Shown in pieces: positions 1 to 61,009 of a stretch of DNA of 61,009 bases. The stretch comes from an uncultured bacterium. GTDB taxonomy: Bacteria > Omnitrophota > Omnitrophia > Omnitrophales > Aquincolibacteriaceae. Numbering within the stretch: the first letter of the stretch is position 1; every line of letters begins with the position of its first letter. The translations under genes were made by a program, and so were the position numbers. The notes under the pieces were generated by a model, which searched no databases, was not told the origin of the DNA, and saw only the letters and a list, made by a program, of their open reading frames with translations. Location: contig CAYZYT010000014.1 of assembly GCA_964482725.1 (NCBI GenBank), positions 1-61,009 on the forward strand, read 5' to 3'.

Positions 1-260
1 CAACATACTAGCGCTAGGCTGTTTCAACCCAGATCTCTCCTACGGTGGTGGTGGCAACCGTCTTGGGGGTCGACGTGGACGTCACGACCGGCACTTTGAG
101 GGTCGTGGTCGCTTGTAAACTGCTGTATTCTCCGTTCGGCGAGGGATAATAAGTGGTCAGCTCCACTTTCCCGGCGTAAGCGCTTGCCGTGATCAAAAGC
201 ACCAAACCCGCGAGAGCGAAAAAAATCTTTATTGGGGATCTCATGTTTGCCTCCTATTTA
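1..260 (-). repeat. Direct repeat copy A (~255 bp). It covers the small secreted-protein gene plus the first codons of a following GLUG-type gene that runs off the left edge. Copy B is at 1906..2165.
   Basis: Positions 1-260 align without gaps (offset 1905) to 1906-2165 with only scattered mismatches. The encoded 76-aa products differ at 5 residues. Confidence 0.9.
14..244 (-). CDS. Small secreted Thr-rich protein (76 aa), family unknown; paralog of 1919..2149
   Basis: Signal peptide MRSPIKIFFALAGLVLLITASAYA. AGGAGG lies 5 nt upstream of the ATG. The gene is duplicated with its downstream partner. Confidence 0.7.
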   Translation of the reverse strand: MRSPIKIFFALAGLVLLITASAYAGKVELTTYYPSPNGEYSSLQATTTLKVPVVTSTSTPKTVATTTVGEIWVETA

Positions 261-318
261 AAAAACGAACCCTGCGTTCCGCATGAATCTATCGTAACGG
301 CTCTGTCAATTCAAGAGC

Positions 319-1932
319 TCAGCTTTCCCATTTTAGACGCGGCAACCCGCCCGAAACCGATTCCCAAATACCGGCAGGATTCGTAGTACTCCAAAAATTC
401 CACGCTGCAGTCCCGCCGACAGTGCCATTCGTCCAATAAACCTTCGCGCCGGTCCCGCTTCCGCACGTTCCGTCGACATTGCCGTAGAAATTACTCGTAG
501 CCGCAGCCTTCTCGAACTGACCGACCGTTGAAATTATGGGGGCATTCCCTGGGAGCTGGGGACTTGGGCCTATCACATAAGTAGTCCCTCCCACGCCATA
601 ATATGGAGCATTATACCGCCAATTGTTTTTCAGCTTGCAATCTGACGGAGAATATCCCCATTGTCCGATCAGCCCGCCAACAGCGGCATTACCATACACA
701 CTGCTCAGAGAAAAAGAGTTGGTAATGCTGCTATTTGAGTCCCTGGCTTTGCCCACCAAACCGCCTGCTTCGTGCCCAGTCCCGCTCACTTGGCCTGTTG
801 CATAGCAATTGATGATCGACCCGCCGCTGTACATATCGCCGGACAGACCGCCGATAATATCCCAGCCGCTCGCCGCGCCCCCACCCGTTACAGAGCTTGT
901 CGTGTAGGAATCAGCGATGGAACCTCGATTGGATCCGACCAAACCGCCGGCAGTATAGCCCTTCGCACTCCCCTTCGCAAAAGATTGGGTGATAGAACCA
1001 TGATTCACGCCGACCAGACTGCCGATATAGGACGGCCCGCTTGCGGTACATGTGGAAGAGGATTGGGTAATGCTGGCCAAATTATCTCCCACCAATCCGC
1101 CGGCACCCCAATAGGTGGCCTTCACGGTGCCCGATGCGCTGCAGTTGATCACAGAACCACCGTTATTCCCGGCCAAGCCGCCGATATTGGTGTAGCCTTG
1201 CACTTTCACGTTCACAAGACGAATATTTTTGGCCACTCCATTCATGGATGCGAAAAGACCATCATTCCCCCAAAATTCATCCGTTCTATTGATTGTAAGA
1301 CCATCAATCGTTCGCCCCTGACCGTCAAAAGTACCCCTAAAATTTGAGATCGGGTAAAACCCTTTGGTGCGAAGATTATCCTGCGTCAATACGAGCGAAG
1401 CATCGCATCCGTTGTCGTCGCCCCCTCCGGGCTTCCCGTCAAATCCATTCGGCCCGTAGAAGTCGTTATAACCTTTTTGCCAGAGACTGCCGGCATATTT
1501 AGAACTTGCGGAATTCGTCGCGGAACAATCAACAACGTCAGCTCCAAGATTATGCGTCCCATTCGACGGAAAGCTTGGAATAAGACCGATCATCTGGAGT
1601 TCTTCGCAGGTGGTAATACCGGGAAGGATCTTCCCAATCGCCATGATCTGTTCAGGGGGTGATTTTGACGTGTCGATGTACCGGACTCTAAATTTGGAGG
1701 CGTTAGGAGCATTGGTGGCCACGAGTTTCAATCCGCGAGGTTCCGTCGAAGTACGGACCATTAACGGACTGCGTGTTCCCGCGGCCTCACAATCGAGTTT
1801 TACGACATCCGTTCCGCCTTCATTGCCCCGAACCCCGCAATCCTCCGCCCGCGCATGGCTGCAAAGACCGAGAAAAACCAGAAACGCTAAAAAAACGACG
1901 CGTCCCAACATACTAGCGCTAGGCTGTTTCAA
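319..1932 (-). CDS. Secreted GLUG-motif repeat protein (beta-helix, adhesin/IgA-protease-like); the probable true start is the ATG at 1911
   Basis: Signal peptide MLGRVVFLAFLVFLGLCSHARA. About 10 tandem ~25-aa units each contain GGL[VAIS]G (IGGLAGNNGGSVINCSASG, AGGLVGSNRGSIADSY, AGGLVGKARDSNSSITNSF). The ATG at 1911 lies 8 nt after the stop of the upstream small gene. Confidence 0.8.
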   Translation of the reverse strand: MKQPSASMLGRVVFLAFLVFLGLCSHARAEDCGVRGNEGGTDVVKLDCEAAGTRSPLMVRTSTEPRGLKLVATNAPNASKFRVRYIDTSKSPPEQIMAIGKILPGITTCEELQMIGLIPSFPSNGTHNLGADVVDCSATNSASSKYAGSLWQKGYNDFYGPNGFDGKPGGGDDNGCDASLVLTQDNLRTKGFYPISNFRGTFDGQGRTIDGLTINRTDEFWGNDGLFASMNGVAKNIRLVNVKVQGYTNIGGLAGNNGGSVINCSASGTVKATYWGAGGLVGDNLASITQSSSTCTASGPSYIGSLVGVNHGSITQSFAKGSAKGYTAGGLVGSNRGSIADSYTTSSVTGGGAASGWDIIGGLSGDMYSGGSIINCYATGQVSGTGHEAGGLVGKARDSNSSITNSFSLSSVYGNAAVGGLIGQWGYSPSDCKLKNNWRYNAPYYGVGGTTYVIGPSPQLPGNAPIISTVGQFEKAAATSNFYGNVDGTCGSGTGAKVYWTNGTVGGTAAWNFWSTTNPAGIWESVSGGLPRLKWES

Positions 1933-2165
1933 CCCAGATCTCTCCTACGGTGGTGGTGGCGACCGTCTTGGGAGTCGACGTGGACGTCACGACAGGCACT
2001 TTGAAGGTCGTGGTCGCTTGTAAACTGCTGTACTCCCCGTTCGGCGCTGGATAATAGGTGGTCAGCTCTACTTTCCCGGCGTAAGCGCTTGCCGTGATCA
2101 AAAGCACCAAACCCGCGAGAGCGAAAAATATTTTGGCCTGAAATCTCATATTTGCCTCCTATTAA
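1906..2165 (-). repeat. Direct repeat copy B (see 1..260)
   Basis: Same sequence as window positions 1-260 at offset 1905. Confidence 0.9.
1919..2149 (-). CDS. Small secreted Thr-rich protein (76 aa), paralog of 14..244
   Basis: MRFQAKIFFALAGLVLLITASAYAGKVELTTYYPAPNGEY... has 71/76 residues identical to the 14..244 product. Confidence 0.7.
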   Translation of the reverse strand: MRFQAKIFFALAGLVLLITASAYAGKVELTTYYPAPNGEYSSLQATTTFKVPVVTSTSTPKTVATTTVGEIWVETA

Positions 2166-2468
2166 GCGAAATGAACTGTCTCAATCTTTATTTGTTTTTC
2201 ATTAAAGATGCTTGGGCCGACCCTCTCCGCCTGTGTCGCGCCGGGATGATAGGGATCGGGACCGTCTTATGCCGCTACTTTACCGCGACTGTCCCAACGG
2301 TTCAAGAACTGTCCTCGGGAAACAGGGCATGAAAATACGGTTTTGCGCTCATTGCCGGTCAATTTCCGCGAGCCGCGTAGAGTTCCCCGGTGGCCGATAA
2401 AAAAAAGAAATCATAACGAGCGGCGCCTGGCCTTGGCTATTTCAAACCACGGATCCGAGTCTTAGCGG

Positions 2469-4244
2469 TTAATCGTTCAGAATGCAGGTCTGGTTTTTGC
2501 CGGAGGATTTCGCTTTGAGGAGAGCTTCTTGGGCGCGTTCGACGACCTTCTGAGGGTTCTTTTCATCGAGACTCAGCACCGAAACCCCGGCGCTAACTTT
2601 CACGGAAAGGGTCTTGTCTCCGTTCGGAAATGTCGTTCTCTCAACGGTCCTGCGGATCCTCTCGGCCACGCCGAAAGTCGCCGTCGCCAGACTGTAGCCC
2701 ACAAGCAGTATAATGAAGACGTCCTCGCCATAGCGGCCCGCGATATCCGGCATAGCACGGCCTTTGGTGCGGATCGCATCCTGGATTACCGCGGCAACCT
2801 GTTTGAGAACGGTGTCCGCCATTTTACAACCGTGCTCCTCGTTGAACTTCTTAAAGTCGTCGATATCCAGGAGGATCACGGCGAAAGGTTTCCGGAAAGT
2901 CCGGGAATAGTTGAGGGCCTGAGACAGGAAGGTGTTCACATAGCGCATGACAAAAAGCCCGGTCAGCTCATCGCGTACCGCCAGACTCAGGAAATAGAGC
3001 CGTTCCTTGTATTCCTGGATCCTCACGATCGCAAAGGAGATCAGAAAATAGACCGCCACCAAAAGAAGCGGCGCCGCAACTCCTGTCCAGATCCCGGCCC
3101 ATGAGAAGAGCGCAAAGGAAGCCAGGATCCAAAGGCCCCCGATCGCCAATGCCGAGAGAGTCGAGAAGACGCTCCGGAAAGGGATCAGGACAAGTCCGGC
3201 CCAAAAAGCGACCCCCAAAAGGATCCCCGCGAAGACGTGGGGTGAAACCACGCGGATGTACTGCCCGGTCAGAAGCGTGTTAATGATATTCCCCAGAGCT
3301 CCGATCCCGGGGCTCGCAGACTCAAGCGGCGTCGTCTTGTAATCGGAAGCGGTCATCCCGATAAGGCAGATCTTTCCTTGAAAATCCTTGGCGGTGATCG
3401 GCGTGGCCGTCCCCTTGGAGGCCAGAGCGTAGCTATTCAATACATCCACGAACGGATAATAACCGGAGGAGGCGTTCCACCGCTTCGCCCAATGGATGAG
3501 AAGGTTATTTTGATCATCGCGCGGGAAATCGCACTGCTGCATGGTCGGCACCGGTTTCCCGAGAAAATCGTAAGCAACCCGGATCCCGAGATGCGGCACC
3601 AGCTCTTTGTTGAACTTCACAAAAGGATACACGCGGCGGATCACATTATCGGGATCCTGGCTGTAATTGATATGACCGATCCCCCGAGCCGCGGCGCTAT
3701 AAGCTTGCGAGGATTGGTTCACGTAATAATAGTTCTTGAATCCTTCCGATTCGAAAGAGACCGGCAAATAAAAATTAGGCGTTTTTTTGAATTCCTCAAG
3801 AAGCGCCTGATCGTCTTCGGGCGTGTCCGCCGCCTGCGTGAAGAAAAGATTGAACACAATCGCCTTGGCGCCCCATTCCCTCAAAATGCGTGTGATCGCC
3901 GCGTAATAGCGCTTAGGCCACGGGAAAGGCCGTATGGACTGCAAGCTGTTCCTATCGATCCCGATATAGACGACCGCCGGATCGACCTTCGGGGCAGGCT
4001 GGTATTTGAGGAACTGATCGTAGAAGCCATTATCGAGCGCACGAAAGATCGGGGTCCCAGAAAAACTGAGGACAAGTGCAAAGACCAGAACAAATCCCAG
4101 GATCTGGATCGTACGAAGCGGAGTAAAAAAAAGAACCAGTTGCCGGAAGGGCTCGGTTGCGTATCCCTGGCGTTTTCTAACAAGTCCCGCGGGCGCTTTT
4201 TCCATGGTTCCCTCGTTGCAAAACAGGATTAAAAAAGAATTCAC
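2469..4244 (-). CDS. CHASE2 sensor - transmembrane - degenerate GGDEF domain protein; the likely start is M14 at 4205
   Basis: N-terminal TM, periplasmic CHASE2-like region, then a 3-4 TM block (VFAGILLGVAFWAGLVLIPF...). The C-terminal GGDEF fold reads DELTGLF...ILLDIDDFKKFNEEHG...RYGEDVF. GAGGGA lies upstream of the ATG at 4205. Confidence 0.8.
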   Translation of the reverse strand: MNSFLILFCNEGTMEKAPAGLVRKRQGYATEPFRQLVLFFTPLRTIQILGFVLVFALVLSFSGTPIFRALDNGFYDQFLKYQPAPKVDPAVVYIGIDRNSLQSIRPFPWPKRYYAAITRILREWGAKAIVFNLFFTQAADTPEDDQALLEEFKKTPNFYLPVSFESEGFKNYYYVNQSSQAYSAAARGIGHINYSQDPDNVIRRVYPFVKFNKELVPHLGIRVAYDFLGKPVPTMQQCDFPRDDQNNLLIHWAKRWNASSGYYPFVDVLNSYALASKGTATPITAKDFQGKICLIGMTASDYKTTPLESASPGIGALGNIINTLLTGQYIRVVSPHVFAGILLGVAFWAGLVLIPFRSVFSTLSALAIGGLWILASFALFSWAGIWTGVAAPLLLVAVYFLISFAIVRIQEYKERLYFLSLAVRDELTGLFVMRYVNTFLSQALNYSRTFRKPFAVILLDIDDFKKFNEEHGCKMADTVLKQVAAVIQDAIRTKGRAMPDIAGRYGEDVFIILLVGYSLATATFGVAERIRRTVERTTFPNGDKTLSVKVSAGVSVLSLDEKNPQKVVERAQEALLKAKSSGKNQTCILND

Positions 4245-4450
4245 CTAAGTAACGTCTATATTGAGGCAAAATTTACACTTTTCCAAGAATTTTTTATTTT
4301 TATAAAAATCCCTGCCTCTTCGGGGAAAGCTACGGTATAATCTCGGTCCTTCTAAGGGAGGTGTCGTGGCGCCCAGGCCTTTGTTTTCTTTTTCTCAAAG
4401 GCATCGCGGGCAGCCATTATGCGCCTCTTCATTTTAAATCGAGGAGAATT

Positions 4451-5155
4451 ATGGCACTAAGCGGATGGTTCCAGTTCAAAAAAATAAGGCTCCTGCTGGC
4501 CTGGGGCTCGATCCCTATTCTACTCCTTTGTTCCAATATGAACGACAGCACCTTCCGCTGGGGCATCGTTCTCTTGATCGTCGGCGAATTGATCCGTTTT
4601 TGGGCACTCGGGTTCGTGGAAAAAAAAGGTCAGAAGCTCGCCATGAGCGGTCCCTATGCCTTCGTGCGCAATCCCCTTTATGTCGGTAATTTCTTTTTAG
4701 GCCTCGGCGTTGCCGTGATCGTCTCGAACTGGATCATCATGGTCCTTTTTCTCGCGGGCTTCCTGGGGATCTATACGGGGACCATTCGCGGCGAGGAAAA
4801 ACATCTGCGAGCGATGTTCGGAAAATCTTACGAAGATTATTGCAAGAACGTCCCTTCCTTTCTCCCGAGGTTGACCCCCTACGCCGCGCCTGAAAAAGAT
4901 TCTTTTCTCTGGAGCCGCATCATCAAACATCACGAGTACATCACGGTCCTGGGGATCGCCCTCATGGCCATGCTGATCCATCTTTACGATGAGCTCTTTA
5001 TCGCCAAAGAACCCCTCGCCCAGGAAACATCGTTGATCGTCGCGACGGTCCTCGTGGTGCTCATCCTGGCGCTGGAGCGGGTCTTCGTCAGCCGCCTTCA
5101 CATCACCTTCTTTGAACGCCTCCGCGAAAAAGACGTCCACGCCAAAAAGCCGTAA
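4451..5155 (+). CDS. Isoprenylcysteine carboxyl / phospholipid methyltransferase family membrane protein
   Basis: GPYAFVRNPLYVGNFF and IRGEEKHLRAMFGKSYEDYCKNVP motifs, with multiple TM segments. GAGGAG lies before the ATG at 4451; the ORF track starts at 4361. Confidence 0.7.
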   Translation: MALSGWFQFKKIRLLLAWGSIPILLLCSNMNDSTFRWGIVLLIVGELIRFWALGFVEKKGQKLAMSGPYAFVRNPLYVGNFFLGLGVAVIVSNWIIMVLFLAGFLGIYTGTIRGEEKHLRAMFGKSYEDYCKNVPSFLPRLTPYAAPEKDSFLWSRIIKHHEYITVLGIALMAMLIHLYDELFIAKEPLAQETSLIVATVLVVLILALERVFVSRLHITFFERLREKDVHAKKP

Positions 5156-5342
5156 CACCTCTTCGCGTTCAAAGAATCAGCACCGCATGCCGCGTCAAAC
5201 CGTCGCCCGTGGGCGAAACACACTTCACCTCGGAGCGCTTGATCGAATAAAAATGACTGCCTGTGATGAGGAAAAAGTTGACCGGAGCGCGCCTGAGTCT
5301 CTATAATCCTCCCAATCATTTTTCTCACGGGAGATACGAGCC

Positions 5343-6794
5343 ATGTTGGAATTTAAACAGAAAGTACTTTGCATCGGTTTCGGCTCGGTCGGAAAATGCG
5401 CCCTGCCGATCCTCCTCGAACATATCCGTATTCCTTATAAGAATATCACGGTGCTCGACTTTGCGGACAAACGCAAGGAGCTCGCACCCTGGATCAAAAA
5501 AGGGGTCCGCTACTCCCAGGAAAAACTGAATCCTGTCAACGTCGCGCGGACGCTTTCCAAGTATGTCTCCCCCGGCGGCATGATCATCGATCTGTCCTGG
5601 AATATCGATTCCCTCGACATGCTTTCTTGGTGCCATGAAAATAAGGTCCTCTACGTGAATACCTCCGTCGAGGAATGGGACCCGTACGCGAATATCGAAA
5701 AAAAGACCCCGCTTGAGAAATCGCTTTATTTCAAACAGATGGGCCTGCGCAAAATGACCGCAAAGTGGGCGGACGATTCCACGACCGCGGTGCTAGACCA
5801 TGGCGCCAACCCGGGACTCATCAGCCACTTCACAAAGCAGGGGCTTCTCGACATTGCCGAGAAAGCGACCCGCGATAAGGGTACTTCCAAAAAAGACCGC
5901 AAATCATTGGAGCATCTGATCCGTGAAGAAAAATTCAACAACCTGGCCATGAAGCTTGGAGTGAAAACGATCCATGTAAGCGAACGCGACACCCAGATCA
6001 CGGACCAACCTAAAGAAGTCGATGAATTTGTCGGTACCTGGTCGATCGAAGGTCTCCGGGAAGAAGCGATGTCCCCTTCGGAAATAGGATGGGGCACGCA
6101 TGAAAAAGAATTACCTCCTTTGACCACCGTACCGGACTATGGACCTCAGAATCAGATCTTCCTTTCCCAGATGGGCATGAACACCTGGGTGCGCTCCTGG
6201 GTCCCGAACTACGAGATCGTCGGCATGGTCATCCGTCACGGAGAAGCTTTCAGTATTTCCGAAAAACTTACGGTATGGAGAAGCGGAAAACCCGTCTATC
6301 GCCCGACCGTTCATTATGTTTATATGCCCTGCAACGAAACCGGCGCCTCGATCCACGAGCTCCGCTGCCGTAATTACGAACTTCAACCCAAGTGCCGTAT
6401 TATGTCGGACGAGATCGTGAAGGGCGCGGATATCCTGGGATCGCTTATCATGGGCCACAAATATAATTCCTGGTGGACCGGGAGCATCCTAACGATCGAC
6501 GAAGCGCGTAAACTTGTACCGCATCAGAACGCTACCACGATCCAGGTCGCAATCGGCGTGGTCGCTGCGGCCATGTGGATGATCGAAAACCCCAACAAGG
6601 GCGTCTGCGTCCCGGATGATCTCCCCCATAAAGAGATCCTCGCCACCGCAAAACCTTATCTCGGCACGCTGGTCTCCGAATCTTACGACTGGACCCCTTT
6701 CAAGAATTACCAGGTGTTCTTTCAGGAAAACCAAAGCTCCCACCTGGACAAAAAAAATCCATGGTGCTTCAAGAATTTCTTATTTAAAGAGTAA
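5343..6794 (+). CDS. hss: Homospermidine synthase
   Basis: Full-length collinearity with bacterial HSS as I recall it: IGFGSVGKCALPILLEH, HGANPGLISHFTKQGL, IHVSERDTQ, YRPTVHYVYMPCNE, QNATTIQVAIGVVAA, PYLGTLVSESYDWTP. Confidence 0.9.
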   Translation: MLEFKQKVLCIGFGSVGKCALPILLEHIRIPYKNITVLDFADKRKELAPWIKKGVRYSQEKLNPVNVARTLSKYVSPGGMIIDLSWNIDSLDMLSWCHENKVLYVNTSVEEWDPYANIEKKTPLEKSLYFKQMGLRKMTAKWADDSTTAVLDHGANPGLISHFTKQGLLDIAEKATRDKGTSKKDRKSLEHLIREEKFNNLAMKLGVKTIHVSERDTQITDQPKEVDEFVGTWSIEGLREEAMSPSEIGWGTHEKELPPLTTVPDYGPQNQIFLSQMGMNTWVRSWVPNYEIVGMVIRHGEAFSISEKLTVWRSGKPVYRPTVHYVYMPCNETGASIHELRCRNYELQPKCRIMSDEIVKGADILGSLIMGHKYNSWWTGSILTIDEARKLVPHQNATTIQVAIGVVAAAMWMIENPNKGVCVPDDLPHKEILATAKPYLGTLVSESYDWTPFKNYQVFFQENQSSHLDKKNPWCFKNFLFKE

Positions 6795-6876
6795 CGGCAG
6801 TCAACGTTTCGCCTGGCATGCGCGTGGAACGAAAAAGCGTTGACGTCGTCCATTCCCTGAGAAACGGATCTTCGAA

Positions 6877-7224
6877 ATGATCAAAAAAAAGAACGCCCAA
6901 GAGATCGAGCGACGCGAAAATATGCGCGGGGGCACGGGGAGGATCACGGTCCGTCATTATCTCAAGCCCGAAGAGATCAAGGCCCGCACACGGCTTTGCT
7001 CAGAACTCATCCTCCCTCCTGGCGCAAGCATCGGCCCGCATGACCATGTGGGAGAAGATGAGATCTATCTCATTCAGAAAGGCCAAGGCCTTATGACCGA
7101 CGGAGATCAGGAATTCCAGGTCGCAGTAGGCGATGCCATCCTCACAGGTCAGGGGGCTTCCCATTCCATTAAGAACACAGGGGCGGAAGACCTTGTGGTC
7201 ACGGCCGTCATCATCAAATACTGA
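6877..7224 (+). CDS. Cupin domain protein
   Basis: GASIGPHDHVGEDEIYLIQKG ... GASHSIKNTG, the two-motif cupin signature. Confidence 0.75.
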   Translation: MIKKKNAQEIERRENMRGGTGRITVRHYLKPEEIKARTRLCSELILPPGASIGPHDHVGEDEIYLIQKGQGLMTDGDQEFQVAVGDAILTGQGASHSIKNTGAEDLVVTAVIIKY

Positions 7225-7234
7225 TGCCCCCCCC

Positions 7235-7391
7235 CAGGGACGGTTCTCCCCAACCTATTTATCCGCAACGAGTTGCTAAAGGCTCGTCCCTTTTCATCCA
7301 TCCACGTTTTTACTCGAACGATTGTTCCCGAAAAAGGGACACATCTCTCCTAACTTGCTGCGCCACAAGTGGTAAAGGAGAACCGTCCCTG
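7235..7391 (+). promoter_or_regulatory. Nested inverted-repeat leader overlapping the RBS and GTG start of the Fe-ADH gene
   Basis: There is a perfect 15-nt inverted repeat: CAGGGACGGTTCTCC (7235..7249) and GGAGAACCGTCCCTG (7377..7391). There is also an inner perfect 9-nt repeat: GTCCCTTTT (7286..7294) and AAAAGGGAC (7332..7340). The right outer arm contains AAAGGAG and the first base of the GTG start. Confidence 0.4.
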
Positions 7392-8506
7392 TGAGTGCTC
7401 TCTTCCCGAAGGAAACTTTTCTCCCCGCCAGGATCCTCTTTAAAAAAGGCGCCCTTTCGGACCTCGCAAAGGAAACCGCGGAGTTTGGAACATGCGGGAT
7501 CATTGTTCACGGCTCATCGCTTGAGAAAAACGGCCTGAAAGAAAAGATCTCCGAAGATTTTAAGAAAGCAGGCCTTACCGCAGAATTTTTCTGTCGCCCT
7601 CAAGGAGAACCCACCCTGGGCGAGATCCTTTTAGTGATCCACCAAGGGCGCGCCTTAAAGATCCGGTGGATCCTCGGGATCGGCGGTGGGAGCGTGCTGG
7701 ACCTTGCCAAGGCAGCGGCCGGTCTTTTCCACGCTAAAGAAAAACCTGCCTTTTATCAAGAAGGCGGTCTGCTCGAAGAACCGGGGATCCCCTTTCTCGC
7801 GGTCCCCACAACCGCCGGCAGCGGCTCGGAAGCATCGCCCAATGCTGTCATTATTAATCCTGAAAAAAAGGCGAAGCTTTCCATCCGCCACAACGATTTT
7901 CTTGCACGCAAAGTCCTCCTCGACCCGGATCTCTTGAAGGGGCTCCCCTTTCATGTGATGTGCCACTCCGGAATGGATGCGTGGGTCCAGGCCTATGAAT
8001 CGTTCATTTCTAAAAATTCGACCTGGTTCAGCGAGAATTTTGCCCTCAAAGCCATTCAGTTGATCAGTCGCCATTTGGTCCCGGCCTTGAACGCAGGACG
8101 CGACGAGGACCTGAGCGCCCTCATGCTTGGAAGTTTTTTCTCCGGACTCGCTTTTTCACATTCGCGCCTCGGCGTGATCCACGGCCTCGCGCACCCGCTG
8201 GGGGTTCTTTACAACGTCCCGCACGGACTGATCTGCTCGCTCTGCTTTTCCCCTTCTATCAAACTCAATCTCGAAGCCATGGGCAATCAAAAATACGCCA
8301 TCATGAGCCAAGCGGTCGGGATGGACCTCCTCCAAAAAGTCCATGAACTCCAGAAGACGCTCAAGATCATTTCCCCCTTCAAGGGAAGGCCTCTCCCCGA
8401 AAAAGAGAAGATCATCGCGGAGACGCTCCAATCCGGATCCACCGCCGCGAACCCCAAAACGATCACCCGAGAAGACGTCGAATATCTCCTCCGTGAGATT
8501 TTTTAA
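7391..8506 (+). CDS. Iron-containing alcohol dehydrogenase family protein
   Basis: GIGGGSVLDLAKAAA, PTTAGSGSEASPNAVI, and His-rich metal motifs (HSGMDAW, GVIHGLAHPLG). Confidence 0.85.
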   Translation: MSALFPKETFLPARILFKKGALSDLAKETAEFGTCGIIVHGSSLEKNGLKEKISEDFKKAGLTAEFFCRPQGEPTLGEILLVIHQGRALKIRWILGIGGGSVLDLAKAAAGLFHAKEKPAFYQEGGLLEEPGIPFLAVPTTAGSGSEASPNAVIINPEKKAKLSIRHNDFLARKVLLDPDLLKGLPFHVMCHSGMDAWVQAYESFISKNSTWFSENFALKAIQLISRHLVPALNAGRDEDLSALMLGSFFSGLAFSHSRLGVIHGLAHPLGVLYNVPHGLICSLCFSPSIKLNLEAMGNQKYAIMSQAVGMDLLQKVHELQKTLKIISPFKGRPLPEKEKIIAETLQSGSTAANPKTITREDVEYLLREIF

Positions 8507-8517
8507 TAAAAAATCCC

Positions 8518-8566
8518 GGAGCGTGGGAAACGCGGCACAAAAAAATCTTTCGCCGTTCCACGCTCC
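8518..8566. repeat. Imperfect hairpin element, AACG/CGTT-word family
   Basis: GGAGCGTGGGAAACGCGGC ... GCCGTTCCACGCTCC. Confidence 0.5.
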
Positions 8567-8576
8567 CTGGCGAAGA

Positions 8577-8603
8577 AATAAAAAGGCAGATGCCTTTTTA
8601 TTT
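8577..8603 (+). terminator. Rho-independent terminator after the Fe-ADH gene
   Basis: AAATAAAAAGGCA-GA-TGCCTTTTTATTT: a perfect stem followed by a T-run. Confidence 0.7.
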
Positions 8604-8620
8604 CTATGCTAGCATGACCC

Positions 8621-9541
8621 ATGCAAAAAAAACCTTCTTTCAACTACTGGCTTCAATACCTCGCCGTTAGCGGTTTGGCTTTCCTCGCGACAGCACTGCC
8701 CGTCGAGATTTCGCATCGCATTGCCTGCGGGTTCGGAACCCTGACCTACTGGATCTTAAGCAAGCGCCGTAAGATCGCTCTTGAGAATATCGCCCATGCG
8801 CTTGGAAACTCCCTTCCGGACAGGCGAAAAAAAGAGATCGCGCGGTCTGCATTCCAAAGCGCTGCGCTTTCTATGATGGAACTGTTTACGGTCGAAAAGA
8901 TCAAAAAAGAGGCCCAAACACGCTTTGAGCTTTTTGGGAACGAATTTCTGGAAGAAGCTTTTTTGAAAGAACAAGGCGTCGTTTTAGTCATCTCCCACCT
9001 GGGTTCCTGGGAATATCTTTCATTCCTTCCCTATTTCACGAAGCGACCGTGGTCGGTCGTGGTCAAAAATATCAAGAACCCTTATCTCGACAAGGCGATC
9101 GATTCGATGCGCCGTGTCATGACCGTCAACCCGATCTCAAAAGACAGCTCGGTCCGGGCCATCTTTCAGGAACTTAAAGCCGGTCACGGCGTGGCCCTCT
9201 TGGTCGACCAATGGGCGGGGGATGAGGGCCTTTGGGTTGACTTTTTTGACACTAAGACCTCGACCACCTCGATCCCGGCACGGCTTTCCGAAAAAACCGG
9301 ATGCGCGCTCGTTTCCGCTTACTGTCTTCGAACCGCTCCGGGACATTATGAGATCCACATTGAAAAACCGATCATTCACGATATGAACGAACCGGGCTGG
9401 GAAAGCACGATCACGCGAAATCTCAATGAAGCGCTCGAGCGTCAGATCCTGGGACATCCCGAACAATGGCTCTGGGGCCATCGCCGTTGGAAAAATAAAC
9501 CAGCTCATATTCGGACGGTCGAAAACGGTCCGAATATCTAA
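8621..9541 (+). CDS. Lysophospholipid/lipid A acyltransferase (LpxL/HtrB family)
   Basis: N-terminal TM, the ISHLGSWEY H-box, and the C-terminal HPEQWLWGHRRWK signature. Confidence 0.8.
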   Translation: MQKKPSFNYWLQYLAVSGLAFLATALPVEISHRIACGFGTLTYWILSKRRKIALENIAHALGNSLPDRRKKEIARSAFQSAALSMMELFTVEKIKKEAQTRFELFGNEFLEEAFLKEQGVVLVISHLGSWEYLSFLPYFTKRPWSVVVKNIKNPYLDKAIDSMRRVMTVNPISKDSSVRAIFQELKAGHGVALLVDQWAGDEGLWVDFFDTKTSTTSIPARLSEKTGCALVSAYCLRTAPGHYEIHIEKPIIHDMNEPGWESTITRNLNEALERQILGHPEQWLWGHRRWKNKPAHIRTVENGPNI

Positions 9542-9678
9542 TTATTTTTTCCGTTGCGCCCGTTCTTTTGTTTTGTGATGGCAAAACGTGAGAAAAACAA
9601 TTTGTTTTGAGATCGCCATGATCCCTGCTTCAGAGGCCCCTCGCAATGACGCAACGTGGTTATCAGGATGGATTCTAA

Positions 9679-10845
9679 ATGGACCTTGAACTTAAGATCG
9701 AAAAAGTGGTGTTCGGTGGCGATGGTTTGGGCTTCGTCGAGGGAAAGGCCTGCTTCGTGGAGAGGGCTCTCGCGGGCGAGAAAATCCTCGCGCGGATCTT
9801 AAGCGACAAACCCAACTTCATGAAGGCTAAATTGATCCGCGTCCTGGAGCCTTCCCCTCATCGCATTCATCCGCCTTGCCCTTATATTGAACGGTGCGGC
9901 GGCTGCCAATACCAGCACCTCCCCTACACAGAAGAGTTGAAATGGAAAGAGCATCAAGTGCGTGAAAGTTTCGCCCAAGTGTTCAAGGCGGAAGAGATCC
10001 CCATCCTCCCGATCCAGCATAGCGCTAAGGAGTACGGCTACCGAAAGAGCATCACGATCCACCGCACGACGGAGAAGAACAACAAATCCCAGCGCCTCGG
10101 TTTCATCGGCCATGACAATCATTCCAAGGTCCTGATCGACTATTGCATGCTTGCGGACGAACGGCTCCGGGAGATCTTTAACATCGAGCACAAGCTCAAC
10201 CGCCGCGAAGAAAAAAGAGCCTTCAAACTGGACGAAAAGGGACGGATCTTCACAAGCGACGAAGAAAAACTTTACCGCGTCAGCGTCGGGGGCCGGTCGC
10301 TCTGGACAAGCTCTTTGGGATTTTTCCAGAATAATATCGAGGTGACAGAGCTCATCGCTCAAAAGTTAGCGACGTACATCGCTGAGATCCAGCCGACCCG
10401 CTTTTTGGACCTTTACGCCGGCGTCGGAACTTTTCCGCTTCTCGCAGCTCGTAACGTTCCCGAGGTCCACTGTTTTGAAGACAATCCTTACAGCACAGGC
10501 TGTCTCCGGAGAAATGTTAAAGAGTTGGACTTGCCTCTGGCGGGTATTTTCGCAGGAAAGGTTGAGAAAACTTTCCCTCGTTTTATCCTCCACAGTCCTA
10601 AGCCGGGAACGCTCGTCTTCATGGATCCGCCGCGACAGGGGATCGCATCATCGCTTGCGGATTTTTTGGCCAAGGAAGACGTGGGGGAGAATATTTTTTA
10701 TCTTTCCTGCGACCTGCAGATCCTTTTGCGGGATCTCAGGCAGATCCTCGCTACCGGCCGCTACAAGGTCCGGGAAGTCACTCCCTTCGATATGTTCCCT
10801 CGCACCAAGCACATTGAAATACTCGTCTGGCTGACTAAGCTCTAG
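9679..10845 (+). CDS. 23S rRNA (uracil-5)-methyltransferase RlmD/TrmA family (TRAM + 4Fe-4S + SAM MTase)
   Basis: TRAM-like N-terminus (GDGLGFVEGKACFVERALAGEKILARI), a Cys cluster (CPYIERCGGCQYQHL), LDLYAGVGTF and MDPPRQG. Confidence 0.8.
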   Translation: MDLELKIEKVVFGGDGLGFVEGKACFVERALAGEKILARILSDKPNFMKAKLIRVLEPSPHRIHPPCPYIERCGGCQYQHLPYTEELKWKEHQVRESFAQVFKAEEIPILPIQHSAKEYGYRKSITIHRTTEKNNKSQRLGFIGHDNHSKVLIDYCMLADERLREIFNIEHKLNRREEKRAFKLDEKGRIFTSDEEKLYRVSVGGRSLWTSSLGFFQNNIEVTELIAQKLATYIAEIQPTRFLDLYAGVGTFPLLAARNVPEVHCFEDNPYSTGCLRRNVKELDLPLAGIFAGKVEKTFPRFILHSPKPGTLVFMDPPRQGIASSLADFLAKEDVGENIFYLSCDLQILLRDLRQILATGRYKVREVTPFDMFPRTKHIEILVWLTKL

Positions 10846-12032
10846 GCGACCTTCCCCGCTACCGACCCGCTGGCCCAGGCCCAGGCGAGATTGTAGCCGC
10901 CCCGGCGTCCTTGCACATCGAGCACTTCTCCTGCGAAATAAAGACCTTTTTGAAGTTTGGACTCAAGCGTCACAGGATCGACTTCATCGACCGGGATCCC
11001 GCCCGCTGTAAATTCCGCTTCATTCCAACCGCGCGTGCCCATCACCTTGAATTCTTTATGTTTGAGAAGATGGGCAATCGAGGACGCATCCTCCTTTTGG
11101 ATCTCGCCTCGAAGCGCGAGGAAGCATTTGTGCGTCAAGAGGCCTTCCAGTAAATTCTCACGCGCGACGCCTTTTTCAAAACGACGGGACAGCTCTTCCA
11201 CCAAAGCCGGCTCACTCATGAAAGGGATCAGGTCGACTATCACGGTAACATTTTTTATATGTTCGCGGTTCATGGCGACCGAAATCTCATCGCTTACGTC
11301 CAAAATCGCAGTCCCTGAAAGGCCATACTGCGTAAAAAGAAGTTCCCCGGATGCAGTCCGGACCTTCTTTCCTCCAATACAGCTCGTAACCTCTGCGCGA
11401 ACCTTTTGACCCTGCAAAAAATGGCAACAAGGATCTTTCGCGAGCAAAGCCACCGTACTCGGCACGGGCTCGAGAATCTGATGCCCGAAGGCCGCCGCAA
11501 GCCCATAACCGTTCCCATCCGCGCCGAGCGCAGGATAGGACTTCCCCCCCGCACACAAAATAACTTTTCGGCAGGTCTCTTTTTCCCCGGTCTTGGCGCA
11601 GACTTCGAATCCCATTTTTAGGGCACGAATATTTTTTATTTCGCAGCCAAGATCAAGCGTCACTTTGAGCCTCTCAAGCTCCATCTCAAGCACTTTGAGT
11701 ACCGAAGCCGCCTGATTCGTCACCGGGAAGATCCGGCCCGCTTCATCCGCATAAGTCGCAAGCCCCAGCTCCTTAAAAAATCCGAGGATGGCTTCTTTCC
11801 CGAATTGGTCAAACACCGATCGGACAAACGCGTGACTTCCGGGATTATAAAAGGAAGCGTCGAGGGTTTCGTTCAGGAGATTACAACGGCCGGCCCCCGT
11901 GATGAGCAGTTTTTTCCCGATCTTCGGCATTTTCTCGCATACAAGAACCGAGGCGCCCTGGCTCTGCGCAGTGATCGCCGCCATCATACCCGCCGGCCCA
12001 CCTCCAATAATCACAACGTCAAATGAATTCAT
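10842..12032 (-). CDS. HI0933/BaiN-family NAD(P)/FAD-dependent oxidoreductase
   Basis: MNSFDVVIIGGGPAGMMAA...KLLITGAGRCNLLN. I chose the start at 12032 (AAAGGGAAA before the ATG). The ORF-track extension to 12122 overlaps the upstream gene and a repeat. Confidence 0.8.
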   Translation of the reverse strand: MNSFDVVIIGGGPAGMMAAITAQSQGASVLVCEKMPKIGKKLLITGAGRCNLLNETLDASFYNPGSHAFVRSVFDQFGKEAILGFFKELGLATYADEAGRIFPVTNQAASVLKVLEMELERLKVTLDLGCEIKNIRALKMGFEVCAKTGEKETCRKVILCAGGKSYPALGADGNGYGLAAAFGHQILEPVPSTVALLAKDPCCHFLQGQKVRAEVTSCIGGKKVRTASGELLFTQYGLSGTAILDVSDEISVAMNREHIKNVTVIVDLIPFMSEPALVEELSRRFEKGVARENLLEGLLTHKCFLALRGEIQKEDASSIAHLLKHKEFKVMGTRGWNEAEFTAGGIPVDEVDPVTLESKLQKGLYFAGEVLDVQGRRGGYNLAWAWASGSVAGKVA

Positions 12033-12058
12033 TTTCCCTTTCGTGAAACGTTCTACGG

Positions 12059-13813
12059 TCAATGACCGCCTCTTCGTTGCGCGTTGCCCGTTGCGCGTTG
12101 TCCGCTCTTCGGTTGAACCCATTCGCGTTGAAGCTGACGTTCCTTATAAGTTTTAGCGGTCGCGACCGGCTCACCGGTCATCGGATGTTTCCCGGTGTGA
12201 TACATGCAGGTCGAGATCGTCATGGGAAGCGGCATAAAATCCTGAACCTGTTCCGGATGCATGCGGTTTGCGAACAAATAGGAGGCCAGTTGCCTGGCAT
12301 CTCCGTCCGCGCACCCGGGATGCGCGCTGACAAAATAATTCACGAGGTATTGTTCCTTGCCGGCTTTCCGGTTCATCGCCTTAAATCGCTCGGCAAACCG
12401 TTCATAGACCTCAAACGGTGGTTTATTCATCATCTTAAGCGTTGCATTCGAGGCATGTTCCGGGGCGACCTTCAGCTGACCGCTCACATGACTCTTACAA
12501 AGCGCCTCAAGGTACGCATCCGACTCTTTTTCAACAAGCAGGTCGTAGCGGAGACCGCTTTGAATGAAAAGATGCTTCACTTTGGGAACGGCCAAGATCT
12601 CTTTCCAGAGCTCCATGGCTTCGTCGTACCCGAGCTTCAAGTTTTTGCATTTCACGGGCATCATACACTGTTTTGCGCGGCAAGCACCCGAATGATCCCA
12701 TTGCTCACATGTCGCGCCGTAGAGATTCGCGGTCGGACCGCCCATATCGGTGATCGTGCCCTTGAATTCCTTCAAAGCGGCGATCGTCCGCACTTCGCTT
12801 AGGATGGATGCTTGGCTCCGGCTCTGGATCATGCGTCCCTGATGCGCGGAGAGGGAGCAGAAATTGCATTCTCCGGCACAACCCCGATGCGCTGTGATGG
12901 AAAAACGCACCGTCTCAAATCCAGGCACACCTCCCGATTTATCGTAAACAGGATGCCAGGCGCGAGCAAAAGGCAACCCGTAGAAATGATCCAACACGCC
13001 TGTCACGAGCGGCAACGCAGGCGGCTCCTGGATCACGAACCGCTCACCATGCTTCTGGACCACTGTCTTCCCACGCACCGGATCACCTTCAAGGTACGCG
13101 AGCCGGAACGCTTCATTGAACTTTTCTTTATCGGCGCTGGCCTCTTCGTAGGACGGCAACATCACCGCGTCTTCGAAACCTTCCGCGCTATTTCGGAGGA
13201 TCACCGTGCCACGGATCCCTTGCAGTTTTTTAATATCTTCACCATCCCCTAGCCTCCTTGCGATCTCCAGGATTGGGGTCTCGCCCATGCCGTAGACGAG
13301 AAAATCCGCTTTTGCGTCGAGGAGGATCGAACGGCGCACACTCTCCTCCCAATAATCAAAATGCGCGAAACGCCGGAGACTCGCCTCGACCCCGCCCAAC
13401 ACCACAGGCACGCCCGGAAAAAGTCCTTTGATCTTGCTGGTATAAACGATCGATGCCCGGTTGGGTCTCATCCCCGAATGTCCTCCCGGCGCGTAATCAT
13501 CCGTGCGGCGCGGCTTCTTGCTCGCGGTGTAATTGCTCACCATGGAATCAAGATTGCCAGCGGTGACGCCAAAGAAAAGTTTGGGCCGGCCCAGGGCAAG
13601 AAAATCCTCGGAGGTCTTCCAATCGGGCTGCGCGATGATCCCGACCTTGTACCCCGCATCCTCCAGGACCCGCCCGATTAACGCCACGCCATAGGAGGGA
13701 TGGTCCACGTAGGCATCGCCTGTGATAAGAATAATGTCACACGCATCCCAGCCGCGTTCCGCAAGGTCTTGCTTGGATAGAGGAAGAAATTTTTTCCGGT
13801 CTGTTTTGGACAT
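12059..13813 (-). CDS. ygiQ: YgiQ-family radical SAM protein (UPF0313)
   Basis: DIILITGDAYVDHPSYGVALIGRVLE...IIAQPDW N-terminal signature and the HRGCAGECNFCS CxxxCxxC cluster. Confidence 0.85.
   Translation of the reverse strand: MSKTDRKKFLPLSKQDLAERGWDACDIILITGDAYVDHPSYGVALIGRVLEDAGYKVGIIAQPDWKTSEDFLALGRPKLFFGVTAGNLDSMVSNYTASKKPRRTDDYAPGGHSGMRPNRASIVYTSKIKGLFPGVPVVLGGVEASLRRFAHFDYWEESVRRSILLDAKADFLVYGMGETPILEIARRLGDGEDIKKLQGIRGTVILRNSAEGFEDAVMLPSYEEASADKEKFNEAFRLAYLEGDPVRGKTVVQKHGERFVIQEPPALPLVTGVLDHFYGLPFARAWHPVYDKSGGVPGFETVRFSITAHRGCAGECNFCSLSAHQGRMIQSRSQASILSEVRTIAALKEFKGTITDMGGPTANLYGATCEQWDHSGACRAKQCMMPVKCKNLKLGYDEAMELWKEILAVPKVKHLFIQSGLRYDLLVEKESDAYLEALCKSHVSGQLKVAPEHASNATLKMMNKPPFEVYERFAERFKAMNRKAGKEQYLVNYFVSAHPGCADGDARQLASYLFANRMHPEQVQDFMPLPMTISTCMYHTGKHPMTGEPVATAKTYKERQLQREWVQPKSGQRATGNAQRRGGH
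12075..12104. repeat. Half-element (CGTTGC words) forming the last codons of ygiQ
   Basis: CGTTGCGCGTTGCCCGTTGCGCGTTGTCCG encodes the tail ...GQRATGNAQRR on the minus strand. Confidence 0.5.
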
Positions 13814-13951
13814 GCAGGATTATAACCTTCCCGGGACCCCTACCGCATCAGATTAAATATAAGGACTTGCGATCCCCATGCCTATCGATCCAAGCGGAGC
13901 TGCGCTGGGGGCCAAGACAAAAGTTTCCATGTTTTTAGAAAGGGCGCTGAT

Positions 13952-13979
13952 TTTACTGCAGGGCGACTCGTGGTATAAT
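13952..13979 (+). promoter_or_regulatory. Sigma70-like promoter candidate for sodB (extended -10)
   Basis: TTTACT, a 16-nt spacer containing TG, then TATAAT (13974..13979). It lies ~130 nt upstream of the ATG. Confidence 0.45.
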
Positions 13980-14001
13980 GCCGCATCCCGATCCGAGCGG
14001 T

Positions 14002-14070
14002 GAGGGATAAAAGGCAAGCGGCAAGCCCCTACAAAAACGGCTTCGTGCTTTTCACCTTTCCTCTTATCGC
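14002..14070. repeat. Imperfect hairpin element (AAGCGG/AAAGG words) in the sodB leader
   Basis: GAGGGATAAAAGGCAAGCGGCAAGCC ... GGCTTCGTGCTTTTCACCTTTCCTCTTATC. Confidence 0.45.
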
Positions 14071-14107
14071 TCACAACTTATTGCTTATCAATATAGGAGA
14101 ACACATC

Positions 14108-14689
14108 ATGCCCTTCACACTTCCTGAACTTCCTTATACCTGGGACGCCCTAGCGCCGCATATCAGCAGGGAAACGCTCGAGTATCATTATGGCAAACAT
14201 CACAACGCCTACGTCACCAATCTCAATAAGTTGACGGAGGGAAAACCCGAAGCCAACAAATCCCTGGAAGATCTCATCAAAACCACCAAGGGACCGGTAT
14301 TCAATAACGCGGCACAGGTCTGGAACCATACATTCTATTGGAACTGCCTGAAACCCCAGGGAGGCGGACTTCCGACCGGCGCCTTACTCGAGGCGATCAA
14401 TGCCTCCTTCGGAAGCTTTGAAGAGTTTAAGACCCTTTTCACGAACATGGCCGTCGGGATCTTCGGATCCGGTTGGGCCTGGCTGGTCCGAGATGAAGAC
14501 GGAACGCTGGGGATCGAATCCATGTCCAATGCCGGCAACCCCTTGGTGAACGGCCAAACACCGCTCCTCACCTGCGATGTGTGGGAACATGCTTACTACA
14601 TCGATTACCGGAATGCCCGCGCAAAATACGTCGAGACGTTCTGGGCTCTCGTAAATTGGGAGTTTGTTGCAAAAAATTTACAAGGCTGA
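14108..14689 (+). CDS. sodB: Fe/Mn superoxide dismutase
   Basis: MPFTLPELPYTWDALAPHISRETLEYHYGKHHNAYV ... DVWEHAYYIDYRN. AGGAGA lies before the ATG at 14108. Confidence 0.95.
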   Translation: MPFTLPELPYTWDALAPHISRETLEYHYGKHHNAYVTNLNKLTEGKPEANKSLEDLIKTTKGPVFNNAAQVWNHTFYWNCLKPQGGGLPTGALLEAINASFGSFEEFKTLFTNMAVGIFGSGWAWLVRDEDGTLGIESMSNAGNPLVNGQTPLLTCDVWEHAYYIDYRNARAKYVETFWALVNWEFVAKNLQG

Positions 14690-14695
14690 TTTTTT

Positions 14696-14745
14696 CGGGG
14701 AACGGCGAACGCTTGCGTTTTACGTTAGCCGTTCCCCGCTTTTTT
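14696..14745. terminator. Bidirectional terminator between the convergent sodB and TPR genes (also an AACG-word hairpin)
   Basis: CGGGGAACGGC ... GCCGTTCCCCG stem, with TTTTT on the left and TTTTTT on the right. Confidence 0.7.
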
Positions 14746-15235
14746 AGTTGAGCATCGACTCCATGCGCCGGATCGCTTTCTCAGCCAGCGAATACTCAGG
14801 ATTTTTCTCGAGGGCATGTCGATAAGCTTCAAGTGCTTGGGCCCAATCCCCCTGATGTTCCCAAACCCGACCCAGGTTATACCAGGCATAAAATTTCCCG
14901 TCATAACGCTCCGCCACGGTCGCCCTTTCAAGCCACACGATCGCTTCCTCCCAACGTCCGGTCTCGATCATGTACGCCCCGATATCATTGTAGGGATTCC
15001 CATATTCCGGATCCAGCCGGACAGCCTTTTCACATTCCCGGATCGCGTCTCCATACCGCCCCTTGACGCTATAGGCCCAGCCCAAGCAGGTATGCGCCTC
15101 GGCGGTGGGCTGAGAAGCCAGGGACTTAAGGTAAAGCTCGATGGCGAGATCGACTTTCCCGGCCATCTGCTGGTCGTAGGCTTCCTGAAGGAACTTCGCG
15201 GCATCTTCCTCTTTATTCAAATTAAATTCATTCAT
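14744..15235 (-). CDS. Tetratricopeptide repeat protein
   Basis: Four to five 34-aa TPR units (AIELYLKSLASQP, AIRECEKAVRLDPEYGNPY, ALEAYRHALEKNPEY). Confidence 0.8.
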   Translation of the reverse strand: MNEFNLNKEEDAAKFLQEAYDQQMAGKVDLAIELYLKSLASQPTAEAHTCLGWAYSVKGRYGDAIRECEKAVRLDPEYGNPYNDIGAYMIETGRWEEAIVWLERATVAERYDGKFYAWYNLGRVWEHQGDWAQALEAYRHALEKNPEYSLAEKAIRRMESMLN

Positions 15236-15263
15236 TTTTCTGCTCAGTTTTGGTAGGGGACCT

Positions 15264-15320
15264 GGAAACGGTGACGGGATAACGAGAAAACGACATCCCG
15301 CTCAACGTTCTCCGCTATCG
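15264..15320. repeat. Imperfect hairpin element, AACG/CGTT-word family
   Basis: GGAAACGGTGACGGGATAACGAGAAAACG ... ACATCCCGCTCAACGTTCTCCGCTATCGTT. Confidence 0.4.
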
Positions 15321-15923
15321 TTAGAATTTCATAAAAGGATTCGTGCGTCGCTCTTGCTCGATCGTGGAGGAATCCGCGTCCCCATAAGCATGACCGGGAA
15401 AAACCTGAAGAGCTCCGTCCAGCGCTGAAAGACGTTTTAGGCTTCGCAGGATCTTCTTCTCATCACCGCCTGGAAGATCGCAACGACCGCAGGCCCCCAC
15501 AAAAAGCGTGTCCCCTGTCACAAGCTTATCCCCTGCCAGAATGCACTGCGCCCCTTCGGTATGGCCCGGCGTGTGAAGAAAAGTCATTTCCAAATCCCCG
15601 ATCTGAAGCGTGGAACCTTCCCGGGTTTCCACGAGATGGTCTTTAAATTCTTTCAGGAACTTCGCTTCGTTCTCATGGACATAGATTTTCGCCCCGGTCT
15701 TTTGGATCAAACCCTCAACACCATTCGCATGATCGAAGTGCGTATGCGTGAGGATCCCCGCCACGACCTTCATGCCATCTTTCTCCGCTTCCTTGAGAAC
15801 CGCGTCCACGTCCCAAGCGGGGTCCACCATCGCGCATTCTTTTTTCTTTTTGTCGCCGACGAGATAGACAAAATTCCCCATATAGCCGACCGGGATCTGT
15901 TTGAAGTAAAAATTATCTTTCAT
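15321..15923 (-). CDS. MBL-fold metallo-hydrolase (glyoxalase II-like)
   Basis: THTHFDHANG metal motif, followed by HTPGHTEG. Confidence 0.85.
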   Translation of the reverse strand: MKDNFYFKQIPVGYMGNFVYLVGDKKKKECAMVDPAWDVDAVLKEAEKDGMKVVAGILTHTHFDHANGVEGLIQKTGAKIYVHENEAKFLKEFKDHLVETREGSTLQIGDLEMTFLHTPGHTEGAQCILAGDKLVTGDTLFVGACGRCDLPGGDEKKILRSLKRLSALDGALQVFPGHAYGDADSSTIEQERRTNPFMKF

Positions 15924-15961
15924 TCCCTGTTTTCCTTTATTGTCCCGCGACCCACCTCACC

Positions 15962-16030
15962 AAGAAGCAAGAGGCCAGAGGCAAAGATGCAGAGAAAAAT
16001 CTTTGTTTCTTGTCTCTATGCTTCTTGCTT
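15962..16030. repeat. Imperfect hairpin element (AAGAAGC/AAGAGGC words)
   Basis: AAGAAGCAAGAGGCCAGAGGCAAAGAT ... ATCTTTGTTTCTTGTCTCTATGCTTCTTGCTT. Confidence 0.55.
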
Positions 16031-16037
16031 CGGCATT

Positions 16038-16532
16038 TCAACCACAGCAAGAACAGCCTTGTTTTTTCGCTTTTTCATAATAGATCACCTCAAGCATGGG
16101 ATCGTCTTGAAGTTTGAGCCTCTTTTTTTCTATGAAAGCTGACGGGATCTCAGGATAGAGGACATCGCCCTCATAATCGGCATGGATCCGGGTCAGATAG
16201 ATCGCATCAACGAGGTCGATCGTGGTCCGGTAAAGCTCGGCGCCCCCGATGATAAAAGCATGCTCGGTCTTAACACTCTTCACAGCCTCCTCCAGGGAGG
16301 CGAAAAAGGTCTGTCCCGGATACGGCTTTTGCCCGCTCCGGTCCAGGATAATATTTGTTCGGCCCGGCAAAGCCTTACAGCCGAGGCTTTCGAACGTCTT
16401 GAGCCCCATGATCACCGTCTGCCCGAGGGTCGTCGCTTTGAAGTGCTGCAGATCTTTTGAAAAATGCCAGGGGAGCTGATTCCCCTTCCCGATGACGCGG
16501 TGGTTCGCCACTGCAACAATGTGATAAAGCAT
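16038..16532 (-). CDS. folA: Dihydrofolate reductase
   Basis: IVAVANHRVIGKGNQLPWHFSKDLQHFKATTLGQTVIMG ... FIIGGAELY. Confidence 0.9.
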   Translation of the reverse strand: MLYHIVAVANHRVIGKGNQLPWHFSKDLQHFKATTLGQTVIMGLKTFESLGCKALPGRTNIILDRSGQKPYPGQTFFASLEEAVKSVKTEHAFIIGGAELYRTTIDLVDAIYLTRIHADYEGDVLYPEIPSAFIEKKRLKLQDDPMLEVIYYEKAKKQGCSCCG

Positions 16533-16541
16533 GTTAAGCCT

Positions 16542-16619
16542 CCGAGACTAGAGACCGGAGACTGGAGACTGAAGACCCAAGCTTTTAGCTTGAGTCTGTA
16601 GTCTGCAGTCTGAGGTCTG
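16542..16619. repeat. Imperfect hairpin element (GAGACT/GAGACC words) inside the thyA-folA pair
   Basis: GAGACTAGAGACCGGAGACTGGAGACTGAAGACCCAAGC-TTTTA-GCTTGAGTCTGTAGTCTGCAGTCTGAGGTCTG. Confidence 0.6.
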
Positions 16620-16621
16620 AT

Positions 16622-17416
16622 TTATACCGCGACCGGCGCTTTGATCGCCGGATGCGGGTCGTAATGTTCCAGCGTAAAATCTTCGTACTTAAAATCAAAA
16701 ATACTTTGCACCTTGGGATTCAGCGTCATGTTCGGGAGAGGACGAGGTTCGCGCGAAAGCTGGAGAGCCACCTGCTCTCTGTGGTTCAAATAAATATGAA
16801 CATCCCCAAAGGTATGGATAAATTCTCCAGGCTGAAGACCCGTGACCTGCGCCATCATCAAGGTCAGAAGCGCATAGGAGGCGATATTAAAAGGCACACC
16901 GAGGAAAACGTCGGCACTGCGCTGATAAAGCTGGCAAGAAAGTTTTCCGTTCAACACATAGAACTGAAAGAAAGCGTGGCAAGGCGGCAAAGCCATCGCC
17001 TCGATCTCTCCGACATTCCATGCGCTCACGATGATCCGTCGGCTATCCGGTGTTTTTTTGATCATCTCCACCGCCTGCGCGATCTGATCTACGGAAGTGC
17101 CATCCGGACGCTTCCATGCACGCCATTGAGCCCCGTAAACGGGCCCGAGATCTCCGCCGGCATCCGCCCACTCGTCCCAGATCGTCACGCCATGGTCCTT
17201 CAGAAACTTGATATTGGTATCGCCTTGGAGCAACCAAAGGAGCTCGTAGATCACGGCTTTGGTAAAGATCTTCTTGGTGGTGAGAAGCGGGAATCCCTGG
17301 GCCAGATCAAAGCGCATCTGATACCCAAAGGCGCTGATCGTTCCGGTGCCCGTACGATCCTTCTTTTCAGCTCCATGATCCAGGATGTGCCTTAGAAGAT
17401 CCAGATATTGCTTCAT
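16622..17416 (-). CDS. thyA: Thymidylate synthase (ThyA)
   Basis: [26 protein letters not shown] ... [13 protein letters not shown] ... DVHIYLNH. Confidence 0.95.
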
Positions 17417-18513
17417 ACCCCTTGTTCCTGCACTTCCTGCAAGGCGGCGGGGATATCTTGAATCGCGCCCTCCTTGGGCGCCGTAACGGGCGGAACCTCT
17501 TTGACGAAAAAAGTGTCATCGACATTCAGATCATCAAAAAAAGAAACCTGCAGACCAAAGACTGTGGGAGACCCCGAACGCTTCACATAGTAAAGGCCTC
17601 CCTTTTCATCTTTAGGCCCTGCATTAAGAAGTGTTTTTTTTCCAGCTTCGGTCACCGCCAACTGCCACACGGGTTTCTCCAAGCCATACCCCTTCGCGTC
17701 GGGGTCCACGACTTCCCCGGCCTTTATGCTTTTCATCCTGGCAATAAACTTCAGGACCTTATCAGGATCGAGGGAGGAGGTCATATCCTTGCGCAAGAAT
17801 TTCCAGGGACTTTTGAGCAAGCTCTGGGGATCGGTCTCACGTTCCAGCCCCATGATCATCGTTCTTTCTTCACCTTTCAGAAGATAAAGGGTGATCTTCG
17901 ACACTTTCTCGGGGTCAAAATTGAAAAGGCTTAGATCCGCCCAAAAAAGGCTCGCCGGAATCGCCTCATTGAAATCCGTCGCCATTCCCAAAAGCTCCGC
18001 GATGTTCGCCTCTACAAAATAGACCTTTTCGCTGGTAGCTTGGCGGATGAAATAGGCATGCTCACCGGCCTGTTTCGTTCCAAGCCGGAGGTCTTGGAGC
18101 AAGGCATTCCCTGTGCCAAAAAGCTTGATCGAAAAGGCCTCCGCGTCTTGGATCCCAAAATCCGCGAAGAGTTTTTTCCCGGAACCGCGCAACTCTCCCT
18201 GCATCGAACGGAGCCTTTCAAGGAACGCTTCCACCTTCTCGGGATCCGCTTGAGCCCCCCAAAGGCTTTTGACTTTCCAAACGCCGTTTTCTTTTGTGAG
18301 TTCTACGGCCGGGGTTTGACTTCCGCCCGTCCTCGCCGGGCGACTGATCAAGATTCTTTCCAGTTTTGCGGGATCGAATTCCGTCAAAGCAACACGGTCT
18401 CCTTGCCTTGCCCCTGCGCTATCGCCCACAGAACGGATCCAGGACTTGAGAAGGATCCCCAAGACAAGGATCCCTAAAATAACGCTTAAGATGATGATCT
18501 GTTTGGGCTTCAT
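17413..18513 (-). CDS. DUF4340-like protein (accessory component of the GldG-type ABC system)
   Basis: N-terminal TM anchor and a size and position typical for DUF4340 downstream of GldG. There is a 4-nt ATGA overlap with thyA. Confidence 0.55.
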
Positions 18514-18543
18514 AGGACTTCCGCCGGAATTCTCTGGATGATT

Positions 18544-21042
18544 TTAAGAAATGGTCAAACTCTTCATGTAAAGCTGCTTGGTCCGTCGACGCATGTACGC
18601 CCGGGCAAATCCCGCCAGAGCAATAAGGCCCGGTACCAAGAACATCACAAAAATTCGCCACGCCACTTTTGCGGAGGCCGACACCTTGGGAAGCGCGCGA
18701 CCCACCTGCCCTTTCGAACGGATCCCGATCAGCGCGTCTCCCAGTGTTAAAACATCCATGGCATTCAGAAAAAAATTGAGGTGGCCGCCATTCTGCATCA
18801 GTTGCTTTTGGAAAGGTGTCGCCGCGCCGATCAACAGGAGCTTTCCGGGTTTGGGCTTGAGAGGCTCGGGCGTTTTTTCTTTTTTTTCTTTTTCTGCCGG
18901 AACTTCCGCGTTGCCTGAGATCGCCGGAGCCCACTCCGGCATTTTCTTATCTTGGAACGCATTCGAAAATTGTCCTTCGGCCAGCACGGCCAAGGGGAAC
19001 GGTCCCGAGGCGCTTGTCGCAACGCGCTCCAGCGCCTGAGGCATCAGCCTCCCTGACTTGAACGGCACGGTCCAGGAGCGCTTGCTGGAATGAAGGAGTG
19101 TCTGCACTTTGAGTCCCTGAGCTTTGATCCTCTTCTCATCGACTTTCAACGCGCTCCCCCAGAGATAAAAGAACGCCGAAAGACGTGCCGTGATCGAAGT
19201 CTGGGCGTTCATCTCGGAATCTGTCAGAAGGATCTGGATCGGCAATTTGACGGGAAAGGAGATGCCCGGGAGACCTCCGCCCCCGCCTGAAAGGGTGATA
19301 GCTTCGTTCTGTTCGTCCCCGAGAATATTCGTATCGACCCAGAACCCCCAGGCCGAAAGGAGATCGTTCACGACGGGAGCTTTCTCGCTCGGCACGAGTT
19401 CGACGGCACCCGTCTCCTCGGGCTTGTAATTAAACTCGTAATTTTGCACCGCCATAAAAACGGAACCGCCCTGACAAAGGAATCTATTAATCTCGTATTT
19501 TTGCCGCTCACTTAAGCTGCCAGGCTCGACTACCGCGAGCGTCTTCGTCCCGTTCGGAATGCCGGACTTCTGATTTAAAGAAATGCGTGAAACGGGATAG
19601 CCCTCGTTCTCAAGCCCCATCTGCAGATATTCATAAGGATCATCCCTATAACTTGGAGGAACCTGCCCTCCGAGCTGCTGGAGCAGCATCATCAAGTTGG
19701 GATCGACCGATCGATCGGTATAAGGCGCCATCAGAGCGACTTTCGGAACCTCAGGAAGGGTCATGCGGTAAAGCTTGGCCATAATGGCATACTCCAGATC
19801 ATCGAGATTCGATGGATAGATCTGAGGCAGGATCTCCTCGGGTTTTTCCTTGTAAGAGATCGTAAGCCCGGAATAAATGAGGCGGACCCCCACTTCATCC
19901 GACTGGATGGATTCGACTCGGAAAGGCTGGACACCTTTCTTGGAAAGTTGCTCCTCCATCGTATCCGCTTTTTTAGTCCCCTCAACTGCGGTCGCAGCGT
20001 CCATATGAAAAACCTGGTACTGAAAATGCCCTTCAGAAACAACACGCATTTCTTCCAACTTATCGCGCGCATCCTGCTCAAGCGTTTTCATCGAAGTCGG
20101 CATTTTGTCTGCGGAAGAAACGTAGAATTTCACGATTACCGGCGTTTGAAGGCCCCTCAGGATCTTTCGGGTCGCTAAGGAGATCGTGTAGGATTGACCT
20201 TCACTCATATCGAAGCGACCGAGGGGAACCCCGGCCACGAGCCAATTACTCAGGAGGAAGATCCCGGCCGAGATCAGAGCCGCCGTGGTGAAGATCGAGG
20301 CGGCTTTCGGCCGCATCCGGCCTTCGATCCAAAATCCGTTCAGGACAAGCGCCACTGCGCTGCCGACACAAAAATAAAGCACATCGCGGTTATCAATCAC
20401 TCCTTTGGCGAACGTCCCGTAATGGTCTGCTGCCCCCAGAAAATGCCTGGAAAAAGTCCCCAACCCCGCAACCCACCCATCAATAGAAGACGCCACAAAT
20501 TCCGTCCCTGTAAGATAAAGTCCGAAGCAGATCATCATAGAAAGAATGAATGCCACGATCTGGTCGCGAAAAAATCCCGACACAAGAGTTCCGATCGCAA
20601 GAAAAAATCCGCCCAGGAGGGCCGCGCCCATGTAACCACTCGAGATCGCGCCGAGGTCCGGTCGCCCGAGCACGGCGAGCATGACCGGGATCGGGAACGT
20701 ACAGGCGAGTGCGATCAGGTAGAAAAGGAAGCTTGCAAAAAATTTCCCGAGCACCAGCTCGTGCGATTGCATGGGGAAGGTCAGCAACAACTCCTGCGTG
20801 TTCCCTCGCTTTTCTTCGGCCCAAAGACGCATGGAGATCGCCGGCAAAAAGACCGAGAGAAAGAATGGCAGCGTAAAAAAGAAAGATCGCATATCCACGC
20901 GCCCGGCCAGGAAGAATTGCGTCATAAAAAGACCGCCGTTCAAGAGCGTGAAGATCACCATAAAGATATAAGCAATGGGAGAATTAAAATATGCCGCCAG
21001 CTCACGGTTCAGGATAATGAGAAGATTCGAGCTTTTTTTCAT
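18544..21042 (-). CDS. Fused ABC-2 permease (GldF-like) + GldG-like ABC-associated domain protein
   Basis: The first ~250 aa carry 6 TM segments of ABC-2 type (NSPIAYIFMVIFTLLNGGLF...). A large soluble GldG-like region follows, with a C-terminal TM (VAWRIFVMFLVPGLIALAGF). Confidence 0.7.
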   Translation of the reverse strand: MKKSSNLLIILNRELAAYFNSPIAYIFMVIFTLLNGGLFMTQFFLAGRVDMRSFFFTLPFFLSVFLPAISMRLWAEEKRGNTQELLLTFPMQSHELVLGKFFASFLFYLIALACTFPIPVMLAVLGRPDLGAISSGYMGAALLGGFFLAIGTLVSGFFRDQIVAFILSMMICFGLYLTGTEFVASSIDGWVAGLGTFSRHFLGAADHYGTFAKGVIDNRDVLYFCVGSAVALVLNGFWIEGRMRPKAASIFTTAALISAGIFLLSNWLVAGVPLGRFDMSEGQSYTISLATRKILRGLQTPVIVKFYVSSADKMPTSMKTLEQDARDKLEEMRVVSEGHFQYQVFHMDAATAVEGTKKADTMEEQLSKKGVQPFRVESIQSDEVGVRLIYSGLTISYKEKPEEILPQIYPSNLDDLEYAIMAKLYRMTLPEVPKVALMAPYTDRSVDPNLMMLLQQLGGQVPPSYRDDPYEYLQMGLENEGYPVSRISLNQKSGIPNGTKTLAVVEPGSLSERQKYEINRFLCQGGSVFMAVQNYEFNYKPEETGAVELVPSEKAPVVNDLLSAWGFWVDTNILGDEQNEAITLSGGGGGLPGISFPVKLPIQILLTDSEMNAQTSITARLSAFFYLWGSALKVDEKRIKAQGLKVQTLLHSSKRSWTVPFKSGRLMPQALERVATSASGPFPLAVLAEGQFSNAFQDKKMPEWAPAISGNAEVPAEKEKKEKTPEPLKPKPGKLLLIGAATPFQKQLMQNGGHLNFFLNAMDVLTLGDALIGIRSKGQVGRALPKVSASAKVAWRIFVMFLVPGLIALAGFARAYMRRRTKQLYMKSLTIS

Positions 21043-21791
21043 GCGGCCACCGATTTTTGTGGCAGCAACAGCTGAATAAAGATCTCTTCGAGGCTCAGTT
21101 CCCGCGCCGCCTTCCCAGAGTTTTGGACTTTTTCCGCCAGCTCTCGCTTCGTGCCCTGCGCCACGAGCTTTCCTTCATTAATAATCACAATTCGGTCGGC
21201 GAGGGCTTCTACCTCCTGCAGAATATGCGTGGAAAAAACGATCGTTTTTTCCTTGGCGAGGCTTTTCACGAGGGAGCGGATCTCAATGATCTGGATCGGG
21301 TCCAGGCCTGAAGTGGGTTCATCCAGGATCAGCACCTTGGGATCATGGATCAAAGCCTGCGCAAGCCCCACCCGTTGGCCGTACCCCTTAGAAAGTTCGC
21401 ACAAAAGATGTTTCCACACCGACTTGAGATGGCAGGCGTGGGTGACCCATGCGAGCCGTTCCGCGAGCCTGGCTCCTTCAAGCGCTCGCGCCTTGCCTAC
21501 GAACGTCAGATATTCATCCACCCGCATATCGCCATAAAGCGGGACTGTCTCGGGTAAATAGCCGATGCTCTTACGGACTTCGATGGGATTTTCAAGAATA
21601 TCGAACCCGTTCACTTTGGCGGTACCGGAGGAGGGAAAAAGATAGGTCGTGAGGATCCGCATGGCGGTCGTCTTCCCCGCCCCGTTGGGTCCCAAAAGCC
21701 CCAGGACCTCTCCCGGATTCGCTTGGAAGGAAACATGGTCCAGCGCGATCGCCGAGCCGTAATGCATGGTGAGAGATTGAACGTCGATCAT
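21039..21791 (-). CDS. ABC transporter ATP-binding protein (GldA-like)
   Basis: Walker A GPNGAGKTT, signature LSKGYGQRV, Walker B LILDEPTSGLD. Confidence 0.9.
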   Translation of the reverse strand: MIDVQSLTMHYGSAIALDHVSFQANPGEVLGLLGPNGAGKTTAMRILTTYLFPSSGTAKVNGFDILENPIEVRKSIGYLPETVPLYGDMRVDEYLTFVGKARALEGARLAERLAWVTHACHLKSVWKHLLCELSKGYGQRVGLAQALIHDPKVLILDEPTSGLDPIQIIEIRSLVKSLAKEKTIVFSTHILQEVEALADRIVIINEGKLVAQGTKRELAEKVQNSGKAARELSLEEIFIQLLLPQKSVAA

Positions 21792-21806
21792 TTTTTAAAT
21801 CCAGTG

Positions 21807-21882
21807 TTAAGCGGTAAGCGAAAAGCGCTAAGTAAAAACTCTCTGCGGATCTTACCTCTTGCCGCTTATCGCTTTTCGCTAA
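21807..21882. repeat. Imperfect hairpin element (AAGCGG/AAGCGA words)
   Basis: TTAAGCGGTAAGCGAAAAGCGCTAAGTAA ... CTTACCTCTTGCCGCTTATCGCTTTTCGCTAA. Confidence 0.55.
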
Positions 21883-21885
21883 AAT

Positions 21886-22572
21886 TTACCGTCTTCGGCC
21901 AAAAATCTGTAGCAAAAATAGGAACATGTTAATGAAATCCAAATAGAGCATCAGGGCGCCCACGATGGCCAGTTGCTCGGGCGCGTTCGCCATGTTTTGA
22001 TGAATGGCCTTCAGCCGCTGCGTGTCATAGGCCGTAAGCCCGATAAAAACCGCGACGCCGCAATAAGAAATGACCCAATAAAAAATGGGCGAGCGGAAAA
22101 AATAGTTTGCGATACTTGCGACAATCACTCCGATGAGCGCCATAAAGCAGAAACTTCCGACGGAGGTCAGGTCTTGCTTCGTCACCCATCCGTACACGCT
22201 CACACCCGCGAACGTCATGGCCGTGATAAAAAAGGTGGAGGAGATCGAAGCGGAAGTATAAACGAGAAAAATGCCCGACAGCGTGATGCCGTTCAGCACA
22301 GAATAGGCCAGAAATCCGATCGTCGCCGCCTGGGCCGAGATCTTCTGAAGGCTCCGGGTAAGCCATATGACCAAGACGAACTCCGCAATAAAGAAAACCC
22401 ACATGCCGCCATGCATAAGAAAGCGCAAGAGCGACGCATTGCCGATCGTGATGAAAGCTGCCAGACCGGTGAGCGCGAGTCCCATGGCCATCCATTGATA
22501 CACCCGCTGCATGAAATTTGAAAAAACGGCGTCCTGAGACTGCGCGAAGGGCTGATGCTTCTGTCCGTCCAT
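21886..22572 (-). CDS. Bax inhibitor-1/YccA family membrane protein
   Basis: FMQRVYQWMAMGLALTGLAAF plus 7 TM segments. AAGGAGG precedes the ATG at 22572; the ORF track extends to 22632. Confidence 0.8.
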   Translation of the reverse strand: MDGQKHQPFAQSQDAVFSNFMQRVYQWMAMGLALTGLAAFITIGNASLLRFLMHGGMWVFFIAEFVLVIWLTRSLQKISAQAATIGFLAYSVLNGITLSGIFLVYTSASISSTFFITAMTFAGVSVYGWVTKQDLTSVGSFCFMALIGVIVASIANYFFRSPIFYWVISYCGVAVFIGLTAYDTQRLKAIHQNMANAPEQLAIVGALMLYLDFINMFLFLLQIFGRRR

Positions 22573-22671
22573 AACAACCTCCTTTGAATATTCTGTGGGC
22601 AGTATTTTAGCTAAACTTTGCGCAAAGTTCAAAGCGCAAACCCTTCTTGGCGCCTTGGGTCTTGCGCTCTT

Positions 22672-23076
22672 TTAAGGCGTGGGTACCGGCGGCGGCTCCA
22701 CGGGAACGAAGGATGCCAAAAACTCACGGATCTTCCTCGCCGGTCTTGCGACGATCGCTTTGTCGCCTTTTTCCACGATGGGGCGCTGAAGAAGGTCGGG
22801 ATAGATCGCCAAAAGATCCAACCACTGCCCCTCCGTGAGCTGCTTCTCGCCAAGCCGGAGATCCCCAAAAAGCTGGTCCTTCTTACGGATCAACTCCTCG
22901 ACCGGTACGCCCAGTTTCTGGATAAGTTCTTTCAGCTTCGCTTTAGGGATCGGATCTGTGAAATAATCCACGGCGTCAAAATCCGTGCCCGCCTCTTTTA
23001 AGATCTGATAGACCTCTTTACAGGTCGTGCAAGTTGGTTTCTGATAGATCGTAATATCAGCCATAGAAAACCCCAT
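22672..23076 (-). CDS. ArsC/Spx family protein (CxxC)
   Basis: ITIYQKPTCTTCKEVYQIL ... LLQRPIVEKGDKAIV. Confidence 0.75.
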   Translation of the reverse strand: MGFSMADITIYQKPTCTTCKEVYQILKEAGTDFDAVDYFTDPIPKAKLKELIQKLGVPVEELIRKKDQLFGDLRLGEKQLTEGQWLDLLAIYPDLLQRPIVEKGDKAIVARPARKIREFLASFVPVEPPPVPTP

Positions 23077-23086
23077 TTAAAAATCT

Positions 23087-23162
23087 GGATGGTGGATATC
23101 GGATGGAGGATGGCGAAAAACTAATGGCCAAAACGCCCTCCACCTTCCTCCATCCGCCATCC
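23087..23162. repeat. GGATGG-family palindromic element, intergenic copy
   Basis: GGATGGTGGATATCGGATGGAGGATGGCG-AAAAACTAATGGCCAAAAC-GCCCTCCACCTTCCTCCATCCGCCATCC. Confidence 0.85.
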
Positions 23163-23167
23163 TGCAA

Positions 23168-23674
23168 TTATGTTTTCAAGAAGTACAGCCCCACATAGAC
23201 CTTAGGATCCACGAGGAATCCTTTTTTTTCCATCTCATAAAGCCAAAGATCCGCTTCTTTGAGCGGTATTTCGTGGACCTTGATGGATTCCGTGGCATCT
23301 CCGCCGCCGGGACCTTTTTTGACCACGTCCAGAGCTTGATAGAAGGTGATGATCTCGGAACACAAGCCGCTAGAGACAGGCCCCCCCACTAAAAGCGACC
23401 AGTGTTCCGTTTCATAGCCCGTTTCTTCCAAAAGCTCGCGGCGGGCAGCCGCCTCCATCGTCTCGGGACCATGCGACCTCTTGTCATTCACGAGACCCGC
23501 AGGCCATTCGATCACTTGGGCTTCCACGGGCCTTCGGAACTGTTCGACAAAAACAACCTTCCCCGTTGAGGTCATCGGGACAATGACTACAATACCACTG
23601 CATTGGGTCCGCTTGACATACTCCCAATTGTCTTCGCAGACCAGCTCAAGGAACTTGCCTTTATGAAGGATCAT
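23168..23674 (-). CDS. NUDIX hydrolase (ADP-ribose pyrophosphatase-like)
   Basis: Nudix box GPETMEAAARRELLEETGYE. Confidence 0.85.
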   Translation of the reverse strand: MILHKGKFLELVCEDNWEYVKRTQCSGIVVIVPMTSTGKVVFVEQFRRPVEAQVIEWPAGLVNDKRSHGPETMEAAARRELLEETGYETEHWSLLVGGPVSSGLCSEIITFYQALDVVKKGPGGGDATESIKVHEIPLKEADLWLYEMEKKGFLVDPKVYVGLYFLKT

Positions 23675-23684
23675 GCTTATCCTC

Positions 23685-23714
23685 GAATTTGAGATTTCAA
23701 ATTTGAAATCTAGA
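23685..23714. repeat. Short AT-rich palindrome between the ggt-like and NUDIX genes
   Basis: GAGATTTCAAATTTGAAATCTA. Confidence 0.5.
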
Positions 23715-25404
23715 AGCCAGCGGCTTCTCCGCTCGCGCGGGGATCGCTTTCGCCGTCTATTCTACCAGAACCCTCTTCAAAACAAACCATTTGCGCAAAC
23801 CCGATCGGATCTTCTTTTTCGATATCATGCCCCAAAAGAGCGAGTTTTAGACGTATCATCTCCTGGTCATAAAGTCCGGACTCCATGAGAAGAGTCCTGT
23901 CCCGGACTAAAAGCCTCGGAAATCGAACGGCCCCGGAGCAGGAAGCCGCAAGATCGATCCTTTGAACCAGCACATTTAAAAGCACGGCCGCCGGATCGTC
24001 CGGACCGTAAGCATTTAACACCATCGAGGGCTTCCCGTTTTTAAAAATGAATGTGGGAGCCTCCGGTCCGCGCGGTCTTTGTCCGCCGGAGATCAGTTCC
24101 GATGACTTTGGCTCCTTGACGAACGCGGGATCCGCAGCAAAAGCCGTCAGCAGGTCATTTAAGAAAAACCCGTACCCCGGCACCTTCAGCGCCGAACCAA
24201 ACGCGTCTCCAAGCGTCGCCTCGAGAATTGCGATATTCCCCTGAGGATCCACGACCATGACGGAAGACCCGGCTCGCCTCTTTCCCCTCTCCGGTCCCTC
24301 AATCTTCATTTCCTTTAACTTCAAGACCTGATCGAATTTGATGACGCCTGTCCGGTCTTGCGCCCAGGCCTCCGAAAGAAGTTCCTTAAGAGGGCTATCA
24401 AAAAGGTCCGGATCGGCGACGCCCGATCGATTCGAAAAAGCGATCTTCTGTATTTCTCCGAGAAGATGGTACGTCTCCGGGACTTGCCCAAAGCCGGGAA
24501 TGCCGAAACTGGAAAGGAGGTTGAGCCCGCGAAACAACATCACGCCTCCATCCGCCGGAGGTCCCGCACTGAAAAGATCGTATCCTTGATAAGTGGCATG
24601 GATAGGATCACGCGCCGCGATCGCATAGGCCTCAAGATCCCTCTCGTTCAACAGCCCCGCTCGATAGGTATTCTTGCGAACGGCGCGAGCTATGGTCTTG
24701 GCTATCACCCCGCTGTAAAGAACCTTCGCTCCCTGGGTTTGGATCAGACGGAACGCCTTCGCAAGATCGGGCTGGAAGAACTTTCGTCCTTCTTGGAGAG
24801 GAATGCCGTTCTCAAAAAAAACGGCCTTCTCGGGATCCAAAAGAGTTAACCTCTCCGCATGCTCTTGGATTGCCTTCGCAAGGGCCTCAGACACTTCCGT
24901 CCCCTCTTCCGCCTGACGGATCGCCGGCTCCATCAGCTTCGCGAATGGGAATTTATGCGTCCCGTATTTGGCATGAACCTCTTCGGTTAATTTCAACAGC
25001 CCGGGAACACCGACTGAAAGACCGCCTGTATTCCTCTCCGGCTGATACGGGAGCGGTTTCCCGCTTTCATCGAGGAACATCTTCGGAAAAGCTTTCGCGG
25101 GAGCCTTGACACTACCGTCAAAAGAAAGAATGCGCCGTGTGCCGATATCATAAAAAAGAAAAAGACCGCCCCCGCCAAGCCCAGAAGCTTGCGGCGCGAC
25201 CACGTTGAGCATCCACTGCGCCGTCACGGCCGCGTCCACCGCGTTCCCGCCTTGTTTCAACACTTCCAAGGCGGCTTGTGTCGCACGGGGATCGGAGCTA
25301 ACCACCATGGCTTTTTCGCCCGAAGCGGCCTGAAGGGGGGAGAGAAGACTCAGAGAAAAAAGTGCGAAGGTCCCAAAAAGAACCAGAGAGTTTTTGAAGG
25401 GCAT
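23710..25404 (-). CDS. ggt: Gamma-glutamyltranspeptidase family protein (atypical nucleophile region)
   Basis: Signal peptide, then SSDPRATQAALEVLKQGGNAVDAAV and GLGGGGLFLFYD. GSSVMVVDPQGN occupies the position where the canonical TTH motif is expected. Confidence 0.75.
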   Translation of the reverse strand: MPFKNSLVLFGTFALFSLSLLSPLQAASGEKAMVVSSDPRATQAALEVLKQGGNAVDAAVTAQWMLNVVAPQASGLGGGGLFLFYDIGTRRILSFDGSVKAPAKAFPKMFLDESGKPLPYQPERNTGGLSVGVPGLLKLTEEVHAKYGTHKFPFAKLMEPAIRQAEEGTEVSEALAKAIQEHAERLTLLDPEKAVFFENGIPLQEGRKFFQPDLAKAFRLIQTQGAKVLYSGVIAKTIARAVRKNTYRAGLLNERDLEAYAIAARDPIHATYQGYDLFSAGPPADGGVMLFRGLNLLSSFGIPGFGQVPETYHLLGEIQKIAFSNRSGVADPDLFDSPLKELLSEAWAQDRTGVIKFDQVLKLKEMKIEGPERGKRRAGSSVMVVDPQGNIAILEATLGDAFGSALKVPGYGFFLNDLLTAFAADPAFVKEPKSSELISGGQRPRGPEAPTFIFKNGKPSMVLNAYGPDDPAAVLLNVLVQRIDLAASCSGAVRFPRLLVRDRTLLMESGLYDQEMIRLKLALLGHDIEKEDPIGFAQMVCFEEGSGRIDGESDPRASGEAAGF

Positions 25405-25439
25405 TTTAGAACCTCGGAAATTCCGGAACGCGTAAGTTC

Positions 25440-26381
25440 TTAACGCCCCAGGATCTTTTTCGCGGCTTTAATAATATGAGGATAGGTGAGACCGTACTTT
25501 TCCAAAAGCTCTTCCGCTTTTCCGGACTCCGCAAAGGTATCTTGAATGGCCACAAAACCCATCTTGCAAGGGTGTTTCTTGGCGAGAAAAGTCGCGACCG
25601 CGCTTCCGAGCCCTCCCCAGATCTGATGTTCCTCAGCCACCAGGATATGCCCGGTCCGCTTGGCTTCTTCCAGGATGAGATCCGTATCCAACGGCTTCAC
25701 GGTATGCATATCAATGACGCTTGCGCTAATCCCTTCGTCCGCAAGACGCTCCGCGGCTTCAAGCGCTTCGAAAACCTCCAAACCATTGGCGAGGATCGTC
25801 AGGTCTTTGCCTTCACGCAGCCGAACCCCCTTACCGATCTTGAAATCCGTGCCGGCCTTGTAAACGACCGGTGCTTTCGGCCTCCCGGTGCGAATGTAAA
25901 CGGGTCCGAAATGCTTCGCGGCCTCAAGGACCAGCGCCCGCGTGCAGATCTCATCGCTCGGAACGAGCACCGCAAAACCCGGGAGGCTCGTCATGAGAGC
26001 AATATCCTCGATCGACATTTGCGAGGCGCCATCTTCCCCGACCGAAATCCCGCCATGGGAACCCACTACTTTGACATTAAGCTCCGAGAACGCGACACCC
26101 ATGCGAAGCTGATCAAACCCTTTGCTGACAAGAAAGGAAGCAAAGCTGGAGATAAAAGGGGTCTTCCCGCAGGAAGCAAGCCCCACCCCCACGCCCACGA
26201 GGTTCGCTTCTTGGATCCCGACATTAAAGAATCTCTCCGGGAATTTTTCGGCAAAGATCACGGATTTCGTGGCTTTGGAAAGATCCGCGTCGAGAACCAC
26301 CACATTCGGATCCCTCTGGCCGATCTCGACGAGCGCCTCCCCGTAAGCATCCCTCGTGGCTTTGCCCAAGATTTTTTGCAT
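25440..26381 (-). CDS. Transketolase, C-terminal (pyrimidine-binding) subunit
   Basis: ATRDAYGEALVEIG...VVLDADLSKAT...NVGIQEANLVGVG. Confidence 0.9.
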   Translation of the reverse strand: MQKILGKATRDAYGEALVEIGQRDPNVVVLDADLSKATKSVIFAEKFPERFFNVGIQEANLVGVGVGLASCGKTPFISSFASFLVSKGFDQLRMGVAFSELNVKVVGSHGGISVGEDGASQMSIEDIALMTSLPGFAVLVPSDEICTRALVLEAAKHFGPVYIRTGRPKAPVVYKAGTDFKIGKGVRLREGKDLTILANGLEVFEALEAAERLADEGISASVIDMHTVKPLDTDLILEEAKRTGHILVAEEHQIWGGLGSAVATFLAKKHPCKMGFVAIQDTFAESGKAEELLEKYGLTYPHIIKAAKKILGR

Positions 26382-27199
26382 TAGGATAATTCCTTTAAAG
26401 CTTTTTCAACTTGTTCCCGCGTCGGTGCAACTCCATGGAAAGCATTGTTCCCTTCCATAAAGGAAACGCCCTTGCCTTTGATCGTGTGCGCGATGATCAT
26501 GACCGGTTCATTCTTGACCTTTTTAGCTTTCTCTACGGCATGCAGGATCTCTTTGATATCATGCCCGTCGATCTCAAAGGTATGCCACCGAAAAGCCTTC
26601 CATTTTTCAATTACGGGCTCCATATCGCAAATATTTTTCGTGGAATCATCGAGCTGGTATTTGTTGTAATCCAAAAAAGCGATCAGATGATCGACCTTGT
26701 GATGTGCGGCCATCGCGGCGGCTTCCCAGGTCTGACCTTCGTTCATCTCGCCGTCGCTTGTGATGACATAGGTGTAATAACTTTTTTTATCGAGACGCCG
26801 CGCCAGTGCCATACCGATCCCTATCGAGAGACCCTGCCCGAGCGAACCCGTGGAGGCCTCCACCCCCGGAAGTTTGCGCCGGTCAGGGTGTCCTTGAAGC
26901 GGGCTGCCGAGTTGGCGAAAATCCGTGAGGGTTTTTGGATCAAAATAACCCGCTTCCGCCAGTGCGGCATAAAGGGCCGGAGAGGCGTGTCCCTTACTGA
27001 GGACCAAACGATCACGATCCGGCCATTGCGGGTCTTGGGGATTGTGATCCATGAGGTTGAAGTAGAGCGCCACCAGCATTTCCGTAGCGGAGAGAGAACC
27101 GCCGGGATGACCTGAAGCCGCGGCTCCGGTCATCTCAACGATGTGACGACGCACCAATTTCGACTTCGCCTTAAGTTGCTCTACAAAAAGCTTTTCCAT
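26381..27199 (-). CDS. Transketolase, N-terminal (TPP-binding) subunit
   Basis: SGHPGGSLSATE...DRLVLSKGHASPALYA...GSLGQGLSIGIG...SDGEMNEG. Confidence 0.9.
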   Translation of the reverse strand: MEKLFVEQLKAKSKLVRRHIVEMTGAAASGHPGGSLSATEMLVALYFNLMDHNPQDPQWPDRDRLVLSKGHASPALYAALAEAGYFDPKTLTDFRQLGSPLQGHPDRRKLPGVEASTGSLGQGLSIGIGMALARRLDKKSYYTYVITSDGEMNEGQTWEAAAMAAHHKVDHLIAFLDYNKYQLDDSTKNICDMEPVIEKWKAFRWHTFEIDGHDIKEILHAVEKAKKVKNEPVMIIAHTIKGKGVSFMEGNNAFHGVAPTREQVEKALKELS

Positions 27200-27294
27200 G
27201 AATTTATGAATGCCTTGGCTGATTTGTATAGAGGAAAAAGACAGCGAAGTCTAGCGGCTTTCCCGGACATCGTCAATGAATAAAACAGGATGTC

Positions 27295-27363
27295 GGGTGG
27301 CGGATGATGGATGGCGAAAAACTAATGAGCCAAACACTATCCGCCATCCTCGATCCACCTTCC
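27295..27363. repeat. GGATGG-family palindromic element, intergenic copy
   Basis: GGGTGGCGGATGATGGATGGCG-AAAAACTAATGAGCCAAACACT-ATCCGCCATCCTCGATCCACCTTCC. Confidence 0.85.
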
Positions 27364-27419
27364 TGAAAAAAATGTGTGCGTGTTGCTCCATCGCCGGCAT
27401 CATGGTATCCTTCTGGAGC

Positions 27420-28544
27420 ATGAAAAATCAAAATTTACTGATCATCGCCTCGAGCGAAAAAGACGCGGACCTTTATTACGTCACACAATTCATCGCACCC
27501 GACGCTTTCGTTTTCCTCCAGACCCACGGCAAAAAATACATCCTCGTAAGCGATCTTGAGATCGACCGGGCGAAAAAACAGGCTTGTGTTCATGCGGTTT
27601 TTTCGAGTTCCCGCCTCGCTTCGGAATATAAGCAAAAACACAAGAAGACCTGCTCCTTTATCGAGCTTGTCCTTTATTTCCTGGAAAAGCTAGAGGTCCA
27701 AACCGTTCTCGTCCCTGGGAATTTTCCCGTCCAATATTACGCGCCCCTGAAACAGGCCGGCCTCAGGATCCAATATAAAAACGGCCTCTTTTTTGAAAGG
27801 CGCCTGATCAAAGACCGCCATGAGATCGTAGCGATCACTCAAGCCCTTCGCTCCACGGAGAAAGCCGCGCGTGAAGCGATCCAAACCCTAAAGCGCTCGG
27901 TGATCCGGAAAAACAGACTTTATTTTAAAGGAAAGCTCCTTACCAGCGAGGCTTTAAAAAAGATCATTCATCGAACTCTCCTGGAAGAAGGCTGCACCGG
28001 GGAGCATACGATCGTCTCCTGCGGCCCTCATTCGATCGATCCCCATGATCAGGGTTCCGGTCCTCTTTACGCCCATCAGCCGATCATTATGGATATTTTT
28101 CCGCGCAGCGAAACGACGCTTTACCATGCCGATTTCACGCGGACCGTGGTGCGCGGAAAAGCATCGCCTAAGCTCAAAAAAATGTATGCGGCCGTCAAAG
28201 AAGGACAGAACATCGCTTTCAAGCTGATTCGCCATGGGATCGCCACTAAAAAAATTCATGGAGCTATTCAGAACAGATTCACGCAACTTGGCTTCAGAAC
28301 AGAGGTTAAGGACGGCCGTATGCAGGGATTTTTCCATAGCACCGGCCACGGGCTCGGTTTGGACATTCACGAGCCCCCTCGGATCAGCGTGGGAGAGGAT
28401 ATTCTAAAGGCGGGACAGATCGTGACCGTAGAACCTGGGCTTTATTACAAAGGCGTGGGCGGCGTGCGTCTGGAAGATGTTGTCATCGTAACAAAAACGG
28501 GCTGCAAAAATCTTACGAAATTCCCAAGACAACTCGAGATTTAA
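27420..28544 (+). CDS. M24-family Xaa-Pro aminopeptidase
   Basis: HSTGHGLGLDIHEPPRI, VTVEPGLY and GGVRLEDVV. I chose the start at the ATG at 27420 (GGAG upstream), because the ORF-track extension from 27276 translates the repeat element. Confidence 0.85.
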   Translation: MKNQNLLIIASSEKDADLYYVTQFIAPDAFVFLQTHGKKYILVSDLEIDRAKKQACVHAVFSSSRLASEYKQKHKKTCSFIELVLYFLEKLEVQTVLVPGNFPVQYYAPLKQAGLRIQYKNGLFFERRLIKDRHEIVAITQALRSTEKAAREAIQTLKRSVIRKNRLYFKGKLLTSEALKKIIHRTLLEEGCTGEHTIVSCGPHSIDPHDQGSGPLYAHQPIIMDIFPRSETTLYHADFTRTVVRGKASPKLKKMYAAVKEGQNIAFKLIRHGIATKKIHGAIQNRFTQLGFRTEVKDGRMQGFFHSTGHGLGLDIHEPPRISVGEDILKAGQIVTVEPGLYYKGVGGVRLEDVVIVTKTGCKNLTKFPRQLEI

Positions 28545-28609
28545 AAACCAGGGACAGATCCGCACTCGCCTTTCAAGGCCTGTCCCAAGATCGGTCTTAA
28601 GGAGCCATA

Positions 28610-28903
28610 ATGGAGATTCTTTACAAGATCAGTTCCTGGGCAGGGGCAATCCTCCCCCTCTTCAATATCCCGCTCATCCTCCGGATCGTCAAAAGAAAAT
28701 CGGCGGATGATATCAGTCTTGTGTGGGTTTTCGGAGTCTGGATCTGTATCCTCCTGATGTCTCCGGCGGCCCTGACCTCGCCGGATTTCGCGTTCCGCGC
28801 TTTCGGCTGGACCAACTTCTTTTTCTTCACCGGCGTTGTTGCCGTGACGGTAAAGTATCATCACAAAATGGGGGGAAAGGGGAACGGTCCCCGGGGAACG
28901 TAA
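28610..28903 (+). CDS. Small 3-TM membrane protein, PQ-loop/SemiSWEET-like
   Basis: It has three hydrophobic helices. LPLFNIPLILRIVKRKSADDISL resembles the PQ-loop motif. Confidence 0.45.
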   Translation: MEILYKISSWAGAILPLFNIPLILRIVKRKSADDISLVWVFGVWICILLMSPAALTSPDFAFRAFGWTNFFFFTGVVAVTVKYHHKMGGKGNGPRGT

Positions 28904-28941
28904 AGCTTTTTCGTTCGCCGTTTCCCGTTCACCGTTACCCG
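28869..28941. repeat. Hairpin element (GGGGAA/AACG words); the left arm encodes the C-terminal tail of the 28610..28903 product
   Basis: GGGGGGAAAGGGGAACGGTCCCCGGGGAACG-TAAAGCTTTTT-CGTTCGCCGTTTCCCGTTCACCGTTACCCG. Confidence 0.5.
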
Positions 28942-28953
28942 AGCTTTTAAAAC

Positions 28954-29310
28954 ATGCATCCCACCTATAAAAGAATGCTCGTGGGGCTTGAGAGGAAAAA
29001 GAAAACTTCTCGCTCCCCCAAAAAGCCTTCCGGCAAATGGTCTCTTTATATCTTGAAATGTTGCGACGGGTCTTTTTACACCGGCATCACCAACAACCTC
29101 GAGCGACGATTCAAAATGCATCAGGCAGGCAAAGCCTCCCGGTACACCCGTTCCCATGGCCCTGTGGAGATGCTCTATTCGGAAAAATGCGGCGACCGGT
29201 CAAGCGCTCTGATCCGGGAATGTGAAGTCAAAGAATGGCCGCGCGTTAAGAAGGAGAAGCTGATCTCAGGCGAAAAACCCTTTTTGAAGAGAAGAAAGCA
29301 GGAAAAATAA
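28954..29310 (+). CDS. GIY-YIG nuclease family protein (UPF0213-like)
   Basis: WSLYILKCCDGSFYTGITNNLERRFKMH...GKASRYT. Confidence 0.8.
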   Translation: MHPTYKRMLVGLERKKKTSRSPKKPSGKWSLYILKCCDGSFYTGITNNLERRFKMHQAGKASRYTRSHGPVEMLYSEKCGDRSSALIRECEVKEWPRVKKEKLISGEKPFLKRRKQEK

Positions 29311-29316
29311 ACTGCG

Positions 29317-29395
29317 CATGTAGTAGGTCGTATGTCGTTATAACGCCCAACACTTTTGCCACATACTACATACCACCTACGACATACGACATACG
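29317..29395. repeat. Hairpin element, GTATGTCG/GTAGGTCG-word family
   Basis: CATGTAGTAGGTCGTATGTCGT ... ACATACTACATACCACCTACGACATACGACATACG. Confidence 0.7.
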
Positions 29396-29398
29396 TTT

Positions 29399-29998
29399 TT
29401 AGTTTAATTGATCTTCCAGCTTCGTGGTGAGTGCATCGATCTGCTTTAAAAGATAGTCCGGCACCAGGTCCTCTTCCTCGAGCTGAGTCTTTGCGGAATT
29501 AAGAAAACCGATCAGCCTTCTGAGAATAGAGCCCCGCTTTTGATCCTTGAGTTCCGGCGTGTCCTTCGGCGCATGCGTCTCGAGGATCTTTTTCACCTGC
29601 GCCCGGGCTTCCTTGACTTCTTTGCCTTCATTCAGGATGTCATTGCGAAGTTCTGCGAATTCGTTGGTGGGGATATTCTTATTGTTCTTGGCGAGCCGAA
29701 GCACGTTCACGGCCTCATAATCGGGGATCTTCTTCGGCGTTTCGTCTTCGGTGTAATCGGGCTTTACGATCCGAGGCTCTTCTTTTTCGAGGAAAGAATA
29801 GGACTTGATCAGCTTGGAGGCCGTCGCTTCCCGGATGCTCAGTTCTTTCTGGCAATAGGTCTCAAACGCCTGATAGCCCCATTCCTTATAAAGCTTGTTC
29901 TTATAAATAGAGAAAAGGTGCTGGCCGAGCTGGATCCAGCTCGCTTTGTGATGCTTGGCAATTTCTACGGTCTTTTCGCGCAACTCTTCGTTACTCAT
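29399..29998 (-). CDS. Hypothetical protein (199 aa, helical, possible HTH)
   Basis: The ORF has plausible coding character. WGYQAFETYCQKELSIREATASKLIKSY looks HTH-like. No family was recognised. Confidence 0.55.
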   Translation of the reverse strand: MSNEELREKTVEIAKHHKASWIQLGQHLFSIYKNKLYKEWGYQAFETYCQKELSIREATASKLIKSYSFLEKEEPRIVKPDYTEDETPKKIPDYEAVNVLRLAKNNKNIPTNEFAELRNDILNEGKEVKEARAQVKKILETHAPKDTPELKDQKRGSILRRLIGFLNSAKTQLEEEDLVPDYLLKQIDALTTKLEDQLN

Positions 29999-30014
29999 AA
30001 ATCCTTTCGTAAAT

Positions 30015-30090
30015 CGTATGTCGTAGGTCGCATGTAGTATGTAGCAAAATCGTTAAACGCTTTATCGACATACTACAGACCACATACTTG
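30015..30090. repeat. Hairpin element, GTATGTCG/GTAGGTCG-word family
   Basis: CGTATGTCGTAGGTCGCATGTAGTATGTAG ... CGACATACTACAGACCACATACTTG. Confidence 0.7.
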
Positions 30091-30091
30091 A

Positions 30092-30997
30092 TTAAACAAA
30101 TTCCAGCTTCACCTTTTTGGGAATAATATCGTGTTCATAAGCCATATCGAGCAACTTCCGGAACCCCGCTTCCCCGTCTTTGCCGATATCAACCGTTCGG
30201 GCATTCACATACATGGCAACGAACCGGTCATTTAAAGCGTCCGAGATCCCGCGGCCGAATTGGCTCGCGTATTCTAGGGCATCCTTCCGATGGTTCAAGG
30301 CATATTCGATGCTTTCTTGAAAGAGTTTGGAGAATGCCGCAATCGTCTCCTGGCCTAAGTCACGCCGAATGATATCGATCCCCAGCGGGAGCGGAAGCTT
30401 CGTCTTTTCATACCACCACTCGCCAAGATCCAAGACTTTCTCTAGCCCATGATCAGCATGCGTGATCTGTCCTTCGTGGATCACGAGCCCAAAATCGGCT
30501 TCGCCGGACTTGACCGCATCAAATATTTTGTCGAAGGGAACAAATATAGCTTCAAAAGACGGGGGAAGGATGGAGGAGGGAGGATGGAGTTCTTGGCTTT
30601 TCGCATAAAGCTGTAAAACAAGATAGGCCGTTGTAAGCTTGCCTGGAATGGCTATCCTTTTTTGAATGATGTCCGGTTTGTCGCCCTCCGCCTTCCCCCA
30701 TCCACCATCCGTTTTTTTCGCTACCAGAATCGGCCCATAATTGTCGCCCACACTCGCCCCTGACCGCATCACGACATATTGATCCGCCAGATAAGCATAC
30801 GCATGGCAGGAAACGGCCGTGACCTCCAGCTCACCTTTCAGCGCACGCTGATTTAGAGATTCGATGTCCTCGATCACATGCTCCACTTTAAAGCCGCGCA
30901 TATCGATCTTCTCATGCGCCAAGGCATAGAACATGAATGCGTCGTCGGGATCAGGACTGTGGCCTATACGGATCGGGATTGTTTTTGACGGAGTCAT
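30092..30997 (-). CDS. mqnD: Menaquinone (futalosine pathway) MqnA/MqnD-family protein, MqnD-like
   Basis: IGHSPDPDDAFMFYALAHEKID, IAIPGKLTTAYLVLQLY, VIHEGQITHADHGL, LDLGEWWYEKTKLPLPLG. Confidence 0.7.
   Translation of the reverse strand: MTPSKTIPIRIGHSPDPDDAFMFYALAHEKIDMRGFKVEHVIEDIESLNQRALKGELEVTAVSCHAYAYLADQYVVMRSGASVGDNYGPILVAKKTDGGWGKAEGDKPDIIQKRIAIPGKLTTAYLVLQLYAKSQELHPPSSILPPSFEAIFVPFDKIFDAVKSGEADFGLVIHEGQITHADHGLEKVLDLGEWWYEKTKLPLPLGIDIIRRDLGQETIAAFSKLFQESIEYALNHRKDALEYASQFGRGISDALNDRFVAMYVNARTVDIGKDGEAGFRKLLDMAYEHDIIPKKVKLEFV
30561..30589. repeat. GGATGG-family arm inside the mqnD-like gene (encodes LHPPSSILPPS)
   Basis: GGGGGAAGGATGGAGGAGGGAGGATGGAG. Confidence 0.6.
30683..30711. 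repeat. GGATGG-family complementary arm inside the mqnD-like gene (encodes DGGWGKAEG)
   Basis: GCCCTCCGCCTTCCCCCATCCACCATCCG. Confidence 0.6.
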
Positions 30998-31026
30998 AAG
31001 AGCGGGGATTATAGCGCAATCCCGAT

Positions 31027-31096
31027 CCGCGGGAAACGGGAAACGCGGAACGATAAACGGCTTGCGTTCACCGTTAACCGAGAAACGCTCCCCGTG
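31027..31096. repeat. Imperfect hairpin element (GGAAACG words) just downstream of the giant gene's stop
   Basis: CCGCGGGAAACGGGAAACGCGGAACGATAAACGG-CTTG-CGTTCACCGTTAACCGAGAAACGCTCCCCGTGG. Confidence 0.5.
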
Positions 31097-31105
31097 GAAG
31101 TCGGC

Positions 31106-34100
31106 TTACGCAGAACGCGCCGTCGCAAGATACTGATCGCGCATTTGCGTGACGATCTCGCTGACACCGGCGACGTTCAGGAAGCGTTGGAATCTCTCCG
31201 GCGTCACGATCGCATCTCCGTACGTTTTGAGAAGCTCGGCCGCCTGCAAGCTCTTCTCCCCGAAATAAACCATCGCTTTGACATTCAACGTCCCGGCGCC
31301 GGAATTGCGGCTACGGACGGCCTTGCCAAGAAGGCTTCTTGCTTCATCCAGACCGCTCGCGGGCAGCAGGAGCGGCCGGTTCGCTTGACGGAGCTGCCCA
31401 TTGATCTTCTCGAGAAAACTCCGGTCCGCTTCATTGCGTACCAGGACAGCGACCGGCACATCTCCGAGGATCTTCCGGATCACAAGCGCCGCGCCGTGCT
31501 CGATGGCAAATTCGGGGGCAAGCACCAGCACATCGGACGCCGTCAGAGTCTTGTCGCGGAGGAGGACCTTCGCGGCATCGGCAAAACGCTTCTGTTCCTG
31601 AGCGGTTGCTGGCACCGCCAGGTTAAACGCTTCCTGGGCAAAGGCCGTCGGAACAAGGGCGTTGATAACAAGTGTCACAACTGTCGCATCAAAAGTGTAC
31701 GGCACGAGCGAAATGATCCCGTCCGTGATCTTTTCCGTCACGCCGCGGAACCCTTGCATCGTCCCGCCGCCAAGACGCACATTTTCCTCGATGAACGATT
31801 GCACAGTGTAGGTCGTATTCCGTATTCCTTTTTTCGAACCCGTTGAACGTTGCCCATTGACCGAAATCCGACGGACTTCCGCTCGACCTTGGACAGGCTG
31901 AGTGATTTTGATTTCATCCACAACCCTGGCATTCAGTTCTTTTTCCAGAAGTTTCACAATCGTACGGATCTGTTCGATGTTTTTAGCAAGGAGATTTCCA
32001 GAAGCGAGCGGCTGTTCGGCCCGGAGTTTCAAGATCCGCTCCGGCGAAATCTCAAGATCGACCGAGATGGCATTTTTCAGCTGCGTTAAAAGGCCCTCAG
32101 ACCCATCCACAAAGAGTACTCCCAGGCTTGTGGAAGACACGAAGGAAAGCCGCGTCTTGATCCCGGGAGCGCCCTGCGGGAAAGGAGTTCCCTCATCTCC
32201 GATCTCCTGTACCCCGAACGGCCTGAGAAACTCTGCGCGGGTCTTTTCATCTTTATTTCCACGCACTTCCGCGCGAGAAGGGCGCACGGGCCGGAGGGCT
32301 TTGCTGATGCGCAAAGCCTCCTTGGCGATCGCCTCGGATTTAGCGTGAAGCCGAAGCCCGATCAACTGGCCGATCACATACGTCGCAAGGGCTGGATTGG
32401 CCTTGGAAGCTTCAATCAATTGATCATTTTCGGCCGTGGCGATCACTCCGTCGCGGAGCGCCTTCAGCGTCCCCCGGGCAGACGCTTTGAGCGCCTCAAA
32501 GGTTGCAGCCCGCACTTCGGAGCGAGCGCTCTCATTACCCGAGCCTTCGACGAGAGGGTTCCCAAGACGCACCGGCCGTATTTCCAGAATCTGAAATCGG
32601 TAATTATGTTGATCGATCCCGGAGCGATCCTTCTGGGCCAGGAGCGGAATACCCATATGCCATTTTTCACGATAAAGTTTTTCCCCTGAAGGAACCGCTG
32701 GATAAAAATATCCCAAAAGATAATCAAAAACCTGGTATTCGGCATCCTGAGAGTTTTGGATCCCGAGATTCTGAACATCGAGAAGCCGGAACCATGCTTT
32801 TCCGTCTGCGGGGTCATACGGCCCTTCCGAAAAATGGATCGGGACCACCATGTGGGGCATGGGCTTCCCCGGCAGACTTCTTGAGATGATCATGGCGCTT
32901 TCACGATCCACGCGGTGGAACCAAACCTTCCCTTCAGAAAAAAGACTCTTTAAAACAGGGAGATGGACGATCGCCTCTAATCTAGTATAGACATCTTCAT
33001 TCCAGGGCCTCATTTTTGAGAGAAGCGCCGGGGAAAGCACGGTCACAAAAGCCATCACGGCGGGCACGCCTCCCGGGCTGAAACGCGCCTCAGCCTGTTC
33101 TTTGGAAAGGCCGGCCACAACGCTTAACAATCTCTCCAGACGCTCCGGAGACTCGAGACCTTCTTTGATCTTTTGGGACAAGAGTCCGGTCACAGGTTTC
33201 CCTTCACTTACAAACCGCCCGCGGGTTAACGCTTCGAGGTAACTCAAGATATCATTTTTCAGCCTTGTCTCTTTTTCTTCAGATTTTGTCCCCGTGTCCA
33301 CCAACCGAAGAATCTGAACGCCCGGGAAAGGCACTCCGACCGAGGTCGTTTCCATCATTTTCCAAAGAGCCTGGTTTCCGTACCCCTCCCTTGTGATCAC
33401 ATTTCTTAATTCATAGATGCGGGCATCTTCCAAAATCGCTTGATCCCCCAAGATCTCCGCGAAGGCTTCGCGCCCATAGAAAGCACCCCAGGCCTTTTCC
33501 GCTCGCTCCGCGCCGTAACCGAATTCTCCGAGATTGAGCGCCACCATGTACTTCTGGCCCTTCACATCCACGGCATAACCCTGGACCTTCTTTGTGATCG
33601 AATCAAAAGGAACCGCGGTCGAATCAAAATGACGGGCAAGATTCTCGCGAACTACCGGCTGGTTGAGGATCGTCTCGAGTCCAAGATCCTGTGTTTCAAC
33701 ATAATTGTTAAACAGCGCCACCGAAACCTGGACCGTAAGCTTTTCAATGATCTCGAGCGCCTCAAGGTTCCACTGGATCTTTTCGTAGACGCTCTCTGCG
33801 GCTTGGGCGCGCCGGTCAAGCTCCTGGATCTTTGTGATCACAGGGGCCAGCGGCACATCAAACCCCGATAGAAATTCGTTCAGATAGGCAAAAAGATCCC
33901 CTTGCTTGACATGATGCGCGAGACTTAAAAAACCTTCTTTTTCTTTCATCCGGATCTCGCGGAAACCTTCGACGAAACCCAGAATGCCGCGCAGACGTCG
34001 CCCGGCCGACAAGGGTTGAGAATCATCGTCTTTCAGCCAGGTAAATTCCGGTCCCCGTGAGGCTAAAGACTTTGAAAGAAATGCTTTCACCTCGTCCGGA

Positions 34101-37100
34101 GAAAGCTTGAGACCTTCAAAGATCGCGTTCTCTTCTTCCGCGACCCGAATCGTTTCTTCCCACAGTTTGATATGCGCGCGGGCCTGCCCTTTTTCCATAT
34201 CCACCCTGGGAGAAGATTCCAAGATTGAGAATTGAAGATCGCGCCGGCTCCGCGGATCCTGATACCGTTCACGCAGGTCCATGAGCGCCTTGACCAGAGA
34301 ATCGGCTGAAGGCCTGCGCCCGCCCCCTTGCTGCGTGCTGATCTCACGATCATTGTATTCCACAAGGAATCCATTGGTGATCTTCCACTCCCCGGTCCTC
34401 AATTTCGCCACAAGTTGATCGTGCGTTACGTTATCTTTAAAAACATCCATCTCCCGGCCGGTCTTTACTTCCACGATCGTAAAAAGTTCCGGCATGGCCC
34501 CGCCCCAAACTCCGATCAAAGCCGCCATGTTGGTCACCGCTTTCATCATGCTCGTGGCCGAAGCTTCTAAAAACTCATCGGACAGCATGACGGTCGCGGA
34601 AACACCCCGGAAGATCACCGCGGCATCTTGGATGTTGTAATTTTCAATAGCAACAATCTGCTTCTCAAGCCCGAGCAATTTCACAAGTCTCTGGATCTCG
34701 ACAAACATGTTGTGCGCATCTTCGCCAAACTCCCTGCCACCGATCACGATTCGCGCGGCGCTTGCTTTAAATTTTTCAAGTGCGGCGGGATCTCGTGACA
34801 GATTGATGAGGATTTCCAGCCATTTGTCCGGCCCCTTGTACGACACTTGTCGCCGGATGTTTGAAACAATGGGGTTTTTGAGAAGGCTTTCTTTCAACGC
34901 TTCCATGCCCGGCATAGCCTGGAACGCTTCCCACGCTTTTTCATCCCGCAACGCTTCGGTCATAAACCTTTCATAATCCTGAATAAGCTGAATATCGCTG
35001 ACCCCGATGCTTTCCCGGTCTTTCCTGTAACCCGCGATCACTTCATCGATCCATGCGCTGTAGCCTTGTTCTTCCTTGAGCCAGAGCAGGGCCCTCGCAA
35101 TATCCGCCGCCCTGACATGCTCCGCCTTTCTTTGAAACTGGTCTAAAAACCCAGCGTTCGTCTCTTTTCGCAGCGCCCGAAAGACGTCTTCGTCGGACGC
35201 TTCTGGCGAAAGCCCCAGTTTTTCTTTATATTGTTCGATCAATCCTCTCAGGAGGGGCGCCTGCCACTGCTCCAGAAGAACGCCGTTCGTATTACGCATC
35301 CCTTGGTGGTTATACCCCTGCAATTTATTGATGAACGTCGGGACGATCTCACGTGCCAGCACCGGCGTATGTTCATAAAGCCCGACGCCTGTGATCACGT
35401 GGGAAGAAAGCCCGACCGCATCCACAATGTTGATCTTGCCGTTCTTGGTGATATAGCGGCGAAGCACTTCGGGATAACCCAGCATCTCATACGAGGCTTC
35501 ATCTGGGGTGTAAAGGCCCGGACGAAACACGGTGTGATTGATGTGATGATGGATCGCCTCCGGGAAAAGAGGCGTCGGCGTACTCACAAAAACCTCGTTA
35601 TCCACAAAAAGGATCTTTTTCTTGGCAAGGCCCTTCTCCTGAAGTTGCTTGACCAGATATTGGGTGGACCAGCCATAAACAGCCATGTGAACATCGCGCC
35701 AGAGATTGGATTTCCCTTGGACGTCCGGATACACCTCATCAAAAATATGGACCTTCTCGTCGTTCTCATTCTTATACCAGGCGTCGATGTAATAGTTCGA
35801 CATCTCTCCAAAGTGGGTCTCCGTTTTATAAACGTCTACCTGGATCTTTTTTCCGAGGATCCTCTTGGCATGATAGTGGTCCTGATCGACCGCTTTTCTT
35901 CGGAAATCATCACCGACATCGAGCTCGAAAGAAAATCCGAGGCTTTTGTCGCGGGTCAAAACGCCGCGCAAATAATCTCCTAGGGTCCTGCGCCCATTCA
36001 CAACTTCCTCCGGCAATCCCTTGGCAAACTTTTGTCCTTTAATCGTTTCGTAGATCACATTGACGGCCATAATGTCCTTCACCGTTTTCCCGCCTTGAAG
36101 CCCGAAATTTTTCGCCCAGGCCCCGAAAAGATCATGCATCAAAGCCCCCAGTCCGCCTGTCAGTGTTGTCTCCGCCACAAGCCCAACATAACGGCGAACA
36201 TTCTTCGCTGAGGTCGCAAACCGCTTCCCGAGGTTTTTGTTCAGAGCCTCCAAAAGGGTCCGATCGAGCCCGGCTTCAAGCTGACGACTGACCACGGTGT
36301 AATTTTTTAGCGGGGAGTTCTCCGCAACATAATTCCTCAGCTCTGACCGCCCTGAAATTTGAGCCCTCTCCCGGTCTAGTTTTGAGACTTGCGAAAAAAT
36401 ATCCGAAAAAATTTGAGCGTCTTGTTTGTTGATTTCTTGGAAGAACTCCAGCGAGGTCCGGAAATTTAGCGCGGATTGATTCAGGGCGGCAACGGCGTCC
36501 AGCATGCCGTCATAGATCGCCTGAAAGCGCTCCGCTTGTCTGGGATCGATATCTTTAAATCCCTCCCTCACACTCAAAGCGAGCTTTAAATGTCTTTTAG
36601 CATCCCCCAGCTTGAGAACGACCTGATTAAATTCATGGTTCGCGACCAAAACTTCCATAGCTTCACGCTGTTGCGCGCGGATCTCTTCTGTTCGCAAGCC
36701 CTCCGAAGAATCTTTCCCGGCAGGGGCCCCCAACCTTGATTCGGAACGGGACGTCGTCTTTTCGGCCATAAGACCGTCCACGATATGATGCTTAGCCGCT
36801 TTCATATCAGCGAGGAGCTCCCCGAGCGAGGCGTCTGGCTTTATATCCTTGAGGATCGCATAGGCTTTCGCCAGCCCCGGGTTCATGGAACCATCCCCTT
36901 GCCCCGCCGCACCTCGGGCAAGAGCCCCTCTCAACACAGCACCTATTTGAAGGGCGGATCCCAGCTCCATCTTGAGATAATCGATAAGAACAACATCCCC
37001 GCTCCGGGTAAGAATAATATTGGGGCCCTTCAAATCCCACCGAGGAAGGCCCATTTCTTCCAGAACTTCAACCGCCTCCGTAGTCCTGATAAGCACATTC

Positions 37101-40100
37101 AAAACACCATTAAGATACTGAGCGGGATGAGCGGCATGGGTCTTCTCAATAAACTGTTCAAGATCCATTCCGGGGATATACGGATAAACGATATAGCGGG
37201 GCTCGCCTTCGAGGACTTTATCTCTGTCCGGACGGAAAACGAACGGATCATAAACTTTCACATGGATCCCCTTCTCGTCCAGGATCTGATTGATCTTGTG
37301 TTCGCCCGAAATGTTTTGAGGCCTGGCAACACTCAGAAGCTCGTCATTAGAATCCACTTCCTGCTCTTCCTTATGTTCGTCCTGGTAGATTTTAAGAACG
37401 AAGACTTGCCCGGTCGGATCGTCCTTGATCGTTGTCTTATAAACTCTCGCTTGAGGGCGATCGGAATAATGCATTGTCCCCAAAAGCTGAAAAACAACGC
37501 GCTCGGGAAATCTGTCCCCCGCGATCACCGGCCGGAGCGTCAGGGTCTCTTGAGAGATTTCCCGTGCGTCCTGGTCCTCGATGTCCCACTTGGGGATCAA
37601 AGGATCCACGATCTGCGCACTGTTGACAAGCCAGCGGTGCGTTTTTTCCGGAGGAAGGTCAAAGTGAAAAGAAACAAATCCTTTTCGAACACCCGTTACG
37701 TGAAAATTTTCTCCGACGAAAAACTCCTGACCTTTTCCCCCGTCGTCAAAGGGATCCCAAAGCCAGAAATCCGCAGGCTCCCGGGTTTCTTCTTTTTCGG
37801 GGAACTGTTTGGCAAAAACCTCCGAGATCTCCGGGATGAGTTCCAGGGGGACATAAACGGTCCCATCTCGCCATTCTCGGGTTCGATTCTCGATCACAAA
37901 AAATCTTTTTTGGCGGAGCGTCCCATCCAAGGCGCTTTTGCTCTTTCCGATATAAGCTTTGACTCCCGATCGGGATTTAATCTCCAGCCCCATCCAGGGA
38001 GAAATCGCTCCAGGCTTCATGTTGGAAGGAATACCAAAAGCTAACGAAATGGCCTTCCTTTGTTCCGGGGAAAGGACTCTTGAGGCTTCATGCCTCGATT
38101 CGGAACGCGCTGCGTTTTGAGGGATCGCGCCCCAGCTCCAATCGTCGTTCACGAGATATCCGCGAACGGGCTGGCCGTTCCATACCGGGACAAGTGCCGC
38201 GGGAAATTTCTTTTCTTCGAGTTTCTGACGGAGTTCCTCTGGCGTCATGAAATCTGCCGCCCAAGGGAGCTGGATCAAAAATCCGTCATCCACAGGATAG
38301 CCGGCGGCTTCAAGCCGGACCTTCCAACGCTTTGTCTGGAGCGCGCGAGAAGTCTCGGGAGACTCGTCTTTGCCGGGAGGTTCTTTGATGGACGCGAACG
38401 TGTCTTCGTTCCCGAACGGAAAATTCGCGCCGTTGGACATCTTGTCATCACTGTTGCGCTCGAATTTCCACACCCGGACCTGCTTGACGGCCCGGCCGTT
38501 CTCATCGATGCCGTCCCATTTTTTGTCGGCCACGGAAAAATCGATCGGCCGTGTTCCGTCAAGCGGCAGCTCGATCATGCGGTAGGAAGGCATCGCGTGA
38601 GAGGTCTGGGCGCGCAATTCGGGAGAGGCCTTGGAATAATGGACCGGCATGCGCGTCCCATTTACCTCCAGGAGCTCGGAAAGTTTGTCTTTGAGCCGAT
38701 CCTTCTTCTCGATCAACCCTTCGGACATGATCGCAAAACCCTTCGGGAGCCGGATGAGTCCTTTTTTGACTTTTTCCACGAACCGGGCATGCGCTCCGAC
38801 CCAATTGACATCGAGAGGATAAAGCGGGTTATCGATATTGGAATACAGGACCGTATGGACACCAAATCCACCGAGCCAGTTCTTTGCCTCCTGAAGCTGG
38901 AGGATATAATCGAAGGCATCTCCGTGGCCGCCGCCCTGAAGTGCAAGCTTCCCTTTATCTTCCATAAGGGCTTTCCCCGTGGGATTCGCCAGCACGGGAA
39001 GGACTTTCTGCTTCACGACCTTGATCCGGTCCTTCACTCCGAACCAGTCCTGCGATTCAAAATACGCCATCGTCTCAGCCTGGGTCACATCACTCGTCAC
39101 GATGATAAGCGGGAAGATCTTCTTGTGCCCGTAGCGATTCGCAAAAGCCTTGTATTTCTTGATCATCGATCCAAAAAGCGTGTCATCGCTCAAAGGCAGT
39201 CCTTTGAAAAGCCCCTTAGCATACGGGAAATATTCGCGAAATCGGGCGCCGCTTCCGCCGGCCATCAGAATGATCCCAAAAGCCGCCTTGTCTTCTCCTG
39301 CGCCCCAGGACAAAAGGACTTCGCCGGATTTTTCGTCTTCGGGATCGTTCGCCGCCGCAAGTTCCACGGGTTTTGCCAGAGAAAGATCCAGCTCCTTCGT
39401 TTGAGGATGATCGACGAGTCTTTCTTTGAGACGCACGATCTCCGCCCAATCCACGCGCTCTACCTGATCCAGAAGCTGTTCGCGTTGGGCCGCATTGAGT
39501 TCATCCCAGAATCGGAGCACATGCTCCTGCCCGTATTTCGAGAGCGTGTCAGAAGCGGCAGAATACCGTTCTTTTTCTATTTCCTTTTGTCTCTGGAGAG
39601 CCGCCCGGAAAACCGCGAGGCCGCCCACATGCCAGATCCTCAAGCGCCCGTCCGCGGCATGCCAGACCGGGATCTTGTTTTGGCTGAAAACCTTGGCCAG
39701 TTTTTGAAGAGTTCCTTCATAGTCGGCTTGGGTCACTTTCCAGAATTGCGGCATCGTATAGATCCTGATAAGCCCCTTCAATTCGTCTCCGGTAAGGTTC
39801 CGGGCGAGCACTTCCGCAAGGTTGGGACGGTGGAAGAGACCCCGGGCCCAGGAGACCAACGGTTCCACAATGAACGCACCTGCCAGAATCCCCGTTCCCA
39901 AAACGATCGAAAAGCTGGACGCTGCAGCCTTAAGGAATTCCTCAAAGTCTCTCGCTTCAGAGCGGCGATAGGTTTGAACGATGAGAGCCGGAACTCCTGA
40001 AGTAAGAACGCCTTTTTGAACCCCGGTCCTGAACTGGACGCCCGCCGGGAACATGATCGGCCGGAATGCATCTTTAATAGCCCGTCTTTCATGCCCCGCA

Positions 40101-43100
40101 AGGTCACCGTTTTTGACCGTAAACCCTTTCAATTGGACTTCCCGTCCGTTGGCGGCTCCTTTGATCACGAGATCGAATGTTCCGTTCTGCATTCTCTTGG
40201 CCATCGCCACCGCTGCCCGGAGCGCTATGTCCTCCGGATTGCGCGGCACCTTGCTAACGACCCGCTTCAGCGCGCCCGCCATTAAAACGCCCGCCACAAT
40301 AACTCCAACCGTTATCAAAAGCCGAATTTCGGACCGCGCAGTATCTTTCAGCCCGGAACCGGAGGCTCTCATTTTCATCACGGCCGGGTTAAAGAACCAA
40401 AGCGTGACCTCGCGAGCGCGGTTTTCATTGTCGCTCAGGTGGATCACATTCGCTCCGCGGGTCACGGGATTATTGATCAGAAAAATACCGTCTTTTGCCT
40501 TTTGACTTTCATAAGCATCACGACGGATACTCCCGGCCTCGGCTTCTTTCGGATCCGTTTTCCCTCTGAAATACTTCTCCATATCCTGCCAACTTCGGGC
40601 CTTGCCGGGGATACCGCGGAGAAAAAGTGCCGGCACCGAAGTCCCGGGACGTTCGAAGTCGGCGCTAAGCTGAAAGACAAAGTTATTCAGGAAAACAACC
40701 CGTTTCCCGACATGCTCCGCCGGCACACCGGGTTCTTTCTTTAATTCCGTGATAAGAGCGATCGCTCCGTCCGACAACCGTTTCGTATTTGCGCCTTCGC
40801 GCTCCCAGATCTCCAGGGCTTTTTCCGGAGAGATCCCGAGCCGCGACGGGATCTCCTGAGCCCCATAAATGGAAGATGGATCCCATGAGGCGCTAGCACC
40901 AAAGCGATGCTTGTAAAGACCGATGAGCTGGTAAAGGTCGGACTGACTGAGCGCTTCGGCGCCTTTCCCGGCAACGTCATACAGCCGTCCATAATGCTGC
41001 GGCACCATGTTGTTTTCGATCAACCATTCACTCTTGTAAACAAGCGCCTGCTCGCTGTAATAACCAAACTGTTCGATCCGGCGAAGGATCTCTTTCACGG
41101 TCTTGGGATGGAAATACCCCATCGACGGCTTCAGGAGCAAGACGCCGCCGTCAGGGTTCTCGGGGTCCCAAGGCCCTGCAGCATAACGACGAGGGATCTC
41201 CACTTCCACAATACTCTTCCTCGTGGAAGTCGCAGCATTAAGAATGCGAAATGTCATATCCTCAAGAGTGTCTGTGGCGGGCGTCGTAATTCTTCCCTCG
41301 GAACGAGAAGCGCCAGGTTTTCTTAGCGCGGAGCGATTCGCCGTCAAATCTGGAACGGCTGTCTCAGCCTTAAGACCGAGCCTGCTTTTTTGTTCCTCCT
41401 GGATCACCGTCTGGATCATGAGATTATCGAAAGCCCGTAAAAAAAGCCCAGCATAACGCTCTACTTCCTTGCTCAAGGGGCGTCTCTCACCCTGCTCATC
41501 TCCGGAATCTTTCTTTCCGATGAACCAGCGCATGTATGCGGGCGCCCAGCCCAAGAGCGTTGCCCCAAGCAAAGCCGCGACAGCAACCCCGCGTATTTCT
41601 CCGGAAGCCGGCAGCGCAAGAAGTCCCAGAAAAATCGAAATAATGGGATAAACCCAAAGCTCGCTCCTAGTAAAATCAAAAGCATTCAATAAAATGGTCC
41701 ACCTTCGCACCTCCAGCGTCCTTTTCAAAACAGCCTCGGCTTCTTCGAGGGCTGCCACAAGCGAAGCAACGTCGGCCGCTTTATTGACCTTCTCAAAAGA
41801 ATTCTTGAGCGCAATATCTCCTGCCAATATTTCCCATACTTTTGAGGCCTTCGGATAAGCTCTGTTCAATCCCTTCACCCGCTCTTCCAGGGACGCTCCG
41901 ATATCGCGGCGAAGTTCCGATCGTTTGGTATGGGCAGTTAGAAGGTCCAGAGCTACGAGCCGAGCATTAGGAAGGATCGGCTCGGAGGAAACTTGCGGGC
42001 TTAACCTGGCGAGCGTTGTCTCATTTCCAAGCAGAACCGTTCTCGTTTTGGGCATAGCGATCATGCCGGCGGGCCCCGCCACAAGCACGGTATCATCCAC
42101 CAACTGTCCATACCCCTTTAGCTCATGCCGCAAAACGTCCATATCGTCATGGTCATTTTCGCCGCTTTCCGACGGGAAGGCTAAGGCGCCGGCCGAAGCG
42201 ATCGTCCGCTCTCCCTCCGGCAACATGTCCGAAGCCTCCTGCAACAAGGCTTCGACTTTTGCGTTCACTTCCTGGGTTTTGATATCGGCATCGTAGAGCG
42301 GTCGCAGAGTCTTCGCGTAAAAGGCTTCATAGCGCGGATACAAAGGAGAGTTTTTTGGCGTTCTTCCAAGAACCTCCGCGGCATCATCAAGAGCTCTTTT
42401 GGCATCATTTCGGATCTGCATCCACTCATCAAGTTCTTCTATGGCCCTATAAAGCGGTTCGTTGCCCGCCCCTTCACTACCTTTTCCATCACGAACCTCC
42501 GCTCGTTGGGCCGGTTTCTTCATGACCCAGACTTTTTTGGCGGGCGCTACCGGTGTCGCCGGAGCAGGATTTGCCTGGGGTTCGCTTTGGGCTTTGACCT
42601 CTCCCCGGTCCACGGCTTCGATCTCTTTTCTTAATGCCTCGTCCTGGATAACCGGCCGGTCCGCCTTGCGCTTCAGCCCAACCTTCAGGAAGAGCTCGAC
42701 GCCTTTTTTGTCTTTGCCGAACACCGTCTCAAGGAAAGCGTCCAACTGGTACAGAGAAATGGGATCAAAATCAAATTTTACGACCCCCTTCGCGCGGAAT
42801 TTTTCCGGAAGATCCTCGGGATTTTTGAACTCTATTTTGGTGACCAGAATCCTGTGAAGATTCTCAACCGTCATGCGCCTGCCGCCGAAGGTGATGTCCG
42901 GATCATTGACAAGGATCTCGGTCAAAAATTGGGCCAAGGTCTTGCCGCGCCACTCTTCGAGTTCGTAGGGCGTCAGGTCCAGATCCGCCTCGCTCCCCTC
43001 ACTCCTCAACTCGGAACGGGCGAGATCAGGACGTTGCTGGGGTATTCCGAAAGGTGTCTTGATCGCGATGATCCTGCCTTCCTGATAGGGATGCTCTTCG

Positions 43101-46100
43101 TTTTTCTGTTCGCTCACTTCAAGCTTATGGAGGGCAAAGCCTTGTGCTGTAAGCATGTCCCGAATGCTTTGTTGCGTAAAACCCTGGACGTGCTCAAGCA
43201 ACCCGAAACGAATCCCGTATTTATCCATGAGCGGGATCTCGATAAAAACGACACCGCCCGGTTTAATAATCTGCCCGACCTTGGCTAGAATTTCTTCGGG
43301 ATTAGCGGTATGCTCCAAAACGTCCTTCAATAGGACCATGTCATAACTAGAACGTTCAAAGGCGAGCGTCTCAAACTGCCCTTGATGAACCTTGATGCCG
43401 AGTTCTCCCATCTGCCGAACGAATTCCGGAACCATTTCGACGCCTTCGGCATCCCACTGATAACGCTTCTTCCCTTCGTCCAGCAAAAATCCGGCGCCGG
43501 CTCCCACTTCGAGGACTTTCATGCCTTTCAAGTTAAAATCTAGATCCGAACGGTTGTCTTCCAAGAATTGAAGGATCTTCTTTGCGCTTTCCCTTTTAGC
43601 GGGCTCTCGCTCAGGATAACCGCCACTCAGATAGCCTTTAAAATAAGCGTCGTCATAATATCTTTGAAAATATTCCGGACCCGGCATCGGATCCATAAAA
43701 AGATGCCCGTTGCTTTTCTGCCGGAAAAACAACTGCACGCCCCCGATCACAAAGCTCGTGGCCGTTCGAGCATAACTCTCGGGCGAGGCGAACTTGAACC
43801 CGCGAAAAATATTCAGCGCGTCCGGACCTGACATATATTCGACGACCTTTGTTTCATGATCAGAGGTAATGCTCCCTTGCAAATCGATAACTTCGGCGCG
43901 GGGATCCCTCCACGCCTGGAGATCCTTCCTTGCCTCAGAAGCAACCTGGTCATTGTTGCTGTCCAATTTTTTAAATAATTCCGCTTGGGTCTCCCTGACC
44001 TCGGAGCGAAGAGGTGTGAGGTTGAAGGATTCACGGGTCAGATTGATTTCATAATCCGGTTTTGTTTTTTCGGTATATTGCACATAACTCGGCTGAAGGG
44101 CTCGCTCGTAAAAAACGACTTTCCTGGGTTCATCCTTGGGCTTCAGTCGCCGCGACCGTTTCTGGAAAAGAGCGATATTGCGTCCCGGATTATCCTGGAT
44201 GCGAAAGCTGGCGTCATAGAAACCGGCGAGATCCGGCGTTAGATTCAGGGCATACTTGCCGTCCACCAGCAAGGTGGTCTCCCGATCCAGCGTAAAAGAA
44301 TAGTCCCCTTCAAAGGGCGGCTTCTCCCCTTCCGCGAGCCGGAGATACGGATTCCGCACCATAAAAGTCCGCGACGCTTCGCCCGATAAGCGGAAAGCGT
44401 TGATCTGGCGGAAAAGTTCCGCGATCTCGTCTTCCCTGAAAAAGGTCGCTTCTTCATAATAAAAACCTGACTTGATCTTCCCGGAGGGATCGACCTTTTC
44501 GCCGGTCACGTACTCTTCAATCTGCGTCCTCCATCCCGACGGTTTGAGGAACAGGTCCAGTCCAAGATTTACCACCTTGGATCCCCGCGCTGTTAATCGC
44601 TTGATGGTTTCTTCAACGATGGTACTTTTCCCGGAACCGGACGGACCGTCAAAAGCAAATACGCTGAGACCCGGCTGGCCTTTTAATTTTTCGTTTCTTA
44701 TTTTCCCGATCTCCTCGGCGATCTGGTCGACCACCGCGCCAACGTCCTGCCGAAAAGCTTCTTCGCGCGGAATGAATTCCCCCGCCTCGGTCGAACGGTT
44801 CCCCCAGTATTGGTGCGCACGCCCGAATTGATCCACAATCCTCGGAACCGTCGCAGCGTCCCCGCCCTCACGATAATAAGTAGACGCGACATTAAGATCC
44901 ACGTTGTGTCCGGTTAAAACATGCACAGGAATGGGCTGAGACAGCCCGGAAGCACTCACGCCTTCCGCCATGATCTCATCGGCCCGGGCTTGCGTAAGCA
45001 CGCGACCGTATTCCCCTCGCTGCATCAAAACCCAATCGAGGGTATGGCCCGAACGGAGTCCGTATTGTTTCATCATCCGGTAAAGCAGGTCCCGGTGACT
45101 GGCAACGCGCGCTTCGGTCTCCGAGCCCATGATGTAATAGAATTGGATCTTTTGGTCCGGATTCAGGTTTTTTGAAAACTCGAAGACAGCCTCTTCTCCT
45201 TGATGGTCGTTGCCAAGACCGTTATCGGTATGACGAAGAAGCGGAAAATAGGGCTTTAGAACATTGTCCGAAAGAGAGCTTCTCTCATCTGCGGGGACCT
45301 TATCCGACTTAGGCACATTCTTGTAAAGTATCTCTCCCTGGGTCCTGAAGATCACCGTATCGAGGGACAATTCATCCATGGCGATCAAGGCGACTAAAAT
45401 ATGCCCCCAATTAATGGGATTCCCAGCAATAGGAAGGAAACCGACGCGGAGCGGACGGTTCATGGGGCGACGAGACAACACCCTTTCGCCTTTCTGATGC
45501 ATATAGGTTTCCAGAGAAGCGTCCGGAAAAATCTCTCCCCGGTCGATCTTTCCCTGGAGACTCGTTAAGGAATGCTCGAATTGATGATACAAGCGTGGAA
45601 GGTATCCTTCGCTCTTCTCCGCCAGCCGAGGGTCATGAGACCTCAGCTCTTCCTCGATCAATTTCCACACATCCAGAGCAAGTTTCGGAGCGCCAAGATC
45701 CGTCTCCGCTCTCGCCTCCGAACGAAAGTCTGCAGAATGCCAGAACTCCGGCTCGTGGACACGCCCGGCCCAATCGCTTCCGTGCCATCCATTAAAAGTC
45801 CCATTGAACGGCTGTTCAATCTGAAGCTCTCCCTTGTAGGCCCGTTCCCGCAAACTTCCTGCCGCCGCCTTGGAAGGATCGGTCGCACCGAGGAATCCGG
45901 CACGGATCTTTTTCCAAAGTTCTTCGTTCCTCGCGTCTTCCGGAACATCCGGAGACACCTCAAGATGCACAGCGATAGTCTTTTTCCCGGGAGTTTCGAA
46001 TCCTTTTTTGACGAGAAGATAGAACCCGTTGATCACAATGAATTTCTTTCCCCGGAGATCCAAAGGGACCTCTGTGTCGGCCGGGACTTCGATCTCTTCC

Positions 46101-49100
46101 CCGTAAACCTGGTCCGCGAAATAAACCTGTTTTGATTTGTCATTCTTCAAGGCCGCCCACAAATCCTGGATGCGCTCTTCGGTAAGATGGGTCCGTTCCA
46201 TGAATTCAGCAGCAGAAATAATGGGGATACCGCGCCCCTGCACCTTCGGAAGATTTTCTTCGAGCTCTTTTTTCGCCGGCGCGGGAAGCTCGGCCTCGAG
46301 GCCCTCCAGCCCCTTCATTGCGGCATAATGCATGGCGCTGTAGTGCCGGCTCAGAAGCCCGAGACGCGCGACATCGCTGCCGTCCCAAACCATGATCTCC
46401 TGCGCAGCCAATTTCCACGGATCCGCGATCGCAAGTTCCAGCACTTTGGTCACCGTCTGAAGCGTAAAAGGGCCGTTGCCGGGCTTAAAAAGAAGTTCTC
46501 CGCCAAAGCCGCTTCCGGGACGGTTCGTCACGGGGATCCCCTGGGTCGGCGCTTCGCGCTTTTGAGCCTCGAGGATCCTGGCGGCAATCGCCGGGATCTC
46601 CGCGCGATAAGCCGCGTCATTAAACCTCAGTTCCGAGCGACCGACGAATTTCTGATGGTTCGTAAGCGCGCTTTTGTACACATCCATATACTCGGGAACG
46701 ATCTCTTCCCATGAGCGAACAGACTCCATCGCTCTTTTTTGCATTCTTCCGAAACCTTCGGGATCACGTTCGTAGCGATTTACAGCCCGCGCCGTTGCCA
46801 GATAAAGATCGTCGCTCAAATCGATACGATCCATATCTCCCTGGCTCACTCCTTTGAGATAACCAAAACGGAAACCCGTGCTTTTCCCAGGGAATTCATC
46901 CGGATCCACCACCGTGTCATGAAGACCGCCCGTTGCCCGAACCACAGGGACAACGCCATAACGCTTCATTTGCTGCTGAATAAGTCCGGCAGGCTCGAAC
47001 CGCGAAGGAACAAGTCCGATATCGGCCGCGGCGAGCGTTTCTCGTACGATCGGAGCCCCCATCACCGGGATAAATTTGAATCTCCCGGGAAATTCCCTTT
47101 CTAATTCATAAAATCTTTCTTCCAAATCCCTGTCGCCGGTACCCACAACCGCTAAAAACGCGCCCAATCCGCCTTCACTTTCTTTTCTGACAATGCGCGC
47201 CGCTGCGCTGACGACCCAATCCATCCCTTTCTGCTGACGAAGGCGGGAAACCGCCACGATAAGAGGTGCCCGGAGGTATTCGGCCTTATAATCTTTTTCG
47301 TTTTTGTCGAAAAAATGTCTTTTAAGAAATTGCTCTTTATTGACCTGCTTGGGTGAAAGATCCTGTAAAGAATAGGTGGCCTGAATGTCCGCAAGGCTTT
47401 CGGGATTCCAAAGATTCGCATCCAGAGCATTCAGGATCCCCACATAATTTTCACCGCGGCTTCGCAACGCCCCGTCAAGGCCGAAACCTCCCGCCGGAGT
47501 CAGTGTTTGATCCCGAAAAGATTTGCTAACCGTAATGATCTTATCCGCAAAAACAATGCCCCCTTTAGCAAGGTTCGCCTGGCCGTGGAATTCTAACCCT
47601 CCCAGAGGATTCAGCTCGCGCCACGGGATCCCCATCCCCGCCAGCTGCCAGCCCCGTTCATGCATCGGATAGCGAAGCTGATACGCATCTCCAAGATTGT
47701 GGACCGTATAAACGGTTGCCGCATCATGGAACTGGTGATCTTTCACAAACCGCATGAACGGGATCACGAGTGCCGTCTGAGCATCATGGGCCTGAACAAT
47801 ATTAGGACGAAGCTTAAGAAGATCCATCGCCTCGACGGCGGCCCTGGAAAAAGCGGCAGCTTCCCAAAAGGTATCCGCCTCTTTTTCGTTATACCCGTGC
47901 CTGAAATATTGGGCGATCCGTATAAAATAGATCGTCACATGTTCCAGCTCGGCCTTAAAAACCTCACAGGGAAGATCTCCGGCGCTCGTGGGAATCTTGA
48001 AAGCCAGGATCGGTTTATTTTGAACAGGGGTCTTCTGTTGAACCCAAATATTGGCATGTTCCGGGAGAATCACGGAAACATGCATTCCCTCATGCATGCG
48101 CTTGATCGCGGGGACAAATTCACGAAGAACGTCTTTCACACCCCCTGCTTCAAAAAAGGGCGCCATCTCATACGCCACGTGAACGATCCTCTTGATTTCG
48201 CCGGTTTCCACTGCCCTGACTTCCGAGCGGCGGAGGTCTTCGGTCTTGAGTGTTTCCAGGACCTGAGCCTCTGACATAAAAGAGCGGATCATTTCCGGAG
48301 CAACGCTCAGTCCGCCTGCCTGTTCCTGAACCGGCAGATGAAAGAATTGATCGCCCCGCCCGGCATGTGCCGACCAGGCATACCGACCGTTTTTATAGGA
48401 AAAAATAAATTGAAGGCTTTTGGGGGCATCCAGAGATACACCGACTGTCACAATGCGCTCACCGGCGCTTGCTCCGGATATGAAAATATTTTCAGGTTTA
48501 ATGCCCCAGGGCTTCTCGAGAACGCCTCTGAGCTTCTCCGCCGCTTCATCCAGCCTCATTGAAGCCTCGGCGAGGCTCACATCATCCGTCGTCGATACCG
48601 CTTCAACAGAATGCCAGTGTTCGAGTCTTGCTTCGATCTCTTCAATGGCGGCTTCCGGGGACAGAACGGACGGGATCAGGCCCGCATAAGACGTGGGGTT
48701 ATTTTTCAGTTCTGCGACCAGCGTCCGAAAAAGAGCCGGGTGACGTTTGATCTGACGATCCAGCCCGAATCCCGGCGTCCCGAAAGAAATAATCGTTCTC
48801 AAATCCTCAAAAAACTTTTGATCGAACTGCACCTCCGGCCAAGAGAGGTCTTCCGTCCCTCTCACTTCCGAACGACCATCCAGAAAATCGCGAACCTCTT
48901 CTTTGTACTCGACGGCTCTCGCTGCATCCTGCCGTCTTTCTTTCATAAATTGAGGGAATTGCTCGAAAAAAAACGCCGGCCCTGCCATTTTCAGGCGTGA
49001 ATATTCATTCCTGAGCCTGGACAATAAATCCTGGGCGCGCTCCCAACGGTGCGTTTCATGCCGCAAAACATTCCTTTTCTTATTTGCTCGCCGCCGCGAG

Positions 49101-52100
49101 TACTCACGTTCCAAGCTTTTCGTTAATTGCTCTAAATGAGTAATGCGCAACCAGTAACCAGTCCGGGCGGCTAACCATGGAAGGCCCAACGCCGCGGCTT
49201 TAAATAGCTCCCGCAGTTCCGAACGAAAGCGCTTGGCTTCGTAAGCGGCGGCCGCGGCAAAGGCGAGCATATTTTCCGGCGTGGTGTCGATATCGCAGCT
49301 CGAGCAGAAGATAAAAGGCCGTTTCCCCATGATCCTGAAGATCCATTGAGCGTCGTGCCTTATGACCTTGGGATGTTCGCTGGGAAGGATGCTCAGCGTG
49401 TCCATATTCCCCAAAATGACGGGCCTGCGCTCATGGAGCTGAGTGTCTTGAACGGCATCGTAAACCTCGGGAAGAAGATAGATGCTGTCCACGCTCAGGA
49501 TATCCACATCATACCGGACCATATAAGGAAGCTTCTTCTCCGCATCATCAGGGCTTTGGGGACGGCAGGGGTGGGCGGCCGAAAGGGCTCCCAGATGACG
49601 GACCTCTCGCGAAAGACGGTTCACCGGGTCCACGGAATATTTCAAAAATTGCTCCGGGCTGAGCATGCCCGTGGGCCGAGGATCCAGAAATACCACGATG
49701 TCCGCTCCGCCTTCTTTGATGAGCCGCTCCACGTTCGCCGCGATCAGGCGCTCCGAGTATTGGAAGAGCGCCTGGAACATCTTGACGCCCTCGTCGTCTT
49801 TAATGCCGTCTTCGCGATCCATCATGGCCAACATTGCCTCACTATCTCCCATCAGGAACGCGGCTAGCGTGTAAGGCGCGATCGAATAGGCGATCTTGGG
49901 CGTATTGGCGCCAGCCTTCGCATCCAGCTTCTTCAAAGTTTCAACCGCCAAACCAAGACGGCCGGTCGTAGCAGGATCCACATCCTTGAGCGAATGCCAA
50001 TCGATCCCCGCAGCCGAAAGCGTCATGTGGAGCTGAGGACTTGCGACAAGTTCTTGGAGCGCGATCAGAGTTTCCTTGCCGTTCACCGTATGGATCTTGC
50101 CCGAAGCCGTCCATTCCGCGCGTTTTTCAGGCGGAAGATTCGCAAGGATCACGGCTTCATGTTCGGCGCTAAGATCCATCATCGCGGGGATGGTCTTTGC
50201 CCCGTATTTTTTGATCGCCCAGGCAAGTACCGCAGCTTGCGTGTCCGGATTTGTCGCGGCCTCTTCGATCGAAACTTGTTCTTTATGCTCCGCGTTATAA
50301 AGTTTCACGGCCGCGAACCCCAAAAGCGGCACGAACGCGCGGGCGGCGGCCATCTTTTCCAGCGCCGCCCGTCTCGTTTCGTACATTTCGCGGATTTCGG
50401 AACGCGAGCCAGAGGCTTTTTCAGCCGCTGCGCGGGCCTGCCTCACGGCGCGGAGCGAAGCGATTGTGATAGGCGTCGCAAAGGATGGGAGCAAGAGAAG
50501 CGCGCGCGTAAGCATCGCATGATGCTGCACATCCGGGAACGCCCACTTGACTGAAGTATAGAGCGCGATCCAGAGAAGGACCGCGGGAACAAAGCTGACC
50601 ATAAAAATATTAAAATAATGGCCAGAAAGATCCCGGATCCCGGGTTTGCGCACCGCTCCGGCCTTCTCACCCCTCACCTCGGAACGGGCCGTTCTTGAAA
50701 TCCATCGTTCGACCGATTCCTGGACGATGGCGTTCCGGTCCTCGGGCGTATTTTGAAGCACACGCTTGAAAGCAGAAAGTCTTTCTGAGGTGTAGGCGCC
50801 GATCGATGCGAGGAAATCAAAACGGTCATTTTCGTCCGGAAGAAGCTTGGCAAGCTCCGGACTGTAAAAACCAAAGCCGGCATTCCGGGCCATAAATTCG
50901 TGTCCGACAAGGAAATCCCCGCCCTTAAGAAAATCCTCTCCGACCTCACGGTTGTAGGACGCCCCGGCGGTTGCAAGGACACCGGGCAATTCCACAAGCC
51001 CCTTCTCTTCGAGGAACGGCATATCGGGTTTGTTGATATCCACGCCGCTGAAAACACGAAGGCCGTATTGTTTCGCAAGAGCAACGACTTTGACGATCTC
51101 TTCATCGCTATTGCGGTGCGGCATGATCGCGATCCCCGGCACGCCGATCTCGACAAGATATTTGAAAAGCGATTCGAGATGGTCTTCTTCATTGGTTTTA
51201 GAACCTTTGGAATCCCCAAGATACGGATAGATCGGGATCCCACCCGCTTTTTTGATGATCTCAACGACCGTTTTCATGCTCGGAGATTCTTCGGCATCCG
51301 GCGCGATAAAACAGGAAAGTTTTGCCGAGGGTTTCAGAAACGCACCCCGGAGGATCTCCATCGGAACATCAATGTCGCCGGCTTTATACCCCGCTACCGC
51401 CTTGGCGGCCAAAACCTCATCGCCCAGGATCTCTTTATAGAAGGAGATGTTATCGCCGAGCCGGTACGCCACGCCGGCCATAAGATGCCGGTCCGTGGTG
51501 TTCCGGTCCTGGACCTGGAGTTTCGCTTCTTCAAGGATATTTTTGTCATAGTCCACACTCACAGAAATGCCGAGATCTTTCAGCTTTTGGTTCACTTTAC
51601 TGATCATGGCACGATTCCGGCGCTCTTTCGACTCGCGGACTTTGCGGAGAAGCTCCCGGATCAGCGGATGGCTCGTATCGGGCAAAGCATGGCAAAGAAA
51701 ATAGATCATGTTGGGAACGCCCGGCGCATTCCAGATAAGGTTCCGGAAAATTTCCGGGGCTTCCTCGCCAAAACTGACCCGCATCTCGAACCCGGATGTT
51801 TTTTTCATCCCGAGAATTTCGGCGGCTTCGAGGAAATCTTGGTTCCCGGCGGCGGTGTCATGATCGATGATCCCGCCGTTCCGCAGCCCTGCACGGAACA
51901 AGCGGTAGGCGATCTCTTCAGGATAATACGGGCTGTAGGAGAATTTGCTGTGGACGTGAACATTGTTGTTCTTGGAAGCGGGCGCCATAGAGATTTCGCC
52001 CCGTTCTGCCATGATCGCCAGCGCCTGAAGCGCATCCTGGCGAACGGCTTTGGAAGGATCGCGCAGCTTTTTTTCGAGTTCGTTCTGATGAGGAGTCGCG

Positions 52101-55100: not shown

Positions 55101-55759
55101 GCCGTGAGCTTGCGGTTGCTGAAAACGGTCCGGTAAGCTTCGCGGCCTTCTCTGTATTCTTTCGAATTTTCGACGCCCCAACCTTCGGCTGAGGATATCG
55201 GATGGAGGATGGAGGATGACGTTTTGGCTTTTACGCCCTCCGCCCTCCGCCCTCCGCCCTCCTGATTTATAAGAAACGCTTCGACGCCCGTGAGCTCTCC
55301 GGCCTGCATAAGCTTGCCGTTTACAAGCTTCTGGAGTGCGGCGTCCCTGGGGAAAAAATTAAAAAGTTCTGGCTGCAGCTTGTTACCCGCGCCTTCCAAA
55401 AGGATCAGCTTTACACCGTAATTTTTGGAGAGATGTTCGAGGATATTCTTGATGTTTGTTTGCGCGTCATAATTCGCGTGGGCTTCCTGGATGTGAATTA
55501 AAACCTGACCGCCGGATGACGGAGGGAGGATGGCGGAGGGCGTAGAAGCAGGAATGAGGTCGGTGACTTTGCCGAGCTCCGCGGGGATCTTGAAGGAAGA
55601 GACAAGTGACGGGAGCTCCGCGTTTGCAGCCTGAGCGATCGGGGCAGGAGAAAGCGTGTTGGTCACAAAGAAAGTGACGATAATAATACTCGAAAAAAAT
55701 CGCTGTAATCGCTTGAGGCGGCTCATGAAATGAATGTTTTCCCTTTCGGAATTATTCAT
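31106..55759 (-). CDS. Giant 8,217-aa membrane-anchored multi-enzyme protein, with modules separated by R-[S/A]-E-x-R junctions
   Basis: This is a single uninterrupted ORF of 24,654 nt, and all the domain signatures listed below lie in this one frame. An alternative start at M12 (55726) gives a signal-peptide-like N-terminus: [35 protein letters not shown]. Confidence 0.9.
   Translation of the reverse strand: [8217 protein letters not shown]
31109..31870 (-). other. Giant protein aa 7964-8217: C-terminal module, possibly related to the C-terminal half of 56037..58250
   Basis: Weak collinearity: [35 protein letters not shown] compared with AMLVSSAGILARMLSEEKTARLLQEAVGEGAIVALAQD. Confidence 0.25.
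34160..36334 (-). other. Giant protein aa 6476-7200: GT35 alpha-glucan phosphorylase-like module
   Basis: [107 protein letters not shown]. Confidence 0.6.
36755..37507 (-). other. Giant protein aa 6085-6335: protein-kinase-like module (atypical)
   Basis: QVFVLKIY (beta3 Lys), [15 protein letters not shown] (hinge), [13 protein letters not shown] (catalytic loop without HR), VVLIDY (in place of DFG). Confidence 0.5.
38108..39562 (-). other. Giant protein aa 5400-5884: UDP-sugar pyrophosphorylase (UDPGP/UAP family) module
   Basis: [79 protein letters not shown]. Confidence 0.7.
39851..40321 (-). other. Giant protein aa 5147-5303: split TM pair enclosing a ~110-aa loop module
   Basis: [23 protein letters not shown] ... 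RSEAR ... [24 protein letters not shown]. Confidence 0.6.
40385..41182 (-). other. Giant protein aa 4860-5125: NDK-like module 2
   Basis: [57 protein letters not shown]. Confidence 0.45.
41510..41668 (-). other. Giant protein aa 4698-4750: TM hairpin 3
   Basis: [23 protein letters not shown] and [23 protein letters not shown]. Confidence 0.7.
43040..43552 (-). other. Giant protein aa 4070-4240: class I SAM-dependent methyltransferase module
   Basis: [46 protein letters not shown]. Confidence 0.75.
44030..44692 (-). other. Giant protein aa 3690-3910: P-loop kinase module (uridine kinase/PRK-like)
   Basis: Walker A [17 protein letters not shown], and LLVDGKYAL. Confidence 0.6.
44810..45457 (-). 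other. Giant protein aa 3435-3650: NadD/cytidylyltransferase-like nucleotidyltransferase module
   Basis: [34 protein letters not shown], a variant of the GxFxPxHxGH motif. Confidence 0.45.
45740..46522 (-). other. Giant protein aa 3080-3340: NDK-like module 1
   Basis: [12 protein letters not shown]..., [27 protein letters not shown]; paralogous to aa 4860-5125. Confidence 0.45.
46640..48214 (-). other. Giant protein aa 2516-3040: GT5 glycogen/starch synthase module
   Basis: [94 protein letters not shown]. Confidence 0.85.
49235..50242 (-). other. Giant protein aa 1840-2175: uroporphyrinogen-decarboxylase (URO-D)/MtaA-like barrel module
   Basis: [80 protein letters not shown]. Confidence 0.55.
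50405..50671 (-). other. Giant protein aa 1697-1785: TM hairpin 2, bracketed by RSEVR and RSEIR
   Basis: [20 protein letters not shown] and [21 protein letters not shown]. Confidence 0.6.
51020..51976 (-). other. Giant protein aa 1262-1580: PHP-domain phosphoesterase module
   Basis: [40 protein letters not shown]; later IAIMPHRN and VFSGVDIN. Confidence 0.6.
52424..52639 (-). other. Giant protein aa 1041-1112: TM hairpin 1, bracketed by RSEMR and RSEVR
   Basis: [22 protein letters not shown] and [16 protein letters not shown]. Confidence 0.7.
53354..53854 (-). repeat. Giant protein aa 636-802: internal tandem duplication (2 x ~78 aa, helical HEAT-like)
   Basis: [47 protein letters not shown] compared with [47 protein letters not shown]. 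Confidence 0.8.
55193..55262. repeat. GGATGG-family palindromic element inserted in-frame in the giant gene (aa 167-190, [24 protein letters not shown])
   Basis: GGATATCGGATGGAGGATGGAGGATGACG-TTTTGGCTTTTAC-GCCCTCCGCCCTCCGCCCTCCGCCCTCC. The paralog lacks these ~24 aa at the aligned position. Confidence 0.8.
55512..55542. repeat. GGATGG-family half-element in the giant gene (aa 73-83, [11 protein letters not shown])
   Basis: CCGGATGACGGAGGGAGGATGGCGGAGGGCG. Confidence 0.55.
55622..55726 (-). other. Giant protein: signal-peptide or signal-anchor segment (aa 12-46)
   Basis: Basic n-region RLKRLQR, hydrophobic [12 protein letters not shown], and an AQA-A site. Confidence 0.6.
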
Positions 55760-55766
55760 GGAAGAT

Positions 55767-55795
55767 TTTATAGAAAGATAACATAGTTTTCTAAA
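55767..55795 (-). promoter_or_regulatory. Promoter candidate for the giant gene
   Basis: On the minus strand: TTTAGA, 17 nt, TATAAA. The -10 ends ~8 nt before the ATG at 55759, which fits better with translation from M12 at 55726. Confidence 0.3.
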
Positions 55796-55929
55796 ATTTC
55801 AAGGGGTTGAAAAAGGATTTATCAAGGTCTGTTAAACGCATTAGAAATAAGGCGCCTATTTGGAGGCATTGCTATAAATTACTATTTTTTAACCGGTTTC
55901 GAGCTTGGGAGAAAATCTGTCGCAAGATA

Positions 55930-55958
55930 TTGATTTTAAAGGGGTTCTGGGCTATATA
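55930..55958 (+). promoter_or_regulatory. Promoter candidate for 56037..58250
   Basis: TTGATT, 17 nt, TATATA. A small hairpin (AGTCC-ACTTC-GGACT) and GGAG lie before the ATG. Confidence 0.4.
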
Positions 55959-56036
55959 TATAGCATAGTCCACTTCGGACTAGGATTCCGAGGCCTGGGC
56001 ATGAAGTAAATGTTTTGACACTCGGAGCAAGTAAAA

Positions 56037-58250
56037 ATGGCTGGCTTTCCGGCGAAAAAATTCATTACCGTCTCTATTTTACTGACCCTCACGCTCGCCA
56101 CCGCCCCGCTCGCTTTCACATCCGAAGTTCTTTCGACTAACACCGGGGATTCCCTCACATTATCGAATCTTGCAGTCCCTGAAGAGCTCGGAAAGGTTCA
56201 AGAACGCTTCGCCTCCAACCCTGCCGGAAGCAATCTCCGAACGATCATTCAGATCCAGGATGTTCATGCACACGCCACAGCCCAACAAAACATCGCTGCC
56301 CTTCTGGAACGTCTTCGTGCCGTGTTCGGTATAGAGAAGGTCGCACTCGAAGGAGCTTGGGCCACGACTTCCTTGCCCCAAAGCCATGCCATCCCAACTT
56401 CGCGCGAAAAACAGCTTCTCGCCAGAACGCTGCTGGAGGATGACCAGATCTCAGGCCCGGTCTATGCCGCGATTATGTCTCCCGATCCGATCACGCTCAT
56501 CGGGATCGAAGACGAAGCGGCTTATGAAAAAAACAGGGCCCTTTTCCTGGTCCACCTCGGAAAAGCCAAAGAAATCGAGGAAAAACTAAAGCTCTATGAA
56601 ACTTCCCTGAAAGAGACTCAAAGATCGACCTGGGGTCCGGACCTTTTAGCCTTTGGAAGCGCCTTCGGAATATTCCGGGACACTTCCGATCTTGGGAAAT
56701 TCTTCCCGATCCTTTGGACGGCTGCCGAGACACAAAGCATTGATACTTCCGACCTCAGTCAGATCCTTCTGCTGCAAAACATCCTTTCTCTGGAGAAGCT
56801 TTTTCAGAAGGAGCGCCTGGAGCAGGAGGTGAAGCAAGTGATGCGGGATTACAAGAACACTCCCTGGACGCTAGAAGAGCTGATCCGAGGAGGCAAGATC
56901 CCAACCGAAAAGCTCGGCTCTTATCCTGAAATCAAGAAACTGACTCAGCTTTACAAAATGCGCGACCAAATCTCTCTCAGCGATCTAACAACCCAGATCG
57001 AGACCTTGACCGGTCGCATCCTCGAGAAACTTGTCCGCACTCCGGCTGAAATCGCCCTATGGGAGAAAGTTGAAAGGCTCTTCCTCGCGCGCCGCATTCT
57101 TCTGCTGCAAGCATCCCCCGAGGACATGAAAGCCTTCGAAAATGAAAAAACCTCCCTTGCGCCGGAACTCGCTATCACCGGGCTTTCCGAGGCCCTTGCC
57201 GTATCGCTTGATTTTTACGCGGGGGTGAAAAGCCGTGATGAGATCTTTTTCAACAAAGTGATGAACGACCCCGCTCTGTCCGGCAATATCGCGATCGTCA
57301 CGGGCGGCTTCCACACGGACGGGCTTTCCCAGCGCTTCCGCGATGCAGGGATCTCCTATATCACGATCACTCCCGAGCTCGGCGGCACGGCCATGAATCA
57401 AAAACTTTATAACGCCAGGATGATGGATGGTGGATGGCGGATGGCGGCAAACGAGAAACCCGAAACGCCATCCTCCATCCTCCCTCCGTCTTCCGAGTCA
57501 TCAACATTGTCAGAACTCCGGAACGCCATCGCCTGGATCGACGACCGATTTCCAGAAAGTTATGAGGTTTTGCTGCAAACCAAAGATGTCCGGAAAGCTG
57601 CGGCTGTTTTTACGGGAAGCCCGGTCGCCCTATCAAGGTCCGCCAAGGCCTCTCATCTTTCTAGGAAAGGAAGGATCGATCTCGAGACGAAAAAAGGAAC
57701 CGCGGTCAAAGCCTCGGAGTTGCAGGTCAGTGAGTTTATGGTAAAACCCCGCCCGGAACAGCTAAGCGCCGTCCAGGCATGGTTAACACAGGGATCGAAG
57801 GGTCGGGAAAAAGCGATGTTGGTTTCTTCGGCCGGCATCCTCGCGCGGATGCTTTCAGAAGAAAAAACCGCGCGGCTTCTTCAGGAAGCTGTCGGCGAAG
57901 GCGCTATCGTAGCGCTGGCTCAGGATATCCCGGCGGTAGACATGCCAAAGTTTCTTTCTTCTCTGCGCGGGATCAATTGGTTTGAAGCCACGGACATCGC
58001 AACGCTGGTTGAAAAAACGCCGCGCTTCCAGAGGCTTGCAAAAAAGCACCCTTTTGCGATCATGGAGAATGGTCGCCCCATGGGGGCCTACGTTGTCCTG
58101 CCGGAAAAACCTATCTCCCTTGTCCTCTTCAGAATCATCACGCTGAATCCCAACCTCTACCAGGCCGCCAAAGACCCCGCCTTCCTGGCCCTGCTTGAGG
58201 ATCTCGTGTCTGAGATTTTGTCGAAGGAACTTTCCGCAAAAGCCGCTTAA
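56037..58250 (+). CDS. 737-aa secreted or anchored paralog of the giant protein's N-terminal module (erythromycin-esterase/ChaN/Tiki-like suspected), plus an LSELR junction and a C-terminal domain
   Basis: Signal-like N-terminus KKFITVSILLTLTLATAPLAFT. IQIQDVHAHATAQQNI, EKVALEGAW and VTGGFHTDGLSQRFRDAGISYITITPEL are collinear with giant aa ~45-560. Confidence 0.85.
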   Translation: MAGFPAKKFITVSILLTLTLATAPLAFTSEVLSTNTGDSLTLSNLAVPEELGKVQERFASNPAGSNLRTIIQIQDVHAHATAQQNIAALLERLRAVFGIEKVALEGAWATTSLPQSHAIPTSREKQLLARTLLEDDQISGPVYAAIMSPDPITLIGIEDEAAYEKNRALFLVHLGKAKEIEEKLKLYETSLKETQRSTWGPDLLAFGSAFGIFRDTSDLGKFFPILWTAAETQSIDTSDLSQILLLQNILSLEKLFQKERLEQEVKQVMRDYKNTPWTLEELIRGGKIPTEKLGSYPEIKKLTQLYKMRDQISLSDLTTQIETLTGRILEKLVRTPAEIALWEKVERLFLARRILLLQASPEDMKAFENEKTSLAPELAITGLSEALAVSLDFYAGVKSRDEIFFNKVMNDPALSGNIAIVTGGFHTDGLSQRFRDAGISYITITPELGGTAMNQKLYNARMMDGGWRMAANEKPETPSSILPPSSESSTLSELRNAIAWIDDRFPESYEVLLQTKDVRKAAAVFTGSPVALSRSAKASHLSRKGRIDLETKKGTAVKASELQVSEFMVKPRPEQLSAVQAWLTQGSKGREKAMLVSSAGILARMLSEEKTARLLQEAVGEGAIVALAQDIPAVDMPKFLSSLRGINWFEATDIATLVEKTPRFQRLAKKHPFAIMENGRPMGAYVVLPEKPISLVLFRIITLNPNLYQAAKDPAFLALLEDLVSEILSKELSAKAA
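57418..57494. repeat. GGATGG-family palindromic element inserted in-frame in 56037..58250 (aa 461-486, RMMDGGWRMAANEKPETPSSILPPSS)
   Basis: GGATGATGGATGGTGGATGGCGGATGGCG-GCAAACGAGAAACCCGAAAC-GCCATCCTCCATCCTCCCTCCGTCTTCC. The giant paralog lacks the insert at the aligned position. Confidence 0.8.
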
Positions 58251-58261
58251 AAACAGGGGGG

Positions 58262-58359
58262 GGACGGATATCGGAGGGAGGATGGCATTCAACTCTTTGT
58301 TTTTCGCTTTCAGTTAGTCCGCTTTTAGTTGCTCCCTCCACCATCCGTCATCCGCCATC
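58262..58359. repeat. GGATGG-family palindromic element with a long loop; the right arm overlaps the last codons of 58348..58797
   Basis: GGACGGATATCGGAGGGAGGATGGC ... GCTCCCTCCACCATCCGTCATCCGCCATC. Confidence 0.75.
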
Positions 58360-58797
58360 TTGTTTCTCGGCGAGATCTTTCCAATTGGCGAGGGTGTTTT
58401 CGAAGCTTTGGTCGAGGATATTCTTGACCTTTTGTTCTCCCAGGAGCATGCCCGCGATCCCGAGGTCCCAGGAGACTTCGACCGCGACCTCAACACCCTC
58501 AGGCTTCTCATGAAAGAAGTGCGTTCGCGTCATCGAGCCGTTCATGGGAAGCGCGCTTTGAATCACAGCCCGGCTCATGGGCTCCCAAACGGTCATTTCC
58601 TGTTCGACTTCGATGTGCTGACGGTCCAAGACACAGGCCTCATGCCAACGCAGGCCTTTCCCTTCACGAACCGTTCCGGTCCGTTCGCTTTCCTTGACGC
58701 CGTCCACCCATTCGGACATTCGCGCCACGTCGGCGAGAATGCCCCATACTTTTTCGAGCGGTGCGCGGATCAATATGTTTTTAGTGAGTGTATTCAT
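58348..58797 (-). CDS. SRPBCC (START/polyketide cyclase-like) family protein
   Basis: NILIRAPLEKVWGILADVARMSEWVDGV, typical of the family's N-terminus; size ~150 aa. Confidence 0.7.
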   Translation of the reverse strand: MNTLTKNILIRAPLEKVWGILADVARMSEWVDGVKESERTGTVREGKGLRWHEACVLDRQHIEVEQEMTVWEPMSRAVIQSALPMNGSMTRTHFFHEKPEGVEVAVEVSWDLGIAGMLLGEQKVKNILDQSFENTLANWKDLAEKQDGG

Positions 58798-58805
58798 TTT
58801 TTCCC

Positions 58806-58879
58806 GATGGGATATCGGATAGTGGATGGAGGATGGCGAAAAACTGGTTGCTCCATCTTCCCTCCGCCTTCCGCCATCC
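58806..58879. repeat. GGATGG-family palindromic element, intergenic, abutting the xth stop codon
   Basis: GATGGGATATCGGATAGTGGATGGAGGATGGCG-AAAAACTGGTTG-CTCCATCTTCCCTCCGCCTTCCGCCATCC. Confidence 0.85.
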
Positions 58880-59647
58880 TTATTTTAGTTGTATTTCCAC
58901 TGGTGCATGATCCGACCCCACCACATCGCGTAAGATCGTTGCACTCTTCACTTTCGGCACAAGATCCTCGGTGACAAAATGATAATCGATCCTCCAGCCA
59001 ACATTCCGTTCACGCGCGCCGGTCTTCATGTCCCACCAGCTGTAATGCCCGGGGTCTTTATGAAACTCCCGGAAGATATCCACCTGCCCGTCTGCCACCC
59101 ACTTATCAAGCCACGCCCGTTCGACCGGCAAAAATCCCGAGGTGTTTTCATTTTCCTTCGGCCGCGCAAGATCGATCTCCTTGTGCGCCGTATTGTAATC
59201 GCCGGAGATAATAACCTTTTTCCCCTGAGCTTTGAGTTTTTTTGTGCATTTCAATGTTTCGGCGTAAAAGTCCATTTTGTATTTGAGCCGTTCGTCGCCG
59301 GACTTCCCGTTCGGGAAATAGATGTTGAGAAAAGTGAAGTCCGGATAATGCGCGATAATGACCCGGCCTTCTTCGTCAAATTTCTTGATGCCGAAGCCGT
59401 TCTCGACCTTGACCGGTTTCTCTTTGGTGAAAAGCGCAACGCCGCTATAGCCCGGACGCACCGCGGAATTCCAATAGGTGTGATAGCCTTCCGGGTGCAT
59501 GAGGAACATATCGAGCTGCTCGGGCTTCGCCTTCGTTTCCTGGACGCCGAGAACATCCGGCTTTTCCCGCACAAGCCATTCGAGGAACCCTTTTTTCTGA
59601 ACAGCTCTTATTCCATTGACGTTCCAAGAGAGGATTTTATTAGGCAT
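58880..59647 (-). CDS. xth: Exodeoxyribonuclease III
   Basis: ILSWNVNGIRAVQKKGFLEWL...PDVLGVQETK ... GDYNTAH ... SDHAPV. Confidence 0.9.
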   Translation of the reverse strand: MPNKILSWNVNGIRAVQKKGFLEWLVREKPDVLGVQETKAKPEQLDMFLMHPEGYHTYWNSAVRPGYSGVALFTKEKPVKVENGFGIKKFDEEGRVIIAHYPDFTFLNIYFPNGKSGDERLKYKMDFYAETLKCTKKLKAQGKKVIISGDYNTAHKEIDLARPKENENTSGFLPVERAWLDKWVADGQVDIFREFHKDPGHYSWWDMKTGARERNVGWRIDYHFVTEDLVPKVKSATILRDVVGSDHAPVEIQLK

Positions 59648-59657
59648 GAAGTCTGAA

Positions 59658-60050
59658 TTATTTGCTAAGAATTTCTTGCGCGCGTTCGGGCTGGTCGGTG
59701 CGGATCACAAGGCATCCGCATTCCTGATTCGGCGTGGCGGTACAGTAGGCGTACGCAATATTGATGTCAGCTTCGGCGAGGCTTTGGCAAATGCGGGCAA
59801 GCGTCCCGGCCTTGTTGTCGATCTCCACGACCAGAACATCCTGTTCCATCACGTAAAGCTCTTCCTGCTCGAGAAGAAGCGTTGCCTTGGTGGGATGGTC
59901 GACAATGAACCGAACGACGGCATTGTCGACCGTGTCATGAACAGCCATCGCGAGAATATTAACCCCAGCTTCCGAAAGAATGGAGCAAGTGCGCGCCATA
60001 ATCCCGGGTCGATTGGGAAGAAAAACGGAAAGCTGTTTCTGGATCGGCAC
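59658..60050 (-). CDS. ACT domain-containing protein (two ACT repeats)
   Basis: LSVFLPNRPGIMARTCSILSEAGVNI and VVEIDNKAGTLARICQSLAEADINI; GTG start. Confidence 0.7.
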   Translation of the reverse strand: MPIQKQLSVFLPNRPGIMARTCSILSEAGVNILAMAVHDTVDNAVVRFIVDHPTKATLLLEQEELYVMEQDVLVVEIDNKAGTLARICQSLAEADINIAYAYCTATPNQECGCLVIRTDQPERAQEILSK

Positions 60051-60060
60051 TTCTAACCTC

Positions 60061-60162
60061 CGTACAGCGTATATCGTGTGTTGTATGTCGAGCCGTAGTT
60101 TACTGCTTTAAAAGCATTTTTTCGATAACTTTTTCCCGAACGACATACGATATACGGCATAC
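60061..60162. repeat. Hairpin element, GTATGTCG-word family, long loop
   Basis: CGTACAGCGTATATCGTGTGTTGTATGTCGAGCCGTAG ... CGAACGACATACGATATACGGCATAC. Confidence 0.5.
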
Positions 60163-60200
60163 AAAAAAAGCCGCACCCGATTTCTCAGGTTCGGCTTTTT
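60163..60200 (-). terminator. Terminator-like hairpin flanked by A- and T-runs
   Basis: AAAAAAA-GCCGCACC-CGATTTCTCA-GGTTCGGC-TTTTT. Confidence 0.6.
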
Positions 60201-60204
60201 GATA

Positions 60205-60360
60205 TAAAATCCCGGCGATCCCAATACATTTCATCTCGCCAAAGGCGGGATGGGGCCGTCCTGACCTCTCCCGTTTCTTTCTTTGATAATAGTCTGGGCA
60301 GTTTGCCCTGATCATTGTTAATTTTTTCTTGAAATCAGGACTACTGCCTCCCAATCCATA
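60205..60360 (-). ncRNA. Unassigned structured RNA candidate B (between two terminators, downstream of the 5S)
   Basis: On the minus strand there are nested helices: GGCAGU..UCCUGAU..AUCAGGG..ACUGCC and UCCCGCC..GGCGAG..GAUCGCC..GGGA. It ends with GCCGGGAUUUUAU, like the 5S 3' end. Confidence 0.3.
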
Positions 60361-60364
60361 AATA

Positions 60365-60402
60365 AAAAGACCCAAGCCTGATGAACAGACCTGGGTCTTT
60401 TA
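60365..60402 (-). terminator. Terminator-like hairpin
   Basis: AAAAGACCCAAG-CCTGATGAACAGAC-CTGGGTCTTTT. Confidence 0.6.
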
Positions 60403-60403
60403 A

Positions 60404-60492
60404 AATAAATCCCGGCAGTTTGCCCTTGAGCCCAATGCTCAAGGACTCCTCCTGGCGGCCTTGACGGTCGCCTAGGCGGACACTGCCGCGCA
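60404..60492 (-). ncRNA. Unassigned structured RNA candidate A (~85 nt, three-way junction)
   Basis: On the minus strand there is a closing helix CGGCAGU/ACUGCCG and hairpins GGCGACC-GUCAA-GGCCGCC and CUUGAGC-AUUGG-GCUCAAG. The last 20 nt are identical to the 5S 3' end plus its trailer. Confidence 0.35.
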
Positions 60493-60500
60493 TTAAAGTA

Positions 60501-60535
60501 GAAAACCCCCGGGCCTAAAAGACCCGAGGGTTTCC
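60501..60535 (-). terminator. Hairpin immediately downstream of the 5S rRNA
   Basis: GAAAACCCCCGGG-CCTAAAAGA-CCCGAGGGTTTC; on the minus strand it is followed by UUUUC. Confidence 0.55.
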
Positions 60536-60544
60536 AATAATAAA

Positions 60545-60663
60545 TCCCGGCAGTTTGCTACTCTCCCAACGAATTGCTCCGTTAGTACCATCGCCGGTAG
60601 AGGGCTTAACTTCCGTATTCGGAATGGGAACGGGTGTTGCCCCTCTCCTATGGCCACCGGAAA
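60545..60663 (-). rRNA. rrf: 5S ribosomal RNA
   Basis: The reverse complement reads CCGGTGGCCATAGGAGAGGGGCAACACCCGTTCCCATTCCGAATACGGAAGTTAAGCCCTCTACCGGCGATGGTACT...GGGAGAGTAGCAAACTGCCGGGA. Confidence 0.95.
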
Positions 60664-60830
60664 GCGATGTCCCGAGGCCGTCAATAAATCTGACGTCCAC
60701 GAGCGCGAATTTCAATCTGACCGTCGTTAGATCATCTCAAATATTACATTTGAGATCCGTAATGATCCAACGGGGTGAATAAGTCCCGACATAATATGAT
60801 TTCCCTTCACGTTTTGCGACGTGAAGGTAA

Positions 60831-61009
<179 letters not shown>

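Follow-up and report, generated by a model that had tools for sequence, protein, structure and literature searches.

A palindromic repeat with heptamer arms lies between genes and in frame within genes of an Omnitrophota bacterium

Introduction

A 61,009-nucleotide stretch of DNA from an uncultured bacterium of the phylum Omnitrophota (CAYZYT010000014.1:1-61009 of GCA_964482725.1; hereafter the 61-kb window) contains palindromic elements built on the word GGATGG. The original prediction, made by a model from the sequence alone, described them as similar to the Rickettsia palindromic elements (RPEs), with copies between genes and others inserted in frame into genes. This raises the questions of whether these copies form a single family, whether the peptides that they encode are true insertions, and how the elements came to occupy their sites.

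Results

Searching the window with the probe GGATGGNGGATGGNGGATGG (up to 3 mismatches) gave 30 matches, compared with 0.06 +/- 0.24 in shuffled sequences; the bare hexamer GGATGG was mildly enriched (60 vs 42.9 +/- 6.8). All 30 matches fell within the nine places where copies had been claimed, between or within genes (Table 1). Therefore, the earlier list was complete at this sensitivity, and every copy on it exists, but the limits of two intergenic copies had to be corrected. The second starts at 27288, not 27295, and the fourth spans about 58256-58360 instead of 58262-58359. As had been proposed, the right arm of the latter overlaps the end of the SRPBCC gene, and it provides the TGA stop of this gene together with the three codons before it (DGG).

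The element is about 78 nt long and consists of two complementary arms, each of four heptamers, around a loop of about 14-21 nt, these arrays of four 7-nt units being an addition to the earlier reading. The arm reads CAGGATGGC-GGATGGC-GGATGGC-GGATGGC and the loop G-AAAAAC...AAC-G, and the complementary units end in ATCCTG. Positions 4 and 7 of the heptamer are variable, and the unit order GGATATC-GGATGGA-GGATGGC is common to the copies of the window. Copies within genes and copies between genes can be aligned in register and form a single family. The same was true of 23 copies taken from 14 Omnitrophota-type assemblies (15 contigs), including coding copies from the giant, neighbour, MqnD, ValRS and PriA genes; all have 4+4 units, their loops are related and their termini agree (CAGGAT...ATCCTG, that is C-n-GGAT...ATCC-n-n). 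The six full copies of the window were predicted to fold more stably than shuffled sequences (z -3.3 to -6.0). Five copies lie in spacers or reach into the ends of genes. Of those in frame, two are full, the remainder being a half copy and a split pair, and the hosts are MqnD, a giant protein of 8217 aa and the 737-aa paralog of the latter. The hairpin at 27286..27365 adjoins the conserved transketolase promoter, with a promoter-like TTGACG-17-TAGACT at 27276-27248, and the one at 23085..23164 has an orthologous copy of the same family, with a similar loop, in the relative L007.

By inspection, no target-site duplication was present at the flanks of the six full copies. A Pfam scan of the window ORFs revealed neither a transposase, a RAYT or a reverse transcriptase, nor a parent insertion sequence (IS) with matching terminal repeats. 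At the gathering score, the only Rfam matches in the window were the 5S and 23S rRNAs, and the interval 27150-27450 gave nothing at E <= 1.

Table 1. Heptamer-arm elements of the 61-kb window and the genes that host in-frame copies. Fold energies are in kcal/mol, z scores are relative to shuffled sequences, translations are those predicted from the intact reading frames, and the last column gives the extent of the matches to the GGATGG probe.
Feature	Coordinates	Strand	Context	RNA fold	Probe matches
Full GGATGG hairpin, 4+4 heptamers, loop GAAAAACTAATGGCCAAAAC	23085..23164	.	Spacer, NUDIX stop to ArsC-like start	-42.3, z -5.6	23087-23162
Full GGATGG hairpin	27286..27365	.	Between divergent PepM24 and transketolase genes	-36.2, z -6.0	27288-27363
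MqnD site 2, solitary C-rich (sense-strand) arm	30557..30592	-	Translated as LHPPSSILPPS		30568-30587
MqnD site 1, G-rich (sense-strand) arm	30680..30712	-	Translated as DGGWGKAEG		30684-30710
Full GGATGG copy, translated	55190..55265	-	Giant aa ~166-190	z -3.4	55193-55262
Half copy (one arm), translated	55513..55545	-	Giant aa 73-83; 86% complementary to 55227-55262		55514-55540
Full GGATGG copy, translated	57416..57496	+	737-aa paralog, aa 461-486	-46, z -5.9	57418-57494
Full GGATGG copy, 46-nt loop	58256..58360	.	Between neighbour-gene stop and SRPBCC-gene stop	z -3.3	58266-58360
Full GGATGG copy	58806..58880	.	Exonuclease III-like stop to SRPBCC start	z -3.4	58810-58879
Solitary CGTTGCG x4 array	12070..12111	-	Overlap of radical-SAM gene end and HI0933-like gene start (Pfam HI0933 domain begins only at aa 35)
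CGGGGAA-type short hairpin, 2+2 units	14696..14731	.	Between convergent genes
GAGACTN / NAGTCTC family hairpin	16541..16625	.	Between thyA and folA	-39.1, z -6.9
TAAGCGN family hairpin	21800..21882	.		z -2.6
GGGGAAC / GTTCCCC-type hairpin	28871..28941	.		z -0.8, no better than shuffles
GTATGTN / NACATAC family hairpin	29315..29398	.	Between convergent genes	z -3.0
GTATGTN family hairpin	30008..30090	.	mqnD stop to next gene	z -3.8
CGGGAAA-type hairpin	31029..31095	.	Between giant-gene stop and mqnD start
mqnD-like gene (1,4-dihydroxy-6-naphthoate synthase family)	30092..30997	-	Host of the split arms; Pfam VitK2_biosynth E = 4.7e-74
Giant ORF, 8217 aa	31106..55759	-	Host of one full and one half copy near N-terminus
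737-aa paralog of giant N-terminus	56037..58250	+	Host of one full copy

At least six unrelated families of heptamer-arm hairpins coexist in the window, and short-period self-similarity amounted to 18 runs for period 7 and none for periods 4-6 and 8-12. Of the 27 spacers that measure 30 nt or more and together make up 3.3 kb, 11 contained a heptamer hairpin. In the 56.5 kb of coding DNA there were 2-3 half copies besides 2 full ones and 1 split pair. The densities are about 3.4 per kb in spacers and 0.05 per kb in coding DNA. Convergent (inverted) heptamer pairs were found close to the stop codon of the upstream gene. On the mRNA strand, a T run follows the stem in a few hairpins, e.g., 23085-23164 and 29315-29398; no heptamer hairpin was among the 32 sites returned by a simple scan for intrinsic terminators, which combine a short GC-rich stem, a loop of 3-8 nt and a T run; this total was not above that of shuffles (24.8 +/- 4.5). 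The GGATGGN family contains GG tracts only, and there are no G runs in the GTATGTC, GAGACTG, TAAGCGN and CGTTGCG/CGCAACG families. G-quadruplexes were therefore rejected as a general explanation.

The element had been thought to belong to one lineage other than Rickettsia. The element is real, but the restriction to a lineage did not hold; hairpins with heptamer arms make up a general class, of which it is one family. GGATGG-word hairpins were found in at least 108 stretches from many phyla, and in frame in RecG, DnaE (twice), ValRS, PriA, an NRPS and others. The number of units varies in the arrays of other phyla.

Translation of the giant, neighbour and mqnD genes confirmed all four peptide sites that had been proposed. 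In the giant protein, aa 167-190 read EGGGRRAEGVKAKTSSSILHPISS (full copy) and aa 73-83 STPSAILPPSS (half copy); in the neighbour protein, aa 461-486 read RMMDGGWRMAANEKPETPSSILPPSS (full copy). As claimed, these two proteins are paralogs (BLASTP of the giant N-terminus against the neighbour, E = 3e-12, 22% identity over ~550 aa); the first 1000 aa of the giant protein gave no Pfam match. The aa 167 site of the giant protein is empty in the ortholog P0230, and the aa 73-83 segment is absent in P0227-P0230. As for the neighbour protein, 8 orthologs have no insert at the corresponding site, and most of the remaining ones carry elements of other families there. The MqnD arms DGGWGKAEG (site 1) and LHPPSSILPPS (site 2) lie either side of IAIPGKLTTAYLVLQLY. 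Alignment of MqnD with PDB 1zbm (E = 8e-73) showed gaps at both arm sites. Site 2 is absent from 1zbm and 2czl and, out of 120 Omnitrophota orthologs, from about 20. Thus, all three host genes have insert-free orthologs or solved homologs, from which it follows that the segments are insertions into loops and not ancestral linkers. The core of the original prediction, a palindromic family that is both intergenic and in frame in the manner of RPEs, held in all tests, and neither of the outcomes named there as refuting it was observed. The original prediction had expected surface loops; in an AlphaFold2 model of MqnD, the inserts are predicted as low-confidence coil between secondary-structure elements (pLDDT <50 at aa 99-105 and 140-143).

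The arrangement of the MqnD arms does not fit a single contiguous insertion. The arms are separated by a conserved 25-aa segment, and a long-range stem between sites 1 and 2 was present in both the MFE and the centroid folds. The two arms were of the same family in 6-7 of the nine genomes whose DNA was compared, and of mismatched families in two (L003 and L201).

The overall identity with the closest relative was 85-86%, and that of most hairpin flanks about 80-90%. At the same sites, this relative had eight full hairpins of other families (30-44% identical), for instance of the GAGACTG type at the giant 55190..55265 site and of the GCCACAA type at the 58256..58360 and 58806..58880 sites. One full hairpin, the GTATGTN hairpin at 29315..29398, kept its family (57% identity). 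The MqnD site 2 arm was identical at 35 of 36 positions (97%) and the giant half copy at 29 of 33 (88%). Every one of the ~9 hairpin sites was filled in both relatives, mostly with different families, and we found no empty/filled site pair between very close relatives. Period 7 was uniquely enriched also in eight syntenic relatives, with a dominant heptamer that differs per genome. As relatives carry their own dominant heptamer hairpin at the same position, positions are stable and sequences replaced. Insertion is not a one-off event, the same sites being re-used by different families in related genomes. L008 had one period-7 run in 20.8 kb, and several relatives had no hairpin at sites filled elsewhere.

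Discussion

The best reading of the GGATGG element is a REP/RPE-like non-autonomous repeat. In our judgment, it is rather probable that it represents one family of short palindromic repeats, similar to REPs and MITEs and, within genes, to RPEs, which are copied and whose sites are re-used. Because unit order, loop and termini are shared within the genome and across Omnitrophota genomes, copies would arise from other copies, perhaps from a master sequence, and not by growth in place. They would pile up in short spacers at gene ends, where the transcript is predicted to fold into a stable hairpin. Intragenic copies would survive if their length kept the frame, if the frame of the word had no stop and if the site was a tolerant loop or linker, the others presumably being removed by selection. 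Judging from the intact frames, surviving copies would be translated, as peptides rich in G/W/R/D and in S/I/L/H/P. Existing hairpin sites may then be re-used, each related genome carrying its own dominant family there.

Random insertion followed by selection does not easily explain that all ~9 sites are filled in both relatives, mostly by different families, that solitary arms escaped replacement, or that arms of the same family flank the conserved 25-aa segment of MqnD. A specific mechanism for the turnover step, which would be new, is that existing hairpins, including stems with arms ~100 nt apart, are recognised as structures and have their arms replaced by the currently active heptamer family of the genome. 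Positions would be inherited and sequences rewritten, by homing of an element into hairpins or by templated synthesis of heptamer arrays. Hairpins would then be written and not merely inserted, including around essential coding sequence as in MqnD, and unpaired half-arms would remain untouched. We consider this unlikely, although between close relatives 8 of 9 full hairpins were replaced and both solitary arms kept, and no shared site was empty in either. In the closest relative, MqnD site 1 consists of new GCCACAA-type arms around an old GGATGG remnant (EGGGKP), the loop of the 58256-58360 copy carries an apparent remnant arm of the TAAGCG family, and the MqnD arms match each other in family, which is true of four or five unrelated heptamer families, and pair in predicted folds. 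However, the contrast between full and half copies comprises 11 sites (Fisher p ~0.055, hand calculation), the remnants are short and could be due to chance, and the arms of L003 and L201 do not match. Frequent insertion together with selection for hairpins at gene ends could also mimic the conservation of sites, and the fact that we found no candidate enzyme or template counts against structure-guided replacement as well.

Another possibility, which we find more doubtful still, is that the RNA or DNA structure itself is useful (for mRNA 3' end protection or termination, gene insulation, translation pausing or G-quadruplexes) and that the resemblance to a repeat family is secondary. This would account for the very stable folds, for the U runs that follow some hairpins and for the presence of hairpins at the same gene ends in genomes where their sequences are unrelated; furthermore, Xanthomonas heptamer repeats are transcribed, ~28 nt after stop codons (PMC4692102). 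However, several relatives, such as L008, do without a hairpin at sites that are filled in others, coding copies lie in loops of unrelated proteins whose orthologs manage without them, and heptamer hairpins were neither flagged as terminators, which showed no excess, nor matched by an Rfam family. Growth in place, through local 7-nt slippage and template switching at quasi-palindromes (which would make the arms complementary) under a shared mutational bias, would fit the different unit numbers in other phyla but is already disfavoured and, in our opinion, very improbable, given the fixed 4+4 size, the variant-unit order, the related loop and the termini that copies share at different loci and in different genomes, the at least six unrelated families in one window, and the wholesale difference, not in unit number, between close relatives at the same site.

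The preferred reading, a copied REP/RPE-like repeat, can be compared with known systems. RPEs (Ogata et al. 2000) are ~150 bp long, form ten families and are found in Rickettsia only (PMC10969869). The present elements resemble them as a palindromic family found both between genes and in frame in tolerated parts of unrelated functional proteins, with several families per genome. They differ from RPEs, which are not described as tandem heptamers, in being ~78 bp long with 4+4 heptamer arms, and in having an Omnitrophota host and analogues in many phyla, the distinction being made by length and host. Replacement at conserved sites, as seen here, is not described in the accounts of RPEs that we compared (PMC10969869).

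Intragenic GTAG- and CGTC-tagged REPs occur in frame in known proteins of several phyla, some of which act in the synthesis and repair of DNA (Di Nocera et al. 2013; PMC3733652). Like REPs, BIMEs and REPINs, the heptamer hairpins are short imperfect palindromes at gene ends, in species-specific families and with some in-frame copies. At intergenic sites that enterobacteria have in common, the consensus of REPs likewise differs from one species to another. In contrast with REPs, the aligned copies have no GTAG or CGTC tag but end in CAGGAT...ATCCTG, their arms are 28 nt of tandem heptamers instead of a 5-13 bp stem, and no RAYT gene is nearby among the window ORFs. The elements share with MITEs their small size (within 70-300 bp), non-coding nature, terminal inverted repeats, multiple copies and occasional in-frame location, but they lack target-site duplications and a matching autonomous IS in the window, and are nearly all inverted repeat.

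Heptameric SSRs have been described in Xanthomonas and Nostoc (GGGAATC / GGGGAYT; Rehm et al. 2015, PMC4692102). Those of Xanthomonas prefer four units, form 70-75 inverted pairs per genome just after stop codons, are intragenic in 7-11% of cases, and lie between the same gene pairs in two species with a different sequence (PMC4692102). As in these repeats and the cyanobacterial STRR heptamers, the arms described here repeat in tandem a unit of 7 nt in which one or two positions vary, and four units per arm is also the modal number (23 aligned copies). The Xanthomonas and Nostoc repeats were read as G-quadruplex-forming, with one word per genome (PMC4692102), whereas here many unrelated words coexist, most of them unable to form quadruplexes since four G3+ tracts are absent. 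A discrete hairpin, a family-specific loop, in-frame copies with predicted translation and family replacement further set the present elements apart.

Three older strands meet in these elements: translated palindromes within genes (RPEs and REPs), species-specific REPs at gene ends and the unexplained excess of heptamers. The 4+4 heptamer hairpin is abundant between genes, tolerated in frame in housekeeping enzymes of several phyla and, between close relatives, exchanged for another family at its sites. For annotation, a segment of the GGW...SSILHPPSS type in a protein from an uncultured bacterium is an insert derived from a repeat and not a domain. The syntenic Omnitrophota loci offer a natural series with which turnover can be dated, dissected and correlated with candidate enzymes, and could reveal how such repeats move. 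If the writing of arms were true, it would represent a new kind of system, mobile or templated, at work in many phyla of bacteria, and would explain the long-noted excess of heptamer repeats in bacteria.

Structure of the GGATGG element

The original prediction described a GGATGG-rich palindromic element at nine places, between genes and in frame within them. The sequences at these places match that description, and all 30 window matches to a three-unit probe (GGATGGNGGATGGNGGATGG, up to three mismatches), against 0.06 expected, fall within them. The bare hexamer GGATGG was only modestly enriched in the window (60 occurrences against 42.9 +/- 6.8 expected). The family was also recovered independently by a repeat finder (its repeats D2 and D4-D8).

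Beyond mere GGATGG richness, each arm of the element consists of four tandem 7-nt units. Period-7 self-similarity gave 18 runs in the window versus none for periods 4-6 and 8-12, and was the sole short period enriched. Twenty-three copies, from the window and other Omnitrophota contigs, aligned in register with constant arm length and the consensus CnGGATGGC GGAnGGC GGATGGC GGATGGC G-AAAAAC...AAC-G CCATCC TCCATCC nCCATCC GnCATCC. Coding copies (from the giant protein, its neighbour, MqnD of the syntenic locus L007, ValRS, and PriA) were indistinguishable from intergenic ones in this alignment.

In the consensus fold, the GGA/UCC and GG/CC blocks are paired, while unit positions 4 and 7 are variable. 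Single-sequence RNA folds of the six full GGATGG copies gave -33 to -46 kcal/mol (z -3.3 to -6.0). Almost no covariation was found in the family alignment, because the paired columns are invariant, and the hairpins had no Rfam match. The predicted hairpin is supported by folding energy, not by compensatory change. In many aligned copies (e.g., window 55190-55265), a GGATGG-type arm faces an arm complementary to GGAGGG, so that the hairpin form has a systematic mismatch at heptamer position 4; the palindrome is imperfect in this regular way in several genomes. An untemplated seventh base was considered and rejected: this position is often mismatched in the window stems, but among 105 GGATGG-type hairpins of many phyla it forms a Watson-Crick pair in 79%. 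The fixed polarity (G-rich arm always 5') was rejected as a clue to mechanism on logical grounds, because a palindrome reads alike on either strand and any copy inherits its polarity.

In-frame segments are insertions

The ORFs that host element copies are real genes. The mqnD-like gene matched Pfam VitK2_biosynth from end to end (E = 4.7e-74) as well as PDB entries 1zbm and 2czl, and Pfam matches were obtained for the SRPBCC, NUDIX, ArsC-like, M24 peptidase, and exonuclease III-like neighbour genes. The proposed paralogy of the giant protein and its neighbour held, the N-terminal 550 aa of the former (8217 aa) matching the 737-aa neighbour with E = 3e-12. No Pfam domain was found within the first 1000 aa of the giant ORF (31106-55759, minus strand), which forms a divergent pair with the gene (56037-58250, plus strand) for this paralog of its N-terminal module. 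Both this pairing and the synteny with downstream mqnD are kept in all relatives compared, the giant genes encoding 3903 to 10040 aa.

The translated in-frame segments were identical to those quoted in the original prediction; LYNARMMDGGWR and SSILPPSSESSTLSELR are examples of predicted junction-spanning peptides. That they are insertions rather than ancestral linkers, as had been proposed, was borne out by insert-free orthologs or solved homologs of all three proteins. In two solved homologs of MqnD, the alignment gaps coincide exactly with sites 1 and 2, the two places where MqnD carries an arm, and site 2 is empty in about 20 of 120 Omnitrophota orthologs. Eight orthologs of the neighbour protein run from ...RMxE directly into ...QTLSELRN, and most others have a hairpin-derived peptide there, of the GGATGG or other families. 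The homolog search with the giant protein returned only four matches. In its ortholog P0230 the aa 167 site is empty, and the aa 73-83 segment is missing from P0227-P0230. Inserts had been expected in surface loops, and in the AlphaFold2 model of MqnD (mean pLDDT 81.9) both segments are predicted as coil with pLDDT under 50; one follows strand 88-94 and precedes strand 114-117, and the other comes after helix 123-135 and before strand 149-152. We rejected both an ancestral low-complexity linker and an assembly artefact: insert-free homologs exist, the DNA is of the same family as the intergenic copies, and independent assemblies agree on the architecture.

Several heptamer families in the window

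The GGATGG element is one of several heptamer-hairpin families of like build in the window, collected in the table below. Of the 27 intergenic spacers 30 nt or longer, 11 contained a heptamer hairpin. In the 56.5 kb of coding DNA there were two full copies, a split pair, and a few half copies.

Heptamer-built features other than GGATGG copies in the window
Feature	Positions	Remark
GAGACTN hairpin	16541-16625	like build, other word
TAAGCGN hairpin	21800-21882	like build, other word
GTATGTN hairpins	29315-29398, 30008-30090	like build, other word
GGGGAAC / CGGGAAA types	14696-14731, 28871-28941, 31029-31095	like build, other words
CGTTGCG solitary array	12070-12111	

As called, the radical-SAM gene (12059-13813) shares 64 nt (12059-12122) with the HI0933-like gene (10842-12122). 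The overlap corresponds to the solitary array (CGTTGCG x4), and the HI0933 Pfam domain starts only at aa 35. Either the start was mis-called, or one protein owes its tail, or the other its N-terminus, to a repeat arm. The copy at 58256-58360 has an unusually long 46-nt loop (58290-58335) with CGCTTT-type words, like one arm of the TAAGCG family, and one family may be nested inside another there. Arrays at 10457-10487, 13769-13798, and 15896-15929 of the syntenic locus L005 mix GCCGTAC and GCCTTCC units, and the words GTACGG, GGAAGG, GGATGG, and GTATGT differ at one or two positions (G-K-A-N-G-K-N). Judged from these words, some families may be related through gradual change rather than replacement. 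A small stand-alone GIY-YIG nuclease gene (28954-29310, plus strand) has the same position in every syntenic relative, with heptamer hairpins on both sides.

Another repeat in the window is a 258-nt direct repeat (1-258 and 1906-2163, 92% identity) around a GLUG-motif protein gene (319-1932); each copy has an ORF of 76 aa that starts like a signal peptide and ends in a Thr-rich tail (MRSPIKIFFALAGLVLLITASAYAGKVELTTYYPSPNGEY...). The right edge has a 5S rRNA gene (60545-60661) and the 3' end of a 23S rRNA gene (60834-61009), both on the minus strand.

Conserved sites with exchanged sequences

Homologs of MqnD and of the neighbour protein all came from Candidatus Omnitrophota MAGs, and we compared eight syntenic loci with the window. 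The period-7 signal was as exclusive as in the window, and the dominant word was locus-specific: GGATGGC in L001, GCCACAA and GAGACTG in L003/L197, GTACGGC in L005, GGGACTC in L006, and CGCAACG plus GGATGGC in L007, with almost no heptamer word in L008. Orthologous spacers (following the stop of mqnD, separating the NUDIX and ArsC genes, and preceding the invariant transketolase promoter) contained a hairpin in most genomes, built from each genome's own word.

Identity between the window and its closest relative, L003/L197, is 85-86% across about 10 kb. Eight full-hairpin sites were only 30-44% identical and of a different family, with flanks mostly at 80-90%; one full hairpin retained its family, at 57% identity. 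Two solitary arms were 88% (giant aa 73-83) and 97% (MqnD site 2) identical. No shared site was empty in either the window or this relative. At MqnD site 1, the relative has new GCCACAA-type arms around what appears to be the tail of the old insert (EGGGKP versus EGDKP). Identical contigs from different samples (L001/L002, L003/L004) showed no polymorphism. That sequences are replaced at conserved sites while solitary arms are spared, as observed over 11 sites, may point to a turnover step that recognises hairpins.

The approximately 85 nt upstream of the transketolase N-subunit gene (window 27200-27280, and equivalents in L003 and L005-L008) are almost invariant, although the proteins of the same genomes are only about 70-85% identical. 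This region has a promoter-like site (TTGACG-17-TAGACT) and a leader, TCGCTGTCTTTTTCCTCTATACAAAT, with no Rfam match at E <= 1; it could be a conserved leader or regulatory RNA. Inside the leader, L007 has an insertion of about 115 nt (~13990-14105) that ends in inverted repeats, GGTCATTGCGAG...CTCGCGATGAC. The insertion lacks the heptamer build and appears to be an independent, MITE-like element.

The split pair in MqnD

In MqnD, 25 conserved residues separate the G-rich arm (site 1) from the complementary arm (site 2). A single contiguous insertion cannot be the source of these split arms. We compared the families at both sites at the DNA level in nine genomes with a site 2 insert. The complementary arm was present at site 2 in all nine, the same family occupied both sites in six or seven (GGATGG, GTACGG, GGGACTC, CGCAACG, GGGGAAC), and the families were mismatched in two. 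Predicted mRNA folds paired both arms over a loop of about 100 nt (z -2.4 for the window, -3.3 for L006). RNA duplex energies between the sites did not discriminate between families, because G-rich arms pair with any C-rich arm; ungapped Watson-Crick matching separated the families better, shuffles being a weak control. A metagenome scan for MqnD loci mostly yielded relatives at about 50% identity that probably belong to other phyla; the three examined all lacked the site 2 insert, and the scan contributed little on covariation.

Occurrence beyond Omnitrophota

The structured pattern GGATGGNGGAKGG-N10-40-CCHTCCNCCHTCC was searched in 596 Gb, where we estimated about 2 chance matches, and at least 108 stretches matched. 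The matches listed came from Gemmatimonadota, Acidobacteriota, Planctomycetota, Verrucomicrobiota, Chloroflexota, Alphaproteobacteria, Bacteroidota, and one CPR genome. In the matched loci listed, period 7 gave 294 runs versus at most 59 for any other period, and 46 of the 101 hairpins among the matches listed sit in stop-free ORFs of at least 250 codons. Pfam-confirmed genes interrupted in frame encode RecG, DnaE (twice), a polysaccharide synthesis enzyme, an NRPS, a hydantoinase A/B fusion, ValRS, and PriA.

Discussion

The original observation is confirmed. Its interpretation as an element resembling Rickettsia palindromic elements (RPEs) is also supported, in amended form: the evidence best fits a non-autonomous, REP/RPE-like palindromic repeat composed of heptamers. 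New copies would come from other copies, because unit order, loop, termini, and fixed size are shared; pure slippage in place is disfavoured. The element clusters at gene ends and is tolerated in frame within protein loops. The window encodes no transposase or reverse transcriptase genes, and inspection of the flanks of the six full copies revealed no target-site duplications. A purely functional reading, as terminator or G-quadruplex, fails the tests run: the hairpins were not flagged as canonical terminators in a terminator scan, and G-quadruplexes were rejected as a general explanation because most window families lack G runs.

In the Omnitrophota genome literature we found no mention of hairpins, palindromes, or heptamers. 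Complete Omnitrophota genomes number 176 in a 2026 preprint (10.64898/2026.06.07.730766). Small dispersed repeats were reportedly described in Nostoc by Elhai et al. in 2008.

RPEs are the classic case of in-frame palindromic insertion (PMC10969869), and intragenic REPs occur in several phyla, with DNA repair genes among the hosts (Di Nocera et al. 2013, PMC3733652). Xanthomonas genomes contain about 185 GGGAATC heptamer repeats each. Four units are preferred, inverted pairs number 70-75, the upstream ORF lies 28 nt away on average, and 7-11% of the copies are intragenic; the same gene pairs have such repeats between them in two species, with differing length and sequence (Rehm et al. 2015, PMC4692102). 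Those authors interpreted the repeats as G-quadruplex formers and left the function open. For the present element, the main interest lies in the turnover pattern, the split MqnD arms, and the cross-phylum reach.

Follow-up and report, generated by a model that had tools for sequence, protein, structure and literature searches.

Does a single open reading frame of 8,217 codons, running from 31106..55759 on the minus strand of the window (the whole 61,009-nucleotide stretch of DNA analyzed here), represent a genuine gene, and if so, what kind of protein does it encode? A sequence-only reading described an uninterrupted 24.65-kb frame carrying one enzyme signature after another. The ORF listing agrees, as the frame opens with ATG and contains zero in-frame stops, and the nine peptide motifs quoted in that reading all lie in frame (at aa 2919, 3323, 5104, 3703, 4082, 5498, 5608, 6241, and 7065).

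Integrity and start of the gene

Codon-position GC is even across all 500-codon blocks (GC1 ~0.6, GC2 ~0.4, and GC3 ~0.6), so the ORF looks coding throughout, and GC along the window is flat (0.50-0.55). At such a composition, 8,217 stop-free codons cannot have arisen by chance. The contig probably stems from metagenomic assembly, which would favor an artefact (assembly error, chimeric joining, or a pseudogene in decay that is open by luck), but the coding signal and GC are uniform, delimiters and catalytic motifs are intact in every cassette, and 5-7.8 kaa is a common length in the family. A chimeric contig or hidden frameshift is further disfavored because the head and tail, which share one frame, are the same two domains that open and close shorter complete homologues and because the flanking genes are syntenic with those of 13 other genomes. 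An artefact is thus most improbable, and the ORF is a real gene on the chromosome of a Candidatus Omnitrophota bacterium.

The real start is probably Met12 (window position 55726), since homologues begin there and an SD-like GAAAGGGAAAA lies upstream; the protein would then have ~8,206 aa. The predicted Sec-type signal peptide that follows (MSRLKRLQRFFSSIIIVTFFVTNTLSPAPIAQA, then AN; 55625..55726, minus strand) keeps its basic n-region, hydrophobic core, and AxA site in homologues.

A phylum-restricted family with a conserved head, tail, and locus

Homologues of the giant occur exclusively in Candidatus Omnitrophota, and the giant is a member of a very large phylum-restricted family with one building plan: a Sec-type signal peptide, a head of ~600 aa, a variable string of cassettes, and, in closer relatives, a Rossmann-like tail. 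The head (aa 12-623; 53891..55726, minus strand) is N-terminal throughout, in all 45 homologues, at least 480 genome loci, and the 9,293 cluster representatives matched by its profile (5,569 at E<=1e-30). Its invariant residues are H89, H94, E122, G123, E160, E197, Y202, R481, and T505-G-G-F-H509. In the AF2 model (pLDDT 78.7), the invariant His and Glu residues of the alpha/beta core are placed at or just past the ends of beta-strands, and an in-frame hairpin-repeat insertion, GGGRRAEGVKAKTSSSILHPISS (aa 167-193; 55181..55261, minus strand), falls in a loop with pLDDT<50. This H...H, E, E, GGxH arrangement near strand ends resembles that of the Tiki/TraB/PrgY/ChaN/erythromycin-esterase superfamily (PF04187 and relatives). 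PF04187 matches the GGFH region weakly (E~0.08 in 4 of 19 members), as Foldseek matches the head to EreC and BcR135 (E>1). However, no head match is significant and the head carries a helical insertion of ~280 aa, so that membership in the Tiki/TraB/ChaN/erythromycin-esterase superfamily is only suggestive. The tail (aa 7964-8217; 31109..31870, minus strand) forms the extreme C-terminus in all homologues that carry it; its last ~165 aa make up the Rossmann-like alpha/beta domain, which terminates in ...ATARSA-COOH.

The sequence-only reading suggested looking for orthologous giants in related genomes, and these exist at a locus with the conserved gene order xth, orf204, head-only paralogue, giant (divergently oriented), and mqnA. 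At this one orthologous locus the giant spans 3.2 to 8.2 kaa among genomes, and the cargo between the head and the M19/tail region has expanded from ~1 kaa to ~5.8 kaa. A 277-bp intergenic region (55760..56036) parts the giant from the head-only paralogue (56037..58250, plus strand), a protein of 737 aa with a signal peptide and the motifs IQIQDVHAH ... VTGGFH, free of both Cys and RSExR and with no Pfam match. In 12 loci an orthologue with 38-69% identity is found in this divergent position, and the head-only paralogue is a conserved partner of the giant.

RSExR delimiters

The giant is divided into ~24 cassettes of 72-1,270 aa by RSExR (20 copies against 0.19 expected) or its variant RAExR (4 copies). 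The motif is equally a property of the family, with 366 copies in 79 related loci (4.7 expected) and 757 copies in the 418,194 aa of 136 further members. None was found among the 28 other ORFs of the window or among 119 stand-alone GlgA proteins, and other ORFs of the related loci contain ~5 per ~150,000 aa. At the motif, the third position of each codon is free to vary, which indicates selection on the peptide.

The delimiters coincide with the boundaries of Pfam domains and with those of homology blocks common to paralogues. The GlgA match (aa 2524-3030) falls between the delimiters at 2511 and 3041, the URO-D match stops 8 aa before that at 2179, and BLAST blocks between paralogues terminate at delimiters on the query as well as the subject side (72% of these ends fall <=30 aa from a delimiter versus 18% for random positions). 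Paralogues swap cassettes at the delimiters. The two delimiters covered by the AF2 models, at 624 and 7959, sit in linkers with pLDDT<50.

Enzymatic cassettes

The cassettes and delimiters, given here with residue numbers and then minus-strand window positions, begin with RSETR (aa 624; 53876..53890), just after the head. M1 (aa 629-1035; 52655..53875) is without a recognized family and contains RAETR (aa 1021; 52685-52699). RSEMR (aa 1036; 52640..52654) and RSEVR (aa 1113; 52409..52423) enclose M2 (aa 1041-1112; 52424..52639), a predicted hydrophobic helical hairpin (aa 1050-1068 and 1079-1097). M3 (aa 1118-1691; 50687..52408) is a predicted PHP phosphoesterase that matches PF02811 (34 bits), the NF041577 3',5'-bisphosphate phosphatase (42 bits), and PDB 3e0f (6e-7), has the HxH motif VHVH, and carries Cys1356 and Cys1483. 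RSEVR (aa 1692; 50672..50686) leads to M4 (aa 1697-1785; 50405..50671), which has a single hydrophobic segment (aa 1715-1733), and RSEIR (aa 1786; 50390..50404) to M5 (aa 1791-2178; 49226..50389), a URO-D or MtaA-CmuA type methyltransferase (PF01208, 89 bits; TIGR01463, 52 bits). The pattern H2063-x-C2065 ... C2152/C2155 of M5 holds three of the six Cys of the giant; it matches the H-x-C...C pattern that binds zinc in the MtaA family, with the three Cys as predicted Zn ligands.

Beyond RSELR (aa 2179; 49211..49225), M6 (aa 2184-2295; 48875..49210) is without a recognized family and is common as a whole unit to P0011 and L009, its BLAST block (2179-2300) being bounded by delimiters in query and subject. 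M7 (aa 2301-2510; 48230..48859), after RSEVR (aa 2296; 48860..48874), likewise has no recognized family. M8 (aa 2516-3040; 46640..48214), between RSEVR (aa 2511; 48215..48229) and RSELR (aa 3041; 46625..46639), is a complete GT5 glycogen/starch synthase (GlgA) by its match to positions 2-476 of the 477 in TIGR02095 (327 bits) and to PDB 6gne, 1rzu, and 2qzs (1e-43 to 1e-47). It keeps the Glu of EPxGL, the His of HN, and RL..QKG, but has Glu in place of the Lys of KxGGL. M9 (aa 3046-3345; 45725..46624) has the NDK-like C-terminal motif NGWHGSD and no Pfam match, and is paralogous to M14. RSEAR (aa 3346; 45710..45724) precedes M10 (aa 3351-3917; 44009..45709), in which nucleotidyltransferase-like (NWGH) and P-loop kinase (GPSGSGKST) motifs have weak NCBIfam and Pfam matches; this block is common to P0001-P0005 at 30-57% identity. 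RSEVR (aa 3918; 43994..44008) and RSELR (aa 4248; 43004..43018) flank M11 (aa 3923-4247; 43019..43993), a predicted class I SAM methyltransferase (PF13489, 60 bits; PDB 3cc8, 2e-7) whose block 3917-4237 is common to P0006.

M12 (aa 4253-4612; 41924..43003), without a recognized family, is split by RAEVR (aa 4419; 42491-42505) and ends before RSELR (aa 4613; 41909..41923). M13 (aa 4618-4818; 41306..41908), common as a unit to L004 and P0008, bears a hydrophobic hairpin (aa 4701-4719 and 4725-4743). RSEGR (aa 4819; 41291..41305) opens M14 (aa 4824-5141; 40337..41290), an NDK-like cassette (NVIHLSD) with scores of 25 bits for PF00334 (cut-off 27) and 26 bits for NF001908. RSEIR (aa 5142; 40322..40336) abuts the hydrophobic segment (aa 5145-5167) of M15 (aa 5147-5265; 39965..40321), and M16 (aa 5271-5884; 38108..39949), after RSEAR (aa 5266; 39950..39964), also begins with a hydrophobic segment (aa 5280-5302), followed by a predicted UAP1/AGX-type UDP-sugar pyrophosphorylase (PF01704, 25 bits; PDB 9g53 and 4bma, 1e-11). 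Between two RSESR copies (aa 5885; 38093..38107 and aa 6338; 36734..36748) lies M17 (aa 5890-6337; 36749..38092), with a protein-kinase-like fold (PF00069, 20.6 bits, below cut-off) and the motifs VLKIY (Lys), WDLKGPN, and LIDY. M18 (aa 6343-6470; 36350..36733) is without a recognized family. RSELR (aa 6471; 36335..36349) and RSEVR (aa 7746; 32510..32524) bound M19 (aa 6476-7745; 32525..36334), a conserved block of 1,270 aa that shares 42-56% full-length identity with P0013-P0017, L003, L007, L008, and L013 and contains an alpha-glucan-phosphorylase-like region (EASATSMMK; TIGR02094, 28 bits, and PF00343, 23 bits, each below its own cut-off). Two short cassettes without a recognized family (aa 7751-7958; 31886..32509), split by RAEVR (aa 7829; 32261-32275), complete the string. 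The last delimiter, RAEVR (aa 7959; 31871..31885), aligns with the pre-tail RSExR of most homologues.

The Pfam and NCBIfam searches thus uphold most domain calls of the sequence-only reading, including PHP, URO-D/MtaA, GT5 glycogen synthase, class I SAM methyltransferase, and UDP-sugar pyrophosphorylase. The second NDK-like, the kinase-like (20 bits), the GT35 phosphorylase-like, the NadD-like (15 bits), and the P-loop kinase (E 0.02-0.2) modules each have a weak match to the family named, below the curated cut-offs. The first NDK-like module received no direct confirmation and is related to the second only via shared matches, both M9 and M14 matching the same L010 / L004 cassette. The modules were correctly called unrelated and single-copy, since self-BLAST gave no internal repeats. 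Because the Cys residues match the MtaA pattern and other catalytic motifs are kept, the recognizable cassettes look like complete and functional enzymes.

Cysteine depletion and hydrophobic segments

The giant contains 0.07% Cys compared with 1.09% in neighboring ORFs, a 15-fold depletion (P~1e-30). The family median is 0.05%, and stand-alone GlgA proteins contain 0.77%. Topology was judged by a hydropathy scan alone, in which the giant has seven strong hydrophobic segments. In 33% of cases a hydrophobic segment begins <=30 aa downstream of a delimiter, versus 13% for random positions. Several complete homologues have the signal peptide as their sole strongly hydrophobic segment. The head, tail, RSExR delimiters, cysteine depletion, signal peptide, and hydrophobic segments are organizing features that were absent from the sequence-only reading.

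Relation to other Omnitrophota giants

The sequence-only reading took a chain of enzymes on this scale to be an undescribed architecture. This was mistaken, as all homologues belong to Omnitrophota and giant multi-enzyme proteins of this kind are already reported there. Giant ORFs of >20 kb are common in the phylum (Seymour 2023, PMC10066038), the "Archaeovorin" giants combine GT5 glycogen-synthase-like domains with methyltransferases (West-Roberts 2023, bioRxiv 10.1101/2023.11.21.568195), and among 779 long proteins with "multi-enzyme metabolic clusters", PF08323 starch synthase occurs in 153 and PF08241 methyltransferase in 137 (Nielsen & Lui 2026, bioRxiv 10.64898/2026.06.07.730766). Like the window giant, these are encoded by ORFs of >20 kb tiled by varied enzyme Pfams, most commonly GT5 starch/glycogen synthase, GT1, and methyltransferases; they have a signal peptide and scattered transmembrane helices, are poorly conserved and fast evolving, and, like it, may be cleaved. 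The window giant, at 8.2 kaa, is under the 10- or 30-kaa cut-offs of the published catalogues. In contrast to the published giants, it has no SecA_DEAD, C39 or S8 peptidase, NUDIX, glycoside hydrolase, or dockerin domain (Pfam), and no secretion-system or pilus genes lie near it within the window. Its head, tail, RSExR motif, Cys depletion, and head-only partner may also set it apart, as they were not found in those published descriptions of Omnitrophota giants.

Possible export, processing, or scaffolding of the giant protein

"Polyprotein" and "scaffolded metabolon", both proposed in the sequence-only reading, are still live options. We lean tentatively toward the former, namely a polyprotein-like precursor that leaves through Sec and whose RSExR sites are cut or at any rate act as hinges. 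The giant would be synthesized as one precursor whose Sec export or insertion starts at the N-terminal signal peptide, while the internal hydrophobic segments found where cassettes begin would serve as additional topogenic signals. The RSExR sites would be cut, or at least recognized by one common partner, and candidates for the site-recognizing enzyme are the conserved head and the neighboring head-only paralogue. Such a precursor would therefore be a bacterial polyprotein that may supply nucleotide-sugar, alpha-glucan, and nucleotide enzymes in a fixed ratio at the cell envelope or host interface. West-Roberts (2023, bioRxiv 10.1101/2023.11.21.568195) raised cleavage of Omnitrophota giants as unresolved and stated the cleavage points to be unknown; RSExR could mark these cutting sites. 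In favor of this precursor are the excess of RSExR across the family, its place at cassette edges and in low-pLDDT linkers, the conserved signal peptide, the hydrophobic segments that follow delimiters, the Cys depletion, and the functional look of the enzymes. Counting against cleavage, 13 of the 46 head-bearing homologues (about a quarter of the first 52 retrieved) have neither RSExR nor any substitute motif, Ser-to-Ala delimiter variants occur, and Pfam and NCBIfam identified no protease domain in the giant. Counting against export, the charge distribution of the 1050/1079 hairpin favors cytoplasmic flanks. Additionally, the cassette enzymes require ATP, UTP, ADP/UDP-sugars, SAM, or PLP, none of which is expected outside the cytoplasm, so an exported location fits badly.

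That every recognizable cassette uses cytoplasmic cofactors would suit an uncleaved, membrane-tethered scaffold, which is possible although on the unlikely side. Most cassettes would face the cytoplasm and make up a metabolon of fixed stoichiometry that serves the sugar-nucleotide, glucan, and nucleotide metabolism of a very small cell; the protein would be anchored by its hydrophobic segments, with RSExR as a conserved hinge or as a short motif on which one common partner docks. The seven hydrophobic segments, the positive charges on either side of the 1050/1079 hairpin, and the lack of a detected protease domain are consistent with this, and Nielsen & Lui (bioRxiv 10.64898/2026.06.07.730766) weigh an inner-membrane-anchored option with cytoplasmic domains for 46% of long Omnitrophota proteins. 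However, a cleavable-looking signal peptide is conserved family-wide, four invariant residues are needless for a mere hinge, and extreme Cys depletion is unexpected in cytoplasmic enzymes. Moreover, in several complete homologues that share M19 and the tail, strong hydrophobicity is confined to the signal peptide, which their cargo would then follow out. If the giant were delivered into another cell, its signal peptide would no longer conflict with the cofactors that the cassettes require. In this unlikely case the giant would be a MARTX-like effector array: export or translocation would depend on head and tail, and the hydrophobic hairpins would enter the membrane of the target. Cassettes freed inside a host or prey, amid its ATP, UTP, SAM, and glycogen, would divert the nucleotide and glucan pools of that cell to the benefit of the epibiont. 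In keeping with this, enzymatic cargo is shuffled rapidly between conserved ends at a single orthologous locus, and the family is Cys-poor, as substrates translocated unfolded typically are without cysteine. A host-dependent or predatory lifestyle is reported for Omnitrophota, and V. archaeovorus cells that are attached up-regulate a giant protein (PMC10066038). Against it stand the cargo, which resembles ordinary metabolism rather than toxins, the absence of secretion-system or pilus genes near the giant in the window, and the failure of Pfam to find RTX repeats, a cysteine protease domain, or a known translocation domain.

The codons of the motif raise a further alternative. Its first Arg is AGR in 3% of copies (20-23% elsewhere) and CGN in 97%, and its Ser is AGY in 7% (33% elsewhere) and TCN in 93%. 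This bias, which codon-pair context does not explain, may reflect common descent or a signal at the nucleic-acid level. In the latter case, which appears quite improbable, RSExR would be merely the in-frame translation of a recombination junction or of an mRNA processing, pausing, or re-initiation site, in keeping with the exchange of cassettes exactly at delimiters. However, third positions and the x codon are free, leaving at most ~8 nucleotides fixed, too few for a specific recombination site; the motif is seen only in frame in giant-family proteins; descent under selection for Ser would itself lock the Ser codon family; and Seymour 2023 (PMC10066038) detected none of the catalytic RNA domains in giant ORFs.

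Comparison with MARTX, polyproteins, and multienzymes

The precursor that we favor has partial counterparts in other large proteins. In the MARTX toxins of Vibrio, RTX repeats rich in glycine are combined with a type I secretion signal at the C-terminus and with a cysteine protease domain that is activated by InsP6 and cleaves after Leu. These toxins share with the giant a very large size, low Cys, and conserved N- and C-terminal regions around variable, recombining enzymatic modules, which are released by inter-module processing (demonstrated for MARTX and proposed here). However, Pfam detected no RTX repeats, type I signal, or cysteine protease domain in the giant, which has a Sec signal peptide and carries metabolic enzymes rather than toxins. 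Viral polyproteins, as well as RgpA/Kgp/HagA, the surface polyproteins that Porphyromonas gingivalis cleaves at Arg/Lys, consist like the giant of complete units joined by short linkers with one repeated recognition motif, and flavivirus polyproteins have internal signal sequences much as the hydrophobic segments of the giant lie at unit starts. For the giant, however, cleavage is a proposal, and to our knowledge RSExR is no known site of the proteases that process viral polyproteins or RgpA/Kgp/HagA. AROM, CAD, fatty-acid synthase, and NRPS/PKS, which are cytosolic, also place several catalytic units on one chain, but these carry out consecutive steps of one pathway or use carrier domains, whereas the giant is distinguished by its signal peptide, repeated delimiter, and shuffling of cassettes among paralogues.

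The giant gene and its place among Omnitrophota giants

The giant gene is a single ATG-initiated open reading frame on the minus strand (31106-55759, 8,217 aa). The ORF listing and the translation show the terminal stop to be its only one, as the earlier sequence-only reading had claimed, and all nine peptides quoted in that reading lie in this frame at the places it gave them. Codon-position GC is about 0.6/0.4/0.6 throughout all 500-codon blocks of the gene, and the GC content of the window is flat. The product probably has 8,206 aa because homologues begin at the equivalent of Met12 and an SD-like GAAAGGGAAAA lies upstream of it. A search for an intrinsic terminator 3' of the ORF found none. 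The modules are single-copy, again as first proposed, in that self-BLAST detects no internal repeats, and the only tandem repeats are two short G-rich arrays. The giant is a real Omnitrophota gene consisting of a signal peptide, a conserved N-terminal domain (the head, aa 12-623), about 24 delimited cassettes and a conserved C-terminal domain (the tail, aa 7964-8217); that its ORF is an artefact is scarcely credible.

A search with aa 1-2500 retrieved 45 proteins of the same kind as the giant, and one with aa 3050-8049 retrieved seven, all of several thousand residues and each with a different set of enzyme Pfams. Every named source of a homologue of the giant, or of its neighbors, is Candidatus Omnitrophota/Omnitrophica. 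The sequence-only reading considered this architecture undescribed, a claim that fails since the phenomenon is covered by three reports of Omnitrophota giants. Several Omnitrophota classes commonly have ORFs of more than 20 kb, the function of which is "poorly understood" (Seymour 2023, PMC10066038). West-Roberts and coworkers described "Archaeovorin" giants that carry GT5 glycogen-synthase-like domains and methyltransferases, and stated that whether and at which points Omnitrophota giants are cleaved is unknown (West-Roberts 2023, bioRxiv 10.1101/2023.11.21.568195). In the "multi-enzyme metabolic cluster" proteins, starch synthase and methyltransferase are the commonest Pfams, and 94% of these long proteins have a signal peptide or TM helices (Nielsen & Lui 2026, bioRxiv 10.64898/2026.06.07.730766).

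At 24,654 nt the ORF exceeds the 20 kb of Seymour 2023, but its 8,217 aa fall below the 10,000 aa at which the Nielsen & Lui 2026 catalogue begins. It resembles class 1 of that catalogue in that many distinct Pfams tile it with none dominant by copy number, and in having a signal peptide (AxA) and hydrophobic segments, both recognized by hydropathy only. Like the Archaeovorins, it has GT5/GT1 and methyltransferase domains; unlike them, it has no GH, peptidase (C39/S8), NUDIX or SecA_DEAD match (Pfam/NCBIfam, E<=0.01). The giant is a mid-sized member of a known phenomenon, not a new kind of architecture, and Omnitrophota giant ORFs are among the largest genes known. An NRPS/PKS, adhesin, RTX or Ig-repeat giant was ruled out as no such domains are present.

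A recurrent delimiter between cassettes

The giant has 20 copies of the pentapeptide R-S-E-x-R against 0.19 expected from composition, and there are four further copies of the variant R-A-E-x-R, one of which corresponds in the alignment to the RSExR found ahead of the tail in most homologues. The excess extends to the family: 366 copies against 4.7 expected in 79 related loci, and 757 copies in the 418,194 aa of 136 further members. The motif is absent from the 28 other ORFs of the window and from 119 stand-alone GlgA proteins, and the other ORFs of the related loci hold about five copies in approximately 150,000 aa. Of the 52 homologues retrieved first, about one quarter lack RSExR, and no substitute motif was seen in them. 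A mention of such a motif was found neither in the two giant-protein preprints nor by a full-text literature search, which returned unrelated papers only.

The copies lie at the edges of domains. The GlgA match (aa 2524-3030) is bracketed by delimiters at aa 2511 and 3041, and the URO-D match ends 8 aa upstream of the delimiter at aa 2179. The blocks that the giant shares with paralogues begin and end at its delimiters (2179-2300, 2511-3034, 3052-3350, 3357-3916, 3917-4237, 4613-4824, 4824-5121 and 6469-7757), which is mostly true in the subject proteins as well. Among blocks outside the head, 72% of the ends fall within 30 aa of a site, compared with 18% for random positions. The cassettes are shuffled at the delimiters. 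The sites are flanked by small residues upstream and a Glu-rich stretch downstream, and the delimiters at aa 624 and 7959 lie within linkers of pLDDT below 50 in the models of the head and the tail.

Enzyme content and cysteine depletion

The protein was searched as ten overlapping 1,000-aa pieces, and then as single cassettes, against Pfam and NCBIfam, and also against PDB sequences. Most of the enzyme families first proposed from motifs were recovered: PHP phosphoesterase (34 bits), a URO-D/MtaA barrel (PF01208, 89 bits), class I SAM methyltransferase (60 bits), a UDP-sugar pyrophosphorylase of the UAP1/AGX type (PDB match 1e-11) and a glycogen synthase, cassette M8, which is a complete GlgA covering positions 2-476 of the 477 of TIGR02095. 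The kinase-like, GT35-like, NadD-like and P-loop calls received weak matches, below curated cut-offs. Of the two NDK modules proposed, M14 has a match under the cut-off (25 bits; cut-off 27) that covers only the last third of the model and M9 has no Pfam match. The NxxHxSD histidine motif is present in both, and both match the same cassette in two related loci, L010 and L004. PHP, URO-D, Glyco_transf_5/GT1, Methyltransf, NDK, UDPGP, Pkinase and Phosphorylase each occur once (Pfam, self-BLAST). For the head, M1 and the other unannotated cassettes, PDB sequences and Pfam (E<=1) gave nothing beyond the domains listed.

M8 scores 327.0 bits against TIGR02095 (cut-off 328.45) and 156 bits against PF08323 (cut-off 22.7), and matches glycogen/starch synthases in the PDB at 1e-43 to 1e-47. 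In E. coli GlgA, the catalytic and substrate-binding motifs include the Lys of KxGGL, the His of HN, the Arg and Lys of RL..QKG and the Glu of EPxGL. M8 keeps EPAGL, HN and RLRQQKG, and the Lys of KxGGL is replaced (FEAGGV). Its identity is 30-36% to stand-alone GlgA and 25-38% to corresponding cassettes in other giants, with the exception of one fragment of an orthologous giant; these values are neutral on whether M8 was recently captured from a housekeeping gene. M19, the GT35-like cassette, scores 22.8 bits against PF00343 (cut-off 27) and 28 bits against TIGR02094 (cut-off 192), and the orthologue P0017 has a precomputed PF00343 match. GT35 alpha-glucan phosphorylases bind PLP through the Lys of EASGTSxMK, and M19 carries EASATSMMK. 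Other signatures kept are HxH of PHP, GGxGxR of the pyrophosphorylase, EASxTSxMK of the GT35-like module and the Lys, Asp and Asn of the kinase-like module. Overall, the catalytic signatures of the giant's enzymes are largely kept.

The giant contains only six cysteines in 8,217 aa (0.07%) compared with 1.09% in the 28 other ORFs of the window (Poisson P~1e-30). Stand-alone GlgA proteins have 0.77% and the median of the giant's family is 0.05%. Three of the six cysteines form an H-x-C ... C pattern (H2063-P-C2065 and C2152/C2155) in M5, the MtaA-like cassette, which scores 52 bits against TIGR01463 (cut-off 235). The corrinoid methyltransferases MtaA and CmuA (MT2) combine the URO-D fold with a Zn-binding H-x-C ... 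C triad, and the residues in M5 are presumably the equivalent ligands. This agreement argues that M5 may be functional and that only indispensable cysteines would have been retained in the giant.

Seven segments of the giant reach a Kyte-Doolittle value of at least 1.6: two hairpins (1050/1079 and 4701/4725) and three single segments (1715, 5145 and 5280). In the family, 33% of hydrophobic segments start within 30 aa after a delimiter compared with 13% for random positions; in several complete homologues the signal peptide is the sole strongly hydrophobic segment.

Head, tail and the head-only paralogue

In all head-bearing homologues, residues ~12-640 of the giant align with the extreme N-terminus (BLAST). 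The head starts with a Sec-type signal peptide consisting of a basic n-region, a hydrophobic core and AQA|AN, the AxA of which is kept in the family. Alignment identifies H89, H94, E122, G123, E160, E197, Y202, R481 and T505-G-G-F-H509 as invariant. In the AlphaFold model (pLDDT 78.7), an alpha/beta core is broken by a helical insertion of ~280 aa, and most of the invariant residues are located at or just past the ends of beta-strands. The head has a putative metal-dependent active site. Members of the Tiki/TraB/ChaN/erythromycin-esterase superfamily have conserved GxxH, E and GxxH catalytic residues. Four of 19 head family members match PF04187 weakly (E 0.08-0.1) over the GGFH region; Foldseek places the model nearest EreC and BcR135 with nothing significant (E 1.6-5.6, TM <=0.25), and neither the head profile nor its sequence matched PDB sequences. 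Membership in this superfamily is a lead, not an assignment. The head occurs at 480 or more loci in species-representative genomes, with several paralogues per genome, and those from named organisms are all Omnitrophota. Its profile matches 9,293 cluster representatives in a library of 1.84 billion proteins; in the best 150 of these matches the head occupies the N-terminus without exception, in proteins of up to 7.8 kaa.

Residues ~7,965-8,217 align with the extreme C-terminus of eight homologues (BLAST), and a profile search added two more. The model gives the last ~165 aa of the tail a Rossmann-like alpha/beta fold (pLDDT 77-93), for which Foldseek gave generic Rossmann-fold matches only (E>0.03) and no specific structural neighbor. 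The final R-S-A is among the best conserved positions of the tail, and distant family members end in KSA, SAA, IAA or AAA. Small-residue C-termini like the ...ARSA of the giant (31109-31120, minus strand) are kept family-wide (homologues P0007-P0308) and resemble the first three residues of the delimiter. C-terminus-specific proteases (ClpX and Tsp, for example) recognize ends in Ala-Ala, which the family ends resemble as well.

Divergently transcribed from the giant is a head-only paralogue of 737 aa (56037-58250, plus strand). It has a signal peptide and the His and GGFH motifs, no cysteine, no RSExR and no Pfam match, and its C-terminal domain shows no similarity to the tail profile. Orthologues occupy the same divergent position in 12 Omnitrophota loci. 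The paralogue is possibly a trans-acting partner of the giant.

Locus organization and family arrangement

The gene order is xth, orf204, the 737-aa gene, the giant (divergent from it), mqnA and orf199, and it is repeated at least partly in at least 13 Omnitrophota genomes. Most of the syntenic MAGs have an xth 81-89% identical to that of the window, compared with 69% in locus L067. Orthologous giants, for which the sequence-only reading advised a search in related MAGs, were found at the syntenic locus in three genomes, with mqnA after the stop, but measure 3,180, 3,723 and 3,750 aa rather than 8,217 aa. They keep the head, M19 and the tail, and the stretch from head to M19 differs. The closest relative by xth (89%) has, over the first 3,920 aa of its own giant, only the head (61% identical) in common with the giant of the window.

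The other neighbors are ordinary and include a split transketolase, GGT, an M24 peptidase, ABC-2/GldG-like genes and CHASE2-GGDEF; secretion, pilus, glycoside-hydrolase and transposase genes are absent from the window. The product of orf204 (58360-58974, plus strand; 204 aa) has no Pfam match, and in 13 loci a conserved counterpart (34-53% identity) separates xth from the head-only gene; the 3' end of the ORF overlaps that of xth on the opposite strand by ~95 nt. The end of an rRNA operon, with the 5S gene (60545-60661) and the 3' end of the 23S gene (60834-61009) both on the minus strand, is ~5 kb from the giant locus. A phage or plasmid origin was ruled out by the conserved chromosomal flanking genes and this operon end.

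Elsewhere, family members often form same-strand tandem arrays, as in L001 (JAZDJU010000098.1, 1-26111), where a partial 1,003-aa ORF, the 4,251-aa P0023 and a 5,358-aa member bearing a hexokinase are arranged head to tail, all of them cysteine-poor and RSExR-rich. Similar arrays are present in L017, L020, L056 and L078.

Possible processing, tethering or delivery

The four invariant residues of RSExR lie in free, disordered linkers at every unit boundary. This suggests a site for a protease or a docking receptor, and it disfavors a hinge, which needs no four invariant residues. The tentatively preferred reading, for which we would not claim even odds, is that the giant is a Sec-exported or Sec-inserted precursor that would be cleaved at RSExR or recognized there by a single shared partner. 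A polyprotein is suggested by cassettes that are complete enzymes with spacers of ~10 aa on either side, and by hydrophobic segments at cassette starts that resemble internal signal sequences; the head or its 737-aa paralogue would be the candidate processing enzyme. Against it, no protease domain was recognized in the giant (Pfam, NCBIfam), and it is weakened by the crude topology analysis behind it and by the need of the cassette enzymes for cytoplasmic cofactors. That need would be satisfied if the giant were an uncleaved metabolon tethered to the membrane on its cytoplasmic face, a rather doubtful alternative given the invariant residues at unit boundaries.

Delivery into a host cell as a MARTX-like array is unlikely: the giant has no RTX or glycine-rich repeats, cysteine protease domain or type I secretion signal (Pfam, NCBIfam, self-BLAST), and its N-terminal Sec signal is another export route, even if a string of distinct modules is common to both. 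More improbable still is a delimiter that acts as a nucleic-acid-level signal. Codon usage was compared over the delimiters of the giant (31871-53890, minus strand) and over loci L002-L080, which contribute 366 sites. CGN codons encode the first Arg in 97% of copies (CGY 81%) and AGR codons in 3%, compared with a background of 20-23% for AGR, and codon-pair context accounts for only part of this bias; the Ser is TCN in 93% and AGY in 7% compared with 33%. The last Arg is unbiased family-wide and is AGR in 14 of the 20 copies of the giant. The third positions of the codons, and the x codon as well, are free to vary, which argues that selection acts on the peptide.

A bolder form of the processing reading, which we regard as improbable though worth stating, is that RSExR is an Omnitrophota-only polyprotein processing code. 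The Tiki/TraB-like head or the head-only paralogue would cut a cysteine-free, Sec-exported precursor at each delimiter, and shuffled, active "housekeeping" enzymes in fixed ratio would act outside the producer's cytoplasm, either at its surface or within an attached cell that serves as host or prey. If so, this would be the first polyprotein strategy to deploy enzymes of central metabolism extracellularly and would supply the missing "cleavage points" of Omnitrophota giants.

The value of the giant lies in its readable building plan, RSExR above all, since the delimiter makes the question of whether and where giants are processed directly testable. It is a tractable 8-kaa member of a family of more than 9,000 clusters whose plan can be read from sequence. 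If RSExR is a cleavage or docking site, giants could be cut in silico into foldable units, existing metaproteomes could be searched for termini at the sites, and small head-linker-reporter constructs could be tested in E. coli. If it is only a linker, it would still allow domains to be parsed precisely and would define a family for much unannotated sequence. Cysteine depletion together with kept catalytic residues leads one to ask where enzymes that depend on ATP, UTP or SAM would act once exported, a point that bears on how these ultra-small epibionts exploit their hosts.

Small repeats

A dispersed hairpin repeat is present at 55181-55262 (minus strand), 57420-57495 (plus), 58790-58880 (minus) and 27287-27355 (plus), with partial copies at 30684-30703 and 55521-55540. 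It consists of a G-rich (GGAGGGC/GGATGGC)n arm, a short loop and a complementary (CCATCCT)n arm, and stretches of ~110-140 nt containing it fold at -33 to -52 kcal/mol. One copy is intergenic, after xth. Others are in frame, in a low-confidence loop of the modeled head of the giant (aa 167-193, GGGRRAEGVKAKTSSSILHPISS) and in the 737-aa paralogue (DGGWRMAANEKPETPSSILPPSS). Similar peptides (GGGRKAEG...SSILHP...) are found at non-homologous positions in the heads of other genomes. The repeat resembles a REP/RPE-type element for which insertion in frame is tolerated. A short AACG(C/G)GC-type array (12030-12120, minus strand) precedes the probable true start of an HI0933-like flavoprotein gene. 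If translated it would read TTRNGQRATKRRSLTVER, which resembles the "..ATRNAQRAT..RSLSVERS.." inserts in several heads from other genomes, and it may be a second small mobile repeat.

Follow-up and report, generated by a model that had tools for sequence, protein, structure and literature searches.

Results

Organisation of the giant ORF and its neighbourhood

The window, i.e. the whole stretch of 61,009 nucleotides that was analysed, carries on its reverse strand a giant ORF of 8,217 aa (31106..55759, -), whose single uninterrupted frame, with no internal stop codons, encodes a multi-enzyme protein built from about 25 modules. All modules described below lie on this strand unless otherwise indicated. 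The original prediction had placed six modules on one chain, namely one GT5, one UDPGP-family, one GT35-like and one P-loop kinase-like module together with two NDK-like modules, and all six were recovered in place within this ORF. Over half of the modules show no obvious role in glucan metabolism; these include PHP phosphoesterase, URO-D/MtaA-like, SAM methyltransferase, protein-kinase-like and HxGH-type nucleotidyltransferase units, as well as several that match no function. When the window was searched by tblastn with E. coli GlgA, GlgC, GlgP, GlgB, GlgX, MalP and MalQ, no match was obtained outside the giant ORF, in agreement with the prediction that free-standing glgA, glgC and glgP are missing from the window. 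The same E. coli queries revealed no GlgC, no branching enzyme and no GlgX in the window.

The protein starts with a head domain, M1 (53891..55759, aa 1-623), which has a signal-peptide-like beginning and the conserved motifs HIQEAHAN, LEGAG and GGFH. A fold search with this head gave no match, and its similarity to the Tiki/ChaN superfamily is weak (best E 0.0046, seen in two of the five members scanned). At the other end lies a tail module (31109..31885, aa 7959-8217) that related giant proteins also keep at their C-terminus. A stand-alone paralog of M1 (737 aa; 56037..58250, +) is divergently transcribed and conserved beside the giant gene, which it adjoins in at least 16 Omnitrophota loci.

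Orthologous giant genes are present in 22 Omnitrophota genomes, and we regard this recurrence as established; all 22 related loci come from Omnitrophota MAGs. The gene is located among housekeeping genes at a conserved position, flanked by an exonuclease-III-like gene plus the M1 paralog and, on the opposite side, by mqnA. The M1 head is the hallmark of the family, being shared by all members; a long NDK-like unit and the C-terminal tail are found in most of them too, and the cargo enzymes between head and tail vary.

The glucan-related modules

The GT5 glycogen/starch synthase module (46640..48229, aa 2511-3040) was identified by Pfam (Glyco_transf_5, 158 bits; Glycos_transf_1 matches too), by NCBIfam TIGR02095 glgA (329.8 bits, cut-off 328.45) and by full-length matches to glycogen and starch synthases in the PDB (E 1e-47 to 1e-43), and in alignment it spans the full length of the stand-alone E. 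coli GlgA. The predicted GT5 label is thereby borne out. With regard to the synthase motifs that the prediction had singled out for checking, the residues matching E. coli R300, K305 and E377 are retained (aa 2839, 2844 and 2922), but in place of the lysine of KxGGL there is Glu (FFEAGGVKDV, aa 2537), as in the closest orthologs, and HDW reads HDA. The module scores as an ADP-glucose type synthase, whereas the sole NDP-sugar enzyme in the giant ORF is of the UDPGP type.

The latter module, a UDPGP-family sugar-1-phosphate uridylyltransferase preceded by an N-terminal hydrophobic helix (38108..39964, aa 5266-5884; catalytic part approximately aa 5400-5830), exceeds the cut-off of Pfam PF01704 (26.5 versus 22 bits), as expected from its predicted family. 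Its closest relatives in sequence are UDP-GlcNAc pyrophosphorylases in the PDB (AGX1/UAP1, E 3e-20). It contains the arginine of GGxGxR (aa 5506), a lysine at aa 5515 and a GHGD motif (aa 5610-5613), which is typical of UDP-glucose or UDP-sugar enzymes, the corresponding motif of UDP-GlcNAc enzymes being GNGG.

The GT35 phosphorylase-like module (32525..36349, aa 6471-7745) falls below the thresholds of sequence models (Pfam, 21.9 versus 27; TIGR02094, 27 bits). Nevertheless, the label proposed for it was upheld by a full-length fold match: the top 50 PDB fold matches of its AlphaFold model (pLDDT 70.6) are all glycogen, starch or maltodextrin phosphorylases, the best with an E of 5e-10 over some 870 aligned columns. 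The matching part covers 33710..36349, and the C-terminal ~400 aa match no family. Model confidence is low right at the conserved active-site loops. The candidate PLP lysine (aa 7073, 34541..34543), located in EASATSMMK, does align to MalP K646; neither the lysine nor the EASxT motif varies across 10 GT35-like homologs, and the phosphate/PLP motif is kept. The clade is very divergent, with only 10 relatives among 5.8 billion proteins, and the module is a deep branch of GT35 that is recognisable by fold and active-site motif only. Among its homologs, P0008 is a direct fusion of UDPGP-like and GT35-like modules, and in P0002 a GT35-like module is joined with an alpha-amylase-family domain (GH13).

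Of the 22 orthologous giant genes, 12-14 contain a GT35-like module, the count covering the first 10 kb of every gene. GT5 adjoins NDK-like and/or GT35-like modules in three loci (L006, L019 and L021), the order being GT5, NDK-like, GT35-like in L006 and GT5, GT35-like in L019, and it co-occurs with UDPGP in L017. Module order is shuffled among the orthologs, and unrelated enzymes separate the glucan modules.

NDK-like and other modules

The two long NDK-like modules (45725..46639, aa 3041-3345; 40337..41305, aa 4819-5141) are paralogs (E 2e-18) with their catalytic histidines in NGWHGSD (aa 3326) and NVIHLSD (aa 5107), respectively. One scores just under the Pfam NDK threshold (25 versus 27) and the other gives no match. 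The family profile, however, aligns to E. coli Ndk with histidine on histidine (hhalign probability 95%, E 3e-8), and the equivalents of NDK K12, Y52, R105, N115, H118 and S120 do not vary among 30 family members, so that both the prediction of two NDK-like modules and the histidine check proposed with it were confirmed. Like canonical NDK (Pfam PF00334), these modules have a C-terminal half that aligns to E. coli Ndk, including the catalytic histidine; unlike it, they measure ~260-330 aa instead of ~140 aa, have an insertion of ~100 aa and stay under the Pfam threshold. They constitute a family apart, with 241 representative clusters, many of them within giant proteins. Stand-alone members have ~311-345 aa, and the giant-ORF modules match their full length. 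In P0014 an NDK-like module precedes UDPGP as in the giant ORF. P0024 (1,164 aa) consists of head, NDK-like module and tail and nothing else, and P0021, which carries pyruvate kinase, has an NDK-like module as well. Since these modules occur in relatives without glucan enzymes, they are a general component of the giant-protein family, and the proposal that they regenerate NTPs specifically for glucan synthesis is not sustained. The module identities and the retention of catalytic residues in the three glucan enzymes and the NDK-like modules we regard as established.

The P-loop kinase-like domain, with the Walker A sequence GPSGSGKST at aa 3705-3713, is the second half of a two-domain module (44009..45724, aa 3346-3917) that begins with an HxGH-type nucleotidyltransferase-like domain (motifs NPINWGH and SxTYYR). 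It has only weak matches (E ~1e-3), to nucleoside/nucleotide or uridine kinases; the predicted uridine-kinase/PRK label is therefore plausible but not established, and the family assignments of both domains are uncertain. A small module (39965..40336, aa 5142-5265) combines an N-terminal hydrophobic helix with a ~100-aa domain whose resemblance to the CBM48 region of GlgB is very weak. The protein-kinase-like module (36749..38107, aa 5885-6337) contains the motif RWDLKGPN, all its matches being weak.

Separators between the modules

The pattern R[SA]ExR occurs 24 times in the giant ORF against 0.5 expected. The copies use varied codons and are restricted to the reading frame of the giant ORF. 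One copy, RSEVR, lies directly upstream of the GT5 module (48215..48229), and the others that bound the modules of interest are found at 46625-46639, 45710-45724, 43994-44008, 41291-41305, 40322-40336, 39950-39964, 38093-38107, 36335-36349 and 32510-32524 (all -). In 19 of 21 orthologous ORFs there are 5-14 copies where 0.2-0.3 are expected. Among these loci, a copy coincides exactly with the projected N-boundary of the GT5 module in 4 of 4 and with that of the GT35-like module in 9, and a copy also lies 0-12 residues from their C-boundaries. Both the enrichment and the placement at module boundaries are established. The motif changes in concert within lineages, reading RAExR in L017 and P0019 and RPExR in L014, and in both predicted structure models pLDDT is low at the motif and beside it. 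Most likely, the copies are sites of processing or recognition. Among the domains identified there was no protease.

Membrane and localisation signals

The N-terminus of the giant ORF is similar to a Sec signal peptide (AQA|AN): five lysine/arginine residues precede the hydrophobic stretch and none follow. Hydrophobic hairpin modules lie between the enzyme modules. These hairpins could tether the chain to the membrane, as originally suggested. Their flanks are rich in lysine/arginine on both outer sides, which predicts that the flanking domains are cytoplasmic; this conflicts with the signal-like start, through which a large part of the chain could end up outside the cytoplasm and be unable to run NTP-dependent steps. 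Signal-like sequences also begin four GT35-like homologs, both stand-alone and fused (P0003, P0005, P0008 and P0009).

Discussion

As a whole, the locus is best explained, with somewhat better than even confidence, as a glucan-turnover cargo carried by a polyprotein that is delimited by R-x-E-x-R motifs. The cargo includes three units of complete stand-alone enzyme size, apparently catalytically intact, which together could turn over alpha-1,4-glucan via a UDP-sugar. The PLP-dependent GT35-like phosphorylase would free glucose-1-phosphate from glucan, the UDPGP-type enzyme would convert it with UTP to UDP-glucose, the GT5 synthase would extend glucan with NDP-glucose, and the NDK-like units would re-phosphorylate the released NDP. 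The substrates (glucan and UDP-glucose) and the direction of flux are presumed from enzyme family. The storage-glucan cycle that had been proposed is kept as far as the catalytic residues go, but it fits poorly with UDPGP-type activation beside an ADP-glucose-type synthase and with the lack of GlgC and branching enzyme. The units are joined by short linkers with one R-[S/A/P]-E-x-R motif each, which would be recognised by a co-evolving factor for which a site-specific protease is the most likely reading. In that case the chain would be cleaved at the motifs and the gene would act as a translational operon (polyprotein), supplying many enzymes in fixed amounts. Some of these enzymes are predicted to be held at the cytoplasmic membrane by hydrophobic hairpin units.

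The original prediction pictured instead one polypeptide working as a membrane-tethered metabolon, a picture that the results bear out in part. An intact chain that channels glucose-1-phosphate, NDP-sugar and NDP/NTP, with R-S-E-x-R as linker or docking elements, agrees with the uninterrupted ORF, the hairpins among the enzymes, the adjacency of GT5, NDK-like and GT35-like modules in L006 and the failure to find a protease. However, a plain linker has no need of three invariant charged residues changing together from one lineage to the next, orthologs shuffle their modules and place unrelated enzymes between those for glucan, and the charges flanking the helices at aa 5142 and aa 5266, judged by heuristics only, better fit independent N-terminal anchors. 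We therefore consider an intact metabolon rather unlikely. The single reading frame stands, but with 24 conserved delimiters at module boundaries the mature form may be separate proteins. The recurrence of the GT35-like module and the P0008 and P0002 fusions indicate that the three glucan enzymes are linked by evolution, but most modules of the protein are unrelated to glucan.

Two further explanations concern where the enzymes act and on what. Extracellular and predatory roles have been proposed for Omnitrophota giant proteins, whose glycolytic domains are predicted to be extracellular (10.1101/2023.11.21.568195; PMC10066038). Together with the signal-like starts of the giant ORF and of the GT35-like homologs, this could mean that the protein is exported or surface-displayed and acts on another cell, remodelling or harvesting prey polysaccharides or working inside the prey instead of handling storage glucan of its own cell. 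We find this improbable, given that the nucleotide substrates of GT5, UDPGP and NDK are absent outside a cell, that the hairpin flanks point to cytoplasmic domains and that the gene neighbourhood is of housekeeping type. The storage cycle might also be a misreading of family names, the product made or trimmed being a non-glycogen polymer or glycoconjugate, e.g. one containing hexosamine. The relationship of the UDPGP module to UDP-GlcNAc pyrophosphorylases, the altered GT5 motifs, the extreme divergence of the GT35-like clade and the absence of branching enzyme and GlgC from the window would all suit such a product. Nevertheless, GT5 passes the cut-off of the glgA subfamily, the GT35 phosphate/PLP motif is conserved, GHGD is of the UDP-glucose/UDP-sugar type, and an alpha-amylase-family domain is joined to one GT35-like homolog, all of which makes a non-glycogen product very unlikely.

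The favoured polyprotein has parallels in MARTX toxins and picornavirus-type polyproteins, in which independent units in one ORF have a short, repeated and conserved site at their borders. The giant ORF shares this layout but differs in that no protease domain was identified and cleavage is putative, that the cargo consists of housekeeping-type metabolic enzymes and that the gene lies on the chromosome, in conserved synteny, in a bacterial phylum whose members are free-living or symbiotic. For co-expression of the cargo there is a precedent in E. coli, where glgP, glgA and glgC are adjacent. Like E. coli glgBXCAP, the giant ORF provides for joint expression of a GT5 synthase, an enzyme for the NDP-sugar pyrophosphorylase step and a GT35 phosphorylase; unlike in E. 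coli, activation is by a UDPGP-family enzyme and not by a GlgC-type ADP-glucose pyrophosphorylase, GlgB and GlgX are missing, the phosphorylase is a remote branch, and one ORF replaces separate cistrons.

Giant multi-enzyme proteins of the class to which the giant ORF belongs have been reported before. Giant Omnitrophota proteins with GT5 were described as 'Archaeovorins' (West-Roberts et al. 2023, bioRxiv 10.1101/2023.11.21.568195), and a 2026 preprint (10.64898/2026.06.07.730766) defines a 'multi-enzyme metabolic cluster' class. According to these preprints, the GT5 starch-synthase domain (PF08323) and GT1 are among the commonest domains in such proteins, a sugar-metabolism module exists, and post-translational cleavage is suspected at points not known (10.1101/2023.11.21.568195; 10.64898/2026.06.07.730766). 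The main text of both mentions neither phosphorylase as a giant-protein domain nor NDK, UDPGP or a recurrent separator motif, and the GT35-like clade and NDK-like family were not found there either. The giant ORF resembles the published giants in phylum, very long ORF, signal peptide, transmembrane segments and varied, tiled enzyme domains, but its 8,217 aa lie under the 10,000-aa threshold of the published catalogues. Unlike those giants, the subfamily described here has a defined head and tail, R-x-E-x-R delimiters and a fixed syntenic position.

Organisation of the giant ORF

The giant ORF (31106..55759, minus strand) runs for 8,217 codons as a single stop-free frame of uniform base composition, and its chain is divided into about 25 units by the separator R-[S/A]-E-x-R. 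This motif occurs 24 times in the chain against 0.5 copies expected, always at unit boundaries (for example at 48215-48229, 46625-46639 and 36335-36349, all on the minus strand), while in each of the five remaining frames of the 61-kb window it is found 2-3 times. In length, the units so bounded equal complete stand-alone enzymes with linkers of at most 20 residues added, and model confidence is low at the separator and its flanks. The original prediction had placed the storage-glucan enzymes and the NTP-regenerating modules on one polypeptide; this was borne out, as the single ORF carries all of them and their coordinates are those of separator-delimited units. It had also found no free-standing glgA, glgC or glgP in the window, and indeed E. 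coli Glg and Mal queries matched the giant ORF and gave no match elsewhere in the window, where the other genes are housekeeping genes.

Several further units, all on the minus strand, have no obvious link to glucan: a PHP phosphoesterase related to nucleoside-bisphosphate phosphatases (50687..52423), a URO-D/MtaA-like methyltransferase-fold unit (49226..50404) and a class I SAM methyltransferase (43019..44008). Between the UDPGP and GT35-like modules lies a protein-kinase-like unit (36749..38107, minus strand) with the motifs FVLKIY, RWDLKGPN and LIDY, which gave weak matches to Ser/Thr kinase and lanthionine-synthetase kinase domains and could be a regulatory element. A small unit (39965..40336, minus strand) consists of a helix followed by a domain of about 100 residues. 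In pairwise comparison with E. coli GlgB, this domain matched the CBM48 region at 24.6 bits. This single match, with no match in Pfam, is too weak to name the domain CBM48; the similarity may point to a glucan-binding unit.

The GT5, UDPGP and GT35-like modules

The GT5 module was confirmed as a member of the glycogen/starch synthase family. It scored 329.8 bits with TIGR02095 (glgA), above the cut-off of 328.45, and its Pfam matches (PF08323, 158 bits; PF00534, 39 bits) correspond to the two-domain GT-B architecture. The structures of Arabidopsis SS4 and of the Agrobacterium and E. coli synthases aligned over its full length (E 1e-47 to 1e-43). As regards its motifs, VSRLRQQKG and PSRFEPAG pair with E. 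coli residues so that the equivalents of R300, K305 and E377 are retained, as are the HD and HN motifs, but the lysine of KxGGL (E. coli K15) is replaced by Glu (FFEAGGVKDV). The same Glu is present in the two closest GT5 orthologs, from the related loci L006 and L017; the more distant ortholog of locus L021 retains KKGGLADV.

The UDPGP module likewise proved to be a member of the predicted nucleotidylyltransferase family, scoring 26.5 bits with PF01704 (gathering score 22) and finding its best solved relatives in the UDP-GlcNAc pyrophosphorylases AGX1/UAP1 (E 3e-20). The nucleotide-binding loop GGxGxR...K is retained, as MAGGSGARF...AKG of the module pairs with LLAGGQGTRLG...PKG of AGX1. At the position of GNGG in UDP-GlcNAc pyrophosphorylases the module has GHGD, which we take to be the form found in UDP-glucose/UDP-sugar pyrophosphorylases.

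For the GT35-like module, the proposed phosphorylase relationship stood as far as the fold and the PLP lysine are concerned, but the module falls below the curated cut-offs (21.9 against 27 for PF00343, and 27 against 192 for TIGR02094). Only 10 relatives were found among 5.8 billion proteins, and their taxon labels, where given, are Omnitrophica and Elusimicrobiota. A profile built from these relatives matched exclusively phosphorylases among PDB sequences, at the PLP region. The AlphaFold model of the module has a pLDDT of 70.6, and its top 50 Foldseek matches in the PDB were all glycogen, starch or maltodextrin phosphorylases (E 5e-10 to 1e-7), aligned over about 870 columns with TM-scores of 0.40-0.51. 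Alignment of the profile to E. coli MalP and GlgP with hhalign (E 9e-6) placed EASATSMMK over EASGTGNMK, by which K7073 of the chain (K603 of the module) corresponds to MalP K646; this Schiff-base lysine is invariant in the 10 homologs, so that the check proposed for it gave a positive answer. GVxxxEH and TNG of the module pair with the phosphorylase motifs GVAxLH and TNG. A candidate for the phosphate-site motif KRxHEYKRQ is an invariant RRQVxYKG, which precedes the GG motif by 38 residues, a MalP-like spacing, but the global hhalign alignment left the two motifs unpaired.

Three GT35-like homologs outside the polyprotein family, P0003, P0008 and P0009, have in common a signal sequence at the N-terminus, where they also share a conserved domain, and the motif GGI(D/N)LN...IKRD at the C-terminus, features that suggest export or surface attachment of this version of the enzyme. 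P0008 is a separator-free fusion of UDPGP-like and GT35-like parts, and in the related protein P0002 a GT35-like unit is joined to an alpha-amylase-family domain.

The NDK-like and P-loop modules

The two NDK-like modules of the giant ORF are paralogs. With PF00334 (gathering score 27), module 2 reached 25.0 bits and module 1 gave no match, and seven of 10 stand-alone relatives scored 16-24 bits. While the modules thus stay below the gathering score, their kinship to NDK was upheld by the alignment of the family profile to E. coli Ndk (hhalign probability 95%, E 3e-8), in which the catalytic His is paired with His (NxxHxSD), and by the equivalents of K12, Y52, R105, N115, H118 and S120, which are invariant across 30 NDK-like sequences. 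Compared with canonical NDK (about 140 residues), the NDK-like proteins are about twice as long and carry an insertion of about 100 residues. Searched with a profile, 1.84 billion representative proteins yielded 241 NDK-like relatives, counted as representative clusters (P0018, P0026 and P0048 among them); many of these stand alone, with about 310-350 residues, and many others lie within proteins of 2,000-5,700 residues. The NDK-like units are a general component of the giant protein family.

The predicted uridine-kinase/PRK-like P-loop belongs to a two-domain unit (44009..45724, minus strand), in which a nucleotidyltransferase-like domain with HxGH/SxTxxR precedes a P-loop kinase-like domain. 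Walker A is present, but with respect to a PF00485-type family label the kinase matches are weak and centred on the P-loop (NF006746, E 9e-4; PDB 1rz3, E 2e-4; uridine kinase, E 1e-3). A precomputed PF00485 match exists for the homolog P0011, and may belong to the second P-loop domain of that protein. A NadR-like identity was rejected, since the hhalign alignment to E. coli NadR covers the Walker loop only (probability 16%). When a concatenate of several modules was used as protein query, three matches were obtained, informative for this module only. The HxGH and P-loop pair is also present in P0011, P0012 and P0013, which are very large multi-enzyme proteins with no separators.

Related loci and the genomic slot

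A search by alignment with M1, the N-terminal head of the giant protein (53891..55759), retrieved 22 loci, of which 16 are labelled Candidatus Omnitrophota/Omnitrophica and six uncultured bacterium. In 20 of them M1 heads an ORF of more than 2,900 residues, most of which extend beyond the fetched 10-kb flank. Within the first 10 kb of each ORF, the part covered by the counts, 12-14 loci have a GT35-like module, four have GT5, three NDK-like, one UDPGP and four the C-terminal tail. The combinations vary: locus L006 has the head followed further on by GT5, NDK-like and GT35-like modules, protein P0023 combines head and tail with an NDK-like and a GT35-like unit, in P0024 (1,164 residues) an NDK-like unit is all that accompanies head and tail, and P0021 includes pyruvate kinase and a LOG-like domain.

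The syntenic slot of the giant gene is fixed, with an exonuclease-III-like gene, a gene for a 204-residue protein and an M1 paralog divergently arranged on one side and mqnA directly downstream, as seen in the flanks here (30092..30997 and 56037..59647) and in loci L005 and L018. The paralog (56037..58250, plus strand) is a stand-alone protein of 737 residues with a signal peptide, shares H-x-x-x-H, EG and GGFH with the head, and is a conserved neighbour of the giant gene in 16 or more loci, with 44-71% identity. Across genomes the gene in this slot encodes from 3,218 to 8,217 residues, which means that modules have come and gone within the slot.

The nature of the separators

R[SA]ExR is enriched 20- to 50-fold in 19 of the 21 orthologous ORFs. 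It falls precisely on the projected N-boundary of the GT5 unit in all four loci that have one and of the GT35-like unit in nine loci, and 0-12 residues from the C-boundaries of both. R1, E3 and R5 are fixed, and position 2 changes in concert within a protein and by lineage, being RSE here, RAE in locus L017 and protein P0019, and RPE in locus L014. Such a pattern would be expected if a co-evolving factor recognised the site.

Codon usage in the separators is biased: the first Arg is CGN in 24 of 24 copies, Ser is TCN in 20 of 20, and 14 of 24 copies use AGR for the final Arg, compared with 24% AGR overall. A shared ancestry of the linkers may account for this bias. A repeat at the DNA level, or an internal Shine-Dalgarno sequence serving re-initiation, was rejected as the origin of the separators: codons vary between copies, GGAGG is found in only three of the 24, no start codon follows consistently, and the lineage variants retain the amino-acid pattern R.E.R. 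An RNA-level explanation likewise found no support. The separator Ser is also unlikely to be a phosphorylation site for the kinase-like module, as whole lineages have Ala or Pro in its place. With regard to cleavage, Pfam, PDB-sequence profile and fold searches found no protease domain in the giant ORF or the M1 head. Relationship of the head to Tiki/TraB/ChaN-type proteases is not established by Pfam matches of E 0.083 to 0.0046 in two of five members; a PDB-sequence profile search gave no match for the head, and the best fold match had an E of 0.31 (model pLDDT 65.8). Gene fission is uninformative as a sign of separately working units: the split in locus L021 coincides with an N-run, and that in locus L027 consists of an overlap of 29 nt, which might be due to a frameshift error.

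The topology signals contradict one another. The N-terminus (55630..55759) has the look of a cleavable Sec signal peptide, yet the three hydrophobic hairpins (about 52470-52620, 50440-50630 and 41530-41660) all have K/R-rich outer flanks, which suggest that the domains next to them are cytoplasmic, and two units open with a single helix right after the separator. By these heuristics, one uncut chain would be unable to satisfy all the signals.

Discussion

The three glucan enzymes (GT5, UDPGP and GT35-like) are real, seem catalytically competent and occur together across evolution, so that their functional link with alpha-glucan turnover has good support. The membrane-tethered glucan metabolon of the original prediction is partly supported, in its enzymes and their co-occurrence. 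The giant chain goes well beyond glucan metabolism, and its separators favour viewing the ORF as a polyprotein, or translational operon, over a fixed metabolon. The parts fit a chemistry of four steps, in which phosphorolysis of glucan would give glucose-1-phosphate, which would be uridylylated and then polymerised by GT5, with the NDP being re-phosphorylated. Tentatively, and with more doubt than confidence, we propose that the separators are processing sites of chromosomal polyproteins, and that the remote PLP phosphorylase, the UDPGP enzyme and the GT5 synthase with its altered donor loop make up a UDP-glucose-based route for glucan breakdown and rebuilding. If this is true, the polyproteins of Omnitrophota would be operons fused at translation whose cleavage map can be read from sequence, and the UDP-glucose route could, for example, recover glycogen of host or prey for the reserves of the cell itself.

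Giant ORFs are characteristic of Omnitrophota, and glycogen synthesis capacity has already been reported for the phylum. Giant proteins that carry GT5, GT1, PGM and glycolytic domains as well as TM segments, and whose cleavage is suspected but unmapped, have been described (10.1101/2023.11.21.568195; 10.64898/2026.06.07.730766), and the 2023 study stated that lack of information on cleavage points blocked analysis (10.1101/2023.11.21.568195). The main texts of both preprints mention no separator motif, phosphorylase domain of giant proteins, NDK or UDPGP, and a literature text search for the separator motif strings returned nothing relevant. Glucan enzymes on one polypeptide are a modest extension of published observations. 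The window offers a compact and readable example, with its roughly 25 units, of chains that the separator partitions into pieces of whole-enzyme size here and in 19 of 21 orthologous genes, with glucan enzymes as a recurring cargo theme. With the separators, whether giant proteins are cut, and at which positions, can be put directly to the test. Moreover, the deep GT35 branch and the long NDK-like family are two enzyme families that standard annotation has overlooked.

Three known systems invite comparison. As in a processed polyprotein, a repeated conserved site is present at every unit boundary, whereas a protease domain was not found here. Synthase and phosphorylase are normally produced together, as in the glgCAP arrangement of E. 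coli, and here too the two enzymes occur together. The multi-enzyme giant proteins of Omnitrophota are matched in the signal-peptide-like N-terminus and hydrophobic segments and in the many enzyme domains, GT5 included, and the Omnitrophota label also fits, being carried by 16 of the 22 related loci with the other six from uncultured bacteria.
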